64,000 nucleotides of DNA from Methanomassiliicoccales archaeon (GTDB lineage Archaea > Thermoplasmatota > Thermoplasmata > RBG-16-68-12 > SOIM01), in contig JAUVGH010000002.1 of the NCBI GenBank assembly GCA_030593885.1, positions 21,922 to 85,921 of the forward strand, given 5' to 3'. This document shows positions 1-64,000 of the stretch, one piece after another. The notes beneath the pieces were generated by a model that was not told the origin of the DNA, searched no databases, and was given only the letters and a program-made list of their open reading frames with translations. The first letter of the stretch is position 1, and every line of letters begins with the position of its first letter. The position numbers were made by a program, and so were the translations under genes.

Positions 1-97
1 TAACGACGACAGATGGGTCCGTAATCGGTGATTTCACCATAATGCCGGATTTTCGTTCTCCATTCTCGGTAACCCATGCTATTCCTCACGAAGACCT

Positions 98-2881
98 TCA
101 ACCCAACAAGGCCTTCACTTCACTGACCGCAACTTCAACAGCCTTATTAATCTCTTCGGAACGGGGACCGCCTCCTTGAGCGAAGTCCGGCGAACCGCCA
201 GCGCTTCCGCCCAGCACTTCGGCCGCCTTCCTGGCGACCTCCAGGGCGTCCAGATCAACGTCGGAACTCCTCGAGACCACCACGGTTCCACCGCCGGTTC
301 CGCTGGCCAGGATGCCGACCATCTGCCCCTTGGACGCGATCTCCTTCGCCAATGCCCTGAGACCGCCCATGTCCAGATCAGATACGTCCACAATGATAGA
401 GACGTCCCCGACCTTATCGGCGCCTTCAAGCAGGTCTTCGAACTTGGAGCTGGCCTCCTCACCCTTCACCTTCTCCACCTTCTTCCTCAAGGACTTCCAT
501 TCCGTGAAGAACCTCTCCACGGTCTTCGGCAGTTGAGATGGAGATACATTGACGATGCCACTTGCTTCCTTCAAGAGCGCTTCCTGTTTCTGGACGTGCC
601 TTATGGCGGGAATTCCCGCAACGAACTCGATCCTCTCCACACCGTCCTGGATGCCAGTTCTTCGAATTATCTTGATGAGCCCTATCTGACTTGTGTTTGT
701 GCAGTGCGTGCCCCCGCAACCCTGGACATCGAAGTCCCCGATCTGGATGACCCGGACGGTCTTCTGGACCGGAACACCGCCCTGATAGAGCGCAAAACCG
801 TACTTCTTCTCCGCCTCCTTTCGGTCCATTTCGGTTACAGTGACTGGTACGCCCTGCAGAACCTTCTCGTTGGCGATCATCTCGATCTTTGCGAGCTCCT
901 CCTTGTTGATCGTTTTGAAATGTGAGATGTCTATCCTTCCGTGTTCCGACGTCTTCAATGCCCCGGCCTGCCAGACGTGATCTCCCAGGACCTTTCTCGC
1001 CGAGCCGAGAAGAACGTGTGTTGCGGTGTGGTGCCTCATCAACGCCTTGCGTCTCGGCACGTTGAGCTTCCCGCGGACCTTCGTCCCTTTTGGAATGTCA
1101 GACTCGATCTGGTGGAGGATCACCTTGCCTATCTTCTCAGCCTTCTGGACCTTGATCTCGTTGCCATCGACGACGAGAACTCCCATGTCGGATTCTTGTC
1201 CACCACCTTCCGGATAGAAAGCGGTCGCGTCCAGAGCGACCTTCCCGTTCTGCGAGAATATCACCTCCGCATCGAACTCCATCATGTTCGGGTCTTGATA
1301 GTACAGCATCTCGGTGGCGGGCAGGTCCAGCTCTTCCTCGGCCTCCACCTCGGTCGTCTGTTCTTCATGTTTCCTTGCCAGGAGCGCATGAAATTCATCG
1401 GGGATCTCAATCGGGGATCCGAGTTCCTGTCCCATCTTCTGAACGACGGTGGGGTGCAGCCCATGGGCGTCATAGAGGTCCACCAGATCATCAGTGGTGA
1501 TGGGTCCCTTCTCCAGCCTTGTTTCCACCAACCTCTTACCCTTCTTGAGAGTATCCTCATATTTCCTGGTCTCGATCTGTATTATCTCGGATATTACGTC
1601 CTTCTTGCCGTAGTTCAGAATGTCATCGAAGACCTTTAGATGGATTTCGACAAGATCTGCCAGTGAGATGTCGACCTCGAGGTCCTGAAGCGCCCTGAGC
1701 GTCTTTCTGAGCAGTAACCGGGCAAGATAACCTTCTTTGATGTTGGACGGGACTATCCCATCACTGAGCATCAGTGCGACCGTCCTGGAATGGTCTGCGA
1801 CGACGAAGACTTTCTCCATGCTTTCCAGGAAATCAAAGAGTTCCTCAGAACTGAGATCGAACCCATTGGCGTGCACAGCATCGGCGACCCGGCTCCTTAG
1901 CTCAAGGACCTTGCTCCTGGTGCCAACATCGACCAGAGCGCTTAGGACGGCGTGTGTCTCCAAGGCGGACTTGTAGGCCTTGTCCTTCATCTTCTCGGAA
2001 ATGCCGGCGGCACCGTAGATGGGAGCCAGGACATTTGAATAAATCGCATCGTATATCGTGGACGAGCCCAAAGAGGCCCAGACCATTCTCTCCAGACCGT
2101 ATCCGGTGTCAACCACGTTAAGTGCCAAGGGAGAGTACTTCTCCCCTTCGAGATCGATGTCCCCCTTGTTGTCCCGCTTCATGTTCATGAAGACTAGGGT
2201 GGCAACCTCCAGACCTCCGACAATCACTTCCAGCGAAGGTCCCGCGTTCCCACCACCGATCCATGGCTCCTCCTTGTAGATTAGGTCTTCCTCGTTCGCT
2301 TCCAGGTCCTTGGTGAAGAGCTCGTGACAGTAGCTGACCGTCTCCTCCTTCCAGTAGATCGGTTTCTCCTTGCTGTTGAAGACGTGATGGGCCATCATCT
2401 CGAAACTGGTCGTGTGCTTCCCGGTCTTTCCGACCGAGTCCACGTCCACTATCCGGATGCATGGCTGTGATATGGCGAGAGGGTTCGCGGGAGGGTCCAC
2501 CAGACCGGATGTAACATGAGGTTGAAAGTCAAAGATGGATGCGCTGACCAGCAGAACGTCGTCCCTCCACCGGGGGATGATCGGATACCTGTCCACCTTC
2601 TCGTGCCCCCTTTGTTCAAAGAAATCCAGGAAGATGGTTCTCATCTCCTTCATTCCAAGTCCGCTCTTCAACAAGGGCGTGCCGATGAAGGTGAAGGGCT
2701 TGCACGGAGTGTCCCCGCAGTTGTTCTCCTCTGTCAGGCTCCAGAAGGCGGAACCGCAGGTGTCGCATATCTTCCGAGTGTGTCCATTATCCTGGAAAAA
2801 ACGCAAGCGGTATTCCTCTTCAAACACACGCTCATCATTAAGACAAATGCATATAAATCTATCCGATTTGGCCACTGCCAT
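98..2881 (-). CDS. alaS: Alanine--tRNA ligase (archaeal type, 927 aa)
   Basis: Full-length 927-aa ORF. It has class II aaRS catalytic motifs, an editing-domain HxxxH...CGGTH motif and a C-terminal DHHA1-like region, as expected for AlaRS. Confidence 0.93.
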   Translation of the reverse strand: MAVAKSDRFICICLNDERVFEEEYRLRFFQDNGHTRKICDTCGSAFWSLTEENNCGDTPCKPFTFIGTPLLKSGLGMKEMRTIFLDFFEQRGHEKVDRYPIIPRWRDDVLLVSASIFDFQPHVTSGLVDPPANPLAISQPCIRIVDVDSVGKTGKHTTSFEMMAHHVFNSKEKPIYWKEETVSYCHELFTKDLEANEEDLIYKEEPWIGGGNAGPSLEVIVGGLEVATLVFMNMKRDNKGDIDLEGEKYSPLALNVVDTGYGLERMVWASLGSSTIYDAIYSNVLAPIYGAAGISEKMKDKAYKSALETHAVLSALVDVGTRSKVLELRSRVADAVHANGFDLSSEELFDFLESMEKVFVVADHSRTVALMLSDGIVPSNIKEGYLARLLLRKTLRALQDLEVDISLADLVEIHLKVFDDILNYGKKDVISEIIQIETRKYEDTLKKGKRLVETRLEKGPITTDDLVDLYDAHGLHPTVVQKMGQELGSPIEIPDEFHALLARKHEEQTTEVEAEEELDLPATEMLYYQDPNMMEFDAEVIFSQNGKVALDATAFYPEGGGQESDMGVLVVDGNEIKVQKAEKIGKVILHQIESDIPKGTKVRGKLNVPRRKALMRHHTATHVLLGSARKVLGDHVWQAGALKTSEHGRIDISHFKTINKEELAKIEMIANEKVLQGVPVTVTEMDRKEAEKKYGFALYQGGVPVQKTVRVIQIGDFDVQGCGGTHCTNTSQIGLIKIIRRTGIQDGVERIEFVAGIPAIRHVQKQEALLKEASGIVNVSPSQLPKTVERFFTEWKSLRKKVEKVKGEEASSKFEDLLEGADKVGDVSIIVDVSDLDMGGLRALAKEIASKGQMVGILASGTGGGTVVVSRSSDVDLDALEVARKAAEVLGGSAGGSPDFAQGGGPRSEEINKAVEVAVSEVKALLG

Positions 2882-2918
2882 AGGTTTAAATATGGACGCC
2901 CTGGTTCTTTTCTGAGGA

Positions 2919-5390
2919 TTGGTGGATATGGATGATAATTCGCTTTCGAAGTGGGCTTCCTGCTTCTTGGCCGCGCTCTTCTTCGTTTCTGTTTTTTCGA
3001 CGGCGACCTATGATGGGGGGAGAGGACCGAGTGCATATCTGACGCCCCCAGAGGGTCCTATGGCTGATGAACCCGTGACCTTCACCAACGTCTCGGATCA
3101 GGTTGGGTTCTCCGGAGTGAGAGGGAGAAGGTTCTCTTGGGCAGACTATGATAACGACGGGGACCAGGACCTTCTAATCAACGGCAAGAGGCTCTTCCGG
3201 AACAATGGGGCTCCAGGCTGGAGTTTCACTGATGTCACAACCGATGCGGGGCTTTACGGCTCTGTCTCCAGCGGCGCATGGGCGGATTACGACAACGATG
3301 GATGGTTGGATTTCTACGCCACCGCGGGAATAGGAAGTGAGGACATCCTGTGGCACAACAACGGTGACGGGACCTTTCAGAATGTGACGTATGCTGCAGG
3401 GAACGTGCTGGACAATCTTCCATCGGTATCCGCGGGCTGGGGAGATTACGATGCTGACGGCTTCGTGGACCTATATGTAGCGAATTACGAGTTGGATTAT
3501 GTGGGAATGATGGACATCCTGTGGCACAACAACGGGGATGGGACGTTCGAGAACGTGACCGTGGCTGCAGGAATCGATGACTACACGAATCCCCGTCATG
3601 GGAGAGGAGTTGCTTGGGGCGATTACGATAACGACGGAGACCTTGACATCTACATCTCGAACTACCGGTTGGTGCCCAACTATCTCTGGGAGAACAACGG
3701 TGACGGGACCTTCACTGATAGAGCTTCAGATCGGGGCGTGGAGGGAGATAGGACCCTCTACTCCGGAAACTGGTACTGGGGCCATACGATCGGTTCCGCC
3801 TGGGGGGACATTGACAACGATGGCGACCTTGACCTGTTCACCGCGAACCTCGTGCACAAGGACAACAAATGGCCCAATGTGAGGGGGCTGTTCTGCGACG
3901 ACTCCAAGTTCTACCAGAACAATGGTTCCGCCGAGAACTACAACTTCTATGATATCAGGGATCAGGCGGGGATACCAAAAATACCAGCAGGGGAAACAAT
4001 GTACGACCCGGCTTCTGGCTTGACCTATTACAGGGATGAACTGTATTCAAGTCCCGCCTTTGCGGATTATGACAACGATGGGGACCTGGACCTGTTCGTC
4101 ACTCAGGTGTACTATCTTTCCCACGGCGACTCCCACCTCTTCAGGAACAATGGGAACTCAACATTCACGAACGTCACCGACCAAGCTGGGGTCAAGGTGT
4201 GGAACTCTTGGGGAACGGCCTGGGCGGACTATGACAACGACGGGGATATGGACTTCGTGGTGGAAGGCTCCAGCTATCCGAATCCGTTCTATGAGGTGAG
4301 GCTTTACAGGAACGACGGGACACCCAACAAATGGTTGAAGATCAATCTCAGAGGTTGCTGGAGCAATTGGGCTGGTATTGGTGCAAGGGTCACGGTGACC
4401 AACGGAACTGTCACGCAGATGAGAGAAGTTGAAGGAGGCACTGGGACTGGCTCATCACAGAACTCGATACCTGTCGAGTTCGGGTTCGATGACTACTCTG
4501 GAACGGTCGACATACATGTCAGATGGCCCAATGGTCTTGTTCAGGATATCCTTGGAGTGACATTGAACCAGACATTGGATGTGACGGAGATCAGCTGCCT
4601 CGCCGCACCGACCGCCACTTCTGCAGGGCTATCAGGGACCACCGACCAGGATGTCCAGGTGATCTGGACACCATCGGTCGACGAGGGGTCGCCCTATTTC
4701 GATCATTATGCGATCTACAGAGGCACAACATACGACAAGAAAGGACAGGGATACCAGTTCATCGGTACAGCTCCAGCGGGGACCGCTGACTTCATTGACG
4801 CGGGGATCGGACATGGAGATCCCACCACATACTTCTATTATGTTCAGGTCAACAGCACGACTGGCTTCGGCGCCAGGAGCACGACGCAGGCGGTCAAGTA
4901 CACCAGGTATCTCGAAACGGGAGCCAATCTGGTCTCGATGCCTGTTCTCACTTCGGATTCATCATTGAGCTCAGTTCTCAATACGCTGACATGGGACAAG
5001 GCATGGACCTACGACGCTTCTGATATGGTTGATCCCTGGAAGGCGTTCGATGCTGCGAAGCCATTCAACGACCTTCTGTCGACCAACCCCACTCAGGGTC
5101 TGTGGGTGAACATCATTGCACCAGACTACTACACGATCGCCGGCACGGTCCCCACCAGAACGGACATCGCTCTTTCCGCAGGCTGGAACCTGATTGGATT
5201 CCCGGGATTCACCGGCACATATTCCGTCAATGACCTGATGGCGAGCACTGGAGCTGATAGAGTGGAGAGCTTCAACCAGACAAGTGCGCCTTACCATCTC
5301 CAGGCACTGAGCGGTTCATACAACCTTCTGGCCGGCCAGGCATATTGGATCAATGTCCCAACTGCCACCACTTTGACGGTAGAGAACTGA
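2919..5390 (+). CDS. Secreted FG-GAP/VCBS-repeat protein with ASPIC/UnbV-like domain, FN3 domain and shared C-terminal tandem module
   Basis: N-terminal hydrophobic signal. Repeated 'W(A/G)DYDNDGDxD' Ca-binding FG-GAP-like repeats, then an UnbV/ASPIC-like stretch (GTGSSQNS...VRWPNG), an FN3-like region and a C-terminal 158-aa module (4914-5387) shared with three neighbouring proteins. Confidence 0.8.
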   Translation: MVDMDDNSLSKWASCFLAALFFVSVFSTATYDGGRGPSAYLTPPEGPMADEPVTFTNVSDQVGFSGVRGRRFSWADYDNDGDQDLLINGKRLFRNNGAPGWSFTDVTTDAGLYGSVSSGAWADYDNDGWLDFYATAGIGSEDILWHNNGDGTFQNVTYAAGNVLDNLPSVSAGWGDYDADGFVDLYVANYELDYVGMMDILWHNNGDGTFENVTVAAGIDDYTNPRHGRGVAWGDYDNDGDLDIYISNYRLVPNYLWENNGDGTFTDRASDRGVEGDRTLYSGNWYWGHTIGSAWGDIDNDGDLDLFTANLVHKDNKWPNVRGLFCDDSKFYQNNGSAENYNFYDIRDQAGIPKIPAGETMYDPASGLTYYRDELYSSPAFADYDNDGDLDLFVTQVYYLSHGDSHLFRNNGNSTFTNVTDQAGVKVWNSWGTAWADYDNDGDMDFVVEGSSYPNPFYEVRLYRNDGTPNKWLKINLRGCWSNWAGIGARVTVTNGTVTQMREVEGGTGTGSSQNSIPVEFGFDDYSGTVDIHVRWPNGLVQDILGVTLNQTLDVTEISCLAAPTATSAGLSGTTDQDVQVIWTPSVDEGSPYFDHYAIYRGTTYDKKGQGYQFIGTAPAGTADFIDAGIGHGDPTTYFYYVQVNSTTGFGARSTTQAVKYTRYLETGANLVSMPVLTSDSSLSSVLNTLTWDKAWTYDASDMVDPWKAFDAAKPFNDLLSTNPTQGLWVNIIAPDYYTIAGTVPTRTDIALSAGWNLIGFPGFTGTYSVNDLMASTGADRVESFNQTSAPYHLQALSGSYNLLAGQAYWINVPTATTLTVEN

Positions 5391-5435
5391 GATTGAGCGC
5401 AAAACCCAAAATGAATATATCATTGAAATGACCTT

Positions 5436-6584
5436 ATGGTGATATACATGAAATCCAGAGGGAACGCCATGTGGGCAAAACTGTCAGCCGTTCTTCTTGC
5501 GTCGCTTGTTGTAGGTGTAGCATTCAGCGCGTTCCTTCCCGTCAGGGTGACCGCTGCAGAGGGCGAACCCAGGAAGGTGATGCTGGAGCTGATGACGGCC
5601 ACCTGGTGCGCATCATGTCCATACGCTGACGAGGCAGCGGATGATCTTTCAAGGGACTACGGACCAGAGAGATTCACCGTTCTGCAGTATCATGTTTCAC
5701 TCGATGGCCTGGACACTGTGGAAACCAACGAGAGACGCGACGATTACAATGCAGGACAGACCGGTCTCCCGGCGGCTTGGTTCGATGGGACAGAAGGCGT
5801 TCATTCGGTAGGAAGTCAGGAGGTCAAGTTCTTCTACGACCTGTACAAGGAGAAGATCGATGAGAGGTTAGACAGCCCCAGCCCGATCTCCATATCCCTG
5901 ATGCTGTCTGAATCATCGGGAGAGCTCACGGTCTCGGCTTCATTCGCGAAGTTGAGGACTATACTGGTGCCGGACACCATCCACGCGAGATTCGTCCTGT
6001 TTGAGAATTCGGTTCAGTACAACGCGATACTCTACAACTACGTGGTCAGGGACGTCGAGCTGAAGGATTTCCATTATGATGCACTGCCATACTCCGAGCC
6101 GGTGACTTTTGGGATCGAGTCGGGATGGGATTCCTCCAAGATGGGGGTTGCTGTTTACGTTCAAGCGGAGACGAATGGTGAGGTTCTCCAGTCCGCGAGT
6201 GGGGTTATTGGACCTGAGCCATCGGTCACGATCACTACCGACATAGACGGCAAGGAGATATCGGGCCCAACAACGATTGAGGGAACTGCCTCCGGTGACG
6301 TCGCATGGGTCGAGGTCAGGATTGATGATCAGCAATACACGATCGCAGATGGAACGACCTCCTGGAGCTTCGATCTGGACCCCAGTCAACTCTCGGCTGG
6401 AACGCACACGTTGAAGGTCAGAGCATACTCGAATTCACTGATCTATTCTGATATTGTGGAAGCGGAGTTTGAGACCACAAGCGACCTCTTGCTGTACATA
6501 CTGGTGGTCGTGATCATAGCAGTCGTCTTATTGGTCGCCGCACTCGTGGTCCGGAAGAGAGGGAAGGAAGTATCAGACATCTAG
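5436..6584 (+). CDS. Membrane-anchored extracytoplasmic protein with thioredoxin-like WCxxC domain (start may be 5448 or 5469)
   Basis: Signal/TM at the N-terminus. 'LELMTATWCASCPY' is a thioredoxin-like active-site motif (Cys codons at 5607-5609 and 5616-5618). C-terminal hydrophobic helix plus RKRGK tail acts as a TM anchor. The N-terminal ~250 aa are homologous to the start of the 7896..10469 protein. A TATA-like 'aatgaatatatcatt' lies upstream at ~5410. Confidence 0.6.
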   Translation: MVIYMKSRGNAMWAKLSAVLLASLVVGVAFSAFLPVRVTAAEGEPRKVMLELMTATWCASCPYADEAADDLSRDYGPERFTVLQYHVSLDGLDTVETNERRDDYNAGQTGLPAAWFDGTEGVHSVGSQEVKFFYDLYKEKIDERLDSPSPISISLMLSESSGELTVSASFAKLRTILVPDTIHARFVLFENSVQYNAILYNYVVRDVELKDFHYDALPYSEPVTFGIESGWDSSKMGVAVYVQAETNGEVLQSASGVIGPEPSVTITTDIDGKEISGPTTIEGTASGDVAWVEVRIDDQQYTIADGTTSWSFDLDPSQLSAGTHTLKVRAYSNSLIYSDIVEAEFETTSDLLLYILVVVIIAVVLLVAALVVRKRGKEVSDI

Positions 6585-6650
6585 GTCTAGTCTTGTTCTT
6601 GCCCTCAACTGCCAAACATATTTATTCGAAGTCAATCTTATCACCCTACT

Positions 6651-7781
6651 ATGAGGATATCAATGCAACTCAAATCGGTGGCGATCTGCATTCTAGTCGT
6701 CAGCGCCATCGTTCCTTTGGCCGCAACCATCGTCCTCGCACAGGACGTCACGCCTCCTGAGATACTCGATGTAACGCTAACTCCGAAGTACCCTCAAGAA
6801 GCTGATTCGCACGTATTCACCGCAAGAATCATCGATTCTGAGAGCGCCATACAGGTTGTTGAGTTGGCCTATTGCCCACTGGGCCAGGCCTGCCTGTTCA
6901 CAGAGATGTTCGATCTTGATATGGACGATATCTACGACGCTACGGTAGGTCCGTTCATGACTGGTGACGTTTATGATTACTTCATTTCAACCAGGGACAC
7001 CGAGAGTAACTTGAACCAAACAGAAATCACCTGGGTTAAGGTCGCCGCTGACATAACCTTCGATTTCCAGCTGAGTGCCAGCATGATTGTGCAGGGCAAG
7101 AGCCTATGGGCAAACGGCACGGCGTTGTACGATGACAACACGACGACACCTGTGGAGACCTCAGACGTCGGCCTTACGATAGATGGAACGTCCGTAGATG
7201 TTACTGGCACCACCGACGACAAAGGAAATTTCAGCATCCCTTTCACCGCACCTGAGACTGCCGACGACTATGAGGTGAATGTCACGGTCACTAACAGATC
7301 TTTGTCCAATTACAGTCTGGCTCCTCTCAACACAACCCTGCCAGGAGACGCTGACGGGGACGGTCTCACTGATGATGAAGAGATTGCGCTTGGCACTGAT
7401 CCTCAGGATGCGGACACAGATGATGACGGACTGGACGATTATGAGGAAGTCAACGCGGGCGATGACGGTTACACAACCAACGCGACCAACAGCGATACGG
7501 ACGGGGACGGGCTCAATGACTGGGAAGAGATCAACGAAGGAGAGGACACTTTCCTCACTGACCCGACGAACGAGGACACGGACGGGGACGGAGCCACGGA
7601 CTCAGAGGACTGGGACCCTACCGACTCGAGCGTCCAGGAGGAACCTAAAGAAGAGGACCTGACCTGGATGTATTTGATGATCGTCGTAATCGTGGTCGTT
7701 GTTATTGTATTGGCTGTCTTACTTATGCGAAGAAGGTCTGGCGCAGAAACATTAGAACCTGAGGAAGAAGATTCATCCTAG
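6651..7781 (+). CDS. Secreted protein with thrombospondin type-3-like Ca-binding repeats (DxDxDGxxDxxE) and C-terminal TM anchor
   Basis: Signal peptide. Run of 'DADGDGLTDDEE / DTDDDGLDDYEE / DTDGDGLNDWEE / DTDGDGATDSED' repeats. C-terminal hydrophobic helix followed by RRRS. Confidence 0.7.
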   Translation: MRISMQLKSVAICILVVSAIVPLAATIVLAQDVTPPEILDVTLTPKYPQEADSHVFTARIIDSESAIQVVELAYCPLGQACLFTEMFDLDMDDIYDATVGPFMTGDVYDYFISTRDTESNLNQTEITWVKVAADITFDFQLSASMIVQGKSLWANGTALYDDNTTTPVETSDVGLTIDGTSVDVTGTTDDKGNFSIPFTAPETADDYEVNVTVTNRSLSNYSLAPLNTTLPGDADGDGLTDDEEIALGTDPQDADTDDDGLDDYEEVNAGDDGYTTNATNSDTDGDGLNDWEEINEGEDTFLTDPTNEDTDGDGATDSEDWDPTDSSVQEEPKEEDLTWMYLMIVVIVVVVIVLAVLLMRRRSGAETLEPEEEDSS

Positions 7782-7840
7782 CCCTGCTGATTCTCTCTCG
7801 ATACCAGAATGTTATCAACTGGACTGAAGTTCCCGCAAAA

Positions 7841-7850
7841 TACTATATAT
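7841..7850 (+). promoter_or_regulatory. Archaeal TATA box (tactatatat) with a purine-rich BRE-like element upstream, serving the 7896 gene. A Shine-Dalgarno 'aggaggt' lies at 7884-7890.
   Basis: AT-rich TATA-like octamer ~45 bp upstream of the ATG at 7896. Strong SD 6 nt upstream of the ATG. Confidence 0.4.
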
Positions 7851-7895
7851 GTTATATGGTATAGTCTACATATCTGGAGGCAAGGAGGTCCATCC

Positions 7896-10469
7896 ATGAG
7901 ATGGGGTTTCAAAAAGATGTGGGCTATCATCATAGTCTTTGCAATGTTCGGCATTGCATTTGTGGGCGTGGCAACTGAGAACGAGAATAACGCTGTTTCT
8001 TTGAACGACTCTGTTACAACTACGTTTTCGAACGAGGGGACCAGAGGTCCTGGTGCACCCAGAGTGGTGTTGATGGAACGCTTCACCAATGTTGGATGCG
8101 GTCCATGTGCGCCGGCGAGCATCAGGGAGGATCAATTCATCCAGGACCATAGTGTCGATGACCTGGCCGTGATCAAGTATCACATGTATTGGCCGGATGG
8201 AAACGACCCTATGTACCTCATGAACACCCAACCCCAACTGGATAGAAGGGACTTCTATGGAACGATCGGGTTCGTGCCCTATTCGATAGTGGACGGTCTT
8301 CTCCTGTCGGACGATGCCCAGCAGAATGGGAACTATCCGATCACTTACAGCCTCTACCAGAGGTTCTACGATCAGAGAAGAGCATTACTGAGCCCGTTCA
8401 CGGTAGATGTGGATGGTGTTCTCGGAGCTACCATGGGTACGGTTTCGGTCAACGTGACTGCAGTGGATACAGTTCCGGTTGGTGCCTTGAAGGTCAGATT
8501 GGCGCTGTATTTCAATGACGTGGAATATGCCACTTCACCGGGCAGCAATGGGGAGAAGAGGTTCGGATTCGTCTTCATGGACTTCATCCCGGACATCGAC
8601 GGAATGGACCTGACGATCTCGATGGGACAGACCGTGAACTTCATCCAGACATTCACTATCCCCACCGAGATACCGGCAGGCGGGGGAGATCCGGCAGTAC
8701 CGGTGGAGAGAGCTCAGCTGGGAGTGGTTGCTATGGTCCAGGACGAGGTCACGAGAGAGGTCCACCAGGCAGGTGTCCTCTCATTCACCGACCTGTCCAT
8801 TAATCCGATGGGGATACTGACAACCCCGTTGAACCCGAATCTAGGGGACTTGGTCGGCATTTCCGCAAGGGTCGTTAACAACGGTGAAGACATCAGCAAC
8901 GCATATGTCACTGCATACATCGATCAGGTTGGGGGAGATCCCATCGGTCCTCCGATATCCACGGGTCCGATGTTCAAGGGTCAGATGAAGATAGTCGGCC
9001 TCGGGGCATGGGACACCACGGGACAGCCGGGGGTCAGGAAGGTGGTCGCCAAAGTGGACATCGACGGTGACTACTACGAGTCCGACGAGGTGAACAACGT
9101 TGTCACCAAGGACGTGAACGTGGCAGCCCAGTTCGATGTCGGCATTTCCCAGATAGGTCCGTTCAATGAAGGGATGATGTATCCCATGAGCAACTACTCG
9201 TTGGACGGGAGCATAAAGAACTTCGGACAAAACGCGATGGGAGATTTCGATGTGGACATACAGCTGTACCAGCTCGGCCTGCCTGATGTTCCTGTTTCGA
9301 CCTTCATGGATGATATGGAAGGAGGCATTGGAGGTTGGACCGAGAGCGGCGGGAGTTGGGCGTATGGAGCCCCATCACCGGCACCCGGAGCGCATTCGGG
9401 AGCTAGTGTCTGGGCAACTGTGCTCACCGGCAATTACCCGTCAAATACGGTCGATTGGCTGTATTCCCCGATAGTGAGCATACCGTCGAGCGCAAGTTCC
9501 GCGAGCCTGAGCTTCTGGAACTTCTATTCGTTCCAGTTTGCGTCAAAACCACCCAATGATGTGCACTACGATTGCGGGAACTTGTGGATATCCACAGACA
9601 TGGGTGTCACATGGGAGATGGTGGAACATTTCAAGGCCAACAATGGTGCTTGGAATCAGGAGACATACGATCTGACTTCATATGTCGGGCAATCAGTGAG
9701 ATTCGCCTTTGAACTCGCTGCAGATGGAAGCGGAGGCCAATTGGGATGGTACATAGATGACTTCGAGGTGACCTCAATGGTTCCGACGGAGACACTGGTC
9801 TGGAACACGACAACCAGGATGTCGACCATCCTTGCATCTGGCGGAGTTGATTCGCTCATTTGGAACCAGAAGATCATCACTGGAGGCCCACACAAGCTAT
9901 ACGTATGGACGCCTCTTGGAGGAGATCAGAACCCTGACAACGACCTGAGCACACTGACATTCGACATCGATGACACCAAGTGGAGGAACGTGGTGACCCC
10001 CGTAGCGTCACTGGTTTCGTCCCCCTTGACACTCACCGAGACCAACATCGCGAACATTGTTGCACCTTCAGCGCCTGCCTTGACCTCGGTCAGGACCTAC
10101 GACGCAGTAACAGGCACGTGGTTGGGATACGATCCGGCCAAGCCCGCCAACAGCCTTTCGGCAGTGGATCACAGGATGGGCATGTGGGTAACGAATCCTT
10201 CAGGTGGATACATAGACTTCACCGGAACGATACCGGGCATAACTGTTGACATACAGCTTGAAATCGGGTGGAACCTCATAGGATATCCATCAATGACGGA
10301 CAGGACCGTCGCAGACGCTCTGTCCACGATCACATACGAAAGGATAGAAGGGTTCGATGCGACAGGACCGTATCATCTGAGGGAACTGACTGGCAGCGAT
10401 TGGATGACGGCTGGACAGGGCTACTGGATACACGTATCCTCGCAACAGATGTGGTCAGTGAACGCTTAG
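7896..10469 (+). CDS. Secreted multidomain protein: thioredoxin-like CxxC domain, CARDB-like domain, choice-of-anchor-J/MAM-like domain, and the shared C-terminal tandem module
   Basis: The ORF track starts at 7809, but the SD-preceded ATG at 7896 (MRWGFKKMWAIIIVFAMFGIA, TM/signal) is more plausible. 'NVGCGPCAP' is a Trx-like motif (Cys codon at 8097). A CARDB-like region follows ('VVAKVDIDGDYYESDEVNNV'), then a choice-of-anchor-J/MAM-like region ('GGWTESGG...LWISTDMGVTWE...GWYIDDFEV'). The C-terminal module is at 9990-10466. Confidence 0.75.
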   Translation: MRWGFKKMWAIIIVFAMFGIAFVGVATENENNAVSLNDSVTTTFSNEGTRGPGAPRVVLMERFTNVGCGPCAPASIREDQFIQDHSVDDLAVIKYHMYWPDGNDPMYLMNTQPQLDRRDFYGTIGFVPYSIVDGLLLSDDAQQNGNYPITYSLYQRFYDQRRALLSPFTVDVDGVLGATMGTVSVNVTAVDTVPVGALKVRLALYFNDVEYATSPGSNGEKRFGFVFMDFIPDIDGMDLTISMGQTVNFIQTFTIPTEIPAGGGDPAVPVERAQLGVVAMVQDEVTREVHQAGVLSFTDLSINPMGILTTPLNPNLGDLVGISARVVNNGEDISNAYVTAYIDQVGGDPIGPPISTGPMFKGQMKIVGLGAWDTTGQPGVRKVVAKVDIDGDYYESDEVNNVVTKDVNVAAQFDVGISQIGPFNEGMMYPMSNYSLDGSIKNFGQNAMGDFDVDIQLYQLGLPDVPVSTFMDDMEGGIGGWTESGGSWAYGAPSPAPGAHSGASVWATVLTGNYPSNTVDWLYSPIVSIPSSASSASLSFWNFYSFQFASKPPNDVHYDCGNLWISTDMGVTWEMVEHFKANNGAWNQETYDLTSYVGQSVRFAFELAADGSGGQLGWYIDDFEVTSMVPTETLVWNTTTRMSTILASGGVDSLIWNQKIITGGPHKLYVWTPLGGDQNPDNDLSTLTFDIDDTKWRNVVTPVASLVSSPLTLTETNIANIVAPSAPALTSVRTYDAVTGTWLGYDPAKPANSLSAVDHRMGMWVTNPSGGYIDFTGTIPGITVDIQLEIGWNLIGYPSMTDRTVADALSTITYERIEGFDATGPYHLRELTGSDWMTAGQGYWIHVSSQQMWSVNA

Positions 10470-10531
10470 GTTGACCTGGGCTTCACCCTATTCTCCTTTT
10501 ATTGTACAACCACAGTTGAAACAAGGTACCC

Positions 10532-11914
10532 TCAAATGGGAGCTTTCTCCAACTGGCTGCCCACAATCTCGTTGGCAAGTTCCAGGAACTCCTCCTCGGT
10601 ACCGTTGGGTATGGTCGCTCCGGCAGCGATGTTGTGACCGCCTCCAACGCCTTCGAACTTCTCGCATGCTGTCTTCATTACGTGTGATAGATCCAGGCCC
10701 TTGGCCACAAGCTCCCTGGTCCCTCTGGCCGAGACTTTCACACCTTCATCTGAATTGGCAAAAGCGAAGAGTGGAACGCTGTTGTCCAGGTCACCCGACC
10801 CGAGAAGCATCCCGGCCGTTATTCCGATGACGCTGTCCTGGATCCTGCTCCCTCCATGAAAGTATTGTATGTGTTCTAGCCTCTCGATTCCTACTTCTTT
10901 GGCGACCCTGAGGGAGCTTACCAGAGCCCCTCTATGTCCTTTCAGAAGCATCATGGCGGAGTCAAGAGCCTCTTCCCTATCGCCCCTACAAAGGGCAAAT
11001 CCCACGTCCGCCTTCTCATATCTTCCGCATGAATTGAGCAGGGTCGCGAACTCCTTTGCCTCATGAAGCTCTGTTCCCTGTTCTTCCTTTGGAAAGAGGT
11101 AGACCTCACCCATCAACCTGTCTGCGGCGTCGGGATCCTGACCTGATGCAAGGACTATCTTCTTCAGTTCCGACAGAATCTTGTCCTTTTCCCATGGTTT
11201 GAGATCGACCCAGCTTCGGAATCCCTTGTCCTTTCTCAACTGGAGCCCCAGGCTGAACAGGAATTCCTTGCAAGCATTCCAATCACCTGAGAGCCCAGGG
11301 ACAAGCGGGTCATTGGCATATTGCAGCAACTTGACGAGAGGTCTCGTTTCCCGACCGAAGAATCTTGCGTCAGTTCTCCAATCCAGAACTCCCGCTCTGA
11401 GACCATCTTCCATTATCGTCCTGTTCGTACCCACAAGCCTCAGATTGGCCTGGTCCTGCATGTCCCCGACCGCACCGAGTATCGCAAGGGACGCGAGGTC
11501 CTTGTTCGCTTTCTCAAGTGCTACGGCAACCAGGTAAGCTGCTCCAGCTCCCGAGATGTCGAGGGCGCCGTCCCGTCCGACCCGATGCGGGTTGACCTCG
11601 GGAATCCTGTCCTGGTTGACGAATGAAGGTACATGGTGATCTGTGATGACGGCATCCATCCCGGACAGCATCTCAAGACTGCCACTGCCCAGATCGGTGA
11701 GCCACACGAGCTCCTTGTTCTCATCCTTCAGGCCCTCAACGACCTTCTCATCCAGGTTCTTGACGAAAACGACGGAATAATCCACACCAATCCCATCAAG
11801 CGCATGCGATGCGATTCCAGCCGCCGCTATTCCATCAGCATCGATGTGCGAACATATCTTCACTTCGGAACAAGTGCGGACCTTCTCCGCGACAGTTTTC
11901 GCCTTGGAGTGCAT
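10532..11914 (-). CDS. DHH-family phosphoesterase (RecJ-like DHH/DHHA1 protein)
   Basis: DHH motifs (HIDADG, ITDHHVP) and a C-terminal DHHA1-like GGGH motif. The ORF-track N-terminal extension to 12118 is rejected. The likely start is the ATG at 11914 (MHSKAKTVAEKV...). Confidence 0.8.
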   Translation of the reverse strand: MHSKAKTVAEKVRTCSEVKICSHIDADGIAAAGIASHALDGIGVDYSVVFVKNLDEKVVEGLKDENKELVWLTDLGSGSLEMLSGMDAVITDHHVPSFVNQDRIPEVNPHRVGRDGALDISGAGAAYLVAVALEKANKDLASLAILGAVGDMQDQANLRLVGTNRTIMEDGLRAGVLDWRTDARFFGRETRPLVKLLQYANDPLVPGLSGDWNACKEFLFSLGLQLRKDKGFRSWVDLKPWEKDKILSELKKIVLASGQDPDAADRLMGEVYLFPKEEQGTELHEAKEFATLLNSCGRYEKADVGFALCRGDREEALDSAMMLLKGHRGALVSSLRVAKEVGIERLEHIQYFHGGSRIQDSVIGITAGMLLGSGDLDNSVPLFAFANSDEGVKVSARGTRELVAKGLDLSHVMKTACEKFEGVGGGHNIAAGATIPNGTEEEFLELANEIVGSQLEKAPI

Positions 11915-12186
11915 CTCTACCTGTAATACGATTTGGGAATAAAAGAATGCGCATATCGTCGGGAAGACCTCGCAGTCAGTCCATATATTAAGAACTCTTA
12001 TATATGCATAAGTCCATTGAAACGCTATAAATCTAGGAGACCGAGGAGAGGGGAGAGACTTACTTGCGACTGCAAGATAGATTTCAGCCTCAATGGATAG
12101 ATGTGTAACCCTACACAATCTTAGCCATGCTTCTCAGTCTTTTGGGGTTTAACGCGCAGTACGAGTGATACCTAAGAGGTGAAAAA

Positions 12187-15100
12187 ATGAGGCGGGGTAG
12201 TAAAGTGGTCACAGCCCTCGACAAGATCAAGTCGACGGTCATGGTGACGTTGCTAGTCCTTGGAACGTTCGTTTTGGCGGTAAGTGTACCTGGTGAGGAA
12301 CCACCAGACATACCAGGCTGGCCGAACGACGGCGACTGGATTAACTATACGTATCGAGGAGAGAGAATTAGGGATTGGGAAGACAAGCCCTATGAGAACG
12401 ACCCGACACATGGGATAGCCAATGTCCAGCCGAAGGCGGTTGACATCGCATCTGGAGTTGACAAGAGTGGGGGAAATGCCGCATCTAATCCGGGCAACTA
12501 CACTTCTGTTCAATACCTATATGATGATGTTGACGGTGATAGCGACGGCTGTTCCGATATCGATGACGACTGGCTCTTCCTCAGGCAGAGAATTGCCGGG
12601 GATCCCAGACACGGTGGACAGTACGCGTACAAAGCGTACCACTGGGACATATTGCTGGAAGTTGACGGTGACCAGTGGAGCGAGTTCGTGGTCGACCTGA
12701 ACGGTGGAAATGGGTACTACAAGTTCGGAACCGTAGGTGTGTACTACAGCGACACTGACGACTACGAGTATGATCCAGATAATGATTGGGTCTGGCTCCA
12801 GCCAGCGACCGGGAAGAAGAACTTGTTCACCAACGCCCGGCTCATTGACTATGATGACGATGATGATGATAACGACCAATGGTGGATCGAGTACAAGGTT
12901 CCGATAACAGCCTTCACGGATCGGGACGATAACCAGCTGCTCTGTGCGGACACCGACTTCCTTCTGTTTTTCAGCACCTCTGCCTCAGCAACAAACCCTC
13001 TGCAGAAGGATTGGATGGGAGAGTTCGTTTTCGGTGAGCCGGCCAATATCACGGTTGTCAAGACAGTGGAGGAGGACATAGTAAAGCCGGGAGATACTCT
13101 TCACTACAAGATCTATTACAACAACACTGGAGAGTTCAATGCGGGCAATGTGTGGATCAACGATACGATACCTGACTACACGACGTTCAAAGAATCGAAT
13201 CCCAACTACAATTCGAGTTCTGGACAGACATACAGATGGCATTTCACGGACGTTGAACCTGGGAATCACACCATCTATCTGAATGTGACAGTGGACACGG
13301 ATGTGCCAGATGGCGAGGTACTTCGGAACGTTGCAGTTCTGAACTACACGGACACCGATGACAACGAGCTACCTGGCTCAGAGGATGAGACCGAGAATCC
13401 TGTTGCAGGCCCTTTCTTGAAGATGGCAAAGGAAGTTGATGTCGCAACTGCCGACCCAGGCGATGTGCTGCATTATGAGATCATCATGCAGAACACTGGA
13501 GGCGGTGGGGCGTACAACGTTACAGTAAACGATACCATACCTGAGCATACCACTTTCGATAGTTCATATCCAGACTATGATTCGGTAGATGGCAGAACCT
13601 ACACATTCATCATAGACAAGATTGCTGGAAAGACAAACTTCACCATTTTCCTGAACGTGACCGTTGATGCCTACACAGATGATGGGACGGTACTTGTCAA
13701 CTATGCGACAGCAGACTATAGGGACGCGAATGGCAACGTGTATGAAAGACTCTATGACTGGGCCAATGTGACGGTGACCGCTCCCATAATGGACGTCACA
13801 AAGATCGCTGATGTTACAACCGCTGACCCGGGCGATGAGATCACGTACACGCTCACCTATGACAACACTGGCACTGGCCAGGCTTCAGATGTGGTGATTG
13901 AGGACACGATACCGGAGCACACAACATTCGTCAGCTCCACACCCAATTACGACGAGGTTGATGGCAGAACCTACACCTGGAATATCGGTCTGGTCGATGG
14001 AGGAGATTCCGGAACCATTGCAATCACTGTCAAGGTTGACGCAGGAACAGCTAATGGTACGATTCTGACCAATGATGTCACTCTGGACTACGATGACGCT
14101 AACGGGAATCCGTACCCACAGGAAACTGACTCTGTGGATGTAACAGTGATCGCTCCTATTCTAACCCTTTCGAAGACGGCGAGCGTCGCCGAGGCCAACC
14201 CTGGAGACACGATAACGTACTCCATAAATTACGAGAACACTGGAAGCGGCAAAGCCACGAACGTATACGTCAACGACACGATTCCCAACGAGGTGACGTT
14301 CGTCACTTCATCGCCTGCATATACCAGCAAGAGCGGGAACACTTACATCTGGGCAATCGGTGACGTATGCGCTGGATGCAGCGGCATCATAACCATACAG
14401 GTCACGGTAAACGCGGCCGTTCCTGACGAAACGGTGATGAGGAACACAGTCACCCTGGACTACTCAGATGCAAATGGAAATCCGTACGCACAACTGTCCG
14501 ACTATGTGGACGTGACCGTCACAGCGCCAATAATGACTATAACGAAGGTCGCTGACGTTGGGACGGCGGACCCAGGAGATGAGATTACTTACACCCTCAC
14601 CTACGAGAACACAGGCACTGGCGATGCAGGAGGAGTGATCGTAAAGGACACCATACCCACAGACACGATATTCGTTAGTTCGAACCCTGCATACTCCAGC
14701 AAGACTGGAAATACATACACATGGAACGTTGGAACTGTGACAGCAGGCAGCAGCGGAACAATCACGATAGTGGTCAAGGTCAAGGCTGGAATAGCTGATG
14801 AGACGGTCCTTCTCAATACGGCAGTCCTGTACTACGAAGACGTCAACGGCAATCCATATCCGACCAAGGAAGACACTGCTGAAGTGACCGTAACCTCACC
14901 GATCATGACAGTTTCGAAGACGGCTGACGTCACGACCGCGGACCCAGGGGACGAGATAAACTACACCCTAAGCTACGATAACACAGGAACCGGAAACGCC
15001 AAGAACGTCAAGATAATCGATACTTTGCCGAGTGATGTGACATTCGTTACCTCCTATCCGGCATACAGCAGCGCCAGCGGGAACGTCTACACATGGAATG

Positions 15101-18100
15101 TTGGAGACGTTTGCGCAGGTTGCGGAGGAGAGATATACGTCATCGTCGAAGTGAACGCAGGAGTGGCTGATGGCTCAGTGCTCAGGAACTACGTCAAGAT
15201 GGAGTACACCGATAACAATGGCAATTCCCTGCCAGATGAGACCGACTACGTGGACGTGACAGTCACCGCACCTGTGATGACGATAACGAAGACAGCCGAT
15301 GTGACCACTGCTGATCCTGACGACCAAGTGGTCTACACGCTCTTCTACGAGAACACCGGTACGGGGGACGCCACCAATGTTGTGGTGAAGGACACCATTC
15401 CGAGCGAGGTGGATTTTGTCAGCTCAACGCCGACCTATGACAGCCAGAGCGGCAATGTCTACACGTGGAACGTAGGAGATGTTGGTGCTGGCGAGAACGG
15501 TACCATAACCATCACGGTCAAGGTCAAGGCCTACACACCAGACAAGACAGTGATTACGAACTATGTGACCTTGGACTACGATGATGCCAATGGAAATCCG
15601 ATTCCTCAAGAGAGCGACAGCGTCGATGTTACAATCACCGCACCGGTGATGACGATCTCAAAGACGGCGGATGTATCAGAGGCAGATCCGGGCGACGAGA
15701 TAACATACACGATAACCTACACCAACTCCGGAACTGGTCTGGCAACAGATGTTGTCGTCACTGACACCATACCGGCGGACACAACATTCGTCAGCTCAAC
15801 GCCAACATACGATAGCCAGAGCGGGAACACATACACGTGGAACGTCGGGGATGTCTCAGCCGGAAGTTCTGGGATAATAACAGTTGTGGTCAAGGTCAAG
15901 GCGGGAACGCCTGACGAGACCGTCCTCACGAACACGGTCACCCTGGATTACGACGATGCCAATGGCAATCCACAAGCCCAACAGAACGACAGCGTCGATG
16001 TTACGGTCACCGCACCGATTATGACAGTCAGCAAGGTCGCGGACGTGGCAACAGCGGATCCAAGTGACCAGATCACCTACACGATTGAATACAAGAACAC
16101 CGGAAGCGGGGACGCGACCAATGTGAAGGTAGTTGATACGATACCGGCAGACACTACTGCTGTCAGTGCGACACCCATGTGGGACTCGTCTTCCGGAGAT
16201 GATTTCACCTGGAACATCGGAAGCGTGTCAGCAAGAGGGTCTGGAACGATCACCTTTGTGGTCAAGGTCGACGTTGGAACCCCGGACGGAACACTGCTCA
16301 GGAACTGGGCCACTCTTTCATACGCAGACGCCAACGGGAACGGACTCCCAGATGAGAAGGACTACGCAGATGTCACTGTCACGGCACCCATCATGACGAT
16401 CAGCAAGATAGCGGATGTCTCAACCGCCGATCCGTCGGACATCATAACATACACGCTGACCTACGAGAACAATGGCAATGGTGAAGCGACCAATGTCTGG
16501 GTCAACGACACCATACCCGCAGACACAGACTTCGTCAGCTCAACACCAGGATACACAAGCATGAGCGGGAACACCTACACATGGTTCATCGCAAGTGTTG
16601 CAGCCAATTCAGACGGAACGATAACGGTGAAGGTCAAGGTCAAGGTCGGAACACCTGACGGAACGGTTCTCAGGAACACGGTCACCCTGGACTACGGTGA
16701 TGCCAACGGAAATCCACAGGGCCAAGAGAGCGACTACGTTGATGTCCTGGTCACAGCACCAATATTCAGCTTCAGCAAGACAGCAGATGTCGTGGAGGCC
16801 GACCCAGGCGATTGGATCAACTACACCCTCTACTACAAGAACACTGGAACCGGAGACGCCACGAACGTGTACATCAACGACACGATACCGTCCGATACAA
16901 CGCTAGAGAGCACCAGCCCAGCTTACACATCCTCCTCAGGGGACACGTACATATGGAATCTGGGAACGGTGACGGCGGGCGAGGAAGGCAACATCATAAT
17001 CACGGTCACCGTCGATGCCTTCACACCAGACGGCACATTGCTGAGGAATACTGCCACTCTTGACTACTCGGACGCGAGCGGCAATCCCTATCCACAGATG
17101 GATGACTACGCCGACGTCACAGTGACCGGTCCTGAGATGACTATCAGAAAGGTCGCGGATGTGACAACGGCTGATCCAGGAGATGACATCACCTACACTA
17201 TTACATACAAGAACAACGGAGCTGGAACGGCGACCGATGTCGTCGTTGAGGACACAATACCGGCAGATACAGTGTTCGTCAGCTCAACGCCAACTTATGA
17301 TAGCCAAAGCGGGAACACTTACACCTGGTTAATCGGTGACGTGTGCGGCGGATGCGACGGCACCATAGAGATCGTGGTAAGGGTAAAGGCTGGAACGCCT
17401 GACAAGACCGTTCTCACAAACACGGTCACACTCAACTACGACGATGCGAACGGAAATCCACAATCAGAGGAAAACGATAGTGTGAATGTCGTGGTGACCG
17501 CACCGGTGATGACCATCAGCAAGGTGGCAGACGTTACGACAGCGGATCCAGATGATGAGATAACCTACACGATAACATACAAGAACACCGGAACCGGAGA
17601 GGCAACGAACATCTACATAAACGACACCATTCCGCCGGATACGACATACGTCAGTTCCAATCCCACCTACACCAGCGCCAGCGGGGATACATACACATGG
17701 TTCATAGCATCCCTCGGAGCAGGCCAGAGCGGGACCATAGAGCTGGTCGTCAAGGTCGATGTCGGTGTGCCCGACAAGACCCTCCTGAGGAATCAGGTAA
17801 CACTTGACTACGCAGACGCCAACGAGAACCCACTGCCCAGGCAGTCCGACAAGGCGGATGTCACCGTCACGGCGCCCGTGTTCACCTTCAGCAAGAAGGC
17901 TGATGTCAGCACGGCAGACCCGGGCGATGAAATCGTTTACACCATCGAATACGAGAACACTGGGACTGGAGAGGCGACCGACGTATATGTCAATGACACA
18001 ATACCAGATGATGTCGACTTCGTTAGTTCTAACCCAGCCTATACGAGCGTGAGCGGAAACACGTACACGTGGTTTATGGCGAGCGTTGCAGCAGGAACTG

Positions 18101-21100
18101 GTGGGACGATAACCATTGTGGTGGAAGTCAAAGCCGGAATTCCGGATGAAACGCTTCTGCGTAACACCGCCACGCTTGACTACTCGGATGCCAACGGCAA
18201 TCCATATCCACAGATGAAGGACTGCGCAGATGTCAGGGTCACTGCACCCATTATGACCATAACCAAAACGGCCGACGTCAGTACGGCCGATCCCGACGAT
18301 GAGATCACCTACACCCTCGCATACGAGAACAAGGGGACTGGTGAGGCAACCGATGTATACATCAACGATACCATTCCCGCAGATGTGGATTGGGTCAGCT
18401 CCAATCCTGGATACACGAGCGTTAGCGGCCTTACCTACACATGGTTCTTCGCCAGCCTTGGAGCGGGTACGAGCGGAACCATAACGATAGTGGTGAAGGT
18501 CAAGGTGGGTACGCCTGATGGCACAATCCTGACCAACGATGTCACACTCGATTACTCGGACGCAAACGGCAATCCGTTGCCCCAGGAGAGCGACAGTGTG
18601 AATGTCAAGGTGACCGCCCCGATAGTGACAATCGCAAAGACGGCAGACGTGTCAACAGCCGATCCAGGAGATGAGATAACCTACACAATATACTACAAGA
18701 ATACCGGAACTGGGGAGGCAACTGACCTCTACATCAACGATACGATACCGACAGACACCGAATACGTGAGTTCGAGCCCCGTCTACGATGAAGTGAACGG
18801 TCTAACATATACATGGAAGATCGCAAGCCTCGCGGCGGGTGCCGACGGAACAATAACCCTCGTGGTGAAGGTCAAGGTCGGGACACCTGACGAGACGCTC
18901 TTGAGGAACAGGGTGACGCTCGACTATTCGGATGCGAACGGGAATCCATATCCGCAGAAGGATGACACGGAAGATGTCGTCGTGACCGCACCGGTCATGG
19001 CCATCAACAAGGTAGCGAACGTGGCTACGGCTGACCCAGGCGATTTCGTAAACTACACAATCTCGTACGAGAACAGCGGCACAGGCATCGCAACGAACGT
19101 ATGGATAAACGATACCATACCTGCAGATACCACCTTCAAGGAATCCACACCAAACTATGACTCGGTCTCAGGGGACACGTACACCTGGTTCTTCTCAACA
19201 GTGGCTGCGAAGTCCAGCGGGGAGATCCACATCAAGGTGCAGGTGGATGCCGGAACAGATGACGGCACGATCCTCAGGAACACGGTCACCATGGACTACG
19301 CGGATGCCAACGAGAACCCGTACACCCAACTCTCCGATTACGTGGACGTTCTCGTGACAGCTCCGGTATTGAACCTGACCAAGTCGGCAGACGTCTCGAC
19401 AGCAGACCCAAGCGATACGATAACATACACGGTGGAGTTCGAGAACTCCGGCACCGGGAATGCCACGGACGTGTACGTCAATGACACCATTCCAACGGAT
19501 GTGGAGTTTGTCAGCTCCAATCCAGTCTATCTATCGAAGTCTGGGAACACGTACACTTGGTACTGGGCGGTGGTAGCGGCAAACACCACGGTCACAATAA
19601 CCATTGTTGTGAAGGTCAAGACCTACACGCCAGACGAGACGGTTCTGCACAACATAGCGACACTGGACTACGCTGACGCCAACGGCAACCCATACCCGAC
19701 TGAGATGGCATGGGCAGACGTGACAGTCACCGCTCCCATTCTGGAGATCACGAAGACGGCGGACGTGACAACCGCCGATCCAGGAGATGAGATAACCTAC
19801 ACAATATACTACAAGAATACCGGAACTGGAGAGGCAACTGACGTCTATATCAACGACACGATACCTGATGACGTGGACTTCGTGAGTTCAAGTCCGAACT
19901 ACACGAGCGTCAGCGGGAAGACCTACACATGGTTCTTCTCCAGCTTGGGAGCCGGAGTGGATGGAACCATAACCATTACAGTTGAGGTCAAGGTCGGCAC
20001 GCCGGATGAAACACTGCTCAGGAACCTGGGGACACTTGACTTCTCCGATGCTAACGGCAACCCATATCCGAGGCTCAGAGATTACGCAGATGTTGATGTA
20101 ACCGCACCAGTCATGGAGTTCTCCAAGACGGCGGACGTGGCTACCGCAGACCCAGACGATGAGATCACCTACACATTGACATACAAGAACATTGGAACAG
20201 GAGTGGCAACGAACGTCAAGATAACAGACACCATACCCGGCGACGTTGTGTTCGTGAGCTCGACTCCGAACTACACCAGTGTCAGTGGGAACACATATAC
20301 CTGGGACATTGGAACACTAAATCCAGGCGACAGCGGGACCATCACGATAGTTGTCAGGGTCGAAGTTGGCACGCCAGACGAGACTCTGCTCAGAAACTTC
20401 GCCACGCTCGACTACTCGGACGCCAATGAGAACCCGTACGAACAGATGAAGGACTATGCGGATGTCGACGTGACCGCGCCTGTCATGGAATTCTCCAAGA
20501 CTGCAGACGTTACGACAGCGGATCCAGATGATGAGATAACCTACACTATCACCTACAAGAACACAGGAACCGGAGTGGCAACGAACGTCAAGATAACAGA
20601 CACCATTCCAGGAGATGTTGTGTTCATATCCTCGACCCCGAATTACACGTCGGTATCTGGCAATACGTACACCTGGGACATAGGAACTCTGAATCCAGGA
20701 GACAGTGGGACCATAACCATAGTGGTGAAGGTCAAGGTTGGCACGCCGGACGAGACCTTGCTACGCAACGTGGCAATCCTGTACTACTCGGACGCCAACG
20801 AGAATCCGTACACGCCGATTGAGGATCATGCAGATGTCGATGTGACGGCACCTGTTATGAGATTCTCCAAGACAGCGGACGTGACGACTGCCGATCCAGA
20901 CGATGAGATCACCTATACAATAACATACGAGAACGTGGGAACCGGAGACGCAGCCAACGTGAAGGTCACCGACACAATACCAGCTGATGTTACCTTCGTT
21001 AGCTCGACACCGACATATACGTCGGTATCTGGCAATACGTACACCTGGGACATTGGAACGGTGACAGCTGGCTCTAGCGGTACCATCACAATAACCGTCA

Positions 21101-24100
21101 AGGTAAAGGTGGGCACGCCGGACGAGACCTTGCTACGCAACGTGGCAATCCTGTACTACTCGGATGCCAATGAGAATCCGTACACACCAATTCAGGACAC
21201 AGCTGACGTGACAGTCACAGCGCCTGTCATGGAGTTCTCCAAGACGGCTGATGTCACAACAGCAGATCCAGACGATGAAATCACTTACACGATATCCTAC
21301 GAGAACGTTGGGACCGGAGTCGCCAAGAACGTAAAGATAACCGACACCATACCAGCCGATGTTATCTTCGTGAGCTCGACTCCGAACTACACCAGCGTCA
21401 GTGGGAACACATATACATGGGACATTGGGACTCTTAATCCAGGAGATAGTGGGACCATAACGATAGTGGTGAAGGTCAAGGTGGGAACGCCTGACAAGAC
21501 CCTGCTGAGGAATGTGGCCACACTGGACTACTCGGACGCTAACGAGAACCCGTACGACCAGATGACCGACCACGTGGATGTGACCGTCACAGCGCCTGTC
21601 ATGGAGTTCTCGAAGTCAGCGGACGTTACTACCGCAGACCCTGACGACCCGATCGTGTACACCATAACGTACGAGAACGTCGGGACAGGAGACGCGTCCA
21701 ACGTGAAGATCACAGACACCATACCAGCCGATGTTGTGTTCGTGAGCTCGACCCCGGCCTACACCAGCGTCAGTGGGAACACGTACACGTGGGACATTGG
21801 GACCCTGGCCGCTGGCAGCGGAGGAACAATCACCATCAACGTGAAGGTGAAGGTCGGAACACCTGATGAGACCCTGCTGGAGAACGTGGCGACACTCTAC
21901 TACGCCGACGCGAACGGCAACGACTACACTCCCTTGACAGACAACGCGTTCGTTAAGGTCACAGCACCAGTGATGGAATTCTCCAAGACAGCGGACGTAT
22001 CAACTGCAAACCCAAGCAGTCTGATAACCTACACCATAACCTACAAGAACATTGGAACCGGAGACGCCACGAGTGTCCTGATCAGTGATGAGATACCGGA
22101 GGATGTGGAGTATGTCTCTTCAACGCCCACGTACACCATGAAAGTGAATCTGACATACATCTGGAACATCGGAGACGTTGCCGCGGGAACGGGAGGAAGC
22201 ATCACCTTGGTCGTCAAGGTGAAGGCCTACACACCCGACAAGACGCTGCTCCACAACGTGGCCACCCTTTACTATGAGGATGCGAACGGCAACGGCTACA
22301 CCCCAATCGAAGACCACGCGGACGTCATAGTGACCGCACCTGATATGAGGTTGGTGAAGAGCACAGACGTGACAACTGCAGATCCAGGCGACGAGTTTGT
22401 CTACACGATCCACTACGCGAATGTTGGAACGGGAGTGGCGACACACGTGACAATCGTCGACACCATACCGGCTGACACGACCTTCATATCTTCGACGCCT
22501 GCTCCGGACAGCGTTGTCGGCAACGTGTACACCTGGTACATCGGAACCGTGAATCCAGGCGATTCTGGAGACATCTTCATAACCGTTAGAGTGAACCTCT
22601 TCACACCTGACAAGACACTGCTGCGAAACGTGGTCACGCTGGACTATGACGACGCGAACAGCAACCCATACCCGACGCTGAGAGACAGCGTTGATGTCAA
22701 GGTGACCGCTCCTGTCATGGAGTTCTCCAAGTTCGCAAACGTATCCACTGCTGATCCCGGTGACCTGATAACCTACACTATCACTTACGACAACGTCGGC
22801 ACTGGCAAGGCAACCGAAGTGAAGATCACAGACACTCTGCCTGTGGGGGTGGAGCTGGTCTCCGCCACGCCATGGTACACCTCGGTATCCAACAGGACCT
22901 ACACGTGGGACATCGGCGACCTCGGGCCTGGCGAAGGAGGTACCATAATCATTGTCGTCAAGGTGACGATAGGAACGGCGGACAGGACTTTGCTGCACAA
23001 CTCGGCGACCCTGTACTACGCGGACGCCAACGGAAATGACTACCCACCCATGGAGGACAGCGCGGATGTGACCGTAACAGCACCTGTCATGACCTTCTCC
23101 AAGTCGGCAGATGCCACTACGGCTGATCCAGGCGACCAGATAACCTACACCCTGACCTACAAGAACATCGGCACAGGCTGGGCATCATTGGTTGTGATTG
23201 TGGATACTATTCCTGATGATGTGGTCTTTGTCAGCTCTAGCCCGATGTATGACAGTGTCAGCGGCACTGAGTATACCTGGAATCTGGGCGACGTCGCACC
23301 TGGCACTGGCGGAACCATAACGATCATCGTGAAGGTCAAGGTGGGCACACCAGATGAGACACTCTTGCACAACGAGGCGACTCTGGACTACTCTGATGCC
23401 AATGGGAACTTCATCGAGAGATTGAGCGATTATGCGGACATCACAGTGACCGCGCCCATAGTGCGCATCACCAAGTCGGCTGACGTCTCAGAGGCTGACC
23501 CAGGTGACATGATCATCTACACGATAACCTACGAGAACGTCGGAACGGGCTGGGCAACGCTCGTAGAGATCGTGGACACCATACCTGCAGAAACCACATT
23601 GGTCGCCACCAATCCACGGTACACCAGTATGAGTGGGAATGATTACGTCTGGTCCATTGGCAATCTGGCTCCTGGCGACGGTGGCACCATTGAGATCAAG
23701 GTCATTGTGAATCCTGGTACGCCGGACAAGACCTTGTTGCATAATGTGGTCACTTTGGATTGGGCAGACCGCAACGGGAATTACTATCCGCAGTTGAGCG
23801 ACTACGCAGACGTTATTGTCACAGCACCTGTGATGACCCTTGAGAAGTCCGCGGGAGACACTGAAATTGCCGCATACGTGGTGGCAGACTTCAGGCTGAG
23901 AATCGCCGGAGAAAAGTGGCACGATGTGAGACTCAACCTCTACAGCGGCAACCAGTCAGTGAGATTCGCGTCAATCACACGATATCCGGGCTCTCCCGAC
24001 GACCAATCCGTCACCCTGTATGACGTGAAGATAAATCTCCTTGCCAACTTCACGGCCGTCATCGAATACACACCATCGGACGACCCGATCAACGGCCAAA

Positions 24101-25860
24101 TCTGGGGTGACAATCCCTGCTGGCTCATCCTCACCTTCCCGGATGGGAAGGATATCAGGCTATTCCACAACTTCAATGTGAGGCATAACGAGACTTGGAT
24201 ATGGGTCATCGACGATTGGGCTAAGATCCTAAGGCACGCGCCAATAATCTACGAAGCAACCATTCCATACACGATCAACTACGAGAACATAGGGACGGGC
24301 GACGCCACCGGTGTGGTCGTCACGGACACCCTCCCGGTCGGCAGCGTGATCCTTGATTACAATCCGCTATACGACTCGTGCGTGGACAATGTGTGCACCT
24401 GGAACATCGGTGATGTCGCTTCAGGAGAAAGCGGCACCATAACGATCAACATCAGCTACGTCTTCGATATCGACGGCGAGGAGTTGATCAACGAGGTCAC
24501 ACTGGACTACTCGGATGCAAACGGCAACTTCATTGAGCAACTCTACGCTTCCGCGTCTTCAACCCTCATCAAGCCTGAGCTTTGGAGTTCACCCAAGGAC
24601 TACTATGGCGGCGAGTCAGGACCGATATTCACGTCTGGTACGAACATCCCGCCTGAGGCGGTCATCAGCTCTCCTGTTGATGGTTCCTACCACTATGTCG
24701 AGGATATGATCCTGTTCGATGGATCCGCCAGCTCTGACGATGTGTGGATAATGTCCTACCTTTGGGACTTCGGAGATGGGGGTGTAAGCACTGATGTCAA
24801 TCCACAGCATATGTACGCCATGGCTGGAATATACGCGGTCAGGCTGACCGTTACCGATGACATGGGAGACGTCTCCACCGCCTATGTGCTCCTTATCATC
24901 AGAGAGAAGAGCCTGAGCGCAGTCATCGAGCAACCTACCAAAGAGATTATCGCTGAGGGGACGACCCTAGAATTCTCGGGCAGAGCGGTATACGAAGGTT
25001 ACCAGGATGTGTTCTACTGCACCTGGGACTTCGGAGATGGAGCCATCTCAGAGGGCTGCACAACAACGCATCTCTACGGCAATCAGGGCACGTACACCAT
25101 CACACTGACGGTGTTCGATGTGTTTGGCCATACGTCTTCTGATTCCACGGATATAACCGTGCTCAACGTCAGGCCGCAGGTCAAGGTTGCGAAGAAGATG
25201 CATGGAGCCGAGGGAACCCCGATGTACTTCACCGCAGCTGTGACCGATAAGGGGACGGACGACCTCACTCTGACCTGGGACATGGGAGACGGGACGGTTG
25301 TTGTTGGCAATGACTTCTACTACACCTACCTGGACGATGGGAAGTACGTGGTGAGATTGACAGTGGATGATGGGGACGGTGGAGTTGTGGTCAAGATCAT
25401 CACGGCGACCATACAGAACCTCAATCCGAAGGCATCTTTCGACGGCAACAAGCTCGGACACGTGCACGAACCTGTGTACCTATCGGCCGGCGTTTCGGAC
25501 GCAGGAGCGCAGGACACGTTCTCATTTGTCTGGGACATGGGCGACGGGACGATCATCGAGGGGACTCACGAACCAGTTCACATCTACCATCAGAGCGGCA
25601 TCTACATGGTGACGCTGACTGTGACCGACGAGGACGGTGCGCAGGGAGTCTCAGTTCTGAAGGTGCATGTGATCGAGACACTGGATTCGACGGTGAACCG
25701 CCCAACGTCATGGAAGGACACCGCGACCCCGATGGTAATCACGGCAGACGGGAAGATCGCCGACGACTTCATGCCACTTGCAGCTCTTGTGCTGGTGATC
25801 CTGAGCACGCTCGCACTGGCTGCTGGTACATACGTCTGGTACAACTCAAAGAAAGAGTAA
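12187..25860 (+). CDS. Giant cell-surface protein (4557 aa): signal/TM, N-terminal Asp-rich domain, about 30 tandem DUF11 (conserved repeat domain) units, 4 PKD domains, C-terminal TM anchor
   Basis: Uninterrupted 13.7 kb ORF. SD 'aggtga' sits before the ATG. The ~123-aa unit 'APVMTISKTADVTTADPGDEITYTITYKNTGTGxATNV..DTIP...FVSS.P.Y.S.SGNTYTW.IG...G.SGTITI.VKVK.GTPD.T.L.N..TLDY.DANGNPY' repeats about 30 times. PKD-like 'WDFGDG...TVTD' occurs four times near the C-terminus. Final hydrophobic helix plus 'NSKKE' tail. Confidence 0.9.
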   Translation: MRRGSKVVTALDKIKSTVMVTLLVLGTFVLAVSVPGEEPPDIPGWPNDGDWINYTYRGERIRDWEDKPYENDPTHGIANVQPKAVDIASGVDKSGGNAASNPGNYTSVQYLYDDVDGDSDGCSDIDDDWLFLRQRIAGDPRHGGQYAYKAYHWDILLEVDGDQWSEFVVDLNGGNGYYKFGTVGVYYSDTDDYEYDPDNDWVWLQPATGKKNLFTNARLIDYDDDDDDNDQWWIEYKVPITAFTDRDDNQLLCADTDFLLFFSTSASATNPLQKDWMGEFVFGEPANITVVKTVEEDIVKPGDTLHYKIYYNNTGEFNAGNVWINDTIPDYTTFKESNPNYNSSSGQTYRWHFTDVEPGNHTIYLNVTVDTDVPDGEVLRNVAVLNYTDTDDNELPGSEDETENPVAGPFLKMAKEVDVATADPGDVLHYEIIMQNTGGGGAYNVTVNDTIPEHTTFDSSYPDYDSVDGRTYTFIIDKIAGKTNFTIFLNVTVDAYTDDGTVLVNYATADYRDANGNVYERLYDWANVTVTAPIMDVTKIADVTTADPGDEITYTLTYDNTGTGQASDVVIEDTIPEHTTFVSSTPNYDEVDGRTYTWNIGLVDGGDSGTIAITVKVDAGTANGTILTNDVTLDYDDANGNPYPQETDSVDVTVIAPILTLSKTASVAEANPGDTITYSINYENTGSGKATNVYVNDTIPNEVTFVTSSPAYTSKSGNTYIWAIGDVCAGCSGIITIQVTVNAAVPDETVMRNTVTLDYSDANGNPYAQLSDYVDVTVTAPIMTITKVADVGTADPGDEITYTLTYENTGTGDAGGVIVKDTIPTDTIFVSSNPAYSSKTGNTYTWNVGTVTAGSSGTITIVVKVKAGIADETVLLNTAVLYYEDVNGNPYPTKEDTAEVTVTSPIMTVSKTADVTTADPGDEINYTLSYDNTGTGNAKNVKIIDTLPSDVTFVTSYPAYSSASGNVYTWNVGDVCAGCGGEIYVIVEVNAGVADGSVLRNYVKMEYTDNNGNSLPDETDYVDVTVTAPVMTITKTADVTTADPDDQVVYTLFYENTGTGDATNVVVKDTIPSEVDFVSSTPTYDSQSGNVYTWNVGDVGAGENGTITITVKVKAYTPDKTVITNYVTLDYDDANGNPIPQESDSVDVTITAPVMTISKTADVSEADPGDEITYTITYTNSGTGLATDVVVTDTIPADTTFVSSTPTYDSQSGNTYTWNVGDVSAGSSGIITVVVKVKAGTPDETVLTNTVTLDYDDANGNPQAQQNDSVDVTVTAPIMTVSKVADVATADPSDQITYTIEYKNTGSGDATNVKVVDTIPADTTAVSATPMWDSSSGDDFTWNIGSVSARGSGTITFVVKVDVGTPDGTLLRNWATLSYADANGNGLPDEKDYADVTVTAPIMTISKIADVSTADPSDIITYTLTYENNGNGEATNVWVNDTIPADTDFVSSTPGYTSMSGNTYTWFIASVAANSDGTITVKVKVKVGTPDGTVLRNTVTLDYGDANGNPQGQESDYVDVLVTAPIFSFSKTADVVEADPGDWINYTLYYKNTGTGDATNVYINDTIPSDTTLESTSPAYTSSSGDTYIWNLGTVTAGEEGNIIITVTVDAFTPDGTLLRNTATLDYSDASGNPYPQMDDYADVTVTGPEMTIRKVADVTTADPGDDITYTITYKNNGAGTATDVVVEDTIPADTVFVSSTPTYDSQSGNTYTWLIGDVCGGCDGTIEIVVRVKAGTPDKTVLTNTVTLNYDDANGNPQSEENDSVNVVVTAPVMTISKVADVTTADPDDEITYTITYKNTGTGEATNIYINDTIPPDTTYVSSNPTYTSASGDTYTWFIASLGAGQSGTIELVVKVDVGVPDKTLLRNQVTLDYADANENPLPRQSDKADVTVTAPVFTFSKKADVSTADPGDEIVYTIEYENTGTGEATDVYVNDTIPDDVDFVSSNPAYTSVSGNTYTWFMASVAAGTGGTITIVVEVKAGIPDETLLRNTATLDYSDANGNPYPQMKDCADVRVTAPIMTITKTADVSTADPDDEITYTLAYENKGTGEATDVYINDTIPADVDWVSSNPGYTSVSGLTYTWFFASLGAGTSGTITIVVKVKVGTPDGTILTNDVTLDYSDANGNPLPQESDSVNVKVTAPIVTIAKTADVSTADPGDEITYTIYYKNTGTGEATDLYINDTIPTDTEYVSSSPVYDEVNGLTYTWKIASLAAGADGTITLVVKVKVGTPDETLLRNRVTLDYSDANGNPYPQKDDTEDVVVTAPVMAINKVANVATADPGDFVNYTISYENSGTGIATNVWINDTIPADTTFKESTPNYDSVSGDTYTWFFSTVAAKSSGEIHIKVQVDAGTDDGTILRNTVTMDYADANENPYTQLSDYVDVLVTAPVLNLTKSADVSTADPSDTITYTVEFENSGTGNATDVYVNDTIPTDVEFVSSNPVYLSKSGNTYTWYWAVVAANTTVTITIVVKVKTYTPDETVLHNIATLDYADANGNPYPTEMAWADVTVTAPILEITKTADVTTADPGDEITYTIYYKNTGTGEATDVYINDTIPDDVDFVSSSPNYTSVSGKTYTWFFSSLGAGVDGTITITVEVKVGTPDETLLRNLGTLDFSDANGNPYPRLRDYADVDVTAPVMEFSKTADVATADPDDEITYTLTYKNIGTGVATNVKITDTIPGDVVFVSSTPNYTSVSGNTYTWDIGTLNPGDSGTITIVVRVEVGTPDETLLRNFATLDYSDANENPYEQMKDYADVDVTAPVMEFSKTADVTTADPDDEITYTITYKNTGTGVATNVKITDTIPGDVVFISSTPNYTSVSGNTYTWDIGTLNPGDSGTITIVVKVKVGTPDETLLRNVAILYYSDANENPYTPIEDHADVDVTAPVMRFSKTADVTTADPDDEITYTITYENVGTGDAANVKVTDTIPADVTFVSSTPTYTSVSGNTYTWDIGTVTAGSSGTITITVKVKVGTPDETLLRNVAILYYSDANENPYTPIQDTADVTVTAPVMEFSKTADVTTADPDDEITYTISYENVGTGVAKNVKITDTIPADVIFVSSTPNYTSVSGNTYTWDIGTLNPGDSGTITIVVKVKVGTPDKTLLRNVATLDYSDANENPYDQMTDHVDVTVTAPVMEFSKSADVTTADPDDPIVYTITYENVGTGDASNVKITDTIPADVVFVSSTPAYTSVSGNTYTWDIGTLAAGSGGTITINVKVKVGTPDETLLENVATLYYADANGNDYTPLTDNAFVKVTAPVMEFSKTADVSTANPSSLITYTITYKNIGTGDATSVLISDEIPEDVEYVSSTPTYTMKVNLTYIWNIGDVAAGTGGSITLVVKVKAYTPDKTLLHNVATLYYEDANGNGYTPIEDHADVIVTAPDMRLVKSTDVTTADPGDEFVYTIHYANVGTGVATHVTIVDTIPADTTFISSTPAPDSVVGNVYTWYIGTVNPGDSGDIFITVRVNLFTPDKTLLRNVVTLDYDDANSNPYPTLRDSVDVKVTAPVMEFSKFANVSTADPGDLITYTITYDNVGTGKATEVKITDTLPVGVELVSATPWYTSVSNRTYTWDIGDLGPGEGGTIIIVVKVTIGTADRTLLHNSATLYYADANGNDYPPMEDSADVTVTAPVMTFSKSADATTADPGDQITYTLTYKNIGTGWASLVVIVDTIPDDVVFVSSSPMYDSVSGTEYTWNLGDVAPGTGGTITIIVKVKVGTPDETLLHNEATLDYSDANGNFIERLSDYADITVTAPIVRITKSADVSEADPGDMIIYTITYENVGTGWATLVEIVDTIPAETTLVATNPRYTSMSGNDYVWSIGNLAPGDGGTIEIKVIVNPGTPDKTLLHNVVTLDWADRNGNYYPQLSDYADVIVTAPVMTLEKSAGDTEIAAYVVADFRLRIAGEKWHDVRLNLYSGNQSVRFASITRYPGSPDDQSVTLYDVKINLLANFTAVIEYTPSDDPINGQIWGDNPCWLILTFPDGKDIRLFHNFNVRHNETWIWVIDDWAKILRHAPIIYEATIPYTINYENIGTGDATGVVVTDTLPVGSVILDYNPLYDSCVDNVCTWNIGDVASGESGTITINISYVFDIDGEELINEVTLDYSDANGNFIEQLYASASSTLIKPELWSSPKDYYGGESGPIFTSGTNIPPEAVISSPVDGSYHYVEDMILFDGSASSDDVWIMSYLWDFGDGGVSTDVNPQHMYAMAGIYAVRLTVTDDMGDVSTAYVLLIIREKSLSAVIEQPTKEIIAEGTTLEFSGRAVYEGYQDVFYCTWDFGDGAISEGCTTTHLYGNQGTYTITLTVFDVFGHTSSDSTDITVLNVRPQVKVAKKMHGAEGTPMYFTAAVTDKGTDDLTLTWDMGDGTVVVGNDFYYTYLDDGKYVVRLTVDDGDGGVVVKIITATIQNLNPKASFDGNKLGHVHEPVYLSAGVSDAGAQDTFSFVWDMGDGTIIEGTHEPVHIYHQSGIYMVTLTVTDEDGAQGVSVLKVHVIETLDSTVNRPTSWKDTATPMVITADGKIADDFMPLAALVLVILSTLALAAGTYVWYNSKKE
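13047..24560 (+). repeat. Tandem array of about 30 in-frame ~369-bp coding repeats (DUF11 units) inside the giant gene. Central copies (about 20050-21600) are near-identical at the nucleotide level.
   Basis: Recurrent nucleotide strings (e.g. 'gatccagatgatgagataacctacac', 'ggcaatacgtacacctgggacat') and near-identical successive protein units. Confidence 0.85.
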
Positions 25861-25868
25861 TCGACTCT

Positions 25869-25895
25869 CCAACAACCAACCCTTTTCCCTTTTTT
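25869..25895 (+). terminator. Oligo-T tract (cccttttcccttttttcat) immediately 3' of the giant gene; archaeal-type terminator
   Basis: Pyrimidine/T-rich run within 35 nt of the stop codon. Confidence 0.35.
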
Positions 25896-26018
25896 CATAT
25901 GCACAGCGGGAGCCAGCGTCCTTTCCCTGAATCTTCGCCGTACGAAGCCTGTTTATAGAAAATTACCAATAATACGATATCAATAGATGGATTGACACTG
26001 GGGTAACAGTGCTGGTGG

Positions 26019-29000
26019 TTGATGTTGGGCAGAAATAGGGGAGCAACTAGGATTCTAGCTATAGCCATAGTCCTCATTCTGCCGGTCCTTGGGGTCATGG
26101 ATCTGAGCAGGAGCAATCTGTGGACTCTCGAGGAGACCTTCGAAAGCACATTCGATCTGATGTATGCAGCGATGGGATTCACGTGGACCACCCAGACGAT
26201 CGATACGAGGGGGAGCATGGGGCCGTACACGTCCTTGGAGCTTGATTCCAACGAGCTGCCCCACATCAGTTATTACGATGAGACCAACGGTGACCTGAGA
26301 TATGTTGATCGATTTGGCAGTGGATGGTTGATAACCATAGTAGACAGCGCCGGAGATGTCGGGTTGTACACGTCCCTGGCATTGGACCAGTTCGACCGTC
26401 CCCACATCAGCTACTACAAGAAGAGCACAGGGGACCTGAAATATGCCTACCACGACGGGAACGCCTTCCAGATCACCACCGTGGACCATCTCAGGAACAC
26501 TGGATTGTTCACATCCATGGTGCTGGATTCCAGCGACACGCCATACATCAGCTACTACGAGAAGGACCTGGGGGCGCTGAAGTTCGCAGTTCTTAATGGG
26601 ACCGATTGGGAAACATACTATCTAGACGACGTGGGAGATGTGGGCCTCTACACCTCAATCGCTCTGGACCCGGATGAGAATCCCAGTATCAGCTATTACG
26701 ACAAGACCCGTGGTGATCTGAAGCTCATAAGGTTCAACGGCACCGCTTGGCAAACTCCGAGAATCATAGATGCCGGCGGTGACGTCGGATTGTATGCCTC
26801 ACTGGCAATAGGCAACAACGGGGTACCGCACATAAGTTACTTCGACAAGACCAAAGGTGACCTGAAGTTCGCCGTTGCCCAGCAATGGTTCATGGACATC
26901 AAGACGATCTCCTCTGCTGGCGTCAGGGGGATGTACACATCCTTGGTCCTGGGTTCCGACGGTCTGGCCCACATAAGCTACTACGATAAGACGAACGGGG
27001 ACCTGAGGTACGCATTTGGAATGGGCTTCGACTGGCAGGATATGGACGTTCACATGGACGGGGACACCGGCCTCTACACTTCCATAGAGGTCAATTCAGA
27101 GAACCGTCCTCTCATCAGCTACGTCGGGCCGTCCTTCGAAGGGTCCGCCGACCCGGCTGTGGGCGTGGACTGCGATAGGGGTGACAGCTGTTCTTACGTT
27201 CACATGGTCTGGGTGGAGACATATCAGACCTCTAGGAACGCCTACCAGCGAGTATACTACCAGAGGAGCGATGACAAGGGGAAGACCTGGGACATGGATA
27301 TTCGTCCAATCTCGGGTGAATGGAGACATTTCGCCAGTTTTCCCAATATGCTGATGTCCGGCCCGCCTGTGATTTCGGTCATCGGGAAGACAATCCATGT
27401 CATCTGGGCCCATGAGTTCACAGTAGGGTTCGCCAGCAGGGGCGGGATATTCTACCAGCGCAGCGATGACAACGGGGACACCTGGCTTCCCAGCGAGGTT
27501 CGAGTCGATGATGTCCCCTCTTCTGCTCCATCCCCAGCGCTCCCTGAGTCCGTTTCCATGTACGCCGACGAGGACTACATCAACGTGGTCTGGATGTCCG
27601 ACCTGAAGATCTATAGCACGCGTTCACTTGTGAGCGAGGCCCGCACTTCAAGTGGATGGGTCACGGAGTTCGGGAAACACAGTTCTGTGGTCGCTGACGT
27701 GAGCGGAAGAACCTTCATAGCCTCGTTCGACGAGAGCAGAGGGGATCTTCTGATATCTGCATCCGGAGGTTTCGGAGAGTTCGATACCGAGGTAATCGAC
27801 TGGACGGGGATCGTGGGCCAGCACACGTCAATCGCCCTGGGACCCGGCACCTATCCCTACCCCAGCATTGCGTATTACGATGAAACAAATGGAGACTTGA
27901 GATTCGCAGAGTGGAACGGGTCACATTGGCTGATCAGCACTGTGGACTCGGTCGACGACGTGGGACATTACGCTTCTTTGAAGATTGATTCCAATGCGCT
28001 TGCCCATATTGCATATTACGATCTAACGAAGGGAGAGCTCAGATACGCCAGATGGGACGGGATGTCATGGCTTCTGGATATCGTGGACGACTTCGGGGAC
28101 GTCGGGCAGTACGCATCGTTGGACCTGGATCGAGATGATCTTCCATCCATCAGCTATTACAATGCCACCGGAAAGGAACTGAAGTTCACCAGCTGGAACG
28201 GCACCGCCTGGAACAATGAGATGGTGGACGATTCCGCAGACGTCGGCAAGTACTCCTCTCTTGCGGTGGATTCGGAACATCATCCTCACATCAGCTATTA
28301 TGATGAGACCAACAAGCATGTCAAGTACGCGTTCCACAACGGGACGGCCTGGGAGATCGAGCTCGCAGATGGTACGGACCTGGTGGGAGAATACACATCC
28401 ATCGCGTTGGAATCTGGGAATGTTCCGTTCATTAGCTATTATGACATGGGGAACACAAACCTCAAGCTGACTCGCAAATCACCATCTGGCTGGATGTCCG
28501 AGGTCCTGGACGATGATGGGAACGTCGGCAAGTACACATCGGTAGCCACAGACATGTTCAATGAAGTTTACATCAGCTATTATGACGAGACCAACCAGAG
28601 ACTCAAGTTGTACAGCACCAGCCTCGGATGGCGCCGACAGGCAGTGCAAAGGGACGAGATGATCTCATATCCGCTCTACGGCGAGGCCAGGGATAAGTAC
28701 CGGACCGCGTCCACACCAGACATTGATGGTGATGAAGGAAGGGTGCATGTGGTCTATTCTGAGAGCATATCGCCGAAAGGGGACCTCAAGTTCGCTCAAT
28801 GGAACGGGACCCAGTGGAGGACCGAGACCATCGATGAAGAGGGAATGGTGGGGATGGACACCAGCTTGGTCGTCGATTCTTTCGACCGACCCCACATCTG
28901 TTACTTCGACCAGTCCAATACCCGACTGAAATACACCCACTGGACCGGTACCGAATGGCAGATAGAGGTGGTGGACGATGGCATTGATGTGGGACGGGAA

Positions 29001-31271
29001 TGCTCGATTGCACTTGACTCCAAGGACCAGGTCCACATTACTTACCAGGATGTGGGGAACGGACCTCTGAAGTACGCCAAGAAGTTGGACGGTGTATGGA
29101 ATGTCGGGATAGTCGGGGATGTGGCTCCTGCAGCAGGCTGGTACAACTCGCTGGCCATTGACAGCAACGATCAACCCCACGTGGCTTACCTCAGCTGGGC
29201 CAGCTTCGCAATCAAGTACACATACTTCGATGGGAAGAAGTGGACGTTCATTCATGTGGACAGCAAGGGATGGAAACAGGTCTCTTTGGCGCTTGATTCC
29301 AACGATCAGCCTCACTTGGCGTACAACGACAGGACCGAACTTGGTGCGAAGTACACTTACTGGGATGGTTCCACCTGGGTGATGCAGATTGTCGACGATT
29401 CCTCTCCTTGGGTGGGCACATACGCGAATCTGGCATTGACCGAGGATGACAAGCCGGTAATGTCGTATTATGATGAGACCCGAGGCGATCTGAAGTTCGC
29501 CAGACCCGAGTATCCGGCTTCGAACACGGCCAAAGTGGACTTCGTCCACAGCGTCGGGATGTACAATTCATTGGAGTTGGATGACTTCGGGGCAGCCCAC
29601 ATCAGCTACTACGACAATGAAGCGGGCGAGCTGAGGTATGCAAAATGGGTACCTGGGGGCTTCAGTGTGGAAACGGTGGATGCATCTGGGGACGTGGGTA
29701 TGTACACCTCTCTTGAGTTGAATTCTCTTGGCTATCCGATGATCTCGTACTATGACGAATCGGGCGGAAATGGGTTGTTCCACACGGAAGGTGCAACAGA
29801 CGGGAGCGAGGCGTGGACGGAAGATGTCCAATTGAACGAGAGAGTCAAGAGGGACATAGGATCGCCTGAAGTAGAGGTCGAGAAGAAGACGGTCCACGTG
29901 GTCTGGGACGAGTTCAATCTGTACTCGAGACAGTCCAACATCTTCTACAAGAGGAGCAATGACAACGGAACGGCCTGGCCGTATCCAGATATCGCCATCA
30001 ATGATGATACGACCACTGGACAGATATTCAGTCAGAATCCCAGCATGCAGGTGAACGGTGCGACCATCGAGGTTGCGTGGGAACGCAGCGTGAGCGTGGG
30101 GATAGGACTGTCCAATGAGGAATTGATATATGACATTAACAGGGCGAACGGAGGCCCTTCTGGCTGGGGTCCGGACCGAGTAGTGTCCCCCAATCCGCCG
30201 ATCTTCCCGCGATTCAAGGCGTACCAGGCGTCCATGAGGACGGTTGGCAACGACAGGCACATGGTCTGGATATTCTGGGGCGGGGTCACGGTACAAGAGA
30301 TCGAGTACTTCGGGATATCGGATGATCTGTTGGAAGTCGGAGACTTGACCGAGGGCAGGAAGGGGGCCTCCAGCGTTTTCGTGATAGACCCATTGACCCT
30401 CAGGAATGAGATAATCGTGGTGGGAGGCAAGAACCAATCTGGATTCCTGGACAGGGTCACGAAGGTCGATGCGAGGACCGGGGCCGAACAGGATTACTGC
30501 AACCTCCCAACTGGTCTGGCCTATACGTCGGTTGTCTGGGACGACAAGGATTCGGTGTTCATCTTCGGAGGACTTTCGAGCACTGGAGCTGAGGCGAGTA
30601 TTCTGAGAGTGAATCTGTCGACCGCGGTCCCAGGAGACATGTGCACGGACACAGGGTTTACACTTGCTTCTGGGAGATACGGCACTTCAGCAGTTTACGA
30701 TGAATCGACCGATACCGCGTACGTGTTCGGGGGTACAGATGGTGCTGGGACATACTCCGCGGAGATAGTGAAATGGCCCAGATTGGGCGTGCCAGTAGGT
30801 TTCGGTATTCTGCCTTCCGAGAGGGCTTTCACTTCGGCAGTCTGGGATCACGATAGAAACAAGGCTTTCGTTTTCGGAGGCCTGGGTCAATTGGGACATC
30901 TGGACGAGATAGTTGAGTTCAGGGACGTTGGTGTACCAGATGTTGCCGTTCTTTCCAATGCTAAGCTGCCAACGGCAAGGTCCGCCACGTCAGCTGCATA
31001 CGACGGAACTTACGCATACATCATCGGCGGCGTATCGAACACCGGAGCCATCTCCGAGATCGTCAGGTTCAACCCGAGAGGCGACTGGACGGCAGGCGTG
31101 ATATTGGCCTGTACTGAGCTCCCTCAAGGACTGGAGAACGCATCGGCATCGATGTCAGCAAGCGCCAGATCGCACATCGGCGGGATATTCGTGGTGGGCG
31201 GTGAGAACGAGACTGCCATCATGTTAGATGTCTGGAGCTATAAGCCGGCCTACTGGGGGTACCTCGACTAG
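26019..31271 (+). CDS. Secreted 1750-aa repeat protein: about 25 copies of a ~45-aa 'HISYYDxTNGDLKYA...W....VD..GDVGxYTSLAxD' repeat, 3 BNR/Asp-box motifs, C-terminal Kelch-like repeats
   Basis: N-terminal TM/signal. Highly regular 45-aa periodicity through aa 60-1230. Asp-boxes 'RSDDKGKTW', 'RSDDNGDTW', 'RSNDNGTAW'. Kelch-like 'FIFGG/YVFGG/FVFGG/YIIGG' blades at the C-terminus. Confidence 0.85.
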   Translation: MMLGRNRGATRILAIAIVLILPVLGVMDLSRSNLWTLEETFESTFDLMYAAMGFTWTTQTIDTRGSMGPYTSLELDSNELPHISYYDETNGDLRYVDRFGSGWLITIVDSAGDVGLYTSLALDQFDRPHISYYKKSTGDLKYAYHDGNAFQITTVDHLRNTGLFTSMVLDSSDTPYISYYEKDLGALKFAVLNGTDWETYYLDDVGDVGLYTSIALDPDENPSISYYDKTRGDLKLIRFNGTAWQTPRIIDAGGDVGLYASLAIGNNGVPHISYFDKTKGDLKFAVAQQWFMDIKTISSAGVRGMYTSLVLGSDGLAHISYYDKTNGDLRYAFGMGFDWQDMDVHMDGDTGLYTSIEVNSENRPLISYVGPSFEGSADPAVGVDCDRGDSCSYVHMVWVETYQTSRNAYQRVYYQRSDDKGKTWDMDIRPISGEWRHFASFPNMLMSGPPVISVIGKTIHVIWAHEFTVGFASRGGIFYQRSDDNGDTWLPSEVRVDDVPSSAPSPALPESVSMYADEDYINVVWMSDLKIYSTRSLVSEARTSSGWVTEFGKHSSVVADVSGRTFIASFDESRGDLLISASGGFGEFDTEVIDWTGIVGQHTSIALGPGTYPYPSIAYYDETNGDLRFAEWNGSHWLISTVDSVDDVGHYASLKIDSNALAHIAYYDLTKGELRYARWDGMSWLLDIVDDFGDVGQYASLDLDRDDLPSISYYNATGKELKFTSWNGTAWNNEMVDDSADVGKYSSLAVDSEHHPHISYYDETNKHVKYAFHNGTAWEIELADGTDLVGEYTSIALESGNVPFISYYDMGNTNLKLTRKSPSGWMSEVLDDDGNVGKYTSVATDMFNEVYISYYDETNQRLKLYSTSLGWRRQAVQRDEMISYPLYGEARDKYRTASTPDIDGDEGRVHVVYSESISPKGDLKFAQWNGTQWRTETIDEEGMVGMDTSLVVDSFDRPHICYFDQSNTRLKYTHWTGTEWQIEVVDDGIDVGRECSIALDSKDQVHITYQDVGNGPLKYAKKLDGVWNVGIVGDVAPAAGWYNSLAIDSNDQPHVAYLSWASFAIKYTYFDGKKWTFIHVDSKGWKQVSLALDSNDQPHLAYNDRTELGAKYTYWDGSTWVMQIVDDSSPWVGTYANLALTEDDKPVMSYYDETRGDLKFARPEYPASNTAKVDFVHSVGMYNSLELDDFGAAHISYYDNEAGELRYAKWVPGGFSVETVDASGDVGMYTSLELNSLGYPMISYYDESGGNGLFHTEGATDGSEAWTEDVQLNERVKRDIGSPEVEVEKKTVHVVWDEFNLYSRQSNIFYKRSNDNGTAWPYPDIAINDDTTTGQIFSQNPSMQVNGATIEVAWERSVSVGIGLSNEELIYDINRANGGPSGWGPDRVVSPNPPIFPRFKAYQASMRTVGNDRHMVWIFWGGVTVQEIEYFGISDDLLEVGDLTEGRKGASSVFVIDPLTLRNEIIVVGGKNQSGFLDRVTKVDARTGAEQDYCNLPTGLAYTSVVWDDKDSVFIFGGLSSTGAEASILRVNLSTAVPGDMCTDTGFTLASGRYGTSAVYDESTDTAYVFGGTDGAGTYSAEIVKWPRLGVPVGFGILPSERAFTSAVWDHDRNKAFVFGGLGQLGHLDEIVEFRDVGVPDVAVLSNAKLPTARSATSAAYDGTYAYIIGGVSNTGAISEIVRFNPRGDWTAGVILACTELPQGLENASASMSASARSHIGGIFVVGGENETAIMLDVWSYKPAYWGYLD

Positions 31272-31282
31272 AGAGTGAATTC

Positions 31283-33424
31283 ATGGAATCTCACAGGAAG
31301 AACAAGACACGCAACTTCGCAAGAGGGGCAGCCCTGTTCATATCCACGTTCATTCTCTTGATGAGCTTTGTCGTCATCGGCCCAGCGACCGAGGTTCAGG
31401 CTGGAAAGATGGTCCGCGGAATAATCTTCTTCGACACGAACTGGACCCTGGCCGACAGCCCCATATGGGTGGAGGGGAGCATCCTGTTGCCCCAGGGAGT
31501 CAACTTGACCATAGAGCCAGGGGTGGAGATCAGATTCAACGGGAACTTCACAATGTGGGTGAACGGCAACTTCACATCTCTCGGGACATCGGCCAACAAG
31601 ATTGTGTTCAAGTCCAACAGCACCACGCCAGGATACAACGACTGGTTCAAGATAAGGGCGAATGTGACCAGCAGGTTCGAGGTTTCCCACACTCAATTCC
31701 AGAACGCCTTCTCGGCTATCGAACTCATGGGAAGGGACGGGGACTCTTTCACGAACCTCTCGTTCGAGGATTCGTTCATTGGCATTGCAGCACTCTGGTC
31801 ATCTGGCGTCTCGGTAACGAACAGTTCGTTCACGGATGTCTATCACGGTCTCAAACTGACCAACAGCAGCAACATGGTGAAGAACAACGTGTTCACTGGA
31901 GGGAGAATAGCGACAGACATCTCATGCAACGACGTGGTCAAATTCTGTATAGACAACGTGGTCGAGGGGAATGATTTCTCTGACATGGAAGGTGGAGTGT
32001 ATCTTAGATCCGATTCACAGTGGACTGAGCTCTCAAAAAACAGAATCCACAACAATACATTCCTAGATGTGGACGGACCGATATCCATCTATAACACCGT
32101 GGGTGCCTCAGAGAAGAACGTCATTGAGAACAACTCCATGGAAGCTGGCGGATACGGGGTCTTCCTTACGGGCACGGCGAACAACACGGTTCAAGGTAAC
32201 GACATCACCGGTTTCAGGGAGAGCGTTAGTCTCTACGGAGCAGAACAGAACCTGGTGACCAGGAATGTGATGTCCAGAGGATTAGACGGTATCGTCGTGA
32301 GGGACGGGAACATTGGAAACGAGATATCATTCAACAACATTGTCTCACTAACTGGCTGCGGTGTGGCATTGGTACAAGGAACATCCGACAACCTGATACA
32401 TCACAACAATCTGCTTGACAGCGGCTATAACGGATGCGATCCTGGACTGGGCAATCGATGGGACAACGGCTATCCTTCAGGGGGGAACTTTTGGTCGGAC
32501 TATACGGGTCCAGATGCATTCAACGGGCCCAACCAGGACATACCCGGGGCAGATGCGGTCGGGGACACACCTTACGATACGAGAGGGAGTGGCAGGGACA
32601 ACTATCCACTGCTATGGATGCCGTTCGAAAACATCCCGCTCACGAAACTCAGCGCAGAACTGACCGGACAGAACTTCGAGAACGTCACCATCTCATGGGA
32701 CCTTACCTGGCCCAATGGAAATGTATCTCTGAACATCACCAGGTTTGACGTCTTCAGATCGGATTTATATGAGGAGAGTAGGTCTGGATATCAACTTCTG
32801 GCCTCTTTATCGAATGACACTTTTGAATACGTGGATCTAAAAGCCGGGGAAGGGAATGCCTCCAACTACTTCTACTACGTTTGCGCGGTCAACAAGACGA
32901 GCGTCTCTCACTGCAGCTTGGACCAAGTTGGCAAGTTCACGCGCGCACTGGACACAGGATGGAGCTTGATCTCGGTACCTCTGATCCCGAACGACGCAAG
33001 GACGGCAAATGTGCTGCAAACGACCGCCTTCGACCAGGTGCTCACTTACGATGCGAGGGATTTCGATGACCACTGGAAGGGATATTCTCTGATGAAAATG
33101 CACAACGATATGCCAGAGATGGATGTGTTCAAGGGTTACTGGATCCATGCTATGAGCGACTCCAACCTGACTGTCGCGGGACTGGTACCGACCGTTACCA
33201 GGATACATCACGCCACCGGCTGGAACCTGGTGGGCTACCCGTCCTTCACGAACTTGACGTTCGAATCTGCCTTGGAAGGAAAGCTCTGGGATTCTGCTGA
33301 GGGCTTCGACAATTCATCGATTCCATTCCACTTGAAAGAGTTGTCCGGATTGGACATGATGACTGCTGGCCATGGATATTGGATAAACTTCTCGACCGGT
33401 GGGGTTTGGACGGTTAGGAACTAA
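31283..33424 (+). CDS. Secreted right-handed beta-helix (NosD/pectate-lyase-like) protein with FN3 domain and shared C-terminal tandem module
   Basis: Signal peptide. Parallel beta-helix repeat signatures (N..F.....GI.L..S..N.I.NN), a 'GGNFWSDYTGPDAFNGPNQDIPGADAVGDTPYD' motif, FN3-like region, and the C-terminal module at 32945-33421. Confidence 0.85.
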   Translation: MESHRKNKTRNFARGAALFISTFILLMSFVVIGPATEVQAGKMVRGIIFFDTNWTLADSPIWVEGSILLPQGVNLTIEPGVEIRFNGNFTMWVNGNFTSLGTSANKIVFKSNSTTPGYNDWFKIRANVTSRFEVSHTQFQNAFSAIELMGRDGDSFTNLSFEDSFIGIAALWSSGVSVTNSSFTDVYHGLKLTNSSNMVKNNVFTGGRIATDISCNDVVKFCIDNVVEGNDFSDMEGGVYLRSDSQWTELSKNRIHNNTFLDVDGPISIYNTVGASEKNVIENNSMEAGGYGVFLTGTANNTVQGNDITGFRESVSLYGAEQNLVTRNVMSRGLDGIVVRDGNIGNEISFNNIVSLTGCGVALVQGTSDNLIHHNNLLDSGYNGCDPGLGNRWDNGYPSGGNFWSDYTGPDAFNGPNQDIPGADAVGDTPYDTRGSGRDNYPLLWMPFENIPLTKLSAELTGQNFENVTISWDLTWPNGNVSLNITRFDVFRSDLYEESRSGYQLLASLSNDTFEYVDLKAGEGNASNYFYYVCAVNKTSVSHCSLDQVGKFTRALDTGWSLISVPLIPNDARTANVLQTTAFDQVLTYDARDFDDHWKGYSLMKMHNDMPEMDVFKGYWIHAMSDSNLTVAGLVPTVTRIHHATGWNLVGYPSFTNLTFESALEGKLWDSAEGFDNSSIPFHLKELSGLDMMTAGHGYWINFSTGGVWTVRN

Positions 33425-33459
33425 CCTGAAGCACATGGATCTGGGAATAATGCTTCCAA

Positions 33460-33696
33460 TCAATCCCCAGCGTACAGAAACTCGTCTATCTCTTCGCTAA
33501 GGCGGGCGTTCTTCTTGCCGAAGTGTTCAGGTTTCATATCCAGCAAACTCAAGTTCCCCTTCCGATCTCTTCTTTCTTCCAGCCAAAACCCAATCGCTTG
33601 AGTGACTGCGGTTCCGACTGTGATTCCCTCGAGAGCAGCTCTGGCCTTGAGTCGTCTAAAAGCCTTCTCATCCAAGTTTCGGATTGTGACATCCAT
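33460..33696 (-). CDS. Ribbon-helix-helix DNA-binding protein (FitA/VapB-like antitoxin-type), orphan
   Basis: 'MDVTIRNLDEKAFRRLKARAALEGITVGTAVTQAIGFWLEE' matches the RHH antitoxin N-terminus. The ORF-track extension to 33813 is rejected in favour of the internal ATG at 33696. No cognate toxin is adjacent. Confidence 0.5.
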   Translation of the reverse strand: MDVTIRNLDEKAFRRLKARAALEGITVGTAVTQAIGFWLEERRDRKGNLSLLDMKPEHFGKKNARLSEEIDEFLYAGD

Positions 33697-33780
33697 CAAA
33701 TCACCGTAGATTGACGTGTGTAACGATATGCTTGTGACTCCTCTCGTTGTCCACATTGGCAAAATGTCATCAGAGCACTT

Positions 33781-33902
33781 AACGATTCCCATCGGGAATG
33801 GACCCGCTGACACTTCTTCTGGCCGCTTCCGTTTTTACTCTGATTGGCGTGATTGCAGGGATCGCTACGGTACTCTTCCCGGGACTTGGTAGAATTTCCT
33901 AG
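33781..33902 (+). pseudogene. Truncated, diverged duplicate of the tctA 5' end (upstream leader plus first ~33 codons; MDPLTLLLAASVFTLIGVIAGIATVLFPGLGRIS*)
   Basis: 33781-33886 is ~87% identical to 37267-37372. The first 60 nt are ~95% identical ('aacgattcccatcgggaatggacccgctgacacttctt...'). Confidence 0.6.
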
Positions 33903-36451
33903 TACCCGACGAACGTGAACTTCGACGAAGGACCATCTATCGAAATCTGGTATCCTTCACCTTGAAGGACATCTACGTCATAGACTCCCTGAGGCATCTC
34001 TTTTGCGTGATACTTCCATTCGCCGAACGTTGAATACGCCATGCCGGCAACGTCGGGAATCGCATCACAGTACCAGTCCAAGGAGTTGTTCTCAACGGGC
34101 TTCAACGGGAGGGCAAATGTATCCGAGCCCCACGAATAAACGATTGACATGACGCCGACGCTGTAGGTGCTCGACCCCCGCCAGTTCACATCCCTGACCG
34201 GAACAACAAGGTAATACCACTGAGCGCCGGTCGCCAGCGCGTCTGTGTGCACGGCGGTCGCCCTGGGCAGCCCAGTGGCGGGGACGGTGGCCAGAAGGAA
34301 GTAGTCAGTCCCGGGATATCCTCTCAGACCCTCTGGTGTCATGGAGTAGTAGACTTGATATGTTCCGTTCGGCGGCTCGAATCCGGCTATCTCGCTCCAC
34401 TCAATGACCACATCGCTTCCTTTTATCGTGGCTGTGATCTCCCTGGCGGTCGTTGCCGGGTCGAATCCTCCAAGCGGATAAGGAGGCCATTCACCGAAAT
34501 CTATCATCGAGGCGGGAAGACCAGTGAAGGTGAAGGCGGTTGGAGCGCTGAATGAGACCGAGTACCCCTCGCCGAGAATCATCGCGCGATCGGGGTCTCC
34601 ATCTCCCGGAACCGACAGCCACTTTCCGTCCTCAAGGTAGCTGACGGAGAGGGCTCCTGTCGAGGACGAGAAAGCACTCAGGTTGCTTACCCAGCCGACG
34701 GATGAGTAGTTGACCCATGGATATGGACTGAGAGGAAGGGAGAACGTGGACATGCCCGCGGGGAACTCGTAGGTCCACTTGCCAGCAGTATTGCTGGTCG
34801 CGCTGCTCCTGTTGAGGGTGGAATTGTGCGCTCTCATGACGTAGTATTTTGTGCCAGGAGTGGCCGCGGCACCGGGTATTGTCCAGGACGTTACATTGCC
34901 TACGTCGACGTGCGACGAGAAGTCGAATTCAGTCTGACTGTCCGCAACGTACAGGAAGTAAGAGTCGGCCATGGGCGATCGTCGCCAGCTCAGAACGATG
35001 TCCGCGCCCACGGCCTTCGCCGTCAGCTCGCGCGGAACACCTGGCGCGGGGACGGAGTAGAACGGGTAGAAGTCCTTCCCCTTGGTCGGGATATAGTACG
35101 GCGTGTCCCCGAACCCGTCGGGCCCCGGTATGTCCTGGTTTATCCCTTTGAAGAGGTCGTCTCCCACGTAGTCCGACCAGTGGTTCCCCCCGGATGGATA
35201 CAAGTCGTTCCAGAACGAGCCGTCGGACGAGTCTGATGCCTGCATCCCGTTGTACATGATCCAGTTGTGGTAGACCCTGTGCCCCTGTCCGTCCTCCAGT
35301 CGTATCCCTTCCGCGTTCGCCTCGACCGTGTTGTTGAACACATTCACGAAGCGGGAATCTTCCACCCTCAGACCGATTCTGTTGCCGACCAAGGCATTGT
35401 CTCTGATGATCGTGGACTGAGTCATGTAAACCTCGATCCCCCAGTGTCTGCTGTCCGACACGTGGTTGCCCGCAATCACATTCCCCACGCCGCCGGACAT
35501 GCTACCATCGTCAAAGATTCCCATGCTGTTGTCATGCAGCCGGTTGTTCAGCACAAGCGTGCCACTGCTGCGGTATAGAAATATCCCAAAGGTGCACCTA
35601 CTGATGTCGTTCTCCGTGATGCTCAGTGAGCCTCCAATCACATGGACACCTGCGTAGAACCCATCGATTACGTTCCCATGGATCCTGACATTGGCACCAG
35701 GGTGGACCTCGATTCCGTCGAAGCTGATGGGCGAATGTATGGTGTTGAAGGAGAATTCTCCGAATTCGATCTTCCACGCCTCAATCCCGTCGCCTTCAGA
35801 GGCCACTATCCTGCTCTTCGTGATGATGACCCTCCTCGCGTCACCGATGTTGACAGTGGATCGAGGGCTGAGAATATCGACCTGTTCCAGAACGAGGTCG
35901 CCGCGCATTCCCGCCCCCATGGTCCCCTTATACACGGTTCCATTCACCATGGTCGCGTTGCGGGCGAAGATCGAGCCGTCTAACCGCGCCACAAGTTGCC
36001 ACGGCAACGACGGCAGTGGAGTGACGTTCCAGGTCATCAAGACAGGTTCAGTAACAGTACCGCGGATATCCAATGTGCCAAAAACGGTGATGGTGGCGTT
36101 TAAGTCCAGAAACTGGTTGAACTGTACCTCGACGCCCGGTCCGATCGTGAGGGCCGCGCCCGATAAAATAGTCATTCCCTCCTCGACCCAGTATGGATTT
36201 CCCGTGGCGTTCCAGGTGATGTTGCCTGTGATGATTCCACCCACTCGCGTCCCGGTCAGGCGGTACGGTGGGGAGTCCGCGGCGGGCTCTTCGGATAGCA
36301 AGGAGGACAGGGGCGAGGAGATGGCGGTGAGGAGCAGGAGAGCGCACACCACAATGATAGGCAGCACTCCCTTTCTCGCACTGGGACGTGTGTCACTGCT
36401 CATGTTCGCCCTCTCCATTCGGAGTGCATGCGCATTCCCTCGAATGACCAA
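33899..36451 (-). CDS. Secreted beta-helix (NosD-like) paralog with two FN3-like domains and two copies of the shared C-terminal module (likely start 36418 or 36403)
   Basis: Paralog of 31283..33424, sharing the beta-helix and the 'GGNHWSDYVGDDLFKGINQDIPGPDGFGDTPYY' motif. TM/signal after an internal Met. C-terminal 281 aa (33902-34744) contain module-FN3-module. Confidence 0.8.
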   Translation of the reverse strand: MVIRGNAHALRMERANMSSDTRPSARKGVLPIIVVCALLLLTAISSPLSSLLSEEPAADSPPYRLTGTRVGGIITGNITWNATGNPYWVEEGMTILSGAALTIGPGVEVQFNQFLDLNATITVFGTLDIRGTVTEPVLMTWNVTPLPSLPWQLVARLDGSIFARNATMVNGTVYKGTMGAGMRGDLVLEQVDILSPRSTVNIGDARRVIITKSRIVASEGDGIEAWKIEFGEFSFNTIHSPISFDGIEVHPGANVRIHGNVIDGFYAGVHVIGGSLSITENDISRCTFGIFLYRSSGTLVLNNRLHDNSMGIFDDGSMSGGVGNVIAGNHVSDSRHWGIEVYMTQSTIIRDNALVGNRIGLRVEDSRFVNVFNNTVEANAEGIRLEDGQGHRVYHNWIMYNGMQASDSSDGSFWNDLYPSGGNHWSDYVGDDLFKGINQDIPGPDGFGDTPYYIPTKGKDFYPFYSVPAPGVPRELTAKAVGADIVLSWRRSPMADSYFLYVADSQTEFDFSSHVDVGNVTSWTIPGAAATPGTKYYVMRAHNSTLNRSSATSNTAGKWTYEFPAGMSTFSLPLSPYPWVNYSSVGWVSNLSAFSSSTGALSVSYLEDGKWLSVPGDGDPDRAMILGEGYSVSFSAPTAFTFTGLPASMIDFGEWPPYPLGGFDPATTAREITATIKGSDVVIEWSEIAGFEPPNGTYQVYYSMTPEGLRGYPGTDYFLLATVPATGLPRATAVHTDALATGAQWYYLVVPVRDVNWRGSSTYSVGVMSIVYSWGSDTFALPLKPVENNSLDWYCDAIPDVAGMAYSTFGEWKYHAKEMPQGVYDVDVLQGEGYQISIDGPSSKFTFVGY

Positions 36452-36510
36452 TAGGTTGGACTGTCTTTAAATCTATGCCCGCTTCTAAGGGTTTCCGCCT
36501 CTAGAGGATC

Positions 36511-37011
36511 TCAGACCAGCCCGATACCGTGCACTTTGGAGTCACTGTCGAAACAGTAAGGGACAGTTACCGTTATGCTCGCGAACCACGTGATGCCGAG
36601 CGTGTCGTACTCGTCCACGGGATCCGTCCTGAGGAGCAACGCGGAGGAGCCGGCGGCGTTACCCCCTGTCGAGGGCGGCAGGTTGGTATCTTCATAGTCT
36701 GAGTCCGTCTCCCACGTATAGTTGACCTTGAAGTAGTGGTAAGCCTCTGGACTCCTCGCAGACCTGTTGTCGTACCAAGTCACGTTGAACCAGATATCGA
36801 TCTGGTCGTCTTCGTCGATATCCAAGGAGGTGGGAACCACCACGAACCAAACGTCGGCGCTACAGGAATGCGCTTCAGTGTTCCCGCCCGACGACGCTCC
36901 GAATATTGTTGCTGCTCTGGCCACCTGGGGCAAGAACATGAGGACGCTCACTACCAATGCGAAGCTCACATATCTAAACACAGTCTTTTTCATTTTTCCA
37001 GTTCTTCTCAT
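36511..37011 (-). CDS. Small secreted protein, unknown function (likely start at 36993, MKKTVFRYVSFALVV...)
   Basis: Signal peptide with 'ARA' cleavage-like site. Trp/Asp-rich. No recognisable family. Confidence 0.45.
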   Translation of the reverse strand: MRRTGKMKKTVFRYVSFALVVSVLMFLPQVARAATIFGASSGGNTEAHSCSADVWFVVVPTSLDIDEDDQIDIWFNVTWYDNRSARSPEAYHYFKVNYTWETDSDYEDTNLPPSTGGNAAGSSALLLRTDPVDEYDTLGITWFASITVTVPYCFDSDSKVHGIGLV

Positions 37012-37283
37012 CTTTCATCACCTCCTCTTTGCGACCTCTGGAACCTCTCCTCGGCGTTGGGTGATGCCATCTCACGGATCCCTCTACGAGGCCATTCTCG
37101 AAATCATCTGTTTCTGATTTTAATAGAAGTAGACTCATACTTAAGGCCCAGCACATACAGTTTCACGAGAATCCAGACTAAAGTCACCGACAGGAGGAGA
37201 TTTGAAGTCCAGTCACTAGGAGCATTGGTAAATGGAGTAACCCAACAAAGCGTTATGAGAACACCCAACGATTCCCATCGGGA

Positions 37284-38975
37284 ATGGACCCGCTGACACT
37301 TCTTTTGGCCGCTTCTGTTTTTACTTTGATCGGTGTGATTGCCGGAATTGCCACCGGGCTCATTCCGGGACTGCACGTGAACAACGTGGCCCTCGCCTCA
37401 ATAGCTCTTCAGGGTTCTTTGATCTCTCTGGCGATTTTCCTCTTCGGTTGGGCCGATCCGACACTGGAAGAACTGCTGCTCATAGTCTCCACACTCATAA
37501 TCGGCAATGTTGTGACGCACACTTTCTTAGACTTCATCCCTTCCGTCTTTCTGGGCGCTCCAGAGGGTGACACAGCTCTCTCGGTGCTTCCCGGGCACAG
37601 GATGCTCTTGAAGGGACTCGGTTACGAAGCGGTGAAGCTCTCCGCATTCGGGAGCTTGATGTCGGTCTTCCTGGCCTTGTGCATGATCATCCCGCTTAGA
37701 TTGGTGATGGGGTCCCCCATATTCGCGTACGAGAAACTCCAGGGCGTGATCTTCTTCATTCTTCTGATAGTCGTGATGATGTTGGTGCTGACCGAGAGAG
37801 GGGAGAAGAAGACCTCCAGGTTGAGCAGGCCCTACCTATCATGCCACGTTCCAGATGGCATAATCCTCTCGGAAGACGAGGAATTGGAGGAACTGACAGC
37901 ATTCGAGCCAACAAGAATCGATCAGCTGAAAGGGCACATGAGTAAGGCAGTGATTGTTGACGGGGTCGTCGCAGAGCAGACAGATCAGCAGAGCTTCGTT
38001 TTGGCACAAGGTGATTCCAGTGTACGAGTCTATACGGATGGGAGAACCCAATTAGATGTGGGCGCGGAGGTTAAGGTCTTCGGGATCGTGAAAGGGAAGC
38101 TGTCATTGTTGAGCCATCTGCAGCCGAAGGTTCTTGCACTTGGAGTCTTCCTCCTCGCAGGAATCCTGGGATTCATCATTCTCGCCACTCCAGGATTCGC
38201 ACAGAACAATTGGTATCCCATTCCTCAACTCGTCATAGACAGCAGCATGGTCGCGTTCTTTCCATTGTTCACAGGGCTTTTCGGGATCTCTACGCTCCTA
38301 ATATCATTGAACGACCAACCATCCATTCCTCCCCAGGAGATAGACGGCGACCCTCCCAAGATAGAGGGCTGGAGGAAGACCAGGGCGGTGATGTCGGGCA
38401 CAGTGGCCGGAACTTTCGTTGGGTGGTTTCCGGGAATCAGTGCCGCCTCTGCAACAGTGATCGCAAAGCTCCTTGGAGGAGGTGAACCGAAGAAGGTCGA
38501 CTCCTTGGAAAGCAACAAGGAGTTCATGATAGCTATATCCGGCGTTAACACCGCAACGGGCATATTCACCATCCTAGCCCTGTTCGTCATTCTAAAGGCC
38601 AGAAGCGGCGCTATGAACGCTGTTAAACTGATGATAGGGAAGAACATAGTCCCGTGGGAACCCCTCCAGAATGTGCCTTTACAGATGTCCCTGATGCTGT
38701 TCTCGGTGCTGCTGGCTGCGATAGTCGCTTACGGTCTCACCCACGTCATGGGGAAGATGTTCGCGAGGAGGTTCTCTAGAGTCCCCTACAAGAAGCTGGT
38801 GATCGGGGTCCTGTCCTACCTGGTCATCATGATATTCCTGTTCTCGGGACCGCTAGGACTGGTGGTCGGCGGTGTGGCCACCTGTATTGGGATGATACCT
38901 CCTCTGATCGGGGTAAAAAGGGTGCACCTGATGGGTTGTTTGATACTGCCGATAATGACGTTCTTCTTGAGCTAA
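37284..38975 (+). CDS. TctA-family (DUF112) tripartite-tricarboxylate-type membrane permease, with an internal ~100-aa soluble insertion
   Basis: N-terminal 'GLIPGLHVNNVA' TctA signature and multiple TM helices. A hydrophilic insert lies around aa 190-290. Confidence 0.55.
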   Translation: MDPLTLLLAASVFTLIGVIAGIATGLIPGLHVNNVALASIALQGSLISLAIFLFGWADPTLEELLLIVSTLIIGNVVTHTFLDFIPSVFLGAPEGDTALSVLPGHRMLLKGLGYEAVKLSAFGSLMSVFLALCMIIPLRLVMGSPIFAYEKLQGVIFFILLIVVMMLVLTERGEKKTSRLSRPYLSCHVPDGIILSEDEELEELTAFEPTRIDQLKGHMSKAVIVDGVVAEQTDQQSFVLAQGDSSVRVYTDGRTQLDVGAEVKVFGIVKGKLSLLSHLQPKVLALGVFLLAGILGFIILATPGFAQNNWYPIPQLVIDSSMVAFFPLFTGLFGISTLLISLNDQPSIPPQEIDGDPPKIEGWRKTRAVMSGTVAGTFVGWFPGISAASATVIAKLLGGGEPKKVDSLESNKEFMIAISGVNTATGIFTILALFVILKARSGAMNAVKLMIGKNIVPWEPLQNVPLQMSLMLFSVLLAAIVAYGLTHVMGKMFARRFSRVPYKKLVIGVLSYLVIMIFLFSGPLGLVVGGVATCIGMIPPLIGVKRVHLMGCLILPIMTFFLS

Positions 38976-39016
38976 CTTGCATCTAACTGGAAGTCAAACA
39001 GTATTAAGTAGGGACG

Positions 39017-39412
39017 ATGGAATTCTGTGGAGCAATGCCAGTGAGAGCAACCATCAAAGTCACAGGAGACCTGTGTGACACTTCCTATCGGAGCCTTGTG
39101 CGAAGAGTTGCTCAAGATCTGAATCTCAAAGGATATGTGGAAGCAGAATCGTATGATGAAGTAAGAATAGTATGTGAGGGTGAGAAGAAGGCTGTCGAGA
39201 ATCTTTGTAGAAGAATCAGGATAAAAGACGATTCTGTGGAGGTCGAAAGCGTAAGGAAGAAGTTCGACCGTCCCAAGGGAGATTTCAAGGTATTCGAGGT
39301 GAAGGTTGGTGACGCTTTGTTTGAAGTCTTCATGGGAAATGTCACAATGCAGAAGGGGTTGAGGCGCCTAAGCCGAGCGTTCGATAGAATCATAGAAGGC
39401 GGAGAGCAGTAA
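39017..39412 (+). CDS. acyP: Acylphosphatase-like protein
   Basis: 'VRATIKVTGDL...YVEAESYDEVRIVCEGE...V..F' resembles the acylphosphatase fold signature. The start may be the internal Met at codon 7. Confidence 0.55.
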   Translation: MEFCGAMPVRATIKVTGDLCDTSYRSLVRRVAQDLNLKGYVEAESYDEVRIVCEGEKKAVENLCRRIRIKDDSVEVESVRKKFDRPKGDFKVFEVKVGDALFEVFMGNVTMQKGLRRLSRAFDRIIEGGEQ

Positions 39413-39521
39413 CTGAGAGAAAAAACCAACTTGACAGCGTGAATGGTTTGATTAGTCTGACACAAATCAATTCCATTGAATCTCTCAGAATGATGGCGCA
39501 CGTCAGCTAATTAGTCAATTA

Positions 39522-40871
39522 CTACGGAACGAGCCTAGATCTATCCCTCGGGAACAGAACAGTTTCTCTTATGTTCGATATCCCAAGCATATTCTGTATG
39601 AAACGTTCGATACCAAGACCGAACCCTCCGTGCGAGGGCATCCCGTATCTAAAAGCGTTGAGATAGAACTCGAAGTCTTCCAGTGCCAAGTTGTTCTCTT
39701 TCATCTGCTCGACCAGGACATCGTACCGATGCTCCCTCTGACCGCCCGAGACCAGTTCAAGACCGGCATAGCCAAGATCGAAATATCCCGTCAATGATGG
39801 ATCCTCAGCTTTCCTCATTGCATAGAAGGTGCCGCCCTTGATCGCAGTTGGGAAATCCGTGATGAAGTAGAAATCGATGCCGTGCCTCTCCTTCATGACC
39901 TCTCCTATGAGCTTCTCGCCGACAGTGTCCAGATCCTCTTCCGGTGACAATCCCTCACCCTTCTCCTTGAGGATGTCGACGCACTGGGCATGTGTGATTC
40001 TTCTGAATGGGATCTCAGGCGTCCCAAGGTCGATTCCCAGCAGGCCCAGCTCGAATGATGCGTTCTCCTTCACGAACGCGACGGTGTCCCTCACGAGCTC
40101 CTGGATGCAGTCCATAACGTCCTCGGACGATTTGATGAAAGCTATCTCCACATCCAGAGAAGTGAACTCCGCGATGTGTCTCACGGTGTCCGATTTCTCA
40201 GCCCTGTATGCCGGGGCGATCTCGTAGATCCTCTCGAAGCCGGTCGCCATCAGCATCTGTTTGTACAATTGTGGGCTCTGCGCCAGATAGGCGTCCGTAC
40301 CAAAGTACTGGATTGGGAAAAGTGTAGAACCGCCCTCAGCGCCGGCTGCGACAATCTTGGGGGTATGAACCTCTATGAACTTCTCCTTGCTGAAGTATCC
40401 CCTAATACCTTCGAGCAAAGCGGACCTTACTTTGAATATCGCATTGTGTTCCGGTTTTCTCAGGTCCATAAAACGGTTATCCAGCCTGGTGTCCAGATCC
40501 GCTCCCACCTTGTCGGCGACCCCTAGAGGCAGTGGGGTAGCGGCCTCGCTCAGGACCTCGAACTGTGAAGGTAGAATCTCAAAGCCGAGCTTCGCCTCCT
40601 TGTTCTCCTGGACCTTGCCTTCGACAACTATGACAGATTCCCTTGACAGCGATGTTAGCGATTTGAAAAGCTCCTCGTTCTCCTTCTTCAAAGCCGTGAC
40701 CTGAAGAACGCCATCTCTCCCCCTGAGTTGAATGAACGCGATGCCGCCAAGATTCCTTGTGTCCTCGATCCAGCCGCCCAACCTGACCGTTCCACCATAC
40801 TTGGATTCGTCTATCTCAGAAAGGTGGGTCAGCGCTCTCCATCCGTACTCCAGGGTCATCCATTGCGCCAT
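39522..40871 (-). CDS. aspS: Aspartate--tRNA ligase (archaeal/eukaryal type)
   Basis: N-terminal OB anticodon-binding domain and class II motifs ('FRAEKS', 'GGQREHR...GMPSHGGFGLGIERF'). Confidence 0.92.
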   Translation of the reverse strand: MAQWMTLEYGWRALTHLSEIDESKYGGTVRLGGWIEDTRNLGGIAFIQLRGRDGVLQVTALKKENEELFKSLTSLSRESVIVVEGKVQENKEAKLGFEILPSQFEVLSEAATPLPLGVADKVGADLDTRLDNRFMDLRKPEHNAIFKVRSALLEGIRGYFSKEKFIEVHTPKIVAAGAEGGSTLFPIQYFGTDAYLAQSPQLYKQMLMATGFERIYEIAPAYRAEKSDTVRHIAEFTSLDVEIAFIKSSEDVMDCIQELVRDTVAFVKENASFELGLLGIDLGTPEIPFRRITHAQCVDILKEKGEGLSPEEDLDTVGEKLIGEVMKERHGIDFYFITDFPTAIKGGTFYAMRKAEDPSLTGYFDLGYAGLELVSGGQREHRYDVLVEQMKENNLALEDFEFYLNAFRYGMPSHGGFGLGIERFIQNMLGISNIRETVLFPRDRSRLVP

Positions 40872-40896
40872 AGGAAAGGAGATATAAAAACTCTGA

Positions 40897-42084
40897 CTAG
40901 AGCAGGTCAGCGAACTCCTCTACCAGCTCTGGATGCTTCGCCTCGATGACCTTGAGGATGTTGTAGACGTTGAGCTTCTCCACGCCGACCTCGGCCAGCG
41001 TTGCAATGATCTTGTCGAAGGTCTCGTTGGAAAGAGTGACAAGTTTCTCCTTGGCCATCCAGTCCCGGTACAATCTCTCCTCGATCTGTGCCCTCCATCC
41101 CCTCTCGTACTCCTGAAGGCGTTCAGCTGAGAAGTCCTTCTCTTCAGCGCATTTGGCCAGGACCTCGCCTGCGACCTTGCCGGCCCTGCATGCGTTGGCG
41201 ATTCCGCCCCCGGTGATCGCGTCTATCATCCTCGCCGCGTCGCCCACCAGGATCAAGCCGTCCGTCACGGTCTGGTCAAGGGGAGCGGATATGGAAACCG
41301 CGCCACAGACCATGTCCAGGATCTTACCGTTCTTGAACCTCTCGTCGCTCTCAATGTACATGTCCAGATACTTCTTCGGGTCGCCCTTCTCCCTCACCTT
41401 GGAGAGCTGCATACCCAGGCCGACGTTGGCAGTGTCCTTGCCCTTTGGGAAGACCCAGACGTAACCGCCCGGGGCTTCAGTGCCAAGAATGAACTCGCAG
41501 TAATTGGGATCCGGATTAATGTCGGTCATCCTGTACTGGAAGCATGTGGTGATGTCCTTTGCCTTCAGTGTGGTATCTATTCCACCCCATCGACCGACCT
41601 GTGATTCGAAACCATCGGCGCCAACGACGCATCCCGCCTTGACGTCGAACCTCTTGCCCATCTGGTCCACCCGAACACCGGTGACCTTCCCGTTGTCCTT
41701 GAGGAGTCCAACCACGGTTGACTTGAGCATTATCTCGGCTCCGGCCTTGGCGGCATGCCTTGCCAGAGCCTTGTCGAACAGGTCCCTCTCTATGACAGTG
41801 CCAACCTCTTCACCGGCATGTCTCTCGTCTATGCAGAACTCGGTACCGTTCGGTGAAACGATCTTTGCGCCTTCGACCTCGTATGCGATCCATTTCTTGT
41901 CCAGAGGAATACCAACGCTCTCGATCCAGTACCTGGCGATGCCTTCGCCGCATCTCACTGGAGAGCCGATCTCCTGCCTCTTCTCGATCATCAGAACGCT
42001 CGCGCCGTTCTCGGCAGCGAACTTCGCTGTGATGCTTCCCGCCGGACCCGCGCCAACGATAACAACATCGTATTCCAGCGTCAT
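40897..42084 (-). CDS. Geranylgeranyl reductase (digeranylgeranylglycerophospholipid reductase)
   Basis: FAD-binding 'YDVVIVGAGPAGS' at the likely start Met (codon 21 of the listed ORF). GGR-family sequence throughout. 4-nt overlap with the upstream ferredoxin gene. Confidence 0.85.
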   Translation of the reverse strand: MTLEYDVVIVGAGPAGSITAKFAAENGASVLMIEKRQEIGSPVRCGEGIARYWIESVGIPLDKKWIAYEVEGAKIVSPNGTEFCIDERHAGEEVGTVIERDLFDKALARHAAKAGAEIMLKSTVVGLLKDNGKVTGVRVDQMGKRFDVKAGCVVGADGFESQVGRWGGIDTTLKAKDITTCFQYRMTDINPDPNYCEFILGTEAPGGYVWVFPKGKDTANVGLGMQLSKVREKGDPKKYLDMYIESDERFKNGKILDMVCGAVSISAPLDQTVTDGLILVGDAARMIDAITGGGIANACRAGKVAGEVLAKCAEEKDFSAERLQEYERGWRAQIEERLYRDWMAKEKLVTLSNETFDKIIATLAEVGVEKLNVYNILKVIEAKHPELVEEFADLL

Positions 42085-42305
42085 TCCGCACCCTCCGGCT
42101 TGTCTATCGCCCCGATCGGGCACACGCGAACGCACAGACCGCACCGGTTGCAGCTATCGTCAAACGTGATTATGACCTCGTTCAGGAATATCGAGTTCCT
42201 TGGGCAGGTACCCACGCACGCACCGCAGTGCATGCACAATGAGGTGTCCACCTCCATCAGACCAGAATCAGATACCGTCACTCCCATGCCTCTTCCTCCA
42301 CTCAT
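42081..42305 (-). CDS. 2x[4Fe-4S] ferredoxin, likely the GGR electron donor
   Basis: Two CxxCxxCxxxCP clusters ('CMHCGACVGTCP', 'CNRCGLCVRVCP'). Translationally coupled to GGR. Confidence 0.8.
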   Translation of the reverse strand: MSGGRGMGVTVSDSGLMEVDTSLCMHCGACVGTCPRNSIFLNEVIITFDDSCNRCGLCVRVCPIGAIDKPEGAE

Positions 42306-43893
42306 CGAGAGGTATTGAGAACTTCTTCTCCACCTCTTCCCTGTAGACGGGGCCAGTGTTGTAAGCGCAGAACGGGATTATCTTTCCGTCCGGAGTAGCA
42401 TAATGGATGGCGCATCGTTTCACCCTTTCGATGTCGTAGTTGTACAAGTCCATGAAGTGCATTGCACCGACATAGAACCATTTCCAGGCGAAATCTGCGA
42501 CGCCTGATTTATCGCCGGTGCCAAAGATCTTGATAATCGCTCTTGCGAATGAAGTAGCAGAGAGTTTTTCCGGAGCCAGTTTCTTTTTGAAATTCTTTCT
42601 GAGGATTTTGTACGCCCGTACCCTGGGGAAGTATGCCCTTTTGGATTGGTCGACCTTTTCAGCCAATTCCCACAGATCTTTCATCAGTCCTTCCACATCA
42701 ACGAATCGCGTGATAGGAACAGGATTCCCTTCATCTGGAATATACATGAATGACGCGAGGCCACAGCCTGGATGAGTTGTGAACGATACTTTCGGCTCCT
42801 CATGAATCGCTGAGACGAATTTTGAGATGGGGACAACGAACGGTACCGGAAACCAATCATCCTTCGCCAGCCAACCCACCTGTTCCTCCATTCTTTGGGC
42901 GAGATCTGACAAGGTGAACCTGAGCTTTCGCCTCTCTTCAACACTGACCCTCCCCGAAAGGGAAATCGGCTGGAAATTGACCCCCCGGATGACGTCCCTG
43001 TTCTCCAGGCCGTATCTCAATATGTCACCTATCTGGTCGTCGTTTATTCCCTGGGCCACTGTCGGCACCAGTACTATCGACGGCCGGGGTCTCGGTAGCT
43101 CCCTGATGACCTCCACGACCTTCTTTTTGACCTCCAGAAGGGGTCGTCCCCTGGCCTGGATGTAATTCTCTTCCCTGAGCCCATCGAACTGGAGATATAT
43201 GGTGTGAAGACCAGATTCCCATGCCTTTGCGGCGAACCCTGGTTCCTGAGCGAACTTGAGTCCGTTGGTTGCCACTTGGATCTGAGAGAATCCCATGTCC
43301 CTGGCCATTGCCAGTATCTTGAAGAAATCCGGATGGATCGTGGGTTCCCCGCCGGAGAACTGAACCGCATGAGCTGGCACCGGCTTCTCGTCCCTCAGGG
43401 TCTTCAACATTATGCGGACCTGTTCGAATGTGGGTTCAAAGACGTAACCAGCGTCGTTGGCGTTTGCGAAGCATATGGGACACTTCAGGTTGCATCTGTT
43501 TGTCAGGTCCACGTTGGCCAGGCAGGTGTGGGTGTAATGCAGATTGCACATCCCGCATTCGAAGGGGCAGTTTGTGGCCCCCTCAATCGCCGGGTTCTCG
43601 ATCCCCATTCCATCAAAGGAGAAGCTCTCGGCCTTCCTGTACATGTCTATGTCGGACCAGATGACGTCCTCGAACTCGCCGTGCTCGGCGCATTCCTTCT
43701 TCATCATCAGGGCGCCATCGGATTCGAAGAGAGTCGCTGTTATGATCTGTCTGCACTCCGGGCACAGTGACTGGGTCTCCCTGGGAATGCCCTTTGACCT
43801 CAGCTCGGATACGGTTGCGACTATGTCCATTCCGTTGTAGACCTTCTTAGGTATGGCTTTGTCATCTCGGGCTTTGACTTCTTCCATGCCCAT
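42268..43893 (-). CDS. Large radical SAM protein (541 aa) with N-terminal zinc-ribbon; candidate tetraether-lipid-synthase-like (Tes) enzyme
   Basis: Radical SAM 'CNLKCPIC' (CX3CX2C). N-terminal 'CPECRQ...C..HG'. Size and genomic linkage to GGR-ferredoxin suggest a lipid-modifying rSAM enzyme. The specific function is an inference. Confidence 0.7.
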   Translation of the reverse strand: MGMEEVKARDDKAIPKKVYNGMDIVATVSELRSKGIPRETQSLCPECRQIITATLFESDGALMMKKECAEHGEFEDVIWSDIDMYRKAESFSFDGMGIENPAIEGATNCPFECGMCNLHYTHTCLANVDLTNRCNLKCPICFANANDAGYVFEPTFEQVRIMLKTLRDEKPVPAHAVQFSGGEPTIHPDFFKILAMARDMGFSQIQVATNGLKFAQEPGFAAKAWESGLHTIYLQFDGLREENYIQARGRPLLEVKKKVVEVIRELPRPRPSIVLVPTVAQGINDDQIGDILRYGLENRDVIRGVNFQPISLSGRVSVEERRKLRFTLSDLAQRMEEQVGWLAKDDWFPVPFVVPISKFVSAIHEEPKVSFTTHPGCGLASFMYIPDEGNPVPITRFVDVEGLMKDLWELAEKVDQSKRAYFPRVRAYKILRKNFKKKLAPEKLSATSFARAIIKIFGTGDKSGVADFAWKWFYVGAMHFMDLYNYDIERVKRCAIHYATPDGKIIPFCAYNTGPVYREEVEKKFSIPLDEWRKRHGSDGI

Positions 43894-44008
43894 CCTCCGC
43901 TCCTTAGAATATGGCTAGATGTTTTAAACATTTTGTAGCGATAAGTGCTACAACAAATAGAACTCACATCTAGGTCGTGATTCGCAATACCGATAAGGTT
44001 TTTAGTAT

Positions 44009-45436
44009 ATGGCGTGTTCAAGAGGATTCGAGGAGAATTCCTTGCCTGACACTGTGGTCATAGGTTCAGGGCCTGGCGGTTACGTTGCCGCCATACGGTG
44101 CGCCGAGTACGGACACTCTGTCGCGGTCGTGGAGATGGGGGACATTGGGGGGGTCTGCACGAACACTGGCTGCATTCCCACCAAGACCATGCTCGAAAGC
44201 GCAAGACTCGTGAGGGAGATCAAGAGGGGGGCTAGACACGGCATAACCGTCAGCAATCTGAAGATCGATTTCACCAAGGTCATGAAGCGCAAAGAGTCAG
44301 TCGTTTCCAGAAACTCGAAGGGCATTCAATACCTCCTAGACGACAACAAGGTCGAGACCATACGAGGCAAGGCGTTCATTGTGGACCCAAACCACGTGAG
44401 AGTGGAGACCGAGGACGGTTCAAGGGAACTTGAGGCGAAGTACATCATCATAGCCACTGGATCGAAGGAGAGGCAATTGCCCAACATCCAGATGGACGGG
44501 GACAGGATACTGGGTTCGGAGCAGATGCTGACCATCAATGAGCTGCCATCCTCGCTTCTGATAATCGGTGGGGGTGCGATAGGTGTCGAGTTTGCCCAAG
44601 CGTTCACATCTTTTGGAACAAAGGTGACCATTGTCGAGCTGATGGATAGAATACTCCCCATGGAAGACCCATCGATAGGAAAGGTCATCGCCAGGGTCTT
44701 GAAAAGGCTGCATGTCGACATATTCACAGGGTCCAAGGTGGAGAGTCTGGAAACGACCAGCTCGGGTGTGCTGGCCAAGGTCTCTGGTGAATCCGACCTC
44801 GAGATCGAGGTCGAGAAGGTCCTGCTCTCTGTTGGACGAGTTCCTGCAATTGATAAAGATGTCATCGGGAAGGATGTGGAATATGACAACAGGGGGATCA
44901 AGGTCAACGAGGAGATGCAGACCTCGGTGCCCAACATCTACGCGATAGGTGATGTGACAGGAAAGGTGATGCTGGCCCATGTGGCATCCCAACAGGCAGA
45001 GGTGGCGGCGAACAACATCTGCGGGATAGAATCAAAGATGGATTACACGCTGGTTCCAAGCTGCATCTATACAAGTCCGGAGGTCGCCAGTTTTGGATTG
45101 GGGCAGGAAGATGCGGAGGAGAGATACGGGGACGTCATCGTCGGCGAGTTCCCACTCGTCAGGAGCGGAAGGGCGAGAACGTCCGGGGAGACAGAGGGCT
45201 TCGCCAAGATCATAATGAGGTCAGACACCGAGGAGATACTCGGGGCTCAGATCGTTGCTCCCAGGGCCACGGACATGGTCCAAATCCTTCTACTGGCCAA
45301 GGAGAAAGGAGTTCCGATAAGCGATATAGCCAAGATAATCTACCCCCATCCGACGTTCATTGAGATCATCAGAGAGGCCGCCTTGGAGATGAAGAAGAAG
45401 GAAAAGTGCAGGCAGAACAAGAAGAACAAACAGTGA
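44009..45436 (+). CDS. lpdA: Dihydrolipoyl dehydrogenase (pyridine nucleotide-disulfide oxidoreductase, L-protein type)
   Basis: 'GSGPGGYVAAIR' FAD motif, redox disulfide 'CTNTGCIPTK', an NAD motif, and a C-terminal dimerisation 'HPT' motif. Confidence 0.85.
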   Translation: MACSRGFEENSLPDTVVIGSGPGGYVAAIRCAEYGHSVAVVEMGDIGGVCTNTGCIPTKTMLESARLVREIKRGARHGITVSNLKIDFTKVMKRKESVVSRNSKGIQYLLDDNKVETIRGKAFIVDPNHVRVETEDGSRELEAKYIIIATGSKERQLPNIQMDGDRILGSEQMLTINELPSSLLIIGGGAIGVEFAQAFTSFGTKVTIVELMDRILPMEDPSIGKVIARVLKRLHVDIFTGSKVESLETTSSGVLAKVSGESDLEIEVEKVLLSVGRVPAIDKDVIGKDVEYDNRGIKVNEEMQTSVPNIYAIGDVTGKVMLAHVASQQAEVAANNICGIESKMDYTLVPSCIYTSPEVASFGLGQEDAEERYGDVIVGEFPLVRSGRARTSGETEGFAKIIMRSDTEEILGAQIVAPRATDMVQILLLAKEKGVPISDIAKIIYPHPTFIEIIREAALEMKKKEKCRQNKKNKQ

Positions 45437-45508
45437 TGACTTTTCGAACATTGTTACACCTCCTCAAGAAAACGTTTAATACGCGTTCAGAATTCACACA
45501 AACTGAAG

Positions 45509-46045
45509 ATGTTCGGTCTCTGGGTGGGCCGAGAATCTTCGTTGATCTCGATGAAAACCACCAAAATCGACAAAGTTCTCAGGGAGAAGTTGGGGGCCAA
45601 GGAATTCACTTCAATGCTCACGATGTGCGAGCAGTGCGGCGTGTGCAGCGGGATATGTCCCCTGTCCAAGTTGACAGATTTCAGGGTCAGAAAAATCATC
45701 TTGAGGGCTGGCCTGGGAGACAATGAGGCGATCAAGTCATCTGACCTCTGGCTATGCATGATGTGCTACGCCTGTTTGGAGAGGTGCAGAACCGGCCTGG
45801 AAATACCTGACATCATATCTGTCCTCAGAACGCTTGCCATAGAGGATGGGAATGTTCCGGACAGCACTGTGAAGGTAGCGCAGATGTTCCTGAAGACGGG
45901 ACATGCTTTCCCAATCTCAGGCTTTACGAAGAAGATGAGGAAGGAGTTGGGTCTGGAAGAGATGAAGGTGGACCCGAAGACGATGGAAGAGGTCGGGAAA
46001 CTCGCAGAGAGAACCGGCTTCAAGAAGCTGGTGGAGGGCAAATGA
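45509..46045 (+). CDS. hdrC: Heterodisulfide reductase subunit C-like (2x4Fe-4S)
   Basis: 'CEQCGVCSGICP' and 'CMMCYACLERC' motifs. Confidence 0.75.
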   Translation: MFGLWVGRESSLISMKTTKIDKVLREKLGAKEFTSMLTMCEQCGVCSGICPLSKLTDFRVRKIILRAGLGDNEAIKSSDLWLCMMCYACLERCRTGLEIPDIISVLRTLAIEDGNVPDSTVKVAQMFLKTGHAFPISGFTKKMRKELGLEEMKVDPKTMEEVGKLAERTGFKKLVEGK

Positions 46046-46884
46046 CCGACTACGCCTTCTATCCCGGATGTCTGATATCCACGAGACTTCCCTTTCTGGA
46101 AAAGAGCTCCAAATTGGTCCTGGGTGAACTTGGGGTCGGATTGACAGACCTGAAGGGCACCAACTGCTGCTTCGATCCGATCGTCCTGAAACCAATGGAG
46201 CACGAGGTATGGCTGGTCATGGCGGCAAGGACGTTGACGATAGCGGAAGAGACTGAATTGGACCTGCTGACGCTCTGCAACGGCTGCTTCTGTTCCCTCA
46301 ATGAGGCCAACCTGATACTCAAGAACGACGAGAAGAAGAAGGACAGCGTCAACGAAGCGCTCAAGGAAGTGGACAGGGAGTTCAAGGGTTCGATAGATGT
46401 CCGCCATGTTGTCCAGCTCATTCAGGACATGGGGCAGGAGAGAATCTCAGAGAAGGTCAAGAACGTTCCGAACGGGATCAAGGTCGGCGCCCATCACGGC
46501 TGCCATTTGATACGACCCAGGGAGTTCGCTCAGATAGACGACAAGAGAAGGCCCACGGTGTTGGACGACCTGGTGTCCTGGGTTGGTGTCGAAACGGTGA
46601 ATCACGCCGAGGACCTCATGTGCTGCGGAGGGGGGCTAATGGGAGTCGACGACAAGACCGGTCAGGTCATGTTGAACTCGATCCTTGACTTAATGAGAGA
46701 TGAAGGAACAACCCACATAGTAACACCCTGTCCCTACTGCTTCGTGCAGTTCGACATCAGGCAGAAGGAGAACTCCATACCGGTGCTGTACCTGCTTGAA
46801 TTGTACGGTCTTGCCATGGGATTCTCAACCGATGAGATGGGGTTCAAACACCACAGAACCAGAACCGAAGACTGGGGTTTTTGA
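46042..46884 (+). CDS. hdrB: Heterodisulfide reductase subunit B-like (CCG domains)
   Basis: CCG-domain cysteine motifs ('CNGC', 'MCCGGG', 'PCPYC'). 4-nt overlap with hdrC. Confidence 0.8.
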   Translation: MTDYAFYPGCLISTRLPFLEKSSKLVLGELGVGLTDLKGTNCCFDPIVLKPMEHEVWLVMAARTLTIAEETELDLLTLCNGCFCSLNEANLILKNDEKKKDSVNEALKEVDREFKGSIDVRHVVQLIQDMGQERISEKVKNVPNGIKVGAHHGCHLIRPREFAQIDDKRRPTVLDDLVSWVGVETVNHAEDLMCCGGGLMGVDDKTGQVMLNSILDLMRDEGTTHIVTPCPYCFVQFDIRQKENSIPVLYLLELYGLAMGFSTDEMGFKHHRTRTEDWGF

Positions 46885-46938
46885 GCATAGCCAGTCATCC
46901 AAATACATTTCCAAAGATTCTTATATCAGTGCATCCTT

Positions 46939-47424
46939 ATGTCGCATACCCTATCCAGAGTGGTAACTATGCCTACTCCATACGAAGTACCTGCGAACCT
47001 ACTCATAGACAAGGTGGCGGAGCGCCTCAAGAAAGAGGGCAAGATCGTCCCTCCCGATTGGAGCAAATACGTCAAGACAGGCGTACACAGAGAGAAATCA
47101 CCGGTCAACCCGGACTGGTGGTACGAGAGAGCTGCCGCTGTCCTGAGAAAGGTCTACATCAAGGGTCCCATAGGGTCGTCCAGGCTCGCCGCGGAGTACG
47201 GTGGAAGGATAGACCGAGGGGCGAAGCCCTACCACGCAAGAAAGGGCAGCAGATCCATTGCCAGGCATTCCCTCAAACAGCTCGAGGAGGCTGGATACTT
47301 GACGAAGCAGGATAGGAAGGGGCGGATCATATCCCCCAGCGGGAGGTCGATGCTGGACATCATCTCGAGGGACATCCTTAAGGAGCTGGTCAAGACCAAC
47401 AAGGACCTCGCAAAGTTCGAGTGA
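46939..47424 (+). CDS. rps19e: 30S ribosomal protein S19e
   Basis: Typical eS19 sequence ('VKTGVHRE..P...DWWY.RAA..LRK.Y'). Confidence 0.9.
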   Translation: MSHTLSRVVTMPTPYEVPANLLIDKVAERLKKEGKIVPPDWSKYVKTGVHREKSPVNPDWWYERAAAVLRKVYIKGPIGSSRLAAEYGGRIDRGAKPYHARKGSRSIARHSLKQLEEAGYLTKQDRKGRIISPSGRSMLDIISRDILKELVKTNKDLAKFE

Positions 47425-47765
47425 GGGTTTTCATGGACGATGAGGAAGAGCTGGAAGCGCTGAGAAGAAGGAAACTGCAGGAACTGCAGATTCACCAGCA
47501 GCAGCGTGAACTGGAAGAGTCTCAATACGCCCAGGTGGAGGCCCAGAAACAGGCCGTCCTCAGGCAGATACTCACGCCCGAGGCCCGGGAGAGGCTGGGG
47601 AGGATTCAGCTCGCATACCCGGACGTGGCGGATAACGTCACCAATCAGCTGATCGTACTGGCGCAGAGCGGAAGGGTTCAAAAGGTAATAGATGATGCAA
47701 CGCTCAGGCAGATACTCAGGAAGATATTACCATCCAAGAGGGAGATAAAGATAGAGAGGCGGTGA
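47421..47765 (+). CDS. PDCD5/TFAR19-family dsDNA-binding protein
   Basis: '[22 protein letters not shown]...[11 protein letters not shown]' matches the conserved archaeal PDCD5-like protein. Overlaps the rps19e stop. Confidence 0.75.
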
Positions 47766-47767
47766 AA

Positions 47768-47923
47768 ATGGCCAAGAACAAGCCCCTGGGCAAGAAGATT
47801 CGGCTCATGAAGGCCACCAAGCAGAACAGGAGGGTCCCGGCATGGGTCATGCAGAGAACGAACAGGCGTTTCCTAAGGCATCCGAAGAGAAGGATGTGGA
47901 GAAGGAGCAAGCTCAAGAAGTGA
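47768..47923 (+). CDS. rpl39e: 50S ribosomal protein L39e (51 aa; below the ORF-track length cutoff)
   Basis: Translates to [51 protein letters not shown], the canonical eL39. Confidence 0.8.
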
Positions 47924-47927
47924 TCCC

Positions 47928-48194
47928 ATGGCAGAAGAGGAAGAGCATATTTTCATAATCCCCCTGAGGGTCACAAAAACCGTGCCGAGGACGAAGAGAA
48001 GCCCCAGGGCCATCAAGGCGATCAAAGATTATATTGTGAAGCACATGAGGGTGGAGAAAGAGGACATCTGGGTGGACCCGATGGTCAACGAGGCGATATG
48101 GAAGAGAGGCATACAGAACCCGCCCAATAAGCTCAGGGTGAAGGCGCTCAAGCTGGAGGAGGGCGAGGTGGAGGTCTCGCTTCCAGAGGAGTGA
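47928..48194 (+). CDS. rpl31e: 50S ribosomal protein L31e
   Basis: eL31 signature 'IPLRV...PR..RS.RAIK.I..Y'. Confidence 0.85.
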   Translation: MAEEEEHIFIIPLRVTKTVPRTKRSPRAIKAIKDYIVKHMRVEKEDIWVDPMVNEAIWKRGIQNPPNKLRVKALKLEEGEVEVSLPEE

Positions 48195-48865
48195 GGAGGA
48201 AGACCTTGTTCGCCAAGATGGATTTCACCGGAAATCCATATGTGGGAGTTTATTGCGCATCCAGCGATGACGTTGCTTTTGTCCCAAACTTCGTGACCAA
48301 GAAGGCCAGGAAGAGGGTCGAGGAAGCGTTACAGGCCGAGACGAGAGTCTTTTCGTTGGGCGGGTCGACGGTGCTGGGGGCGCTGATGTGCCTGAACAAG
48401 AACGGAATCATATTGACCAACTTCGTGACCGAGGAGGAGATTGCGTTATTGAAGGGTCTGAGGGTGGAGATAATATCCCAGAGGAAGCTGAACGCGGTCG
48501 GGAACAACATACTCTGCAACGACAACGGTGCGATCGTCCATCCCAGGTACAAATCGAAATCCATCCAGATAATCGAGGATACTCTAGATGTCGAGGTCGT
48601 AAAGGGAACGGTGGCCGGACTGAAGACGGTCGGCTCGGCTTGCATATCCAACGGAAAGGGCGTCCTTTGTCATCCGTACATCGAGGAGTCTGAATCGAAG
48701 CTCATTGAGGAAGTTCTCAAGGTTCCGGTCTCGTCATCAACGGCCAACTACGGCACACCCCAGATAGGAGCGTGTTTGGTGGCCAACAACAACGGTGCGG
48801 TGGTTGGTACCAGAACAACGCCCATAGAACTGGGCAGGATCGAAGAAGGGCTGCATCTGTATTAG
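48191..48865 (+). CDS. eif6: Translation initiation factor 6
   Basis: Pentameric repeat sequence typical of aIF6 ('GNPYVGVY', 'NNILCNDNGAIVHP', 'SNGKGVLCHP', 'VANNNGAVVG'). Confidence 0.9.
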   Translation: MRRKTLFAKMDFTGNPYVGVYCASSDDVAFVPNFVTKKARKRVEEALQAETRVFSLGGSTVLGALMCLNKNGIILTNFVTEEEIALLKGLRVEIISQRKLNAVGNNILCNDNGAIVHPRYKSKSIQIIEDTLDVEVVKGTVAGLKTVGSACISNGKGVLCHPYIEESESKLIEEVLKVPVSSSTANYGTPQIGACLVANNNGAVVGTRTTPIELGRIEEGLHLY

Positions 48866-49569
48866 AGGCTGAAGACCCAGACCTCCGTATCTTCCGGAAG
48901 GTCCTCTTTTTCGAAGATTATCTCGTTGCCGACCCTTGTCACTGGGGAGTCAACCAGGTCCAGAAAATCACCCAGTGGCCGAATGGAGAGGGACAGTCCC
49001 CCGACGCGGTAATGCATGGGAACGGCTATTCTTGGATCGATCTCAGTGACCAACCTCCACGCGGTCTCCCCGTCGATGGTGAAGACGCTGCCCACCGGAA
49101 TGAAGAGGACGTCGATGGATCCAAGGGCCTCCAACATCCTGTCAGAGAGTGTGTGGCCCAGATCTCCCAAGTGACAGAACGAGACGCCGTCCATTTCGAA
49201 GCGATATATCCTGTTGTTCCCCCTTTTCCTCCCGTCCACAGTGTCGTGATAGGTCTGAAGCGCCCTTGTCCTCACTCCCATGATGGTCTCGTTGACGGTC
49301 GACTCCACGATCAGGGGATTCCCTTCCACCGCCTTCGTGCAGTTGTGATCGAAATGGTCGTGGCTGACCAGGACCATGTCCGCTTCAAGGGACGGACGTG
49401 CTATCCCGATCGACTTCCCGTCGTGAGGATCGGTGACCACGGTGATTCCGTCGTTGACCTCGAAACAAGCGTGTCCATGCCAGACTATTCTCACCTTTCC
49501 ACTCCCCCTGGAACCCCGATGGTCCGAACGATACTTGATCTGTGCTAATCCTCGAATTCTGCTCCGCAT
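48862..49569 (-). CDS. MBL-fold metallo-hydrolase
   Basis: 'VSHDHFDH' metallo-beta-lactamase motif plus downstream His/Asp ligands. Confidence 0.7.
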   Translation of the reverse strand: MRSRIRGLAQIKYRSDHRGSRGSGKVRIVWHGHACFEVNDGITVVTDPHDGKSIGIARPSLEADMVLVSHDHFDHNCTKAVEGNPLIVESTVNETIMGVRTRALQTYHDTVDGRKRGNNRIYRFEMDGVSFCHLGDLGHTLSDRMLEALGSIDVLFIPVGSVFTIDGETAWRLVTEIDPRIAVPMHYRVGGLSLSIRPLGDFLDLVDSPVTRVGNEIIFEKEDLPEDTEVWVFSL

Positions 49570-50513
49570 TCAGGGCATGAGTCCAGGTCCTCCGACAGCG
49601 GCGCGTTGCATACCGGACAGGCCCACTCGAACTCATCGTACGTCTCCTTCTCCGATTCAATGAAGGCCTCGTATACGTGATCTTCCTTCTTCTCCTTTGC
49701 AGGATGCTCGTGGAAGAACGCGACATAAGCGGAGCTGATGCCCAGAACGACAAGAACGGACCCCATTCCCATTCCCACGAACCTGAGGAGATCATCAGAG
49801 GACAGTATCGGGAGAAGAACGTAGCTCAGCACGCCCAAGATGGTGATCAGAGACCAGAACGTCTTGGGAAACCGGTCACCCGGGATCAGCAGCCGGCCTT
49901 TGAGACTTGGAAGCGCATCCCCCAGCTCGCTCTTGGATGACAGCGTCACCCTATTCTTGCGGTCCAGGATGAAATCGAAGAAGATATTGCCTCCAACAAG
50001 GACCAGGATCGTCCCGATGACCATGAGGAACAGGACACTGTACCCGATATCATAATAGAGAGCCGTCAGGATGTAGAAGACTATACCGAAGATCAGTGTG
50101 GAGACCGACAAGGTCAGCTTGGACCTCTCCTTGGCAGAGAAGGCGACCGTGATCAGCTCCTCTTCATCAGAAAGGTGTTCCTCCTCTTGCAGGAACTCCA
50201 GGAGCTCCTCTTGGGCTTCATCGAGCTCTTCCTCCTCCTCTGGCGTGGTCTCTTTCGCCTTCGGCTCTGGGAGGTCGGACCCGAGCGGCACGCCGCGTTC
50301 CATGCCAGGCGCCCACATGGTGGCCTTGAGCCTGTTCTGGAAATCCTCGTCTGTCTTGTCCTTCTTGATCTCGTAGCCGCAGAGAGTGCACCTCTTCAGA
50401 TCCGGACTTATCTTCGAACTGCAGTTGGGACACGTGACCTCTTCTGTCGTGAGCAGGTCCTTCATATCCTCTAGTTCCCGCTCTATGTCGTATTCCTTAT
50501 CATCTTCCCCCAT
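49545..50513 (-). CDS. Zinc-ribbon-containing membrane protein, unknown function
   Basis: N-terminal 'CPNCSSK...CTLCG' ribbon, an acidic linker, 4-5 TM helices, and a second C-terminal 'CPVCNA...CPECG' ribbon. Confidence 0.5.
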   Translation of the reverse strand: MGEDDKEYDIERELEDMKDLLTTEEVTCPNCSSKISPDLKRCTLCGYEIKKDKTDEDFQNRLKATMWAPGMERGVPLGSDLPEPKAKETTPEEEEELDEAQEELLEFLQEEEHLSDEEELITVAFSAKERSKLTLSVSTLIFGIVFYILTALYYDIGYSVLFLMVIGTILVLVGGNIFFDFILDRKNRVTLSSKSELGDALPSLKGRLLIPGDRFPKTFWSLITILGVLSYVLLPILSSDDLLRFVGMGMGSVLVVLGISSAYVAFFHEHPAKEKKEDHVYEAFIESEKETYDEFEWACPVCNAPLSEDLDSCPECGAEFED

Positions 50514-50612
50514 TTTGGTTCAAATGACAAATCAGGTCGCCACCATATAACCATTTCGCAGAGAAGGGTGTCGGAAAGTTCATATACTCCCGGATTTCAT
50601 TAATAGGACGGC

Positions 50613-51758
50613 ATGCGGACTTTGGTCCTTTGTATAGACAGAGATAATGACATCGGAGTGAAAGCTGGCATACCCGGACCCATCATCGGTCGGAGGGACA
50701 ATCTGGATGCGGCCATGAAACTGGGACTTGCCGATCCGGAGGATGCTGACGTCAACACGATGTTCACGGCGATAAGCAGATATGATGATCTCACCAGGAA
50801 CGGTATTGATGCCGAAATCGCGACCCTCTCTGGGGACATCAAGGTCGGAGAGATCTCTGACAGGGAAATCGTAAGGCAGTTGGAAGAGGTGATCGACGAG
50901 GTGAGGCCCGACACTGCTTATCTGATCAGCGATGGAGCCGAAGACGAGTCCGTCTTTCCTCTAATCACATCAAGATTGAAGGTCGACCACGTCAGGCGAG
51001 TCTTCGTGAAACAGCACACGAGCATTGAGAGTGCTGTATCCATAGTTGCGAAGACCCTGAGGGACGAGAAATGGAGGAAACGGTTGTTCACTCCTCTGGG
51101 TTTGGTCCTGCTCCTCTGGGGTTTGTCAGTCTTCGTTGGCATAATCCCGAGCATTATGAAGTTCGGTTGGACGATCGAGGTGGCCAATTCATTCCCACCT
51201 GCCTTGATCCTTGTGGTGTTCGGGGCCTCAGTGCTCTACATAACTTATCCTGGAAGCTTCTCGCTGAAGCGAGGTTTGAGGAGTATCAGAGATTCCTACG
51301 ACGATGCCAAATCATCAGTCATGTCGGGTGATGTGACCATATTCTTCAACATAGTGGCTTGGATTCTCATAATGCTGGGGGTATTCTATGGAATGGACGC
51401 GTCTTCGGGGACGCCAGACTACGTAAAGAAGTTCTTCTTCTTCGTGGGTGGTTTCATCTGGTTGTTCATCTTAGGGATCTATCTGCACGAACTGGGGAAG
51501 ATCATTGTGGTCGTCCTCAAGAAGCGGGAGTTCCCCAAATCGTTCTGGTCGGTCACCATCTTCTTCTTCGTCGTGGCAATAATCATGGGCGGACTGCTGC
51601 TGACCATGTCCGTCGTCTTCGGGTACGCCGAACCGATGGCAAGCCTTCCGATGATTGTGATCACGCTCATAGTGGCCCTTACGGTCCTTGGCCTGGGCAC
51701 CGCTGGCTGGAGAACGCTGGAAAGAAAAGCGCCTCCCGAGGTCGAGTGGCGAAGATAG
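50613..51758 (+). CDS. DUF373-family archaeal membrane protein
   Basis: Soluble N-terminal domain ('LVLCIDRDNDIG') followed by multiple TM helices. Matches the conserved archaeal DUF373 architecture. Confidence 0.5.
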   Translation: MRTLVLCIDRDNDIGVKAGIPGPIIGRRDNLDAAMKLGLADPEDADVNTMFTAISRYDDLTRNGIDAEIATLSGDIKVGEISDREIVRQLEEVIDEVRPDTAYLISDGAEDESVFPLITSRLKVDHVRRVFVKQHTSIESAVSIVAKTLRDEKWRKRLFTPLGLVLLLWGLSVFVGIIPSIMKFGWTIEVANSFPPALILVVFGASVLYITYPGSFSLKRGLRSIRDSYDDAKSSVMSGDVTIFFNIVAWILIMLGVFYGMDASSGTPDYVKKFFFFVGGFIWLFILGIYLHELGKIIVVVLKKREFPKSFWSVTIFFFVVAIIMGGLLLTMSVVFGYAEPMASLPMIVITLIVALTVLGLGTAGWRTLERKAPPEVEWRR

Positions 51759-51776
51759 TCTTCCTGGAGAAGTTCG

Positions 51777-52439
51777 ATGCTCTACGATGAGTGGGAGGAA
51801 TACTACCACCAGATACTGGAGGATTTCGGTTTTGATCAACAGAAGGATGAGCTTAGCGCCAGGTTGCTCTCCAGCAGATTGGTCGGTGAGGAGACCACTC
51901 ACGAGGAGCTGGCAGATCTCATGAGCGGCAGGGTGGTGACGGTCGCAGGCGACGGACCCAACCTGGAAGAAGAGACGGACAAGGCCAAAGGTGTTCTGAT
52001 CTCTGCGGATGAGGCGACAACGTTCCTTCTTGAAAAGGGCCTGGTGCCAGACGTGGTAATGACGGACCTGGATGGCAAGGTGGAGGACCTGGTGAAAGCC
52101 AATGAGAGGGGAGCGATCGTCATCATCCACGCCCACGGGGACAACATGGATGAGATAAGGAAATACGCGGAATGTTTCAAGGGAAAGGTCATGGGAACGA
52201 CACAATCCCTACCTTCTGGCAAGATCCACAACTTCGGGGGCTTCACGGATGGGGATAGAGGCATATTCCTGGCCGATCATTTCGGGGCGACGGAGATCAA
52301 TCTCATCGGTTTCGATTTCGACAATCCCAGGGACAAAGGCAAGAACGTGGAGATCAAGAAGAAGAAACTCAACTGGGCGTATGTTCTGATAAACAAGCTC
52401 CCATCGGAGAAGGTCATTCTTCCCGAGCCATCATCTTGA
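51777..52439 (+). CDS. mptE: MptE-like 6-hydroxymethyl-7,8-dihydropterin pyrophosphokinase (DUF115)
   Basis: 'VVMTDLDG...VIIHAHGDN...GGFTDGDR...FDFDNP' matches the archaeal HPPK/MptE family. Confidence 0.6.
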   Translation: MLYDEWEEYYHQILEDFGFDQQKDELSARLLSSRLVGEETTHEELADLMSGRVVTVAGDGPNLEEETDKAKGVLISADEATTFLLEKGLVPDVVMTDLDGKVEDLVKANERGAIVIIHAHGDNMDEIRKYAECFKGKVMGTTQSLPSGKIHNFGGFTDGDRGIFLADHFGATEINLIGFDFDNPRDKGKNVEIKKKKLNWAYVLINKLPSEKVILPEPSS

Positions 52440-53850
52440 AGCTGAGAATTGGTTTTCTTGCGGCGCCGACCTCGTCCACTCTGCCAACGGCTGTATTGTG
52501 GGGTGCACTGGCTATCGTCTCGTTGTCCTCTTGAAGTATCCCGATGATGGTGTCAGCAAATGCATCCAGCGTCTGCTTGTTCTCTGTCTCGGTGGGTTCG
52601 ATCATCAGGGCTTCCTCAACGATCTGGGGGAAGTATACGGTGGGAGGATGGAAACCGAAGTCCATCAGCCTCTTCGCCAGGTCCCGTGTTGCCAGACCCC
52701 TGTTCTTCAGCTTTGCACCGCTCAGGACGAACTCGTGCTTTCTGAGGTCCTTGAAGGGCATGTCCAGGTGTTTCTTCAGCTTCTCCTTGAGGTAGTTGGA
52801 GTTCAGAACGGACCTGTTGGCGACCTCCTCCAGACCTTCCGACCCGAGCATCTTGATGTAGATGTACGCCCGAAGAAGAACGGCGAAGTTGCCGTAGAAC
52901 GATCTCACCTTTCCGATCGATTTTGGAATGTCGTAGTCCAGGTCGTATTTCTTGCCGTCGAAGCTCACCACTGGGACTGGTAGGTAATCTCTCAACTTGG
53001 GAACGACGCCGATCGGTCCGGAGCCTGGCCCCCCTCCTCCATGCGGAGTGGAGAAGGTCTTGTGGAGGTTGAAATGCACTATGTCGAAGTTCATCTTCCC
53101 GGGTGTGGTCTTTCCCATGATGGCGTTCAGGTTGGCGCCGTCGTAGTAAAGAATGGCACCCTGTTCATGGACGATCTCTGCGATCTCCAGGACATCACTC
53201 TCAAAGATGCCAAGGGTGTTCGGATTGGTGAGCATGAAAGCGGCGGTCCTCTTGTTGACGGCACTTCTAAGGGCATCCAGATCCACGCAGCCGTTCTTGG
53301 ACGGTATCTCGACCACCCTGAAACCCATCATCGAAGCGCTGGCAGGATTGGTTCCGTGCGCCGTATCGGGCAGCACGACCTCGTCCCTTCGTTCGCCTGC
53401 GTCCTCGTGAAAAGCGCGTGCTATGAGCAATCCAGTGAACTCTCCGTGCGCCCCTGCCGCTGGCTGGAGGCTGACGGCGTCCACTCCACCGATCTCCTTC
53501 AACAGCTCCTGGAGCTCGTACATCACCTGAAGGCTGCCCTGGACGGTGTTTGATTCCTGAAGTGGATGGGTCGTCGTTGCCACATCGGTTGATCCGATGT
53601 ACCCTCCTAATTTGGGAGTATATTTCATGGTGCAGGACCCCAGAGGGTAGATCCCTGTATCGACTCCGAAGTTCATCTGAGAAAGCCTGGTATAGTGCCG
53701 GGATACCTCGAACTCCTTGATATTGGGAATGCTCAACTCCTTTCTGGCCAGCCAATCGGGCAGAACGCCTTCCAGGGAGATCTCCTCGTCCCTGGTGTCG
53801 ATCATCTCTTGGACAAGAGGCTCATCATACCTCGCCTGCTGGAAGCTCAA
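52414..53850 (-). CDS. gcvPB: Glycine dehydrogenase (decarboxylating) subunit 2
   Basis: PLP-dependent fold and a GcvPB-family sequence including 'FNLHKTFSTPHGGGGPG'. Confidence 0.9.
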   Translation of the reverse strand: MSFQQARYDEPLVQEMIDTRDEEISLEGVLPDWLARKELSIPNIKEFEVSRHYTRLSQMNFGVDTGIYPLGSCTMKYTPKLGGYIGSTDVATTTHPLQESNTVQGSLQVMYELQELLKEIGGVDAVSLQPAAGAHGEFTGLLIARAFHEDAGERRDEVVLPDTAHGTNPASASMMGFRVVEIPSKNGCVDLDALRSAVNKRTAAFMLTNPNTLGIFESDVLEIAEIVHEQGAILYYDGANLNAIMGKTTPGKMNFDIVHFNLHKTFSTPHGGGGPGSGPIGVVPKLRDYLPVPVVSFDGKKYDLDYDIPKSIGKVRSFYGNFAVLLRAYIYIKMLGSEGLEEVANRSVLNSNYLKEKLKKHLDMPFKDLRKHEFVLSGAKLKNRGLATRDLAKRLMDFGFHPPTVYFPQIVEEALMIEPTETENKQTLDAFADTIIGILQEDNETIASAPHNTAVGRVDEVGAARKPILSFKMMAREE

Positions 53851-55187
53851 CTGAATCCCTCCAGTGCCTTGATGAGGGAATCGCGGTCCACCTTGGTGTG
53901 CATCTCGGTGGTGCAGAATAAGGCGCAGTTCTCGAGCTCCTGGAAGTTGCTGGCCAAGGACAGTCCACCCTGAATCCCCTTCCAGTGGAGGTGTTCGTGG
54001 ACCTTGGCATAGTCCGCTTCAGACCTGACAACGAACTCGTTGAAATGTGTACCGCTGAAGACAGGTGCGGCGAAACCCTCTAACGATCCTATCTCCTTTG
54101 CCAGGTACCTTGATCTGAGGATGTTCTCCTTCGCTACCCTTCTGAGACCGGTCCTTCCCAGTATCGCCACATGAATCGCGAACGCGACCGATCCAAGCGA
54201 TTCGTTGGTGCAGATATTGCTGGTGGCCTTCTCCCTTCTTATGTGCTGTTCCCTGGTCTGCAGGGCCATGGTGAACGCTCTTCGACCGTGGACGTCCTTG
54301 GTGGCTCCGATCATCCTTCCGGGCATTCTCCTGATGTGTTCCTTCCTGCATGCGAAGATACCGACCAGCGGACCGCCGAAGTTCATGGGGTTCCCGAGAA
54401 TCTGGCCTTCTCCGACAACGATGTCCGCACCTAAGTTCCCCGGAGCTTCGGCAACGGCGAGGGATAGAGGATTCGCACCTACGATTAGGAGGACGTCTCC
54501 AATGGCCTCTTTGACCTCCGCGATGTTCTCGAATACGCCGAAGAGGTTGGGCGATTCAAGGTAGACTGCAGATGTCTGGTCATCCAGCTTGGCTTTGAGG
54601 TCCGAGATGTCGATCATCCCAGTATCGCCGTCATACTGAACCTCGTCCACATGAAGCCCGGGACCTTTTGCGTAGTTGTTCAGCACGGATCTCTTCTCCC
54701 AGTGGATCGCCCTTGGGATGAGGATCTTCTTCTTACCGGATATGCGAACGCTCATCAACGCGGCTTCGGCCAGTGCGGTGGAGGCATCATACATGGATGA
54801 GTTGGCTGCGTCCATCCCGGTGAGCTCGCAGACGAAGCTTTGGTACTCGAAGAGGGCCTGGAGCATGCCCTGGCTGATCTCCGGTTGATATGGGGTGTAA
54901 GACGAGTAGAACTCTGATCGGGATATCATCTCGAAAACGGCTGCTGGGATGTAGTGATGGTAGACCCCCGCACCGAGGAAGCTGGGCATTTCACAAGCTG
55001 TTCGGTTCTTGCCGAGGATCTCCATGACGTTCCTTCGGACCTCCTTCTCGGGTAGCCCTTTCTCGATGTTCAAGGGACCTGTACGGACATCGTTGGGAAT
55101 GTCAGAAAAAAGCTCCTCGACGCTCCTCAACCCCAACTCCTCAAGCATCTCAGATTCTTCGGATGCCATGCAACCCACAGAAAACAA
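53847..55187 (-). CDS. gcvPA: Glycine dehydrogenase (decarboxylating) subunit 1
   Basis: GcvPA-family sequence. 4-nt overlap with gcvPB. Confidence 0.9.
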   Translation of the reverse strand: MFSVGCMASEESEMLEELGLRSVEELFSDIPNDVRTGPLNIEKGLPEKEVRRNVMEILGKNRTACEMPSFLGAGVYHHYIPAAVFEMISRSEFYSSYTPYQPEISQGMLQALFEYQSFVCELTGMDAANSSMYDASTALAEAALMSVRISGKKKILIPRAIHWEKRSVLNNYAKGPGLHVDEVQYDGDTGMIDISDLKAKLDDQTSAVYLESPNLFGVFENIAEVKEAIGDVLLIVGANPLSLAVAEAPGNLGADIVVGEGQILGNPMNFGGPLVGIFACRKEHIRRMPGRMIGATKDVHGRRAFTMALQTREQHIRREKATSNICTNESLGSVAFAIHVAILGRTGLRRVAKENILRSRYLAKEIGSLEGFAAPVFSGTHFNEFVVRSEADYAKVHEHLHWKGIQGGLSLASNFQELENCALFCTTEMHTKVDRDSLIKALEGFS

Positions 55188-55219
55188 ATGCGGTCTATTA
55201 ACCTTTGCCCATTCACGTC

Positions 55220-55426
55220 CTAGCCGCCAGAAACAACGGATATCAGTGTAAGGATTTCGCCGTCCGTAAGAGGTTCATCGATGGGTATGGGGCGTTGAAA
55301 TCGGGCCAAGATGATGCTGTCCGGGGTCAGATCAAGAGATTCGACCAACGACATGCCCGTGGCACCTTCTTCGAGCTCGACCTCCTTCGTCTCCTTCGAC
55401 GGTATGAACTGAACTGTGATCTTCAT
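55220..55426 (-). CDS. MoaD/ThiS/SAMP-type ubiquitin-like small protein (ends in GG)
   Basis: 68-aa beta-grasp-like sequence terminating in 'SGG'. Confidence 0.55.
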   Translation of the reverse strand: MKITVQFIPSKETKEVELEEGATGMSLVESLDLTPDSIILARFQRPIPIDEPLTDGEILTLISVVSGG

Positions 55427-55476
55427 CGATACCGATATCGTTATAACTCAACCAGATATTATAATTTGACCCGAAT

Positions 55477-55597
55477 GCCGAGGTAGCTAAGCCCGGTTCA
55501 CGGCGATGGCCTCGAGTGTTGTCCAGACCGTAGAAAAGATGACCGCGACAGCCATTGGTGCTTCTGCACCGCGGGAGTTCGAATCTCCCCCTCGGCG
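55477..55597 (+). tRNA. tRNA-Ser (anticodon CGA) with a 33-nt intron at the canonical 37/38 position (55517-55549)
   Basis: Hand-folded cloverleaf. Acceptor GCCGAGG/CCTCGGC. 3-bp D stem with a GG-containing D loop. Anticodon stem ATGGC/GCCAT with loop CT-CGA-G, then the intron, then A. Long variable arm (GGTGC-TTCT-GCACC). T arm GGGAG-TTCGAAT-CTCCC. Discriminator G73. No encoded CCA. Confidence 0.7.
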
Positions 55598-55809
55598 TTT
55601 AACCAAAGGCTAAGATTCATTTTGCGAACATGCACTACTCGATGAAAGATATGTTTGACCTCCTCATACTGCGTCAAACTCGAGTCTCATGTGTCTAATG
55701 CATGTCCAATCCGGGTGAAGATTATCATATCAGAGAAGTCGTGATGCAAATGTCTTAATAGCTCAAGAGTATTTATGGCTAGAATTTCGCCAGTCGTGGG
55801 GGAGCGTAC

Positions 55810-56313
55810 TTGATAAACAAGAACTATGAGGAAATTGTTCTAAGAGCAAAAGAGGCAGTGCACGATTTGGAGGAGCCTTTCAGGAGCATAGCTTTCAAAG
55901 AAGTATTGAATGATCTGATGAGAGAGTCGGTGGAGTCTCTCCCACCATTGGAGCGTGCTGAAGGAATCGACTCGTCGGGAGGGTTCTTGGAGTCCCACGG
56001 TATTCAGACCTTGAGACAGTTGATAAACCTAACCAAACCACAATCCCATCCTGCCAAGACTCTCGTCATAGCCTACTACTCAATGCAAGCCAAGGGCCTG
56101 GACGTGTTTCAGACGGAGTCCATTATAGATGGATATCGAGAGGCCCTTATGAAACCTCCAACAAACCCAAGCGATATCATCTATAAGAACAAGAAGAAAG
56201 GATTCTTCATGAACATGGAGGATGAAGCTGGAGAATCAGGCTGTAGCATCACTGACCAAGGTATCAAAGAGATAGAAAGCAGGATTACTAAGGCCATGGA
56301 AGAGAAAGATTGA
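55810..56313 (+). CDS. Hypothetical protein, paralog of 57245..57751 (unknown family)
   Basis: C-terminal ~75 aa align with the other paralog ('V.A.Y....G..F.T......Y.EA...PTN.....I...KKG.........G..IT..G...ES'). Confidence 0.5.
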   Translation: MINKNYEEIVLRAKEAVHDLEEPFRSIAFKEVLNDLMRESVESLPPLERAEGIDSSGGFLESHGIQTLRQLINLTKPQSHPAKTLVIAYYSMQAKGLDVFQTESIIDGYREALMKPPTNPSDIIYKNKKKGFFMNMEDEAGESGCSITDQGIKEIESRITKAMEEKD

Positions 56314-56867
56314 ATTGTACGAAATTCCTAGACGATATAATTTGATTGCATTCCATATCCACAGATTGGTCGTAGATTTCTTCTGGAGTATTGCCACATC
56401 ATGAAGACTAGCTGGTTGAAGCATGATTGAAGATGTAACTCTCGATACAGGGAGATCTAAGGGAGCTTTAGTTTAGAATCGCTTCACTATATTTGTGCCA
56501 AACCCTCATCCGTGGTCATATCCGCAGGGGTCCATCCGAATCTCATTGAACATACTTTGAATACTGACACTGGCATAATCTTCACTCATCTATTCCCGCA
56601 ATAGCCAAAGATGTATAGCCCCAAAGAACAGGAGAGAGGCTCTCATTCTAATGAAACTGATTCCGGATTCAGGGATGTTTCATGCACGATGGACAGGTTA
56701 TGTGAATATCTCTCACAAAGTATGTGGAATCCAATTGTGGGTCGGGTCAGAGAAGGACCAGTCCCGAGATCCATTGTTCGTCTCGGCATCACTTTCACTC
56801 AACCCTACCCAAAATGACTTTATATCGTGGATGTGATAATACGTTGTTCAAAACATGAGGCATTAGG

Positions 56868-57248
56868 ATGAACACGAAGAAAATCCAGTCCTTATTCGTT
56901 GATGAAAAGGAAGTCGGCGAGGAAATCCTGTACGAAGCGATTTCGCCCTTCATCAGATTTGGTAAGGAATCCAACAGCGTGATATTTACTCCGGAATACT
57001 ATGAACTCGGGAACCGGGAAAAAGTTCTTGTATACCTACTGGCCCTCAAAGCAGCTGGTTTCCTCGGGCTAACCTCGGTTGGCGAATCTGCCTCCCCAAA
57101 GGCAATCTCAGCGGCGACTGGAGTCACATACAACTCGATCAAGCCTATTCTTTCTGGACTCGCGAAGAACGGTTTGCTGGCAAGAGAGGGTGGTAGGTAC
57201 TCCGTCCCGAATCATAACATCTTGAGGATCAAGGAGATGATGTCTTGA
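56868..57248 (+). CDS. Winged helix-turn-helix transcriptional regulator (MarR/ArsR-like)
   Basis: C-terminal 'PKAISAATGVTYNSIKPILSGLAKNGLLAREGGRYSV' is typical of HTH plus wing. Confidence 0.55.
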   Translation: MNTKKIQSLFVDEKEVGEEILYEAISPFIRFGKESNSVIFTPEYYELGNREKVLVYLLALKAAGFLGLTSVGESASPKAISAATGVTYNSIKPILSGLAKNGLLAREGGRYSVPNHNILRIKEMMS

Positions 57249-57751
57249 ATGAGCGGATTGAAAGAATGAAGAAAGTGGTCTCAGCTGCGAAGGAGGTCTC
57301 CGAATCAATCGAAGAATCTTCCCAGAAGGATGTTGCCCTTGCAGAGGTTCTTCGCAAGATGCTCGACTTGGAGTTCCCCCTTCCAGGAAGGAAGGACATT
57401 GTTGCCGAAACAAGACTCGAAGACACTCCTGCCGTAGTGGAATCCGATGTCTCGAGAATCTCTATCGGAGAATACTTGATAGAGAATGACCTGAAAACCC
57501 ATACGGATATTGTCCTGGCTATGGCGTACTTTCTCCTGAAGAACAGGAATCAGGTTGAATTCACAAGTGCAGATTTGAATGCCCTATACGAGGAGGCTCG
57601 ACATCCGAAGACAAACATCAATCTGGCGATTATCTCTAACATTAAGAAGGGCCTCATGGTTGAGAGAGGAAAGAAGGAGGGGTACAAGCTCTTCTCCATT
57701 TCAATGACTGGAGAAAGATATGTTGAAAGTAATTTCAGTTTTCCAAAGTGA
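57245..57751 (+). CDS. Hypothetical protein, paralog of 55810..56313; translationally coupled to the wHTH gene
   Basis: ATGA overlap with the upstream gene. Paralogy as described for 55810..56313. Confidence 0.5.
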   Translation: MNERIERMKKVVSAAKEVSESIEESSQKDVALAEVLRKMLDLEFPLPGRKDIVAETRLEDTPAVVESDVSRISIGEYLIENDLKTHTDIVLAMAYFLLKNRNQVEFTSADLNALYEEARHPKTNINLAIISNIKKGLMVERGKKEGYKLFSISMTGERYVESNFSFPK

Positions 57752-57763
57752 CGGGGGCTATCT

Positions 57764-58549
57764 TTGACCACATCACCTCTACTAAGGAACGCAGTAGAAT
57801 CTCTCGAACATGGCCTGGATCACTACTCTAGAAACACTGGCCTGGATCGGAAATTCGCGATTCTCCATATAGATCAGGCTATCGAGCTCATACTGAAGGA
57901 AGCAGTACGCTCGCTGGGTCTGTCGATCTACCGTAAGGACAGAAAGACGACCATTGGCCTCCACGAAGCTCTAGATATTCTCCAAGACAATGGTGTTGCT
58001 GTTCAGGAAAGACCAGACCTAGAGCTTCTTCACGATGAGAGAAACAGTATTCAACACACGAATTCCACCCCAGATGAGGATACGACTGTATTCTATGTTG
58101 AGACTGTACTGAGGTTCACTTCTCAATTCCTGCCCAATCAGCTTGGTGCGAATTTAGAGGACATGATGTCCCAGAAGGATTATGAGGAGATCTATGGGAC
58201 ATTCGAGGACAGAGATGTAGAGTCGAAGATGCAATCCCTCCTAGAGTCATCAGCCAAGAACTCAATTCTTGACACGGCTTCATCCATTGTCTCAGCATCG
58301 ATTTGCCTGGAACTCCTCCTGAGACATAGACTCCCAGAGACTATCGAGAATGTCGATCAAATGACCATTGAAGAACTACTTGGGCTAGCCGGTGAAACTG
58401 GAGTGTTGAACGGTGGAAGTCAAGCATTCGCTCGGGATTTGCTAGCTGTCAGGAATAGAGTCATGCATGAGGGGTACAAGCCGTCGACTGGGAACGCAGT
58501 TGACTTCTACCATTTCGTGAAGAGGCTGGTAGAGAAGGATTCTGGCTAG
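57764..58549 (+). CDS. Putative tandem-HEPN RNase-like protein (two R-N-x3-H motifs)
   Basis: 'LLHDERNSIQH' (aa 88-98; nt 58040-58057) and 'LLAVRNRVMHEG' (aa 226-237; nt 58451-58468) both fit the HEPN Rx4-6H motif with the usual Asn after Arg. Predicted alpha-helical. Confidence 0.45.
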   Translation: MTTSPLLRNAVESLEHGLDHYSRNTGLDRKFAILHIDQAIELILKEAVRSLGLSIYRKDRKTTIGLHEALDILQDNGVAVQERPDLELLHDERNSIQHTNSTPDEDTTVFYVETVLRFTSQFLPNQLGANLEDMMSQKDYEEIYGTFEDRDVESKMQSLLESSAKNSILDTASSIVSASICLELLLRHRLPETIENVDQMTIEELLGLAGETGVLNGGSQAFARDLLAVRNRVMHEGYKPSTGNAVDFYHFVKRLVEKDSG

Positions 58550-58925
58550 TCCTTTGGCATTCCGGCCTCTATTCCCGTCCTATGAGGCCTGTAAAAGAAC
58601 ATCCCCAACATTGAGCTAGGATTCTTATGTCAAAGAGGTGCCCTAGCGAAATGGGTTATTAGTCAAACACTCACCTTTGGAGGGGGGGGAGTCGCAGGAT
58701 GATGTGTTTCGGCAAGACAGCTATTGCAGGAGACTAATGTCTCAGAAAACGATGAGGTTATGGGAATGAAGCCAAAGGCATTCGAAATACTCTCGGACCT
58801 TCTCCAGCAGGTAAGAGAGAATCAGCTTAAGAATACGAGATGATTCGAACCTTGGCTATTCATCTCCCCCCGGCGTAATTCCTTCAATGTTCGACCTTCT
58901 CCCAGAATCAAGCTCGAAAAACAAC

Positions 58926-59195
58926 TCAAAACAGCTTGGAGAAGTCATCATAGACGTTCTTTCTGTGTCCAATGAACAACACGATCACTCTGTTCTCTTC
59001 TTCATCAATCTCATATATCGCCCTGTAGTCCCCGATCCTCAAGGTCCGGAAGTCGGAATACCTCAAGCGTTTGCCTCTTCGCTCTGGATGATCCTCCAAT
59101 TCCTCCACTCTGCTCTTAATCCTCGCTCTTAAGTCCTTATCTAACTTGGAAAGAAACCTGGTAGATTTGGGGTGAAGAAGGACCTTGAAACTCAT
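58926..59195 (-). CDS. RelE/ParE-family toxin
   Basis: 89-aa protein with RelE/ParE-like features ('...RIGDYRAIYEIDEEENRVIVLFIGHRKNVY'). 4-nt overlap with the upstream RHH gene. Confidence 0.75.
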   Translation of the reverse strand: MSFKVLLHPKSTRFLSKLDKDLRARIKSRVEELEDHPERRGKRLRYSDFRTLRIGDYRAIYEIDEEENRVIVLFIGHRKNVYDDFSKLF

Positions 59196-59413
59196 TCGAT
59201 TTCCTCAAGAGGCACGAGGATCTCGGGCTTCTCCCTCGCCTCCTTACTCCTTTCGACCAGCATCTGGTAGAACTCGCGTGTCTTCTCACGTTCCTCATAC
59301 AGAGCGACAATCGTCTTGATCGCGTCGCTTCTGCTCTTGAACCTGCCTCTGGACACCCATCGGTCAATGTCCTTCACGAGGTCTTCTGGCATTCTCAGTT
59401 GGACCTGGACCAT
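59192..59413 (-). CDS. Ribbon-helix-helix (CopG-like) antitoxin
   Basis: 'MVQVQLRMPEDLVKDIDRWVSRGRFKSRSDAIKTIV' is an RHH fold. It lies upstream of, and overlaps, the toxin gene. Confidence 0.7.
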   Translation of the reverse strand: MVQVQLRMPEDLVKDIDRWVSRGRFKSRSDAIKTIVALYEEREKTREFYQMLVERSKEAREKPEILVPLEEIE

Positions 59414-59573
59414 TATCTATCACTGTAAACAGAATTGTTTACAAAGTACTTCAACCTTTCTTTGGGGTTCTCACACGTGTAAACAGGAAGCTGGCCCGAG
59501 AAGATCCTGTGGAGAGATATCATTCACAGGTGGACTGGCTTTCGAATCTCCTACACGGCGTTCCAGAAAAGAA

Positions 59574-59762
59574 TCAACCGCCCCACTGCCACTCGGCGTA
59601 TGCAACGACGGCGATCATGAGAATGCCGAAAAGTACGACCAGCTTGGGATTGACCTTGAGGGCCTTCTCGTCCTCTGAATCGAAGTATCTGATCAATCCA
59701 GCCGCGGAATGGAATCCTTCCTTCTTGCTTTCCTTAGGCAATCTCCGACCTCGAGGTGTCAA
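59574..59762 (-). CDS. secG: Preprotein translocase subunit Sec61beta (SecG)
   Basis: 'SAAGLIRYFDSE...' motif plus a single C-terminal TM helix, at the typical ~60 aa size. Confidence 0.7.
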   Translation of the reverse strand: MTPRGRRLPKESKKEGFHSAAGLIRYFDSEDEKALKVNPKLVVLFGILMIAVVAYAEWQWGG

Positions 59763-60036
59763 TTAACGAATGGGATATAAATAGGTTTCGAGGATGATCG
59801 ATGGAAGGGTCTCTGGCACGTGCGGAATGTTGGTTCTGATTCTTGGCTGTGTACATAACCGAAGAATGGCGTGGTGTTGATTGATTTCCAGCCCTTTTTG
59901 GTTACACATATGACCGAAGAATGAGCGTTCTACGAGGGATGCCTTCCAAAAGATAACTAACATCTGGCTACCAATTATGACAACATATAAATACACCCAA
60001 TCTTAATGATACTGCCCCTAAAACCATTGGTACAAC

Positions 60037-60324
60037 ATGCGGAGGAGTACGATGACGGAGGAGAACACAGTATACATTGGAAAAAAGCCGACCATGAACT
60101 ACGTTCTGGCCGTGGTGACACAATTCAACAGTGGTTCGGATGAGGTTGTCATCAAGGCTAGAGGGAGATCGATCAGCAAGGCCGTGGACGTTGCGGAGAT
60201 AACCAGGAACAGGTTCGTGCAGGACGCGGAGTTGACAGACATAAAGATTTCCACGGAAGAGCTGGAGGGAGAGGAAGGCAGGGTAGCAAACGTCTCAAGC
60301 ATCGAGATATTCCTGAAGAAATAA
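60037..60324 (+). CDS. albA: DNA/RNA-binding protein Alba
   Basis: '[49 protein letters not shown]' is the canonical Alba core. Confidence 0.85.
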
Positions 60325-60389
60325 GCGGGACGAGTGCACATTTTTTCGAGTGTTGCATCCAGCATCCGAGTAGCGGAGAGTTTACAGAG

Positions 60390-61628
60390 ATGTCGAACGG
60401 TCTAGGAGAAGTGGTCGAAGCCGCAAAGGAGGCAGAGATAGCGGAGAAGCTCTCGGATAAACCGTTGTGCGACCATTGTCTCGGTAGGCTCTTTGGCAAG
60501 GTTTCGACAGGGCTGGACAACCCGAGCAGAGGCAAGGCGATCAGAAAATCCCTTGGTTTTGAGCTGGGCGACAAGTGCTGGCTGTGCGAGGGACTCTTCG
60601 ATGAGATAGAGAAGTTCAGCGACATGATCGAGGAGGAGCTGGAGAACATAGAGTACGATAGCTTCCTGGTGGGCAGCAAGATAGACCCTGAGATAGAGTC
60701 CAGGGAAGAGAACCTGTGGGTGGAGCTGGACCTGCACAACTTCGAGATAACCAAGGCGGAGATGAACCGGGAGATCGGCAAGATACTCGAACCGAGGACC
60801 GGAAAGGTGGTTGAGTTCAAGAGGCCGGACGTGGTGGCGCTGATGAACACAGCTTTCGATGACGTGGAGCTCACCATAAACCCCATATTCGTCTACGGAA
60901 GGTACAAGAAGTTCGTCAGGGACGTTCCCCAGACCACCTGGTCGTGTCGTTCGTGCTGGGGCGTCGGATGCGAGAAGTGCGACAACACAGGAAAAGAATA
61001 CCAGCACAGCGTGAAGGACCTGATCGGCGAACCGTTCCTAGTAGAAACGGACAGCGAGGACTATTCATTCCACGGAGCCGGCAGGGAGGACGTGGATGTC
61101 AAGATGCTTGGAAGGGGAAGGCCGTTCGTGCTGGAACTCTTGCGTCCGAAGAAGAGGACGATCGACCTGCAGAAGATGCAGAAAGAGGTCAACAGATCAG
61201 AGGCCATCGAGGTCACCGATCTCAAGCCTTCAAGCCGCAAGGAGATTGTGGAACTGAAGTCCGCCAGGTACGCCAAGAGCTACAAGGCGATCGTCGAACT
61301 GGACCAGCCAGTGCCAGAACCAAAACTTAAAGAAGTAGTATCATCATTCAAGGGAGAAGAGATCGCCCAGCAGACGCCAGCGCGGGTCGCCAAGCGAAGA
61401 GCGGACAAGGTACGGAAAAGGACGATACAGGACATAGAAGCGACCTTGCTCGATGACGGAACTGCTGAGATCTACATCAAGGCGGAAGCTGGAACGTACA
61501 TCAAGGAGTTGGTCAACGGAGACGAGGGGAGGACCAGGCCGAGTCTGGCAGAGATGTTAGGGGTAGGTTGCAGAGTCAAGTTTCTTGATGTGATGGATAT
61601 ACACGACGAGGATGGTGAAGATGGTTAG
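60390..61628 (+). CDS. pus10: tRNA pseudouridine synthase Pus10
   Basis: N-terminal zinc ribbon 'LCDHCLGRLFGK...CWLCEGLF', a second 'CRSCWGVGCEKC', a THUMP-like and a PUS catalytic region. Size typical of archaeal Pus10. Confidence 0.75.
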   Translation: MSNGLGEVVEAAKEAEIAEKLSDKPLCDHCLGRLFGKVSTGLDNPSRGKAIRKSLGFELGDKCWLCEGLFDEIEKFSDMIEEELENIEYDSFLVGSKIDPEIESREENLWVELDLHNFEITKAEMNREIGKILEPRTGKVVEFKRPDVVALMNTAFDDVELTINPIFVYGRYKKFVRDVPQTTWSCRSCWGVGCEKCDNTGKEYQHSVKDLIGEPFLVETDSEDYSFHGAGREDVDVKMLGRGRPFVLELLRPKKRTIDLQKMQKEVNRSEAIEVTDLKPSSRKEIVELKSARYAKSYKAIVELDQPVPEPKLKEVVSSFKGEEIAQQTPARVAKRRADKVRKRTIQDIEATLLDDGTAEIYIKAEAGTYIKELVNGDEGRTRPSLAEMLGVGCRVKFLDVMDIHDEDGEDG

Positions 61629-61914
61629 AGCGTCAAAAGGAACAAGGAGAAGGACGAGGCATAAGTTCAGCAAGAAGGCACGGGAAAGAGGACTATCGCC
61701 TATCACAAGGAGCTTCGTCGAGTACTCCGAAGGGGAGAAGGCCAACATCGTCATCGACCCGAGCATACAGAAGGGTCAACCTCATTCACGTTTTCACGGT
61801 CAAACCGGGACAGTGATCGGGACCCAGGGGGGCGCATACCTCCTGAAGGTCAGAATGGGCAACGCCATGAAGACGGTGGTCGTGAGCCCAGAACATTTAA
61901 GGAAGTCGAGGTAG
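61612..61914 (+). CDS. rpl21e: 50S ribosomal protein L21e
   Basis: 'RASKGTRRRTRHKF...' eL21 signature. Confidence 0.85.
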   Translation: MVKMVRASKGTRRRTRHKFSKKARERGLSPITRSFVEYSEGEKANIVIDPSIQKGQPHSRFHGQTGTVIGTQGGAYLLKVRMGNAMKTVVVSPEHLRKSR

Positions 61915-61924
61915 GGGGTTTTTC

Positions 61925-62248
61925 TTGGTTAAAGAAGAGTATCTGTCCCTTGCAGATGTGAAAGAATTGCTTGAGAAGGAAAAGGACAACAGGGAAGAGC
62001 TGATGCCCGAGCAGAAGCTGGCCCTCTCGCACGCCGATGCGTTCGCCAAGCTGTCCAGGACGAAGGTGAAGAAGCTGGTCGCCGAACTCGTCAAGATGGA
62101 CCAGATGTCCGAGCCGAACGCGTACAAGATCGCGGACCTGATGCCGGAGGAACCGGAAGAGGTCAGGGCGATATTCTCCAAGGAGAGGTTCACGCTCACC
62201 AAGGATGAGACCGACCAGGTTCTCAAGCTCGTGAGGAAATATCTTTGA
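61925..62248 (+). CDS. rpoF: DNA-directed RNA polymerase subunit Rpo4/F (probable)
   Basis: ~107-aa helical protein in the conserved archaeal L21e-RpoF-DUF655 gene order. The assignment rests mostly on synteny. Confidence 0.5.
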   Translation: MVKEEYLSLADVKELLEKEKDNREELMPEQKLALSHADAFAKLSRTKVKKLVAELVKMDQMSEPNAYKIADLMPEEPEEVRAIFSKERFTLTKDETDQVLKLVRKYL

Positions 62249-62252
62249 GGCG

Positions 62253-62807
62253 GTGGTTTTGGAAGACTATGCACACATCCTGGATTATTTGCCCCAAGGA
62301 AGAGTTGAGGGCGGCAGGTTCGGCAAGGAGCCGATAGCGTACGCCCTGGGCGAGGACGAGTTCAAGCTGTTCGAGCTGATACCGAAGGAAAATGCCACTA
62401 TGGTGATCGGGGACAGGGTGTACGTCGGGAAAGAGGTCGAGCAGAGGCAGGATATCCTTCATGTAAAGCGGAGGATAAGCTATGACGAGCTTACGAACGC
62501 TGCCCAGAGCGAGCTGATGTTCGTCATCGACAAGGTCGTCAAGGAGAAGGAGGAGAAGTTCGTTACATTCTTCAATCACGCTCAGTCGATCACCACCAGG
62601 TTCCACATGTTGGAGCTGTTGCCTGGTCTGGGCAAGAAGAGCATGTGGTCCATCGTTGAGGAGAGGAGAAGGGGGGATTTCGTCAGTTTTGATAATCTGG
62701 CGAAGAGGGTCGGTTCGATACCTCATCCGGCGAAGTTTGTGGCCAAGAGGATACACTTGGAGATATCGGACCCGGAGCAGAAGTATCATATTTTTGTGGC
62801 GAAGTAG
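62253..62807 (+). CDS. DUF655-family archaeal RNA-binding protein
   Basis: Conserved partner of rpoF. Contains an S1/OB-like N-terminus and a helix-hairpin-helix-like C-terminus ('LELLPGLGKKSMWSIVEERR'). Confidence 0.65.
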   Translation: MVLEDYAHILDYLPQGRVEGGRFGKEPIAYALGEDEFKLFELIPKENATMVIGDRVYVGKEVEQRQDILHVKRRISYDELTNAAQSELMFVIDKVVKEKEEKFVTFFNHAQSITTRFHMLELLPGLGKKSMWSIVEERRRGDFVSFDNLAKRVGSIPHPAKFVAKRIHLEISDPEQKYHIFVAK

Positions 62808-62865
62808 TTCGGCTTGAGGCAAAAGGATTTCATACACGTTTCACCCTACGGATATCCGAGGGATA

Positions 62866-63291
62866 ATGCCAAAACGCGTCGAAAAGATCCGGATTGTCAC
62901 TGACGGAGCATCCAGAGGTAACCCAGGTCCCGCCGCAATCGCTTACGGCATTTACGATGAGAACTGGAATCGCCTGAGAGAGAACAAGGAATACATCGGT
63001 AGTGCCACAAGTAATGAGGCTGAGTACAGGGCCCTTATCGAAGCTCTTGACTGTGCGACGGAGCATTGCAGACAGGAGATTGAACACTACTCCGACAGTG
63101 AGCTGGTCATAAAACACTTGAGTGGAGAGTACAGAGTGAAAGCCAAGAACCTGAAACCTCTCATCGAAGAGGTCTTCAACAAGAGGCAATACTTCAATTC
63201 AGTAACTCACAAGCACTTGCCGAGATCCAACCCGAGAATTCAACGAATAGACAATCTTGTGAATCAAGAGCTGGATGATTTGGGATACTGA
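62866..63291 (+). CDS. rnhA: Ribonuclease HI
   Basis: RNase H type 1 catalytic residues in context ('IVTDGASRGNPGPAAIAYGI', 'TSNEAEYRALIEAL', 'YSDSELVIKH'). Confidence 0.8.
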   Translation: MPKRVEKIRIVTDGASRGNPGPAAIAYGIYDENWNRLRENKEYIGSATSNEAEYRALIEALDCATEHCRQEIEHYSDSELVIKHLSGEYRVKAKNLKPLIEEVFNKRQYFNSVTHKHLPRSNPRIQRIDNLVNQELDDLGY

Positions 63292-63352
63292 CACCAATTA
63301 GCCCTTACATGACTACTGGTGCGGAGGTTGAAACCTGAATTCAAGCGACCTT

Positions 63353-63925
63353 GTGAAAGGTAGACTCATCTTCGATGAGAGGAATGATGAAGTTCTTCGA
63401 AGAAGATGGAGAAGGTTCAAGATCAAAACAATAGGGCTCTCGATATTCCTTGCTGTCATTGTTCTCTTCGTTCTGGTTCTCTTTTGGCATCGTTCTGAAC
63501 AGACTGATTCCTTGTTCGTGTTTCTGATGCTTTGGTCTGCAACCTTCTTAGGCGGCCTCGCCATTATCTCTCTTCTGGTTGGCCTTTGGAGGTCACCACA
63601 CACACTTGTCTTTGAGAATGGAGTAGAGTTCTATGGAGGTCTTCTCTCCAAGAGACAGTTCTTCCGATTTGAATCGATTGAGAAAGTGTATGCTCGAATC
63701 GATGACAATAGTGGAATCAGTATGGATTACATCGTGCTGATTCTCAACAAAGTGGCAAAGAAGAGGCATTTGGTGTTGGGTGAGGGTCACTTCGTTGACA
63801 TCGAGAAACTCTTTGAACTAATCGAGAGTAAGGTGATGGTTGATTTCGAACCGGTGAGAGAAGAGGAACTGGTGAGAACCCTGCGAAAGAGGGGGATCCT
63901 GGGGCGGTTCGAAACGCTCATATAG
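63353..63925 (+). CDS. Hypothetical membrane protein (2 TM helices)
   Basis: Two hydrophobic helices near the N-terminus. No recognisable family. Confidence 0.4.
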   Translation: MKGRLIFDERNDEVLRRRWRRFKIKTIGLSIFLAVIVLFVLVLFWHRSEQTDSLFVFLMLWSATFLGGLAIISLLVGLWRSPHTLVFENGVEFYGGLLSKRQFFRFESIEKVYARIDDNSGISMDYIVLILNKVAKKRHLVLGEGHFVDIEKLFELIESKVMVDFEPVREEELVRTLRKRGILGRFETLI

Positions 63926-64000
63926 TGTGCCAGGGTTACCGCCAAAATCGCGTGAAAGAGTTCACTCATAGAGGATGAACCAGCAAAAGTACTTTCATCC

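Follow-up and report, generated by a model that had tools for sequence, protein, structure and literature searches.

Exported proteins of very different kinds can carry the same C-terminal retention or sorting domain. The T9SS C-terminal domain (Por_Secre_tail), SLH domains and PGF-CTERM/archaeosortase signals are all found at the extreme C-terminus of unrelated passengers, with several paralogous carriers per genome region, and NCBIfam choice-of-anchor domains lie upstream of alternative C-terminal anchors. Fibrillar adhesins with CLIPPER domains are anchored by an OmpA-like domain or by a sortase or archaeosortase signal. One such protein, Acinetobacter silvestris B9T28_05395 (PDB 9IFR; PMC12617251), consists of a signal peptide, a distal N-terminal domain, a stalk of tandem CnaA-like Ig domains and an anchor. 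The CLIPPER isopeptide triad is K715/D748/N806, and PKD_4 domains have been reported alongside CLIPPER in archaeal proteins (PMC12617251). NosD-type proteins (PF05048/PF13229) are exported right-handed beta-helix repeat proteins. Omp28 (NF033782), the Omp28-related selenoprotein (NF045500) and DUF1223-type proteins are exported with a CxxC or UxxC motif soon after the signal peptide.

The 34-kb locus described here lies in a 64-kb window, the whole stretch of DNA that was analysed, which comes from an uncultured archaeon of the Thermoplasmata. Nine of the 11 genes between alaS and tctA encode exported proteins, as against none of the other 26 genes in the window (Fisher p = 4e-7), and this clustering is real and non-random. 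All nine surface proteins have a single N-terminal hydrophobic, signal-like segment preceded by basic residues, and three of them (382, 376 and 4557 aa) end in a TM segment with a basic tail. Their domains are of extracellular types, and N-glycosylation sequons are enriched in them (up to 3.2 per 100 aa versus 0.2–0.4 in alaS and RecJ). An earlier note on this DNA had proposed a cluster, not a scatter, of cell-surface genes, with a signal or TM segment in every protein and a C-terminal TM anchor in several, and is borne out in all these respects; its reading frames and domain calls also match for the FG-GAP/ASPIC, TSP3, DUF11, 1750-aa, beta-helix pair and 166-aa genes. It took the nine genes to be consecutive, but a RecJ/GAN-type nuclease, a 78-aa RHH gene and a 5′ remnant of tctA intervene, and it placed two thioredoxin-like genes before TSP3, whereas the actual order is FG-GAP, Trx-like, TSP3 and Trx-like/MAM. 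No sortase, archaeosortase, AglB or secretion gene was found in the whole 64 kb, in agreement with that note, whose pointer to the Thermoplasmatota is likewise correct. We consider it likely that the locus is a cell-envelope neighbourhood in which nine Sec-exported proteins, six of them retained by TM anchors or by a C-terminal module, belong to at least four separately inherited units. These units would have accreted around an older housekeeping backbone of alaS, RecJ and tctA. The operons proposed below are predicted from strand and spacing only.

The first unit would be a four-gene operon. It starts with an FG-GAP/ASPIC beta-propeller protein (823 aa, 2919..5390, + strand; Pfam FG-GAP_3, E = 3e-39; UnbV_ASPIC, E = 3e-14), in which a signal segment, the propeller, an Fn3-like domain and a C-terminal double module follow one another. 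The next gene (5436..6584, +) encodes an Omp28-like/thioredoxin-like CxxC protein of 382 aa with the motif WCASCP, a Big_7 Ig domain (E = 3e-12) and a C-terminal TM anchor at residues 354–372; among its homologs are proteins with PF06764 and others named thiol-disulfide isomerase. Wherever this gene occurs (six loci), it is followed by that of an acidic TSP3-repeat (Ca-binding type) protein (376 aa, 6651..7781, +; TSP3_bac, E = 7e-12), which has a D+E content of 22% and a C-terminal TM anchor at residues 340–358. The fourth protein (886 aa, 7809..10469, +; probable start near 7896) combines an Omp28-like CGPC segment (motif GCGPCA; Omp28_seleno, E = 1e-10, sub-threshold) with a choice-of-anchor J/MAM domain (choice_anch_J, 38.3 bits against an NCBIfam cut-off of 30) and the double module.

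The label 'thioredoxin-like', which the earlier note had given to two proteins, is weakly suggested for the 382- and 886-aa proteins by their CxxC motifs and by homologs with PF06764 or the JGI name 'thioredoxin', but the Omp28 hits are sub-threshold (21 and 41 bits, cut-offs 150 and 200) and thioredoxin models give E about 1. Both proteins resemble the Omp28 group in being exported with the motif soon after the signal peptide. Unlike that family of Bacteroidota lipoproteins, they are archaeal and carry fusions, in one case to Big_7 with a TM anchor and in the other to choice-of-anchor J with the module. The unit also recalls cohesin–dockerin systems, which have Ca-binding Asp-rich repeats on one partner, as in the TSP3 protein, a beta module of ~150 aa on others, and side-by-side genes.

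The cluster is interrupted by a RecJ/GAN-type DHH nuclease (10532..~11914, − strand; NCBIfam RecJ_archaeal, E = 1.4e-163, 545 bits against a cut-off of 360). No hydrophobic segment was found in this protein, which is a cytoplasmic housekeeping enzyme outside the surface set. The second unit would be the giant gene (12187..25860, +), which diverges from RecJ and encodes a fibrillar adhesin of 4557 aa (DUF11 in 30 stretches, E = 0; four PKD matches). Its signal segment, N-terminal tip of ~250 aa, DUF11 stalk, four PKD domains and C-terminal TM segment (residues 4528–4546) give it a layout like that of B9T28_05395, and the presence of PKD domains is likewise shared with CLIPPER proteins of archaea. 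The stalk contains 29 CLIPPER/DUF11 Ig domains with an exact 124-aa period and a 30th that is split by an insert; from typical Ig-domain size, we estimate its length at over 100 nm. The triad K9/D43/N99 is conserved in all 29 units, and its spacing (9/43/99) is that of the crystallised CLIPPER construct (8/41/99; PMC12617251). A Lys–Asn isopeptide bond, predicted here from sequence, probably locks each domain of the giant. The giant differs from known CLIPPER adhesins in its anchor, a single C-terminal TM helix, in the perfect phasing of its 29 units and in its tip, which has no match in Pfam or the PDB.

The third unit would consist of a multi-propeller gene and a beta-helix gene that are separated by 11 nt and probably co-transcribed, to judge from their arrangement. 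The first encodes an exported repeat/Kelch protein (1750 aa, 26019..31271, +) with Kelch and BNR matches and a 47-aa periodicity. Motifs identify at least 17 blades of 47 aa, arranged in three arrays; BNR/Asp-box segments and a C-terminal Kelch propeller are also present, and no anchor is recognisable in the protein. The second (713 aa, 31283..33424, +) encodes a NosD-type parallel beta-helix, then an Fn3-like domain and, at the C-terminus, the double module. Its paralog on the opposite strand (850 aa, 33899..36451, −; NosD, E = 5e-21) shows about 27% identity to it across some 550 aa (as determined through orthologs) and ends in two Fn3-like-plus-beta segments. Both share the exported beta-helix repeats of NosD-type proteins, but they score 53–64 bits against the NosD family TIGR04247 (cut-off 300), no nos genes lie near them, and they differ from NosD in their fusion to Fn3-like domains and, in the 713-aa protein, to the module. 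They are more likely to be glycan-active or adhesive than to act as copper chaperones.

The most interesting part of the locus is this double 'GWNL...GYWI' module, since three proteins carry it instead of a membrane anchor. It is found in the 823-aa protein (residues 660–823, 4896..5387, +; E = 3.5e-57), the 886-aa protein (9978..10466, +; E = 5e-52) and the 713-aa protein (32933..33421, +; the copy modelled), and is statistically supported in these three only (E = 1e-52 to 1e-59). The shared C-terminal module of the earlier note is thus real in these proteins, but the resemblance of the 850-aa C-terminal segments is not significant (hhalign probability below 5%). The module is an all-beta segment of ~160 aa, usually preceded by an Fn3-like domain and made up of two homologous halves of ~75–90 aa (hhalign 99.5%), in which mostly aromatic residues (W, Y) and Gly are conserved. 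It is widespread: a threshold of E <= 1e-3 gives 27,551 matching clusters, and one of E <= 1e-30 gives 2,811. It is listed in no database. Its passengers are diverse (beta-helix in 29/63, BNR in 7/63, plus FG-GAP, peptidases and a lipase), and internal tandem copies occur in some proteins, e.g. five stretches in a Cloacimonadota PKD protein. Between FG-GAP orthologs the module is 49–60% identical and the passenger 81–82%; the module is not unusually conserved.

Several features place the module beside the C-terminal retention and sorting domains. In 136 of the 147 top representatives, no more than 10 aa separate its end from the C-terminus (a TM segment follows in three); it has several paralogous carriers in one genome region and, within the locus, alternates with TM tail anchors, the two being mutually exclusive and present in three proteins each. 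Unlike T9SS, SLH and PGF-CTERM domains, it matches none of their models, nor that of PEF-CTERM; it has no hydrophobic/TM or charged tail and, at about 160 aa, is built of two halves. We know of no processing enzyme for it. The giant and the 382- and 376-aa proteins would be retained by type-I C-terminal TM tail anchors, and we infer that the module would bind an envelope component non-covalently and so keep its passenger at the cell surface. The question of anchoring, left open in the earlier note, is in this way answered by TM tails for three proteins and tentatively for the three with the module. Some surface proteins could also be N-terminally anchored through an uncleaved signal segment and would then need no second anchor.

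The module may instead be a CBM-like domain that binds carbohydrate or another substrate and targets secreted enzymes to polymers or other cells, a possible but less probable reading. The internal copies, the modest constraint between orthologs and the many glycan-active-looking passengers, mainly beta-helix/NosD and BNR, fit a substrate-binding module equally well, and the conserved aromatic residues and Gly also favour it. It accounts poorly for the extreme C-terminal position in 93% of top members, for non-enzymatic passengers such as the FG-GAP propeller, Trx-like/choice-of-anchor J and DUF11 proteins, and for the presence of the module in the locus on exactly the large proteins that have no TM tail. 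That position, on very diverse passengers among thousands of proteins and with several copies per genomic neighbourhood, would also suit a sorting signal, perhaps cleaved, for a dedicated export or attachment machinery, comparable to the T9SS domain or archaeosortase substrates. Such a signal is improbable, given the absent tail and model matches, the internal or multiple copies, the lack of candidate machinery in the 64 kb and a size of 160 aa, much larger than known sorting tags.

The separate inheritance of the units is seen in a handful of relatives, each locus of which was viewed within ±10 kb (one, L018, is broken by assembly gaps). Gene order is as in the window in two loci with RecJ identities of 95–96% (L001, L002), and the series alaS–FGGAP–Trx–TSP3–886–RecJ–giant is kept at 76% and 72% (L019, L020). 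At 49% (L008), FG-GAP (37% identity), RecJ and TctA genes are adjacent, and at 47% (L004, L006) alaS adjoins RecJ; apart from FG-GAP in L008, the surface genes of the window are absent from the site in these relatives. The left half has diverged at the pace of its housekeeping neighbours (FG-GAP 72% and giant 76–80% versus alaS 77% and RecJ 72–76%), which argues for vertical descent. Thus sub-units are conserved (FG-GAP–Trx–TSP3(–886), RecJ<>giant and 166->850), but the whole locus is non-syntenic.

The last of these sub-units, the fourth unit of the locus, would be a mobile two-gene cassette whose insertion into the tctA 5′ end duplicated the start of that gene. Its first gene (36511..37011, −) encodes an exported protein of 166 aa without a match in Pfam, NCBIfam or the PDB and in every case lies directly upstream of the 850-aa gene. 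The pair is kept in six loci (L012–L017; identities 67–81% / 73–86%). In GCA_975957395.1 it sits in an unrelated housekeeping context (L012), while the left half of the locus is found elsewhere in the same assembly (L019); in L015–17 it is accompanied by a different surface-gene set. Nucleotide similarity to these cassettes spans exactly 33892–37025 and abuts a tctA remnant (33781..33887, +), which contains the tctA upstream region and first ~30 codons and reads MDPLTLLLAASVFTLIGVIAGIAT... before a stop codon. The functional tctA 5′ end (37267..37373, +; start codon at 37284) forms the other arm of this direct repeat, the only long one in the window outside the giant. The arms are identical in 92 of 107 nt (86%), 38 exact bases among them, and the repeat flanking the pair is an insertion scar.

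The earlier note had seen in all nine genes one coordinated surface-layer, adhesion or glycan-processing system, here taken as kept by selection. The non-random clustering, the synteny from alaS to the giant down to about 72% RecJ identity, the common module in both halves and the joint travel of beta-helix paralogs and the 166-aa gene in L015–17 are in its favour. The conserved stretch, however, includes the cytoplasmic RecJ, so that shared ancestry, not function, explains its synteny; deeper relatives keep only FG-GAP at this site; the 166–850 pair is unlinked in one genome and scar-flanked in the window; the genes lie on both strands, in no fewer than four transcription units; and no linking enzyme, transporter or regulator was found among them. 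For the locus as a whole the single-system reading is already largely refuted, and we regard it as unlikely. A foreign adhesin island, acquired horizontally into a housekeeping region, is more unlikely still. It would explain the lack of surface genes at the site in relatives with 47–49% RecJ identity, the scar and an orphan FitA-like ribbon-helix-helix (antitoxin-type) gene beside the cassette (78 aa, 33460..33696, −; PF22513, E = 1.3e-6, 28.7 bits, cut-off 27), which has no partner toxin. However, the 34 kb is not bordered by an integrase, a transposase, a tRNA or terminal repeats, and a tRNA/ncRNA search of the window returned none. Nor do the surface genes show the deviant composition for which the earlier note had suggested looking: GC and codon distances are similar to those of the flanks, and GC3 is 0.61–0.72 against 0.62–0.73 in housekeeping genes, with the exception of a 131-aa acylphosphatase gene (0.49). 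The vertical descent of the left half is also at odds with an island. Translocation is apparent for the 3.1-kb cassette alone, whose closest copies lie on contigs of related Thermoplasmata.

The ORF map and Pfam and NCBIfam scans of the window place alaS (98–2881, −) next to an 823-residue FG-GAP/ASPIC protein (2919–5390, +), which is followed by a 382-residue Omp28-like CxxC protein with a Big_7 domain and a C-terminal transmembrane (TM) segment (5436–6584, +), a 376-residue TSP3-repeat protein, also with a C-terminal TM segment (6651–7781, +), and an 886-residue protein containing a second Omp28-like CGPC domain and a choice-of-anchor J/MAM domain (7809–10469, +). A RecJ/GAN-type DHH nuclease (10532 to ~11914, −; RecJ_archaeal E = 1e-163) separates these genes from a 4557-residue DUF11/PKD giant with a C-terminal TM helix (12187–25860, +), a 1750-residue multi-propeller/BNR/Kelch protein (26019–31271, +) and a 713-residue NosD-type beta-helix protein (31283–33424, +). 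The series is completed by a 78-residue FitA-like ribbon-helix-helix (RHH) gene (33460–33696, −), a second beta-helix protein of 850 residues (33899–36451, −), a 166-residue protein (36511–37011, −) and tctA (37284–38975, +). The earlier note had described nine consecutive surface genes between alaS and tctA. All nine, and most of the domain calls, are confirmed by the map and the scans, but they do not form an unbroken series, RecJ and the RHH gene being interspersed among them, and the order given for the Trx-like (CxxC) and TSP3 genes was wrong. The antitoxin-type RHH gene is an orphan with no adjacent toxin, located between the 713-residue gene and a remnant of tctA. Elsewhere the window carries housekeeping genes (AspRS, geranylgeranyl reductase, a radical-SAM HMPTM enzyme, Hdr-like Fe-S proteins, S19e, eIF6, GcvP and Pus10).

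As the earlier note had held, all nine surface proteins carry signal or TM segments: each has a single N-terminal hydrophobic segment preceded by basic residues, an architecture found in none of the 26 other genes of the window (Fisher p = 4e-7). Three of the nine also end in a TM segment with a basic tail. The surface proteins have up to 3.2 N-glycosylation sequons per 100 residues, vs 0.2–0.4 in AlaRS and RecJ. The window contains no gene for a sortase, archaeosortase, oligosaccharyltransferase or secretion component, in agreement with the earlier note. NCBIfam and Pfam gave no match to sorting signals of the archaeosortase/sortase class (PGF-CTERM, PEF-CTERM, LPXTG), the three TM tails are devoid of such motifs, and the 1750-, 850- and 166-residue proteins have no recognisable anchor. 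GC and codon usage, which the earlier note had proposed to compare with the flanks, show no deviation: the surface genes lie inside the housekeeping range in GC, GC3 and codon usage. The 34-kb locus was also considered as a genomic island or mobile element and does not qualify as one by composition, integrase or transposase, tRNA target or terminal repeats (no tRNA or Rfam RNA was found in the window). The one exception is a 3.1-kb cassette, comprising the genes of the 166- and 850-residue proteins, which sits between the arms of a 107-nt direct repeat of the tctA 5' end. Nothing points to a recent foreign origin of the whole 34 kb.

Relatives were sampled at graded RecJ identity. Two MAGs, one of Thermoplasmata (JAGLME010000015, RecJ 96%) and one labelled Methanomassiliicoccales (95%), contain near-identical loci, so the earlier taxonomic guess was correct. 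In two relatives, L019 and L020 (RecJ 76% and 72%), the left half is intact, with alaS (−), the FG-GAP, Trx-like, TSP3 and 886-residue homologs (+), RecJ (−) and the giant (+) in this order. Identities to the window are 77/77% (L019/L020) for alaS, 76/72% for RecJ, 72/72% for the FG-GAP protein and 80/76% for the N-terminus of the giant, and 66/53%, 63/49% and 71/55% for the Trx-like, TSP3 and 886-residue proteins, respectively. The giant and the FG-GAP protein therefore evolve like housekeeping genes, and the other three faster. In L008 (RecJ 49%), FG-GAP (37% identical, counting the C-terminal module), RecJ and TctA follow one another directly and no other gene of the locus is present. In L004 and L006 (RecJ 47%), alaS adjoins RecJ, on the other side of which lies a 505-residue CARDB protein, and in L003 RecJ adjoins a radical-SAM–geranylgeranyl reductase pair. 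The whole locus is absent from these four relatives. The radical-SAM HMPTM and geranylgeranyl reductase genes are neighbours both in the window (40897–43893) and in L003 (12888–15864). The pair is separated from RecJ by 1.5 kb in L003 and by 29 kb in the window, which is further evidence that an old housekeeping neighbourhood was pushed apart by surface genes.

The synteny comparison proposed earlier thus retrieves sub-units, namely the FG-GAP-to-giant block with RecJ in L019 and L020 and the 166–850 pair in six contigs (L012–17), but not the whole gene set: the same genes in the same order were not found in relatives beyond the genus level. One coordinated system of all nine genes, as read by the earlier note from an observation that is otherwise largely right, if imprecise, is not supported. 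At least four units (the putative FG-GAP–Trx–TSP3–886 operon, the giant, the 1750- and 713-residue genes, and the 166–850 cassette) form a mosaic on a conserved alaS–RecJ–tctA backbone. The locus illustrates how a surface repertoire is built up, with putative native operons accreting around stable housekeeping genes, small cassettes changing sites, domains being reshuffled and repeat numbers differing between lineages.

An insertion scar at tctA is direct evidence for separate addition of the right end of the "megalocus". Positions 33781–33887 and 37267–37373 form a direct repeat (92 of 107 nt identical, 86%, with 38 exact bases), the only long repeat in the window outside the giant. It duplicates the region upstream of tctA together with its first ~30 codons and brackets the 166–850 cassette. 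The true start of tctA is the right copy, whose left counterpart encodes MDPLTLLLAASVFTLIGVIAGIAT followed by a stop, and 10 of the 15 differences between the two are at third codon positions. Similarity at the nucleotide level to the L012 and L015–17 cassettes spans exactly 33892–37025, starting ~5 bases past the end of the remnant. This pattern is most simply explained by insertion of the 3.1-kb cassette into tctA at its 5' end, with duplication of this end.

In L012–17 the 166→850 pair is retained at 67–86% identity in different surroundings. In L012, which belongs to the same assembly as L019, it is found between alcohol dehydrogenases and an epimerase, and in L015–17 it accompanies a 640-residue beta-helix protein with the C-terminal module, a 718-residue protein and a 1822-residue protein. 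The 718-residue protein (L015 14642–16798, −; L016 9128–11284, −) combines 47-residue blades of the type found in the 1750-residue protein (41% identical to it), PKD domains and a segment matching the insert of the giant (giant residues 3904–4025, 49%), a fusion indicating that, between lineages, domains have been shuffled among these surface genes. An alpha-2-macroglobulin-type protein (>1471 residues) is encoded near the cassette at L015 1–1408. In the high-GC relative L008, a 2489-residue ORF with no Pfam domain adjoins the FG-GAP ortholog (13868–21337, −) and may be an uncharacterised surface protein or a spurious ORF. A further locus, L018, appeared to contain a Trx–TSP3 pair in foreign surroundings, together with a 122-residue module gene standing alone. 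This "gene" is the end of a larger module-bearing ORF truncated, just upstream of the pair, by a ~100-N assembly gap in CP070767.1 (L018 9473–9571), and L018 was used for the right flank only.

The giant is, by its architecture, most likely a fibrillar adhesin. A signal-like segment (residues 16–34) is followed by a ~250-residue putative tip domain, 29 CLIPPER domains, one more (the 30th) that an insert divides, four PKD domains and, at residues 4528–4546, a TM helix. PF01345 matches 30 stretches (E = 0, 1449 bits), as does TIGR01451. Residues 283–3878 consist of 29 units of exactly 124 residues each, with a mean pairwise identity of 54% and a maximum of 89% between the units at 2639 and 2763. 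TRF reports a 372-nt array at 20084–22072 (75%). The most alike units cluster in this same stretch (giant residues ~2639–3258), which suggests local repeat expansion, and the ortholog in L020 has 4062 residues, 495 fewer, or ~4 repeats. CLIPPER is the name given to Pfam's DUF11 by a 2025 study in which one domain was solved (PDB 9IFR) and found to contain a Lys715–Asn806 isopeptide bond with Asp748 as the catalyst (PMC12617251). In the giant, Lys9 (29 of 29 units, shifted by one residue in the first), Asp43 (at least 28 of 29) and Asn99 (29 of 29) match the spacing of this triad (PMC12617251), and its CLIPPER units probably form Lys–Asn isopeptide bonds as judged from the sequence. The protein would be a clear archaeal example of a CLIPPER-type adhesin, probably isopeptide-locked, on a plain TM-helix anchor. 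Its tip domain matches no known adhesive family in Pfam, and a PDB sequence search with it was empty, as was that with the 166-residue protein. At unit positions 73–76, three of the 29 units (starting at residues 655, 903 and 1647) contain the tetrapeptide C-[AG]-G-C, which recalls the CLIPPER tetrapeptide disulfide (CTTC) but occupies another place in the domain.

The 382- and 886-residue proteins carry a CxxC motif early in the mature chain (WCASCP and GCGPCA, respectively). Neither matches a thioredoxin family in Pfam, both score below threshold with the NCBIfam Omp28 models (21–41 bits vs cut-offs of 150–200), and thioredoxins in the PDB are matched in sequence searches at E = 0.6–1.2 only; homologs with PF06764 are supportive of the thioredoxin/Omp28 assignment, and only that. 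The choice-of-anchor J domain of the 886-residue protein (residues 507–654; NF038128, 38.3 bits vs a cut-off of 30) is followed by the C-terminal module (residues 724–886). Assignment of the beta-helix proteins to the NosD copper-chaperone family was rejected (53 and 64 bits vs a TIGR04247 cut-off of 300, and no nos genes).

Among the components of the locus, only the module differs from known anchoring devices; the others belong, as new members, to known kinds. The module, with a GWNL...GYWI signature, forms the last ~160 residues of the 823-, 886- and 713-residue proteins (37–38% identical to one another) and consists of two homologous halves (hhalign 99.5%, E = 2e-22). A high-confidence AF2 model of the copy at 32933–33421 has no neighbours in the PDB. 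Its profile matches these three ORFs of the window only (E = 1e-52 to 1e-59). The earlier note had spoken of several proteins sharing such a segment, which holds for these three; the motif-level resemblance in the 850-residue protein, taken as two diverged half-modules, is not significant in HMM and hhalign tests. No match to the module was found in Pfam or NCBIfam, even at relaxed thresholds, or by sequence in the PDB, and a literature search on its motif and on Thermoplasmata surface domains returned nothing relevant. A word-indexed homolog search retrieved short fragments only, and family size and position come from an exhaustive profile search of 1.84 billion representatives (clusters at 50% identity). 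This gave 27,551 clusters at E ≤ 1e-3, 10,663 at E ≤ 1e-10 and 2,811 at E ≤ 1e-30. Among the 147 top representatives, the module ends no more than 10 residues from the C-terminus in 136, occurs in more than one full copy in nine, and precedes a TM-like tail in three. Passengers, classified in 63 representatives, include beta-helix/NosD (29), BNR (7), FG-GAP, GLUG and LamG domains, C1 and C11 peptidases and a GDSL lipase. Named carriers are Thermoplasmata and Methanomassiliicoccales MAGs and one Cloacimonadota bacterium. Two hits, P0038 and P0046, are small module-only proteins, whose genomic surroundings gave no hint of taxonomy.

How the nine proteins might be held at the cell can be outlined from these features. 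Sec would export them, as their N-terminal segments indicate, type-I TM tails would hold three, and the module, by binding an envelope component, could hold three more. We tentatively favour this anchoring role, a plausible one, because the module is C-terminal on diverse passengers, alternates with TM tails inside this locus and lies downstream of a bona fide choice-of-anchor J domain. The main rival, a substrate-binding, CBM-like function, draws support from the enzyme-like passengers, the internal tandem copies and the modest conservation of the module between FG-GAP protein orthologs (49–60% vs 81–82% for the passenger), and is somewhat less likely. A processed sorting signal is improbable; neither the Por_Secre_tail/type B CTD models nor an Ig-like beta-sandwich fold, which define T9SS-type sorting domains, are found in the module. 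A cohesin–dockerin type of docking of the TSP3 protein with the module was dismissed for want of fold or sequence support.

It is conceivable, if on balance unlikely, that the module is a new domain for retention at the cell surface, very widespread (at least 27,000 clusters) and with a fold absent from the PDB. It would then be the functional counterpart of SLH domains, T9SS CTDs or PGF-CTERM signals in these uncultured lineages, would explain how large exported enzymes and adhesins are retained on the cell with neither sortases nor TM anchors, and would allow better annotation of tens of thousands of metagenomic proteins. Sediments harbour abundant uncultured Thermoplasmata, whose envelopes are, to our knowledge, almost undescribed. 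With the module, which is missing from the copies of Pfam-A, NCBIfam and the PDB that were searched, the anchoring question becomes open to experiment.

Two features outside the surface locus are also of note. A low-GC patch at 55800–59700 (0.45–0.47 vs ~0.53), whose ORFs have no significant family match and give weak HTH (TrmB/Crp-like) and HEPN hints only, may be a small defence or mobile islet. Near the end of the window, a 141-residue RNase H/RVT_3-like protein (62866–63291, +) adjoins a DUF655 gene.

Follow-up and report, generated by a model that had tools for sequence, protein, structure and literature searches.

What are the N-terminal CxxC-bearing segments of two archaeal surface proteins, where do they lie and what might they do there? 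Both proteins are encoded in the window, by which we mean the whole 64-kb stretch of DNA analysed, and a sequence-only reading had taken them to be anchored surface proteins that begin with paralogous, extracytoplasmic thioredoxin-like domains. The shorter protein, p1 (382 aa), is arranged as signal peptide, thioredoxin (Trx)-like CxxC domain, beta-sandwich, Big_7 Ig domain, transmembrane (TM) anchor and basic tail. The longer one, p2 (857 aa), consists of signal segment, Trx-like CxxC domain, beta-sandwich, CARDB-like domain, choice-of-anchor-J/MAM-like domain and an uncharacterised C-terminal domain; its start at 7896 is backed by the lengths of its orthologues (857–859 aa). The features are as follows.

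5436..6584, + strand: p1, predicted type-I membrane protein, 382 aa (ORF; hydropathy and charge)
5436..5558, + strand: p1 signal peptide (n-region K6/R8/K15, hydrophobic core; putative cleavage between ...VRVTA and AEGE)
5577..5870, + strand: p1 predicted thioredoxin-fold domain, aa 48-145 (AF2 model, Foldseek, profile matches)
5607..5618, + strand: p1 CxxC, C58-A-S-C61 (translation)
5769..5771, + strand: p1 Pro112, candidate cis-proline directly before strand beta3 (alignments, model)
5886..6206, + strand: p1 beta-sandwich of Omp28 type, aa 151-257, completing the module (AF2 model with seven strands; Foldseek 2R2C)
6219..6419, + strand: p1 Big_7 Ig-like spacer, aa 262-328 (Pfam PF17957, E 3.2e-12)
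6474..6584, + strand: p1 C-terminal TM helix and cytoplasmic tail RKRGKEVSDI (hydropathy 3.49, basic tail; orthologues keep both)
6651..7781, + strand: TSP3-repeat (Ca-binding type) membrane-anchored protein, 376 aa, conserved neighbour of p1 (Pfam TSP3_bac)
7896..10469, + strand: p2, predicted secreted protein, 857 aa (ORF)
8067..8381, + strand: p2 predicted thioredoxin-fold domain, aa 58-162 (AF2 model, Foldseek)
8097..8108, + strand: p2 CxxC, C68-G-P-C71, with the classical thioredoxin dipeptide (translation)
8397..8783, + strand: p2 Omp28-type beta-sandwich, aa 168-296 (AF2 model; Foldseek 2R2C)
9897..10466, + strand: p2 C-terminal domain, also present in an FG-GAP protein (4608-5387) and a NosD-like protein (32642-33421) (tblastn E 1e-22 to 1e-47)

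The segment of p1 proposed earlier (5568-5915) translates in frame to 'PRKVMLELMTATWCASCPYADEAADDL...VLQYHV...' and corresponds to aa 45-160. Its counterpart in p2, 'PRVVLMERFTNVGCGPCAP...VIKYHMY', is present from about 8055, the start of 8060 given for it being off frame by a base or two. As had been proposed, both modules follow a signal/TM segment, seen as an N-terminal hydrophobic stretch with K/R ahead of it; in p1 hydropathy places this stretch at aa 10-41, with the positively charged flank on the N-side. The description as anchored proteins suits p1, in which a C-terminal TM segment is followed by RKRGK, but not p2, for which hydropathy showed no C-terminal TM. From this layout we infer that p1 is tethered to the outer face of the cytoplasmic membrane by its Ig spacer and C-terminal TM helix. 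The C-terminal domain of p2, which gave no Pfam or NCBIfam match, is possibly a surface-attachment domain. The signal peptides, together with the C-terminal anchor and basic tail of p1, suggest that both modules lie outside the cell rather than in the cytoplasm.

Single-sequence searches of Pfam, NCBIfam and PDB returned sub-threshold hints only (DUF1223 E 0.011, Omp28 1e-4, 2AXO 0.018), so that profiles and structure prediction were needed. The AF2 model of the p1 module (pLDDT 92, pTM 0.90) shows the order beta1-alpha1-beta2-alpha2-beta3-beta4-alpha3 followed by a seven-strand beta-sandwich, and that of the p2 module (pLDDT 88, pTM 0.88) shows the same beta-alpha-beta-alpha-beta-beta-alpha order, again followed by a seven-strand beta-sandwich; in each module the two domains pack against each other. 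C58 and C61 of p1 are residues 19 and 22 of the model, in which helix 1 begins at 22, and C68 and C71 of p2 are residues 23 and 26, where its helix begins at 26. A proline occupies the expected cis-Pro position before strand beta3: Pro112 of p1, invariant in alignments A1 and A2, sits ahead of the modelled strand 74-77, and 99% of 316 sampled modules have a proline there. The models thus predict a thioredoxin fold with high confidence and put CxxC at its canonical place in both proteins, in line with the original assignment and not with a non-thioredoxin fold in which CxxC is a metal site. We also considered that the invariant Glu of 'L-E-x-F-T' corresponds to Asp26, which is buried in E. coli thioredoxin; this was dropped, as the HMMER alignment was one residue off register.

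When the models were compared with solved structures by Foldseek, the top match of both was HBP35 of Porphyromonas gingivalis (5Y1A; E 1e-10 and TMq 0.74 for p1, E 5e-13 and TMq 0.71 for p2), superposed over the whole module, and the next for both was the Omp28 domain 2R2C, on which the sandwich of p1 aligned with E 2e-5 and TMt 0.70 and that of p2 with TMt 0.70-0.83. The p1 model also matched the ancestral thioredoxin 3ZIV (TMt 0.65). A family profile searched against PDB sequences found 2AXO (DUF1223) at 5.9e-9, thioredoxins at about 1e-4 and 5Y1A at 1e-4.

The two proteins have in common an N-terminal module of ~220 aa, which BLASTP aligned at 28% identity over 170 aa (E 2e-10), and tblastn found exactly two copies of it in the window, those of p1 and p2. 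To call them paralogous is correct in a distant sense, but the modules are 24% identical, and dozens of modules in other proteins, T9SS-tailed bacterial ones in many cases, resemble p2 more closely than p1 does; for these reasons a recent duplication was rejected. p1 and p2 are distant paralogues that belong to different subfamilies, p1 to the 'WCxxCPYAD' type and p2 to the 'CGPCA' type.

Orthologues of p1 number at least 19, with 53-93% identity, and come from Thermoplasmata/Methanomassiliicoccales MAGs; some carry the JGI label 'thiol-disulfide isomerase/thioredoxin'. The two cysteines of CxxC are the only ones in the 382 aa of p1, and the motif was invariant across 13 orthologues while the dipeptide inside it varied freely (AS, AG, AT, VT, GS, LG, SG). 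p2 has three cysteines, two of them in CxxC, and its orthologues retain CGPC or CPPC.

The fusion of such a domain to a large surface protein had been thought unusual in archaea, and this view is not upheld. The domain is part of a recurrent module, Trx fold plus beta-sandwich, of an Omp28/HBP35/DUF1223 superfamily, and a joint p1+p2 profile collected 15,141 cluster representatives (1,756 at E<=1e-30), mostly Bacteroidota T9SS surface proteins with a few archaeal branches, among them further archaeal-looking members (P0042, P0115 and P0126). Proteins of the family range from 263 to 3613 aa among the top 150, and the module is usually N-terminal in large multi-domain surface proteins. An architecture like that of p2, with module, CARDB and adhesin/MAM-like domains, occurs in T9SS-tailed proteins of bacteria (P0102, P0045). 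The p2 module alone matched PF11551-bearing proteins at E 2.6e-21 with 97% query coverage, and 12 of 16 alignment members bear Pfam Omp28 and 9 of 16 DUF1223. They do not represent a new kind of system: p1 and p2 are divergent archaeal (Thermoplasmata/Methanomassiliicoccales-related) members of a family that is large and already known.

Among the known systems, HBP35, a T9SS cargo and 35-kDa haemin-binding protein, is like p1 and p2 in having a Trx fold with an Ig-like beta-sandwich as its head, with the head motif W-C-x-x-C-P, and in its display on the surface after Sec export, which is probable for p1 and p2. The sequence identity is 16-18% only, and the anchors differ: HBP35, from a diderm bacterium, is held by A-LPS and a T9SS C-terminal domain, whereas p1, in an archaeal membrane, would use a Big_7 spacer and a TM helix. 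p2 differs further from HBP35 in its CARDB/MAM-like domains and uncharacterised C-terminal domain (NCBIfam choice_anch_J at 1.4e-9, with weak Pfam MAM and CARDB matches), an arrangement in which its module appears to head an adhesin-like protein of several domains.

The Omp28 family (PF11551; NF033782, 'Omp28 family outer membrane lipoprotein'; 2R2C) has the same kind of beta-sandwich and the motifs L-x-E-x-F-T-x3-C-x-x-C, YH, DP, R..Y and P...DG, all of which are also found in p1 and p2, and its bacterial relatives show the order of module, CARDB and adhesin domain that is seen in p2. The Pfam model spans the second half of the Trx domain and the sandwich, leaving CxxC outside, and PF11551 matched neither p1 nor p2. 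Both proteins also scored below the curated NCBIfam cut-offs (p1 against NF033782, 21.3 bits, cut-off 150; p2 against NF045500, Omp28_seleno, 41.5 bits and E 1e-10, cut-off 200), which by these sequence scores places them at the periphery of Omp28 and not in its core. In contrast to the Omp28/T9SS proteins they have no lipobox Cys and no Por_Secre_tail, and their archaeal host has no outer membrane. NF045500 is by name an 'Omp28-related selenoprotein' subfamily, and the existence of a selenoprotein subfamily would fit redox chemistry. Literature searches on Omp28 with selenoprotein and on surface thioredoxins of Thermoplasmata returned nothing relevant.

To our knowledge, DUF1223 (PF06764) has no known biochemical function. 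Its structure from Atu2684 (2AXO; SCOP thioredoxin-like c.47.1.19), the best PDB sequence match of the family profile, has been classed as a thioredoxin fold (PMC3091736). Atu2684 reads 'ELFTSQGCASCPPADEA' where p1 reads 'ELMTATWCASCPYADEA', and the motifs YH...D...R..Y...P are common to both. The score of p1 against DUF1223 (16.2-18.0 bits) is below the Pfam gathering threshold of 30.7, and some p1 orthologues have a precomputed PF06764 match. DsbA, TlpA/ResA/CcmG and exported archaeal thioredoxins are the mechanistic model for extracytoplasmic thiol-disulfide exchange. They have a cis-Pro loop, for which p1 and p2 offer a candidate proline, and an exported Trx fold with CxxC, as is predicted for p1 and p2; the motif of p2 is even CGPC. 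TlpA, however, gave a marginal sequence match only (E 0.025), the large alpha-helical insertion of DsbA is absent from the p1 and p2 models, which have two short helices between beta2 and beta3, and enzymes of the DsbA/TlpA type do not have the appended beta-sandwich and family-specific conserved residues of p1 and p2.

Our preferred interpretation, to which we give a probability of about 0.6, is that p1 and p2 carry HBP35/Omp28-type modules of Trx fold and beta-sandwich on the outer face of the membrane, where they would act as thiol-disulfide oxidoreductases. HBP35 is the sole biochemical precedent for these modules: it reduces insulin faster than E. coli thioredoxin and no longer does so after the change C48S/C51S, and its gene complements a dsbA mutation in E. 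coli (PMC2907840). Because HBP35 is a CxxC-dependent insulin reductase, a surface thiol-disulfide oxidoreductase would be the most likely function of p1 and p2. In such a reaction the N-terminal Cys of CxxC would attack a substrate disulfide, or a substrate thiol would attack the oxidised CxxC, and the second Cys would then resolve the mixed disulfide. Likely substrates would be Cys pairs of the cell's own surface proteins, such as the invariant C-x5-C of the TSP3 neighbour and the CxGC loops of a giant protein encoded in the window; external disulfide or polysulfide compounds might serve instead.

A different possibility is that the module is a non-catalytic surface head, that is, an adhesin, a ligand-binding unit or a scaffold, in which CxxC is just a structural or redox-sensing disulfide. 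CxxC was retained in 91% of 312 sampled modules, about 9% having lost one or both cysteines, and several other residues ranked above the cysteines, E12 being present in 100% of the sampled modules and P76, G82, Y69, D55, E154 and Q216 in more than 97%. Since the cysteines are less conserved than E12, D55, R65, Y69, E154 and Q216, the primary conserved activity of the module may not be thiol-disulfide exchange, and the core function of the family may be other than thiol chemistry. The unconstrained dipeptide of the p1 orthologues, not typical of an enzyme whose redox potential is tuned, also counts against an enzyme, as does the absence of a redox partner gene among the scanned ORFs. In addition, the module heads adhesin-like architectures (CARDB, Cleaved_Adhesin, MAM, TSP3, Big_7), and Omp28 itself is described as a surface adhesin or receptor rather than an enzyme. 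Haemin binding by HBP35 maps outside CxxC (PMC2907840). On the other hand, both cysteines are invariant in all p1 and p2 orthologues examined, the proline at the cis-Pro position is almost universal, and the homologue HBP35 is catalytically active through its CxxC (PMC2907840). The copies without cysteines, moreover, are mainly extra ones in tandem-module proteins, comparable to the inactive b domains of PDI. Taken together, we consider a purely non-catalytic head rather unlikely.

CxxC motifs can bind soft metals, and the module could instead handle haem or metal, either capturing haemin as HBP35 does or chelating metals or metalloids (Cu, Hg, As) through CxxC on the surface of the cell. The nearest solved structure is indeed that of a haemin-binding protein, and two NosD/beta-helix proteins are encoded nearby. 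The beta-helix of the NosD type is, however, a generic surface domain, haem or metal transport genes are absent next to p1 and p2, and the haemin site of HBP35 lies in M135-P344, independent of CxxC (PMC2907840). With HBP35 identity at 16-18%, its ligand site need not be kept in p1 and p2, and a role of this kind seems improbable. That the CxxC likeness is coincidental, or that the proteins are cytoplasmic thioredoxins that are not exported, has the shortness of the motif as its single argument. It is effectively refuted by homology over ~220 aa at E values reaching 1e-21 to Omp28-family proteins, by the confident fold models and structure matches of both proteins, and by a topology in which N-terminal signal segments, the p1 C-terminal TM with its positive-inside tail and partner domains of exclusively extracellular types agree.

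For the preferred reading, in which the modules are surface oxidoreductases, the gene neighbourhood offers candidate substrates. The TSP3 protein follows p1 in four loci (L001-L004), including one in the complete genome CP070767, its Cys pair C75/C81 is invariant down to 48% identity, and in the fusion proteins P0126 and P0166 the module and TSP3 repeats are in one chain. The giant protein, 4557 aa long, had been said to have repeats with paired cysteines, and three repeats do carry 'IGDVC(A/G)GC', at aa 728/731, 976/979 and 1720/1723. About 30 window ORFs scanned against Pfam contained no CcdA/DsbD, VKOR or DsbB. Two other candidates for a redox partner, a pyridine-nucleotide disulfide oxidoreductase (44009-45436) and a Fer4/CCG pair (45509-46884), were rejected as being of cytoplasmic type and having no linkage to p1 or p2. 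The window contains no tRNA genes.

One speculative and quite unlikely extension is that p1 and the TSP3 protein form a dedicated two-component surface device, fused in P0126, in which a membrane-tethered ecto-thioredoxin would form, cleave or rearrange the C-x5-C disulfide in a calcium-binding adhesin, and perhaps act likewise on the CxGC loops in the giant protein; with no partner of the DsbB/VKOR/CcdA type, redox equivalents would come from the sulfidic environment, and p2 would be a second module type that is also found in Bacteroidota proteins. If this were true, an anaerobic archaeon would possess an extracellular disulfide switch that needs no such partner.

The analysis places two archaeal surface proteins labelled 'hypothetical' in a known structural family, of which one relative, HBP35, has been characterised experimentally. 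The Omp28/HBP35/DUF1223 module is usually discussed as an outer-membrane or T9SS feature of Bacteroidota, and it also heads surface proteins in uncultured Thermoplasmata from anoxic habitats. This does not create a new category: the fold, the motif and the module were already known, and some pipelines already call the orthologues thioredoxin-like. Should p1 and p2 prove active, they would become candidates for thiol-disulfide chemistry outside the cell in an archaeon that is anaerobic and has no obvious machinery of the Dsb type nearby, and the conserved pairing of p1 with a TSP3 protein that has a Cys pair gives a concrete substrate hypothesis. As to the origin of p2, a recent horizontal transfer was considered and rejected, and the GC content of the gene (0.538, against ~0.53 in its surroundings) was unremarkable; p2 may have been acquired by an old transfer.

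Four genes for secreted proteins lie consecutively on one strand of the window, and two of them, p1 and p2, each carry an N-terminal module of ~220 aa in which a CxxC domain is followed by a beta-sandwich.

2919-5390, plus strand, FG-GAP/ASPIC protein
5436-6584, plus strand, p1 (382 aa)
6651-7781, plus strand, TSP3-repeat protein (376 aa)
7896-10469, plus strand, p2 (857 aa)

A longer p2 ORF starting at 7809 is unsupported, as the 857-859-aa orthologues begin at the equivalent of 7896. The sequence-only reading had proposed that p1 and p2 carry two related CxxC domains, and this was confirmed: the two proteins align with 28% identity across 170 aa (E 2e-10), and the CxxC pairs are C58/C61, the only cysteines of p1, and C68/C71, two of the three in p2. 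The p1 peptide it quoted is present on translation (5568-5915, aa 45-160), as is the p2 peptide, which runs from near 8055, the quoted 8060 being slightly out of frame. No third copy of the module was detected in the window by tblastn.

Both modules and their homologues were compared in three alignments (A1, A2 and A4). AlphaFold2 models of the p1 and p2 modules had mean pLDDT values of 92.0 and 88.3 and pTM values of 0.90 and 0.88, respectively, and showed a beta1-alpha1-beta2-alpha2-beta3-beta4-alpha3 thioredoxin fold and, after it, a beta-sandwich of seven strands. In these models the CxxC occupies a loop and the first turn of helix 1, and an invariant Pro immediately before beta3, where thioredoxins have their cis-Pro, is a candidate cis-proline. 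The best Foldseek match in the PDB was HBP35 (5Y1A) for both p1 (E 1e-10, TMq 0.74) and p2 (E 5e-13, TMq 0.71), superposing on the entire module, followed by the Omp28 domain 2R2C, superposing on the beta-sandwich; the first domain of p1 also matched the ancestral thioredoxin 3ZIV (TMt 0.65). Against PDB sequences, the family profile matched the DUF1223 protein Atu2684 (2AXO; 5.9e-9), classified as a thioredoxin fold (PMC3091736), a series of thioredoxins (~1e-4) and 5Y1A (1e-4). Because models, Foldseek and profile matches agree, the thioredoxin-fold assignment was right, and a different fold using CxxC as a metal site is not what was found.

Topology was assigned from sequence. The N-terminus of p1 combines a basic n-region and a hydrophobic core with a "...VTA|AEGE" junction, and at its C-terminus RKRGK comes after a strongly hydrophobic helix; the predicted topology of p1 is thus that of a type-I membrane protein whose module faces outwards. 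In p2 the N-terminus is a signal or anchor segment (R2, K6, K7 and a hydrophobic core), and the same analysis gave no other TM segment. The partner domains (Big_7, CARDB, choice-of-anchor J/MAM and TSP3) are all extracellular types.

The module itself is already known: structures of it have been solved, one member has been characterised biochemically, and some p1 orthologues already bear the automatic annotation "thiol-disulfide isomerase/thioredoxin". An exhaustive profile search returned 15,141 cluster representatives at E<=1e-3, of which 1,756 passed E<=1e-30. Named members come from Bacteroidota, Bacteroidales, Chitinophagales and Ignavibacteria, under the names "Omp28-related outer membrane protein", "T9SS type A sorting domain-containing protein" and "choice-of-anchor J domain-containing protein", and many carry the T9SS tail PF18962. 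Among the top 150 matches the module usually lies at or near the N-terminus, at times in tandem, of proteins of 263-3613 aa, so its joining to large surface proteins is the family norm. Bacterial P0102 (module, CARDB, Cleaved_Adhesin, T9SS tail) has the p2 architecture, differing at the C-terminal end. Other archaeal-looking members are P0042 (two tandem modules and a TM, on an apparently archaeal contig), P0115 (lipobox, FN3, NosD beta-helix, module) and P0126 (module with CPPC, three Big_7 domains, TSP3 repeats, TM). The suggestion that such fusions are unusual is only partly right. The novelty is modest: two divergent archaeal subfamily members with archaeal-type anchoring, and a conserved p1-TSP3 gene pair backed by fusion evidence.

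On profile columns the identity between p1 and p2 is only 24%, whereas p2 is 31-39% identical to modules of dozens of other proteins, many T9SS-tailed, which rules out local duplication. A "WCxxCPYAD" motif is common to p1 and its nearest non-orthologues (e.g., P0255/P0256, P0166). The two are ancient paralogues belonging to two subfamilies. Neither scores high enough to pass the curated cut-offs for PF11551, PF06764, NF033782 or NF045500, and both are classed here as divergent superfamily members rather than core members of these models. The Pfam Omp28 model starts ~45 residues past the CxxC, omitting the N-terminal part that bears it, whereas the DUF1223 model covers the whole module.

What the modules do is best explained by surface-displayed thiol-disulfide oxidoreductase activity, a reading that draws on HBP35, the sole characterised relative, and on the cysteines themselves. 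Recombinant HBP35 outpaces E. coli thioredoxin in reducing insulin and loses this activity with C48S/C51S, and its gene rescues a dsbA mutant of E. coli (PMC2907840). Both CxxC cysteines are invariant across all p1 and p2 orthologues examined, and p2 has CGPC, as in thioredoxin. Handling of haem or metal is a lesser and quite improbable rival; haemin binding by HBP35 maps to M135-P344 and is CxxC-independent (PMC2907840). Binding or scaffolding without catalysis is a real rival, if an unlikely one, because several other residues surpass the cysteines in conservation, the XX dipeptide varies from one p1 orthologue to another, and no CcdA/DsbD, VKOR or DsbB was found among the window ORFs scanned. 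In 312 sampled modules, which include some near-identical cluster members, both cysteines are kept in 91%, E12 in 100%, and P76, G82, Y69, D55, E154 and Q216 each in >97%. Residues conserved at >=95% in the sampled modules (P0020-P0273) are E12, D55, R65, Y69, P76, G82, E154 and Q216. The full CxxC is absent in ~9% (SxxC 11/312, TxxS 9/312, SxxS 4/312), mostly in extra copies within tandem-module proteins.

If p1 and p2 are oxidoreductases, candidate substrates would be the Cys pair of the TSP3 neighbour and the Cys loops and pairs of a giant protein (4557 aa, 12187-25860) whose N-terminus carries a signal and whose C-terminus carries a TM. The TSP3 pair, C75/C81, is invariant down to 48% identity. 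It forms a Y-C-x5-6-C motif in the N-terminal domain of a membrane protein always found after p1 (6651-7781 in the window; 11204-12325, 11214-12341 and 11212-12303 in the related loci L001, L003 and L004). Module, Big_7 and TSP3 architectures are joined in the single proteins P0126 and P0166; these fusions and the conserved gene pair suggest a specific partnership. As had been noted, some repeats of the giant protein carry paired cysteines: three have "W.IGDVC(A/G)GC.G" loops (aa 728/731, 976/979, 1720/1723), and two more pairs are located at 4065/4070 and 4278/4291. Its L001 orthologue has >27 CLIPPER/DUF11 (PF01345) matches.

Elsewhere the window carries archaeal housekeeping genes (eIF-6, archaeal Pus10, ribosomal S19e, geranylgeranyl reductase). 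Orthologues of p1 (53-93% identity) occur in MAGs whose labels read Methanomassiliicoccales, Thermoplasmata or Methanobacteriota archaeon, the 1.99-Mb chromosome CP070767.1 among them. Loci L001 and L002 keep the order AlaRS(-), FG-GAP, p1, TSP3, (RlaP), p2, DHH(-), giant CLIPPER/DUF11 protein; L004 keeps it up to the DHH gene, the giant not being called there, and CP070767 retains the p1-TSP3 pair although p2 is not adjacent. An RlaP (PF10127) gene lies immediately downstream of the TSP3 gene in L001 (12351-13157), L002 (4279-5085) and L003 (12405-12944), preceding the p2 orthologue in the first two and without an adjacent one in L003; the window and L004 have no RlaP gene at this position.

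Cytoplasmic redox and one-carbon genes at 44009-46884 and 52414-55187 (a dihydrolipoamide-dehydrogenase-like Pyr_redox_2 protein, a Fer4 plus CCG (HdrD-like) pair, two glycine-cleavage P-protein subunits) showed no link to the surface proteins. The stretch 55800-60000 is low in GC (0.45-0.47 vs ~0.53) and may be foreign or mobile DNA; five ORFs within it (55810-56313, 56868-57248, 57245-57751, 57764-58549, 59316-59678) had no Pfam matches, and an RNase H/RVT_3 ORF lies beyond it (62866-63291). A C-terminal domain of ~150-260 aa ending in "...GWNLIG(Y/F)P...GYWI(N/H)V..." is shared (tblastn E 1e-22 to 1e-47) by three secreted proteins that lack a TM at the C-terminus: it lies at 4608-5387 in the FG-GAP/ASPIC protein, at 9897-10466 in p2 and at 32642-33421 in a NosD/beta-helix protein. 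It had no Pfam or NCBIfam match and might serve in surface attachment or sorting in this lineage specifically.

Follow-up and report, generated by a model that had tools for sequence, protein, structure and literature searches.

Introduction

Very long polypeptides in which tandem Ig-like domains extend a terminal ligand-binding region are familiar from SiiE and from the RTX adhesins of the LapA and MpIBP type. The stalks of these proteins consist of BIg domains rigidified by Ca2+, and the proteins leave the cell by type 1 secretion and carry an N-terminal retention module.

In Gram-positive adhesins and pilins (CnaA/CnaB and the SpaA family) each repeat makes its own Lys-Asn or Lys-Asp isopeptide bond, which resists force and proteases (PMC12617251). 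The CLIPPER adhesin B9T28_05395 of Acinetobacter silvestris provides a crystal structure (PDB 9IFR) of a domain in which such a bond is present; Lys and Asn form the intramolecular bond, Asp is catalytic, and the bond adds roughly +35 C of thermostability and makes the domain resistant to proteinase K (PMC12617251). Among archaea, PMC12617251 cites Methanothermobacter DUF11 aggregation proteins that are reported to stabilise cell aggregates (Sumikawa et al. 2019).

We describe here a giant gene in a 64,000-nucleotide stretch of DNA (the window) from an uncultured Thermoplasmata archaeon. We consider it probable that the open reading frame encodes a genuine giant surface fibre, a stapled and C-terminally anchored stalk that presents a head.

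Results

Organisation of the gene and its product

Coordinates are those of the window, and features lie on its plus strand unless stated otherwise. The gene (12187..25860) is one reading frame of 4,557 codons plus stop without interruption, as a sequence-only reading of the window had claimed. A Shine-Dalgarno-like GAGGTGA (12176..12182), read from the sequence, is situated 4 nt 5' of the ATG and favours this ATG, at 12187, as the start codon. Directly 3' of the stop are the T-runs TTTT and TTTTTT (25883..25895), a possible archaeal terminator, and downstream of these, 5' of the next gene, is a candidate TTTATAGA box (25953-25960). The dN/dS against orthologs is about 0.07-0.11 in well-covered segments, which indicates purifying selection on the reading frame, and this ratio, the Shine-Dalgarno sequence before the ATG and the T-run past the stop together argue that the gene is real. 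Scans of the window for tRNAs and Rfam families gave no matches, and a six-frame search found no CLIPPER units elsewhere in the window. There are also antisense reading frames within the array, such as 22120-22998 on the minus strand, which we take to be by-products of the repetitive codon composition.

Of the 4,557 residues, about 90% are in thirty CLIPPER and four PKD domains. PF01345 (DUF11, now named CLIPPER, in Pfam) matches with 1449 bits (cut-off 24.6) and the NCBIfam model TIGR01451 with 1121.6 bits (cut-off 24), each in 30 stretches, and PKD_4 (PF18911) and PKD (PF00801) reach 179.8 bits (cut-off 27) and 110.2 bits (cut-off 23.5), each in four stretches. The sequence-only reading had counted about 30 DUF11 units, followed by four C-terminal PKD domains and a transmembrane anchor, and had taken the product for a cell-surface fibre or adhesin. 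Both databases agree with its count of units, the Pfam stretches and the hydropathy with its PKD domains and anchor, and domains and hydropathy together support an adhesin-like giant surface protein. Its unit length of about 369 bp requires correction, as the 29 tandem units U01-U29 (13024..23811) are each exactly 372 bp (124 aa) long; 28 of them (U02-U29, aa 404 to aa 3875) are in perfect register with zero indels, and an independent repeat search recovers 27 copies spaced 372 nt. The limits that it gave for the array, 13047-24560, are close to the nt ~13024-24558 that we measure with the last unit included.

Only two hydrophobic segments are seen in a hydropathy scan of the protein, at aa ~14-36 and aa ~4524-4551. 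The first falls in an N-terminal signal-like segment (aa 1-35; 12187..12291), in which a basic n-region (RR, K, K, K) is followed by the hydrophobic core VMVTLLVLGTFVLAV, and which is probably a cleaved Sec signal. The second is a C-terminal transmembrane helix (aa ~4528-4550), followed by the short tail YNSKKE (25768..25857), with a membrane topology suggested by hydropathy, and homologs have the same C-terminal layout with basic tails such as RRKRR and RGRLVK. Between the repeat array and this helix are the four PKD domains (24622..25677, outer limits approximate), with W[DE][FM]GDG motifs at aa 4193, 4280, 4364 and 4449.

The protein does not show the sorting signal of an archaeosortase substrate. 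No PGF-CTERM or other sorting-signal model of NCBIfam or Pfam matches the whole protein or its last 65 residues at E<=10, and the residues ahead of the C-terminal helix, DDFMPLAAL, contain no PGF, PEF or VPXXXP motif.

The isopeptide triad

Lys12, Asp46 and Asn102 are invariant in 28/28 of the in-register units (U02-U29). U01 has the triad after an N-terminal offset, and U30 has the Asp and the Asn together with a Lys that lies upstream of an insertion, bringing the count to 30/30 units; in four homologs whose arrays are of 14-33 units, no unit lacks the triad either. A profile of the unit matches 9IFR in the PDB (E=2.9e-5) with the triad aligned, such that K12 corresponds to chain K10 (Lys-715), N102 to chain N101 (Asn-806), while D46 falls on the Asp in the motif LNDTL. 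The aligned Asp counts as residue 749 of the 9IFR protein and PMC12617251 writes Asp-748, and since the neighbouring position has no Asp we take these to be one residue. Because the triad is kept in all of the units, each of the 30 archaeal domains is predicted to staple itself covalently through a Lys-Asn isopeptide bond, with the CnaA-like fold and the Lys-Asn proximity predicted from sequence and profile alignment.

The head domain and the inserted module

The signal segment is followed by a beta-rich, unannotated head domain (aa 36-283; 12292..13035), in which the motif FSTSAS-x-TNPLQKDWM is conserved and a DxDxDG-like loop is present. It has no Pfam or NCBIfam match at E<=10, and neither a sequence-profile match nor a significant Foldseek match in the PDB. 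It does match 148 cluster representatives (50% identity), mostly at the N-terminus of long proteins, and the invariant residues are …YHWD…, the DxDxDG-like loop and STSAS-x-T[ND]PLQKDWM. These homologs stand almost always directly after the signal segment of very long proteins, with CLIPPER stalks, SpaA-type (SpaA_2) stalks, or LTD and Peptidase_C25 bodies as partners. An AlphaFold2 model of the head built on a 26-sequence alignment from the representative search has a pLDDT of 81.7 and a pTM of 0.85; a model built from 8 close sequences had a pLDDT of 53 and was unusable.

The spacing between the last two units is 268 aa instead of 124, and the last unit, U30 (23812..24558), is a split CLIPPER domain. 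Residues 3876-3887 form its first strand with the Lys (…VMTLEK) and residues 4026-4124 the remainder, and between the two is an unannotated module of ~138 aa (aa 3888-4025; 23848..24261) with the motifs RIAGEKWH, YPG-PD-Q and NVRHNETW. The module is conserved at the same position in family members with 14, 20 and 33 units, and has no Pfam or NCBIfam match. The only other database matches, seven in number, are in fragments in which PKD sequence follows the module, with a PKD-like end before it in two, and a profile search of the PDB matches only in the flanking PKD part (PKD domains of the collagenase ColH).

It is quite possible, although we put this forward tentatively, that the head and the inserted module are undescribed domain families, with the head as the functional novelty. 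The head could be a new module, widely shared among the surface fibres of archaea and other microbes, that binds a ligand at the tip (or is even catalytic or attaches covalently). If this is true, then the U30 insert, which is placed between the first and second strands, would be a second new module, held by the isopeptide staple of its host domain.

In the fibrillar-adhesin class of PMC12617251, a tandem-repeat stalk within a long surface protein goes together with an export signal, an anchor and an adhesive domain distal to the anchor. The present protein has the stalk, a signal-like segment and an anchoring helix, with the unannotated head as a candidate for the adhesive domain, and we place it in this class as a member that is exceptional in length but otherwise ordinary. 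We infer the label 'adhesin' from this architecture, and the head resembles none of the known adhesive domains, which would also suit a protein that is not an adhesin, but is instead a structural part of the envelope (S-layer-associated, sheath or spacer) or an aggregation factor like the Methanothermobacter DUF11 proteins, with the stalk spacing cells or layers. The setting of the gene points the same way, as its conserved neighbours also encode large proteins that are secreted or anchored in the membrane (FG-GAP/ASPIC, Big_7, TSP3, InhA-MAM-like, Kelch/BNR and NosD beta-helix). However, the isopeptide signature is missing from most DUF11 porins of the S-layer type, whereas all 30 units here have the triad, and the combination of one head without repeats at the far end, a long stalk of repeats and one anchor is that of fibrillar adhesins (PMC12617251). 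The occurrence of the head on unrelated stalks and on C25 peptidases also fits a modular head for binding or presentation. We therefore consider a structural or aggregating role unlikely, and favour the reading of the protein as an adhesin-like anchored fibre.

Age of the repeat array

The sequence-only reading had proposed a rather different history for the array, with near-identical copies due to recent duplication or concerted evolution, a probably strain-variable copy number and an uncertain assembled count. The five units U20-U24 (20092..21951) are indeed the most self-similar and the youngest sub-block, at 69-81% nucleotide and 75-89% amino acid identity between units, and unit-to-unit identity elsewhere is about 55-73%. 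However, the nearly identical copies described at 20050-21600 are not seen: units of this block differ from each other at about 70-115 positions per 372 nt, TRF reports 75% matches over the block, and identities to U20 by repeat search are 80, 74, 82 and 75%. The highest inter-unit DNA identity in the array is 81%, and synonymous differences within U20-U24 are at pS 0.53-0.75 (dS about 0.9 to saturated) as against pN 0.07-0.17.

Only three exact inter-unit matches of at least 40 nt (56, 53 and 44 nt) are present in the 10.8-kb array. The longest, 56 nt between U19 (19774..19829) and U16 (18658-18713), is in register and looks like a short gene-conversion tract, and the in-register match of 53 nt between U21 (20740..20792) and U22 (21112-21164) is also conversion-like. 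Such in-register tracts between units are 50-170 nt long. Those in other assemblies, with mosaic tracts in U21 of L001 and U12 of L004, could be assembly chimeras.

A further measure of age comes from a comparison set of four related lineages (L001-L004, five assemblies). Over the part that each covers, all four are colinear with the window and have their units in the same order, and every unit has its own one-to-one ortholog, with 80-95% nucleotide identity (three lineages, compared unit by unit), whereas no paralogous unit exceeds 84%. The sole exception is U21 compared with L001, in which ortholog and paralog are about equal (79.6 vs 79.3%). With each unit paired in this way and the closest units near synonymous saturation, recent tandem duplication is not supported. 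Concerted evolution of the array as a whole is likewise at odds with the ortholog and paralog identities and with the pS of 0.53-0.75, and what stands of that proposal is confined to the short tracts of 50-170 nt. A weaker form of the expansion claim does hold, in that U20-U24 is the youngest expansion, and in a relative with 20 units (L005) these five correspond to just one or two.

For identical amino acids the same codon is used with a frequency of 0.43 (0.39 expected) outside U20-U24 and 0.53 (0.40 expected) inside. In neither place is the same codon rarer than codon usage would lead one to expect, and selection for codon divergence as a means of suppressing recombination is therefore rejected in favour of plain saturation.

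We propose that the array is old, and that its units diverged to near synonymous saturation while purifying selection held the protein sequence. U20-U24 would be the latest expansion, yet older than the split of the four sampled lineages, and short in-register gene conversion would swap 50-170 nt between units without homogenising the array.

Copy number and reliability of the assembly

Copy-number variation at the strain level is not seen among L001-L004, in which the order and number of units agree with the window over the part that each covers. More distant members of the family do have other copy numbers, with 14, 15, 20 and 33 units as compared to 30 here, and a proposal of variable copy number stands in this weaker form; the family also sometimes has two genes in tandem. 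The claim that the array is a place where short-read assemblies collapse or expand has a similar fate. The gene family does often break assemblies elsewhere, in that 9/15 related loci end or have a 100-N gap inside the gene, including two records labelled 'chromosome' that have 100-N gaps there, but a high risk of collapse within the window is not supported, as no exact match between units exceeds 56 nt. Truly identical extra copies could have been collapsed in the same way in all of the assemblies. The self-similar block, the conversion-like tracts, the 14-33 units of homologs in other genomes and the broken loci are the observations that favour recent and variable duplication, and against these are the ceiling of 81% on inter-unit identity, the synonymous divergence within U20-U24, the 56-nt limit on exact matches, the closeness of units to their orthologs in three lineages (save U21 with L001) and the constancy of the units in L001-L004. 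We consider a recent, strain-variable array very unlikely, and prefer an old array in which copy number would shift only across longer evolutionary distances.

That the reading frame or its length is an assembly artefact, either a chimera of shorter DUF11 genes or a mis-joined repeat, is most improbable, since although related genes are often contig break points, and L003 has deletions of 60 nt and 53 nt with a frameshift and L001 a mosaic U21, L001 also has a full-length ortholog of 4,560 aa that differs in length by one 9-nt insertion, L002 covers the whole array, L004 covers 27 units in a gap-free, colinear alignment (88.7% identity overall), the genes flanking the giant reading frame are syntenic in the relatives, dN/dS is about 0.08 across the array, and units that are at most 81% identical to any other are unique enough to assemble.

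Discussion

The architecture suggests a plausible model for how the protein is displayed. Export would be by way of the N-terminal signal-like segment, and the single C-terminal helix would hold the protein in the cytoplasmic membrane with its short basic tail in the cytoplasm. Outward from the membrane there would then be the four PKD domains, the CLIPPER domain with the ~138-aa insert, 29 more CLIPPER domains of 124 aa, and the head of ~250 aa at the tip. With covalent staples in its domains the stalk may be resistant to heat, proteases and force, with a length of ~130-150 nm, an estimate at roughly 4 nm per Ig-like domain, and it could hold the head at a distance from the cell, where the head may attach to a surface, a particle or another cell. 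As the family with its 14-33 units shows, the length of the stalk is tuned over evolutionary time by gain and loss of units in the middle of the array with both ends fixed.

The main value of these observations is corrective, in that there is no ground for marking the locus as a hot spot of recent change in its repeats. It offers instead a clean and very long archaeal CLIPPER stalk, with the triad in all 30 units and an indel-free 124-aa register in 28, and thus a natural test case both for whether archaeal CLIPPER domains form isopeptide bonds and for how arrays of neighbouring domains that are 55-89% identical escape misfolding. The head and the insert are in addition candidate new domain families.

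The likeness to the Acinetobacter silvestris adhesin B9T28_05395 is close, as the domain family is the same, the triad positions of 9IFR align with those of the archaeal units, and in both proteins a stalk of tandem CLIPPER domains lies between a distinct head at the N-terminus and an anchor at the C-terminus (PMC12617251). The two differ in several respects. B9T28_05395 is a Gram-negative protein of 2,129 aa with a stalk of CLIPPER and cadherin-like domains, an OmpA-like anchor and a CshA-like head, whereas the archaeal protein has 30 units in 4,557 aa, a transmembrane helix as its anchor and an unannotated head. The Cys-x-x-Cys disulfide of 9IFR is absent from the unit consensus here, in which CxxC occurs only in U04, U06 and U12 and elsewhere in the unit, and the insertion of ~138 aa into one unit is a feature of the archaeal protein, unlike B9T28_05395.

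The Methanothermobacter proteins are also archaeal, with tandem DUF11 domains and a fibrillar-adhesin-like character, a likeness that we draw from their description in PMC12617251. They belong to a different archaeal class, whereas the present family is found in Thermoplasmata MAGs, and no head, inserted module or PKD base such as those seen here is mentioned there for them.

The principle of a self-made isopeptide bond in each repeat is shared with the Gram-positive adhesins and pilins, although in the archaeal protein there is no anchoring by sortase or LPXTG and no pilus polymerisation, and the stalk is one polypeptide of 30 domains rather than a series of polymerised subunits. As compared to SiiE and the adhesins of the LapA and MpIBP type, the archaeal protein has a stalk with predicted covalent staples, a probably Sec-like export and a C-terminal transmembrane helix as its anchor.

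Results

The open reading frame at 12187-25860 runs on the + strand for 4,557 codons with no interruption, as the sequence-only reading had held, with a Shine-Dalgarno motif (GAGGTGA) upstream of its ATG and T-runs downstream of its stop codon. Its product (the giant protein) matches PF01345 (DUF11) at 1449 bits against a Pfam cut-off of 24.6, and the earlier count of about 30 DUF11 units agrees with 30 stretches each of PF01345 (Pfam) and TIGR01451 (NCBIfam), here U01 to U30 from the N-terminus. Further Pfam matches, to DUF7619, DUF7507, Chlam_OMP6, and DUF7927, overlap these units; DUF7507 and DUF7619 are close relatives of DUF11 (PMC12617251). There are only two hydrophobic segments, one at aa ~14-36 that follows basic residues and resembles a signal, and one at aa ~4524-4551, followed by YNSKKE, that would anchor the C-terminus and leave a positive-inside tail. 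The proposed C-terminal PKD domains and transmembrane (TM) segment are likewise present, with four PKD stretches (Pfam) ahead of the second segment, and this C-terminal layout is the same in homologs; no archaeosortase-type sorting signal was detected with Pfam and NCBIfam models. The protein is 14% Thr and contains 654 Asp and Glu residues. AT skew on the coding strand is strongly positive (0.23-0.28) across the array (14000-22000), which we read as a by-product of the amino acid and codon composition of the repeats and not as a replication signal; the antisense ORFs within the array, 22120-22998 among them, seem to be by-products as well.

The repeats have a period of 372 bp instead of the ~369 bp first proposed. 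The boundary motif V-x-[VI]-[TI]-[AGS]-P recurs at a spacing of exactly 124 residues, units U02-U29 (aa 404-3875, with the protein cut at aa 280+124k) are in perfect register with zero indels, and an independent repeat search returned 27 copies spaced by 372 nt. The near-identical copies described at ~20050-21600 do not exist as such: the five units U20-U24 (20092-21951), which form the block with the highest pairwise unit identity in the array, are 69-81% identical in DNA and 75-89% in protein. TRF reports 75% matches for this block, and in the independent repeat search the identities to U20 are 80, 74, 82, and 75%. By the Nei-Gojobori method, U20-U24 pairs have pS of 0.53-0.75 (dS ~0.9 to saturated) and pN of 0.07-0.17, with means for all unit pairs of 0.71 and 0.28 respectively. 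Where two units share an amino acid, its codon is also shared at 43% of positions outside the block (39% expected from codon usage) and at 53% within it (40% expected), so that synonymous sites are essentially randomised. Only three exact inter-unit matches reach 40 nt in the whole 10.8-kb array (56, 53, and 44 nt), and each is in register. The U20-U24 block is younger than the remaining array, yet not recent.

The host is an uncultured member of Thermoplasmata, with relatives under the labels Thermoplasmata or Methanomassiliicoccales archaeon. Besides the giant protein, its 90%-identity cluster contains four proteins, all from other assemblies, with DNA for three loci from ENA (L001) and JGI (L002 and L003); a fourth locus, L004, is from a GenBank MAG (Thermoplasmata archaeon RS_5_45) whose head domain is 95% identical. 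The L001 ortholog is full-length at 4,560 aa, a 9-nt insertion being the sole length difference, the whole array is covered in L002, and the L004 alignment, which takes in 27 units (the gene's initial 10,864 nt), is gap-free at 88.7% identity. L003 is nearly identical to L002 (99.5-100%) apart from a 60-nt in-frame deletion in U25 (alignment gene coordinates ~9819-9879) and a 53-nt deletion in U28 (~10943-10996) that causes a frameshift, and these are either assembly errors or a real truncated allele. Window units match their positional orthologs at 80-95% identity, and no non-orthologous unit exceeds 84%; the units, U20-U24 included, therefore predate the split of the compared lineages. The suggested copy-number variation is not seen at this distance, where orthology is unit by unit and each assembly is colinear with the window over its extent. 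Values of dN/dS against the orthologs are ~0.07-0.11 in well-covered segments, reflecting purifying selection and therefore a functional gene. We note that dS between the window and L001 is uneven (head, 0.24; array, 0.51; U30 and its insert, 0.29; PKD and TM region, 0.11), which suggests either between-lineage recombination or faster change within the array.

At larger distances copy number does differ, with 14 units in L006 (2,577 aa), 20 in L005 (3,318 aa), and 33 and 15 in the first and second genes of CP070751 (4,775 and 3,067 aa), all complete homologs. The L005 array is colinear with the window at its start (units 1-11) and at its end (the final three), the extra window units are mid-array, and U20-U24 correspond to one or two L005 units; the array therefore gains and loses units internally over evolutionary time. 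The two CP070751 genes, from a related Thermoplasmata MAG, are tandem giant paralogs separated by 345 nt (CP070751.1 4717010-4740886, L011 and L008), and JAGLME01 also has two paralogs, on separate contigs (L004 and L006).

Exchange between units was sought by scanning for 60-nt windows with identity of 95% or more to an in-register paralog in the same genome and of 88% or less to all orthologs. A few lineage-specific tracts were found: in the window, U19/U16 and U21/U22 tracts (the 56- and 53-nt matches); in L001, a mosaic U21 resembling its own U22 at offsets ~60-168 (97-98%) and its own U20 at ~216-324 (100%), with these resemblances spanning 100-130 nt; in L004, ~170 nt of U12 with 98-100% identity to its own U08; and a short tract common to U21 and U23 in L002. 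They resemble gene conversion over short distances, a mild version of the concerted evolution proposed earlier that has not homogenised the array. They could also be assembly chimeras.

The assembly risk raised for the array is low for the window itself, where units are distinct and related assemblies agree over their extent, but the general caution has a basis. Nine of fifteen related loci from GTDB genomes have a contig end or a 100-N gap within the homologous gene, with scaffold gaps in L007 (14716-14815) and L015 (12550-12649) and ends inside the gene in L009, L010, L012, L013, L014, L016, and L017. Assemblies often break within this gene family, 'chromosome' records included, and if additional, fully identical copies had been collapsed, no short-read assembly would show it.

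PF01345 has been renamed CLIPPER in a study that solved the structure of one such domain (PDB 9IFR), from an Acinetobacter silvestris fibrillar adhesin, in which an isopeptide bond raises the melting temperature from ~45 C to ~80 C and protects against proteinase K (PMC12617251; Protein Sci 2025). A profile of 28 window units matches 9IFR (E=2.9e-5), aligning unit Lys12 with chain residue 10 (Lys-715), Asn102 with chain residue 101 (Asn-806), and Asp46 with the Asp of LNDTL, which is residue 749 by our own count of the deposited chain and must be the Asp-748 of PMC12617251, because there is no Asp at the adjacent position; the numbering of Lys-715 and Asn-806 agrees exactly. This triad is invariant in 28/28 in-register units and identical in the offset U01; in the split U30 the Asp and Asn lie within the HMM match and the Lys upstream of the insert. 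The K/D/N residues are present in every unit of all four complete homologs. By homology, the window units probably share the CLIPPER fold and side-chain geometry, and the Lys-Asn bond is predicted to form in them.

The N-terminal head (aa 36-283; 12292-13035) has no Pfam or NCBIfam match even at E<=10. An exhaustive HMMER search found homologs in 148 cluster representatives, 95 of them with the full-length domain, usually starting at residue ~20-60 in proteins of up to 4,714 aa. Some of these proteins carry CLIPPER stalks, one a SpaA_2-type stalk, and several an LTD with a C25 peptidase, and the head is therefore not tied to CLIPPER stalks; P0028, P0031, P0040, and P0046 (~1,800 aa) begin with the head, contain a lamin-tail domain, and end in a C25 peptidase of the gingipain type. 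An AlphaFold2 model from a 26-sequence alignment is confident and beta-rich (pLDDT 81.7, pTM 0.85), with no significant PDB match by Foldseek and none by sequence profile. Invariant residues include the motif FSTSAS-x-T[ND]PLQKDWM and a YHWD…DxDxDG-like stretch. The ~138-aa insert (aa 3888-4025) sits between the Lys-bearing first strand of U30 and the remaining domain, and is kept at the equivalent position in homologs with 14, 20, and 33 units. Elsewhere it is rare, with seven matches, in fragments with PKD sequence after the insert and, in two, a PKD-like end also before it; Pfam, NCBIfam, and PDB profile searches gave it no annotation. Both head and insert may be new domain families.

The giant gene is flanked by an opposite-strand DHH/DHH-CID/DHHA1 gene and a gene for a 1,750-aa Kelch/BNR-like protein. 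It lies in a stretch (2919-36451) that codes for large proteins, secreted or membrane-anchored (FG-GAP/ASPIC, Big_7, TSP3, InhA-MAM-like, the giant protein, the Kelch/BNR-like protein, and two NosD beta-helix proteins), is syntenic in L001-L003, and looks like a conserved surface-protein island. Compared with the window, L001 carries one more gene, of the RlaP family, placed between those for the TSP3 and InhA-like proteins, and downstream it has small toxin-antitoxin-like genes that are absent from the window. Three secreted neighbours with a signal-like N-terminus and without a TM anchor end in a common motif of ~45 aa, F[ND]x[TS]xxP[YF]HL[QRK][AE]L[ST]G…[ML][TL]AG[QH][AG]YWI[NH][VF]…[LW][TS]V-end, at 5250-5387 (ORF 2919-5390), 10330-10466 (ORF 7809-10469), and 33285-33421 (ORF 31283-33424), and possibly at the C-terminus of the minus-strand ORF 33899-36451. 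The motif has no Pfam match at E<=10 and may serve these proteins as a common tail for sorting or docking.

Discussion

We propose that the giant protein would be exported and held by its C-terminal helix, with a base made up of the PKD domains and U30, the CLIPPER domain that bears the insert. The 29 further CLIPPER domains would make up a stalk, each self-stapled by a Lys-Asn isopeptide bond and together stiff and resistant to proteases and force, with the head presented at its tip. At ~4 nm per Ig-like domain, we estimate a stalk length of ~130-150 nm. The main functional rival to an adhesin is a structural or aggregation role. The reading of the protein as a cell-surface fibre or adhesin is supported at the level of its class, within which we infer an adhesive role: the giant protein is a real, very long, and ordinary member of the recently characterised CLIPPER/DUF11 fibrillar-adhesin-like class.

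Follow-up and report, generated by a model that had tools for sequence, protein, structure and literature searches.

The window, by which we mean the whole 64 kb stretch of DNA analysed, contains a tRNA-Ser(CGA) gene followed directly by about 4 kb that carries displaced copies of the 3' end of that tRNA. The gene content agrees with the original prediction. There are four ORFs on the + strand, one of them HEPN-like, a RelE/ParE-RHH pair on the - strand and core genes beyond. The features are as follows.

55477-55597, + strand: tRNA-Ser(CGA), with a 33-nt intron after position 37 (ARAGORN with introns allowed; Rfam RF00005).
55578-55597, + strand: attL core, from the T-loop to the discriminator base, TTCGAATCTCCCCCTCGGCG (repeat search); the last 15 nt of the tRNA (55583-55597, + strand), ATCTCCCCCTCGGCG, are the part repeated at the inner boundary.
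55598-58875, + strand: islet 1, 3.28 kb including the distal repeat, 45.9 % GC, absent from the relative L005 and read here as the younger islet.
55810-56313, + strand: ORF167, a divergent ORF168 paralogue (BLASTP against ORF168, E 1e-5).
56314-56867, no strand: AT-rich non-coding gap of 554 nt inside islet 1.
56868-57248, + strand: ORF126, small winged-helix protein (TrmB/MarR-like; weak Pfam and PHROG matches), first gene of a three-gene operon.
57245-57751, + strand: ORF168, with an N-terminal helical hairpin, a disordered linker and a C-terminal MarR-like winged helix.
57764-58549, + strand: ORF261, tandem-HEPN protein, predicted RNase effector or toxin (alignment, AF2, Foldseek, PADLOC).
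58862-58875, + strand: att', ATCTCCCCC-CGGCG, displaced copy of the last 15 nt of the tRNA, one of them deleted, closing islet 1 on the right and bounding islet 2 on the left.
58876-59560, + strand: islet 2, 685 bp, 47.6 % GC, present in the window and in L005 and read here as the older islet.
58926-59195, - strand: RelE/ParE-family toxin (PF05016, 4.7e-13; TIGR02385, 2.3e-7; phrog_1213, 4.6e-18).
59192-59413, - strand: ribbon-helix-helix (RHH) antitoxin (PF01402, 7.2e-5).
59541-59560, + strand: att'', TTCGAATCTCCTACACGGCG, outer boundary, a 17/20 copy of the tRNA 3' end.
59574-59762, - strand: Sec61beta (secG), the first core gene beyond the island (PF03911, 3.7e-12).

The tRNA gene was found at 55476-55598 by ARAGORN when introns were allowed, and the Rfam RF00005 match at 55477-55597 scored 38.4 bits (E 1e-5). 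Because of the 33-nt intron, no tRNA-Ser(CGA) was called at the locus by ARAGORN with default settings or by Rfam at its gathering threshold. This gene, which forms the intact tRNA at one end of the island as in Islander-type islands, is best read as the integration target and the present attL.

When both strands of the 64 kb were searched for TTCGAATCTCCCCCTCGGCG with up to 3 mismatches, the single other match was the one at 59541-59560 (17/20, same orientation), and no match was found in 100 dinucleotide shuffles. Similarity of this outer repeat to the tRNA extends to 24/31. Sequences within one edit of ATCTCCCCCTCGGCG were confined to the tRNA itself and 58862-58875. The chance expectation per window is ~0 for the outer repeat and 0.01 for the inner one. 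The three copies of the tRNA 3' end are thus all in direct orientation and each far above chance. The claim that a displaced tRNA 3' end bounds the island was therefore borne out, and the inner match, described originally as weaker, is also non-random. Both att'' and att' have the form of the displaced, directly repeated tRNA fragment found at the far end of Islander-type islands, and attL and attR are both retained, as in CIMEs, with both attR copies imperfect. The att'' counterpart in L005, TTCGAATCTCCTCCACCGCG, is also a 17/20 copy, sharing two mismatches with the window while each has one private mismatch. This is the pattern that would be expected of a neutral relic that matched at 18/20 in the ancestor of the window and L005.

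The composition of the island was predicted to be AT-richer than that of the core, and windowed GC and tetranucleotide analyses agree. The enclosed 3.96 kb has a GC content of 46 %, compared with 53.4 +/- 0.9 % in all other windows of 3.96 kb (z = -7.7), and its tetranucleotide composition departs further from the remaining sequence than that of any other segment of the window. GC content is 45.9 % in 55598-58875 and 47.6 % in 58876-59560, and 53.8 and 53.6 % in the flanks. The right edge is not sharp in GC, as the Sec61beta gene and intergenic region (59561-60036) are also 46 % GC.

Comparison with L005, a relative with ~92 % identity, locates the inner boundary. L005 lacks exactly 55599-58861, and the parts corresponding to 54778-55598 and 58862-62080 of the window are adjacent there (blastn). 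At the L005 junction, the RelE/RHH module comes immediately after tRNA-Ser(CGA), with the breakpoint inside the 15-nt inner repeat, so that the island consists of two tandem islets, as the original prediction had suggested from the inner match. A breakpoint in this position is the signature of site-specific integration or excision. Judged from these comparative data, the inner boundary is the best supported of the three structural claims. Presence/absence polymorphism with breakpoints at the repeats is seen for islet 1 only. The expected fully empty site, with the tRNA beside secG, was not found in relatives; L005, the one syntenic relative, lacks only islet 1 and still has islet 2 and the outer repeat. 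Islet 1 was also recovered at 99.9 % identity in three Logan metagenome contigs. No second copy elsewhere, no circular junction and no partner element was found.

In islet 2, the genes for the RHH antitoxin and the RelE/ParE toxin overlap by 4 nt, with the RHH gene before the toxin gene in one operon, the arrangement of a type II RelE/ParE-RHH toxin-antitoxin system. Both genes are intact in L005. Sec61beta starts 14 nt past the outer repeat and is followed by Alba and Pus10.

All four ORFs of islet 1 are intact. ORF167 stands apart from the operon, and only its relationship to the ORF168 family (E 1e-5) suggests a winged helix. A word-index search of 5.8e9 proteins returned ORF167 alone and no close homologue, and its other matches are weak ones to ORF168-family neighbours of HEPN genes. 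The 554-nt gap that follows contains no gene remnant detectable by a six-frame Pfam scan or by tblastn with cassette neighbours (nothing below E 0.05). The operon ORF126-ORF168-ORF261 recurs, whole or in part, in unrelated contigs. The AF2 model of ORF168 (pLDDT 89.5) matches MarR-family structures in Foldseek (probability ~1.0), and its family has 278 cluster representatives at E<=1e-3. A gene of this family lies directly upstream of a HEPN gene in 5/5 distinct homologous cassette contexts examined (contigs L009-L012; L006; L007, beside a restriction-modification system; L008, beside a ParE pair; and L013-L015). An ORF126 homologue is present in one of these contexts only, that of L009-L012, and ORF126 is 43 % identical to the 127-aa gene in the same position in L009.

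ORF261 has two RNxxxH motifs, RNSIQH (residues 93-98) and RNRVMH (residues 230-235). R93, N94, Q97 and H98 are invariant in 29 aligned sequences, consistent with the Rx4-6H motif of HEPN proteins, and a second R-x4-H motif is present in 8/8 two-domain homologues (R-N-x3-H in 7/8, R-S-x3-H in 1/8). The AF2 model (pLDDT 93.4) is all helical, like the all-alpha HEPN fold, and single domains match 1wwp (probability 0.98), 5yep_C (0.95), 7bxo_F (0.96) and Csm6 (0.8) in Foldseek, with weak E-values for the whole chain (0.2-1.4). The protein does not reach the cut-off of any Pfam or NCBIfam model, scoring 15.6 bits against the 22 needed for Pfam HEPN PF05168. PADLOC profiles PDC-S19/PDC-S64 match it with E ~4e-10, residues 5-164 aligning to positions 5-180 of profiles that are 339-357 long. 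Most likely, ORF261 is an RNase toxin or abortive-infection effector that its winged-helix partners hold in check or regulate. The cargo looks like horizontally travelling defence or addiction genes.

An integrase was said to be missing from the island, and we found none. No integrase domain was detected in any island ORF, in the non-coding stretches and att junctions when translated in six frames, or in greedily selected ORFs of >=90 aa in 46.9-64 kb (gcvPA/PB not included), and no pseudogene remnant or split integrase was found in the island. The island thus lacks the integrase gene of Islander-type islands, and the absence of integration and transfer genes is as in CIMEs. An SSV-type element with a suicidal integrase was rejected, as there is no int(N) or int(C) and the frames that cross the att sites are ORFs of 44-120 aa without a Pfam match. 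Searches of phage, plasmid, IMG/VR and JGI collections yielded no parent element; the best that the phage and plasmid collections offered was a pair of weak partial protein matches (E 2e-4, covering 38 % of ORF261), and no close relative was found in the IMG/VR and JGI metagenomes. Tyrosine recombinases do act near this locus in the lineage. In L004, a 96 %-identical relative, a tyrosine recombinase gene lies 0.7 kb from the Alba-side breakpoint, and in other archaea a tRNA-Ser(GGA) with an identical 28-nt 3' end has a complete integrase 0.5 kb downstream. The integrases in L004 and L019 have no detectable link to the att site or islet genes described here.

The reading we favour, with a probability of about 0.6, is that site-specific integration at the tRNA 3' end happened serially and that the recombination genes were later lost, leaving CIME-like remnants. 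Before the split of the window and L005 lineages, an element with an attP copying at least the last 20 nt would have integrated at the tRNA. Its copy would have restored the tRNA, and the original 3' end, pushed out beside Sec61beta, would have decayed to the 17/20 match at 59541-59560. This first element would then have eroded to 685 bp, with the RelE/ParE-RHH addiction pair alone kept. A second element would have entered the restored tRNA end, displacing the previous copy to 58862-58875, and its remainder would be 3.26 kb with four intact genes, the lone ORF167 and the operon for the two winged-helix proteins and the tandem-HEPN protein. Neither islet is self-mobile. As each keeps both att copies, its excision or co-mobilisation by a compatible integrase that a newly arriving element supplies is conceivable in principle, as in the CIME model. 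The integrating enzyme was presumably a tyrosine recombinase, and we infer that the islets once encoded integrases. The order of the islets fits serial integration, in that the tRNA-proximal islet is polymorphic and has the better repeat, and the distal islet is common to both genomes and has the more decayed repeat. Against this reading, the integrating element was found nowhere, and att' spans 15 nt with a 1-nt deletion whereas att'' spans at least 20 nt. In addition, as there is one syntenic relative, insertion in the window lineage is indistinguishable from excision or deletion in L005.

Of the two origins offered originally, decay is preferred over cargo moved in trans. However, no trace of a former integrase was found and the ORFs of islet 1 are intact, so decay would have to have taken the form of a clean deletion within the islet that left the two att copies in place. 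It is possible, though on balance unlikely, that islet 1 never had an integrase and is a compact att-bearing cargo cassette, moved in trans by an integrase that uses the same tRNA-Ser end, as an archaeal counterpart of cis/trans-mobilisable islets. Its size of just 3.26 kb, the four intact ORFs without pseudogene debris, the retention of both att copies and the polymorphism between close relatives would all suit such a cassette, as would the tyrosine recombinase near this locus in L004 and the complete integrase beside the archaeal tRNA-Ser(GGA) with the same 3' end. However, the failure to find a second-site copy, a circular junction or a partner element counts against it, as does the lack of a link between the L004 and L019 integrases and this site, and att' is an imperfect substrate because of its deletion relative to the tRNA. 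A bolder version, which we regard as doubtful, is that islet 1 is a live integrase-free cassette moved in trans between tRNA-Ser sites by archaeal integrases and brings with it a three-component system not described before, made up of two winged-helix proteins and a tandem-HEPN protein, that serves archaea and bacteria as an anti-virus or addiction module.

Less probable again is that the whole 4 kb is ancestral and L005 lost 55599-58861 by recombination between short direct repeats, in which case the polymorphism says nothing about recent integration. Deletion between 15-nt repeats would give exactly the junction seen in L005, and only one syntenic relative is available. However, this does not account for the match of the repeats to the tRNA 3' end, still requires two earlier integrations, and sits poorly with an att' that is better preserved than att'', which points to a younger islet 1. 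Timing is the sole difference between this reading and serial integration with decay. Casposons generate 14-15-bp duplications and some insert at the 3' ends of tRNA genes, and the 15-nt repeat at a tRNA 3' target resembles this. Nevertheless, it is highly improbable that a transposase or casposase made the repeat as a target-site duplication and that islet 1 is a non-autonomous transposon: terminal inverted repeats are lacking (local alignment of the 80-nt ends scores at best below the shuffle mean), neither the ORFs nor the six-frame translations contain a Cas1, polymerase or transposase domain, and the outer repeat is at least 20 nt long and in the same tRNA register, as in att sites. Coincidental repeats and low GC in ordinary lineage-specific core genes could draw on the low GC of the Sec61beta region outside the island and on the conservation of RelE/RHH in L005, but this explanation was rejected given the chance expectations for the two repeats, the position of the breakpoint inside a repeat and the GC deviation.

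The cargo may be of greater value than the island itself. Archaeal and bacterial contigs, some with defence-rich neighbourhoods, carry further instances of the core pair, an ORF168-family winged-helix gene and a HEPN gene, and in one archaeal context the pair is preceded by an ORF126 gene. For the ORF168-type partner there is no curated family, and the module can reasonably be considered a candidate HEPN toxin-antitoxin or abortive-infection system of a new type. Like known HEPN toxin systems (HepT-MntA/DUF86, AbiD/F-like Abi, PADLOC candidates PDC-S19/S64), ORF261 has the Rx4H motif and the all-helical HEPN fold, is encoded in a small operon beside a partner that may neutralise or regulate it, and occurs in defence-island contexts. 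It differs in having two HEPN domains per chain and winged-helix partners rather than a nucleotidyltransferase, and the PADLOC profiles match only its N-terminal 130-160 residues.

The serial integration-decay model is documented in bacteria for CIMEs of Streptococcus (Pavlovic 2004 and Bellanger 2011, as summarised in PMC5704250). As far as that summary describes them, CIMEs, like the islets, keep attL and attR, have lost integration genes and form tandem arrays at a target gene's 3' end, built up as each element integrates and decays and the next one uses the restored att site. However, the CIMEs described there are bacterial derivatives of conjugative elements with experimentally shown cis-mobilisation, whereas the islets are archaeal, far smaller at 0.7 and 3.3 kb, and known from sequence. 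The tycheposon islands of Prochlorococcus (10.1101/2020.12.28.424599) also record repeated integration at one tRNA: older elements are displaced away from it, earlier events can be recognised by partial tRNA copies, some remnants are degenerate and the cargo is enriched in defence or adaptive genes. However, tycheposons have their own tyrosine recombinase and replication modules, which are absent here, and belong to another domain of life. Archaeal SSV-type and pNOB8-type elements (PMC8371274) share the tRNA 3' end target, the regenerated tRNA and the direct att repeats with this locus, which has neither the int(N)/int(C) halves at the ends of the former nor the intact int of the latter. Islander-type islands (PMC4383910) likewise have endpoints marked precisely by a regenerated tRNA and a displaced fragment, but Islander requires an integrase gene in the island and this locus would escape it. 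Archaeal loci of this type would be missed by island finders that require an integrase and by tRNA finders without intron models. The pattern is ordinary but cleanly documented, a known kind of locus in which the islets themselves are new. With three dated att copies and a natural half-empty site, it provides a clean small-scale case, in an uncultured Thermoplasmata lineage, of the growth of a tRNA-linked island by serial integration and decay.

Default ARAGORN, and also Rfam at the gathering threshold, called no tRNA when the window was scanned. This is an intron artefact. Inspection by eye revealed a class II tRNA, split by an intron, at 55477-55597. ARAGORN with introns allowed identified it as tRNA-Ser(CGA), its 33-nt intron occupying the canonical site 37/38, and the Rfam tRNA model scored 38.4 bits across 55477-55597 when the search was confined to the region. 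It is the sole tRNA of the window, and pipelines using the default ARAGORN settings or the Rfam gathering threshold would overlook the tRNA that anchors the island. Copies of its 3' end (TTCGAATCTCCCCCTCGGCG) mark the islet boundaries, and the features are:

55477-55597, tRNA-Ser(CGA)
55578-55597, attL, the last 20 nt of the tRNA (T-loop to discriminator)
55598-58875, islet 1, with ORF167, ORF126, ORF168 and ORF261
58862-58875, att', the inner repeat
58876-59560, islet 2, with a RelE/ParE toxin gene (PF05016, 4.7e-13) and an overlapping RHH antitoxin gene
59541-59560, att'', the outer repeat, in the same orientation as attL

In the 64 kb, att'' is the single other match to attL with three or fewer mismatches. 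The two are identical at 17 of 20 positions, and the longer similarity is 24/31. No such match was found in 100 dinucleotide shuffles, which upholds the original prediction that the island ends in a displaced copy of the tRNA 3' end. When one edit is allowed, just the tRNA and att' match ATCTCCCCCTCGGCG in the window (expected, 0.01 per window), att' differing from the tRNA 3' end by a 1-nt deletion. At 59586-59599, 26 nt past the outer repeat, the 3' end of the Sec61beta gene contains a third partial copy (12/14) of CTCCCCCTCGGCGT. This match is probably due to chance, and is kept in L005, a syntenic relative sharing ~92 % identity, as coding sequence.

The enclosed segment had been described as AT-rich, and this proved correct. 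The GC content is 45.9 % in 55598-58875 and 47.6 % in 58876-59560, compared with 53.4 +/- 0.9 % for all other 3.96-kb windows (z = -7.7), and the tetranucleotide distance within the 64 kb is highest at the island. On the right the compositional boundary is less distinct, since the Sec61beta gene and its intergenic region are likewise AT-rich. The second-largest tetranucleotide deviation is found in a region with giant ORFs at 12187-25860 and 26019-31271 (4557 and 1750 aa), which contain many near-identical repeats of ~140 aa and look like surface/adhesin-like proteins.

With the downstream gene Pus10 as the query, one scan of genome contigs yielded two related Thermoplasmata MAGs. L005 (SCS3bin.24) aligns to window positions 54778-55598 at 94 % and to 58862-62080 at 91 %, and the two aligned blocks share a 16-nt overlap in L005. 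Its intact tRNA-Ser(CGA) continues directly into ...CGGCG followed by TAATCCCTTCAAC..., which is the window sequence found after the inner repeat. The block overlap and the junction sequence define 55599-58861 as a precise indel with its breakpoints in a 15-nt repeat, making the inner boundary the part of the locus with the strongest support. The suggestion that the weaker match at 58862-58875 could divide two tandem islets is thus confirmed by both its rarity and the position of the L005 breakpoint. In L005 the RelE/RHH module is still present, and the L005 outer repeat (TTCGAATCTCCTCCACCGCG) likewise matches the tRNA end at 17 of 20 positions. As two att'' mismatches are common to both genomes and one is private to each, the common ancestor had an 18/20 relic that has drifted since. 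Both toxin-antitoxin (TA) genes are intact in L005. Their synonymous and non-synonymous codon changes are approximately equal in number, and they are less constrained than Alba or Sec61beta.

Islet 1 was also found at 99.9 % identity in three Logan metagenome contigs. One of these covers both islets up to Pus10, and the arrangement is therefore not an assembly artefact. The empty site expected in related genomes, with the tRNA directly beside secG, was not found: L005 is empty for islet 1 alone, and L004, a second and closer relative (JAGLME010000015.1), does not provide an empty site. The only exact match to the RelE protein was the same Logan contig, so that no empty-site contig emerged, and an exact-protein look-up with Alba gave no match, probably because of a differing start codon. 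A scan of JGI sequences with an intron-specific 24-mer had no match, and a scan with the 28-nt tRNA 3' end recovered 43 loci, none from close relatives. The distal repeat of a full-size island was not seen at any of the JGI loci examined, which are mostly tRNA-Ser(GGA) loci of other archaea.

The absence of an integrase from the island was corroborated. None of the island ORFs matched an integrase or transposase, and no Pfam family was matched when the four non-coding stretches, together with the sequence spanning each att copy, were translated in six frames. Searches with tblastn for pseudogene debris, using proteins of homologous cassettes, found nothing under E 0.05. Selected ORFs in the 46.9-64 kb region are housekeeping genes. 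SSV-type 'suicidal' integrases leave split int(N)/int(C) genes (PMC8371274). The negative six-frame Pfam result across the att copies argues against such genes, and this candidate was rejected as the frames over each copy are short domain-less ORFs only. A transposon or casposon as the source of the 15-nt duplication was also rejected, because terminal inverted repeats are absent from the islet ends.

A viral or plasmid connection of the repeat and cargo, raised in the original prediction, did not emerge. No close relative of the island was found in phage, plasmid, IMG/VR or JGI sequences: the island had no blastn match in phages or plasmids, the att 20-mer is not in IMG/VR, and protein-pattern scans of IMG/VR with ORF261 and ORF168 had no match. 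With tblastn, ORF261 had no phage matches and two weak N-terminal matches (E 2e-4) in enterobacterial conjugative plasmids.

L004, which shares 96 % identity in Pus10, is collinear with the window from 59906 onward only. Upstream of Alba it has >9.5 kb (L004 1-9517) of 46-50 % GC that is not related to the island, with neither a tRNA-Ser fragment nor Sec61beta within 10 kb. Towards its end this segment includes:

L004 8113-8814, tyrosine recombinase, 233 aa (PF00589, 1.2e-10)
L004 8877-9173, RHH gene

The segment is either a rearrangement or a second island, this one with an integrase, in the same neighbourhood, which on this evidence repeatedly takes up foreign DNA in this lineage. Between Sec61beta and Alba there is a 29-nt direct repeat (59840-59868 and 59895-59923; 72 % identity, 55-nt spacing). 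Its second copy contains position 59906, where synteny with L004 breaks, and the repeat could be a scar or att site of an L004-type element. Collinearity with L004 stops at 62834. The GC content falls again to 44-48 % in 62750-64000, which encodes an RNase H-like protein (RVT_3/RNase_H, 62866-63291) and a small membrane protein and may be a further variable segment.

At some of the JGI tRNA-Ser(GGA) loci with the identical 28-nt 3' end, mobile or defence-type genes directly follow the tRNA. These loci are L019, L024, L032, L035, L036 and L048; L031 and L039; and L030. In L019 a complete tyrosine recombinase (PF00589, 2e-31) is encoded ~0.5 kb downstream of the tRNA, and a near-identical ORF is in L024; L032, L035, L036 and L048 were grouped solely by shared sequence right after the tRNA. 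L031 encodes an AAA_21 (AbiEii-like) ATPase, of which L039 has a close homologue, and L030 an IrrE/M78 peptidase. The window has no homologue of the L004 or L019 integrases. In a distant GC-rich relative (FWPU01070941.1), SAMP2-tRNA-Ser(CGA) synteny is kept and, ~100 nt downstream of the tRNA, a tandem duplicate of ~122 nt begins with a tRNA 3' fragment in which the last 20 nt are repeated without a mismatch, and this resembles a further displaced tRNA end.

The conserved winged-helix/tandem-HEPN operon in islet 1 is the part of the locus that deserves most attention. Homologues of ORF261 are few (38 clusters), some being full-length two-domain proteins and others single-domain proteins of ~155 aa. 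R93, N94, Q97 and H98 are invariant in the alignment, and a second R-x4-H motif (230-235 in ORF261) is present in 8/8 two-domain forms. The confident AlphaFold model (pLDDT 93.4) is entirely helical, and in Foldseek searches its domains match those of HEPN proteins such as HepT-type toxins and Csm6, with weak whole-chain E-values. The PADLOC profiles PDC-S19 and PDC-S64, which are putative 'phage defence candidates', match the N-terminal domain alone (~4e-10). The tandem-HEPN protein is a putative RNase in which the two RNxxxH motifs would make one composite site in a single chain; single-domain homologues would dimerise to make it.

An ORF168-family gene (31-56 % identity) is directly upstream of the HEPN gene in 5/5 distinct homologous contexts (L009-L012, L006, L007, L008 and L013-L015), and in L009-L012 it is preceded by a 43 % homologue of ORF126. 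ORF126-ORF168-HEPN is therefore, at least in part, a conserved operon. The cassette adjoins HerA-NurA in L009-L012, which are thus apparently archaeal, an R-M system accompanied by LexA and RadC genes in L007, which is thus apparently bacterial, and a ParE pair in L008. ORF168 has 278 cluster representatives (E<=1e-3) among 1.84 billion and is not covered by a Pfam family. In its confident model (pLDDT 89.5) a disordered linker joins a helical hairpin to a MarR-like winged helix; PDB sequence-profile searches with both cargo families gave a marginal MarR match and nothing else. ORF126 is a small TrmB/MarR-like winged helix, and ORF167 a divergent paralogue of ORF168 for which no close homologue was found elsewhere. 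The winged-helix partners are putative repressors of the operon, neutralisers of the toxin, or both. At 57233-57290, over the ORF126/ORF168 junction, the archaeal C/D-box sRNA family sR44 gave a match below threshold (22 bits vs gathering 45, E 0.025) that is probably spurious.

The simplest account of the locus is serial site-specific integration at the tRNA, in which each arriving element restores the gene with its own copy of the 3' end and displaces the earlier copy outward. The sequence at 59541-59560 would then be the original end of the tRNA, 58862-58875 the copy delivered by the first element and the present tRNA end that delivered by the second, with the integrases of both elements subsequently lost. 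Two observations agree with serial integration: att'' is more decayed than att', and both genomes share islet 2 but differ in islet 1. A TA pair is typically the last to survive, because its loss is counter-selected. We consider it less likely that islet 1 instead never had an integrase and was moved in trans. In favour of movement in trans, the islet is compact, with every ORF intact and no debris found, integrases are active nearby in L004, and a complete integrase occurs 0.5 kb downstream of a tRNA-Ser(GGA) that has the identical 28-nt 3' end in other archaea. Against it, no second copy, circular junction or partner element of islet 1 was found, and att' has a 1-nt deletion.

The evidence supports the original interpretation and refines it to two islets that differ in age. 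The locus is an integrase-less, CIME-like array of tRNA islets, a known kind of structure, here in the Thermoplasmata. The same route of integration, decay and accretion has been described for CIMEs (PMC5704250), and the route in Prochlorococcus tRNA islands (10.1101/2020.12.28.424599) matches that proposed for this locus.
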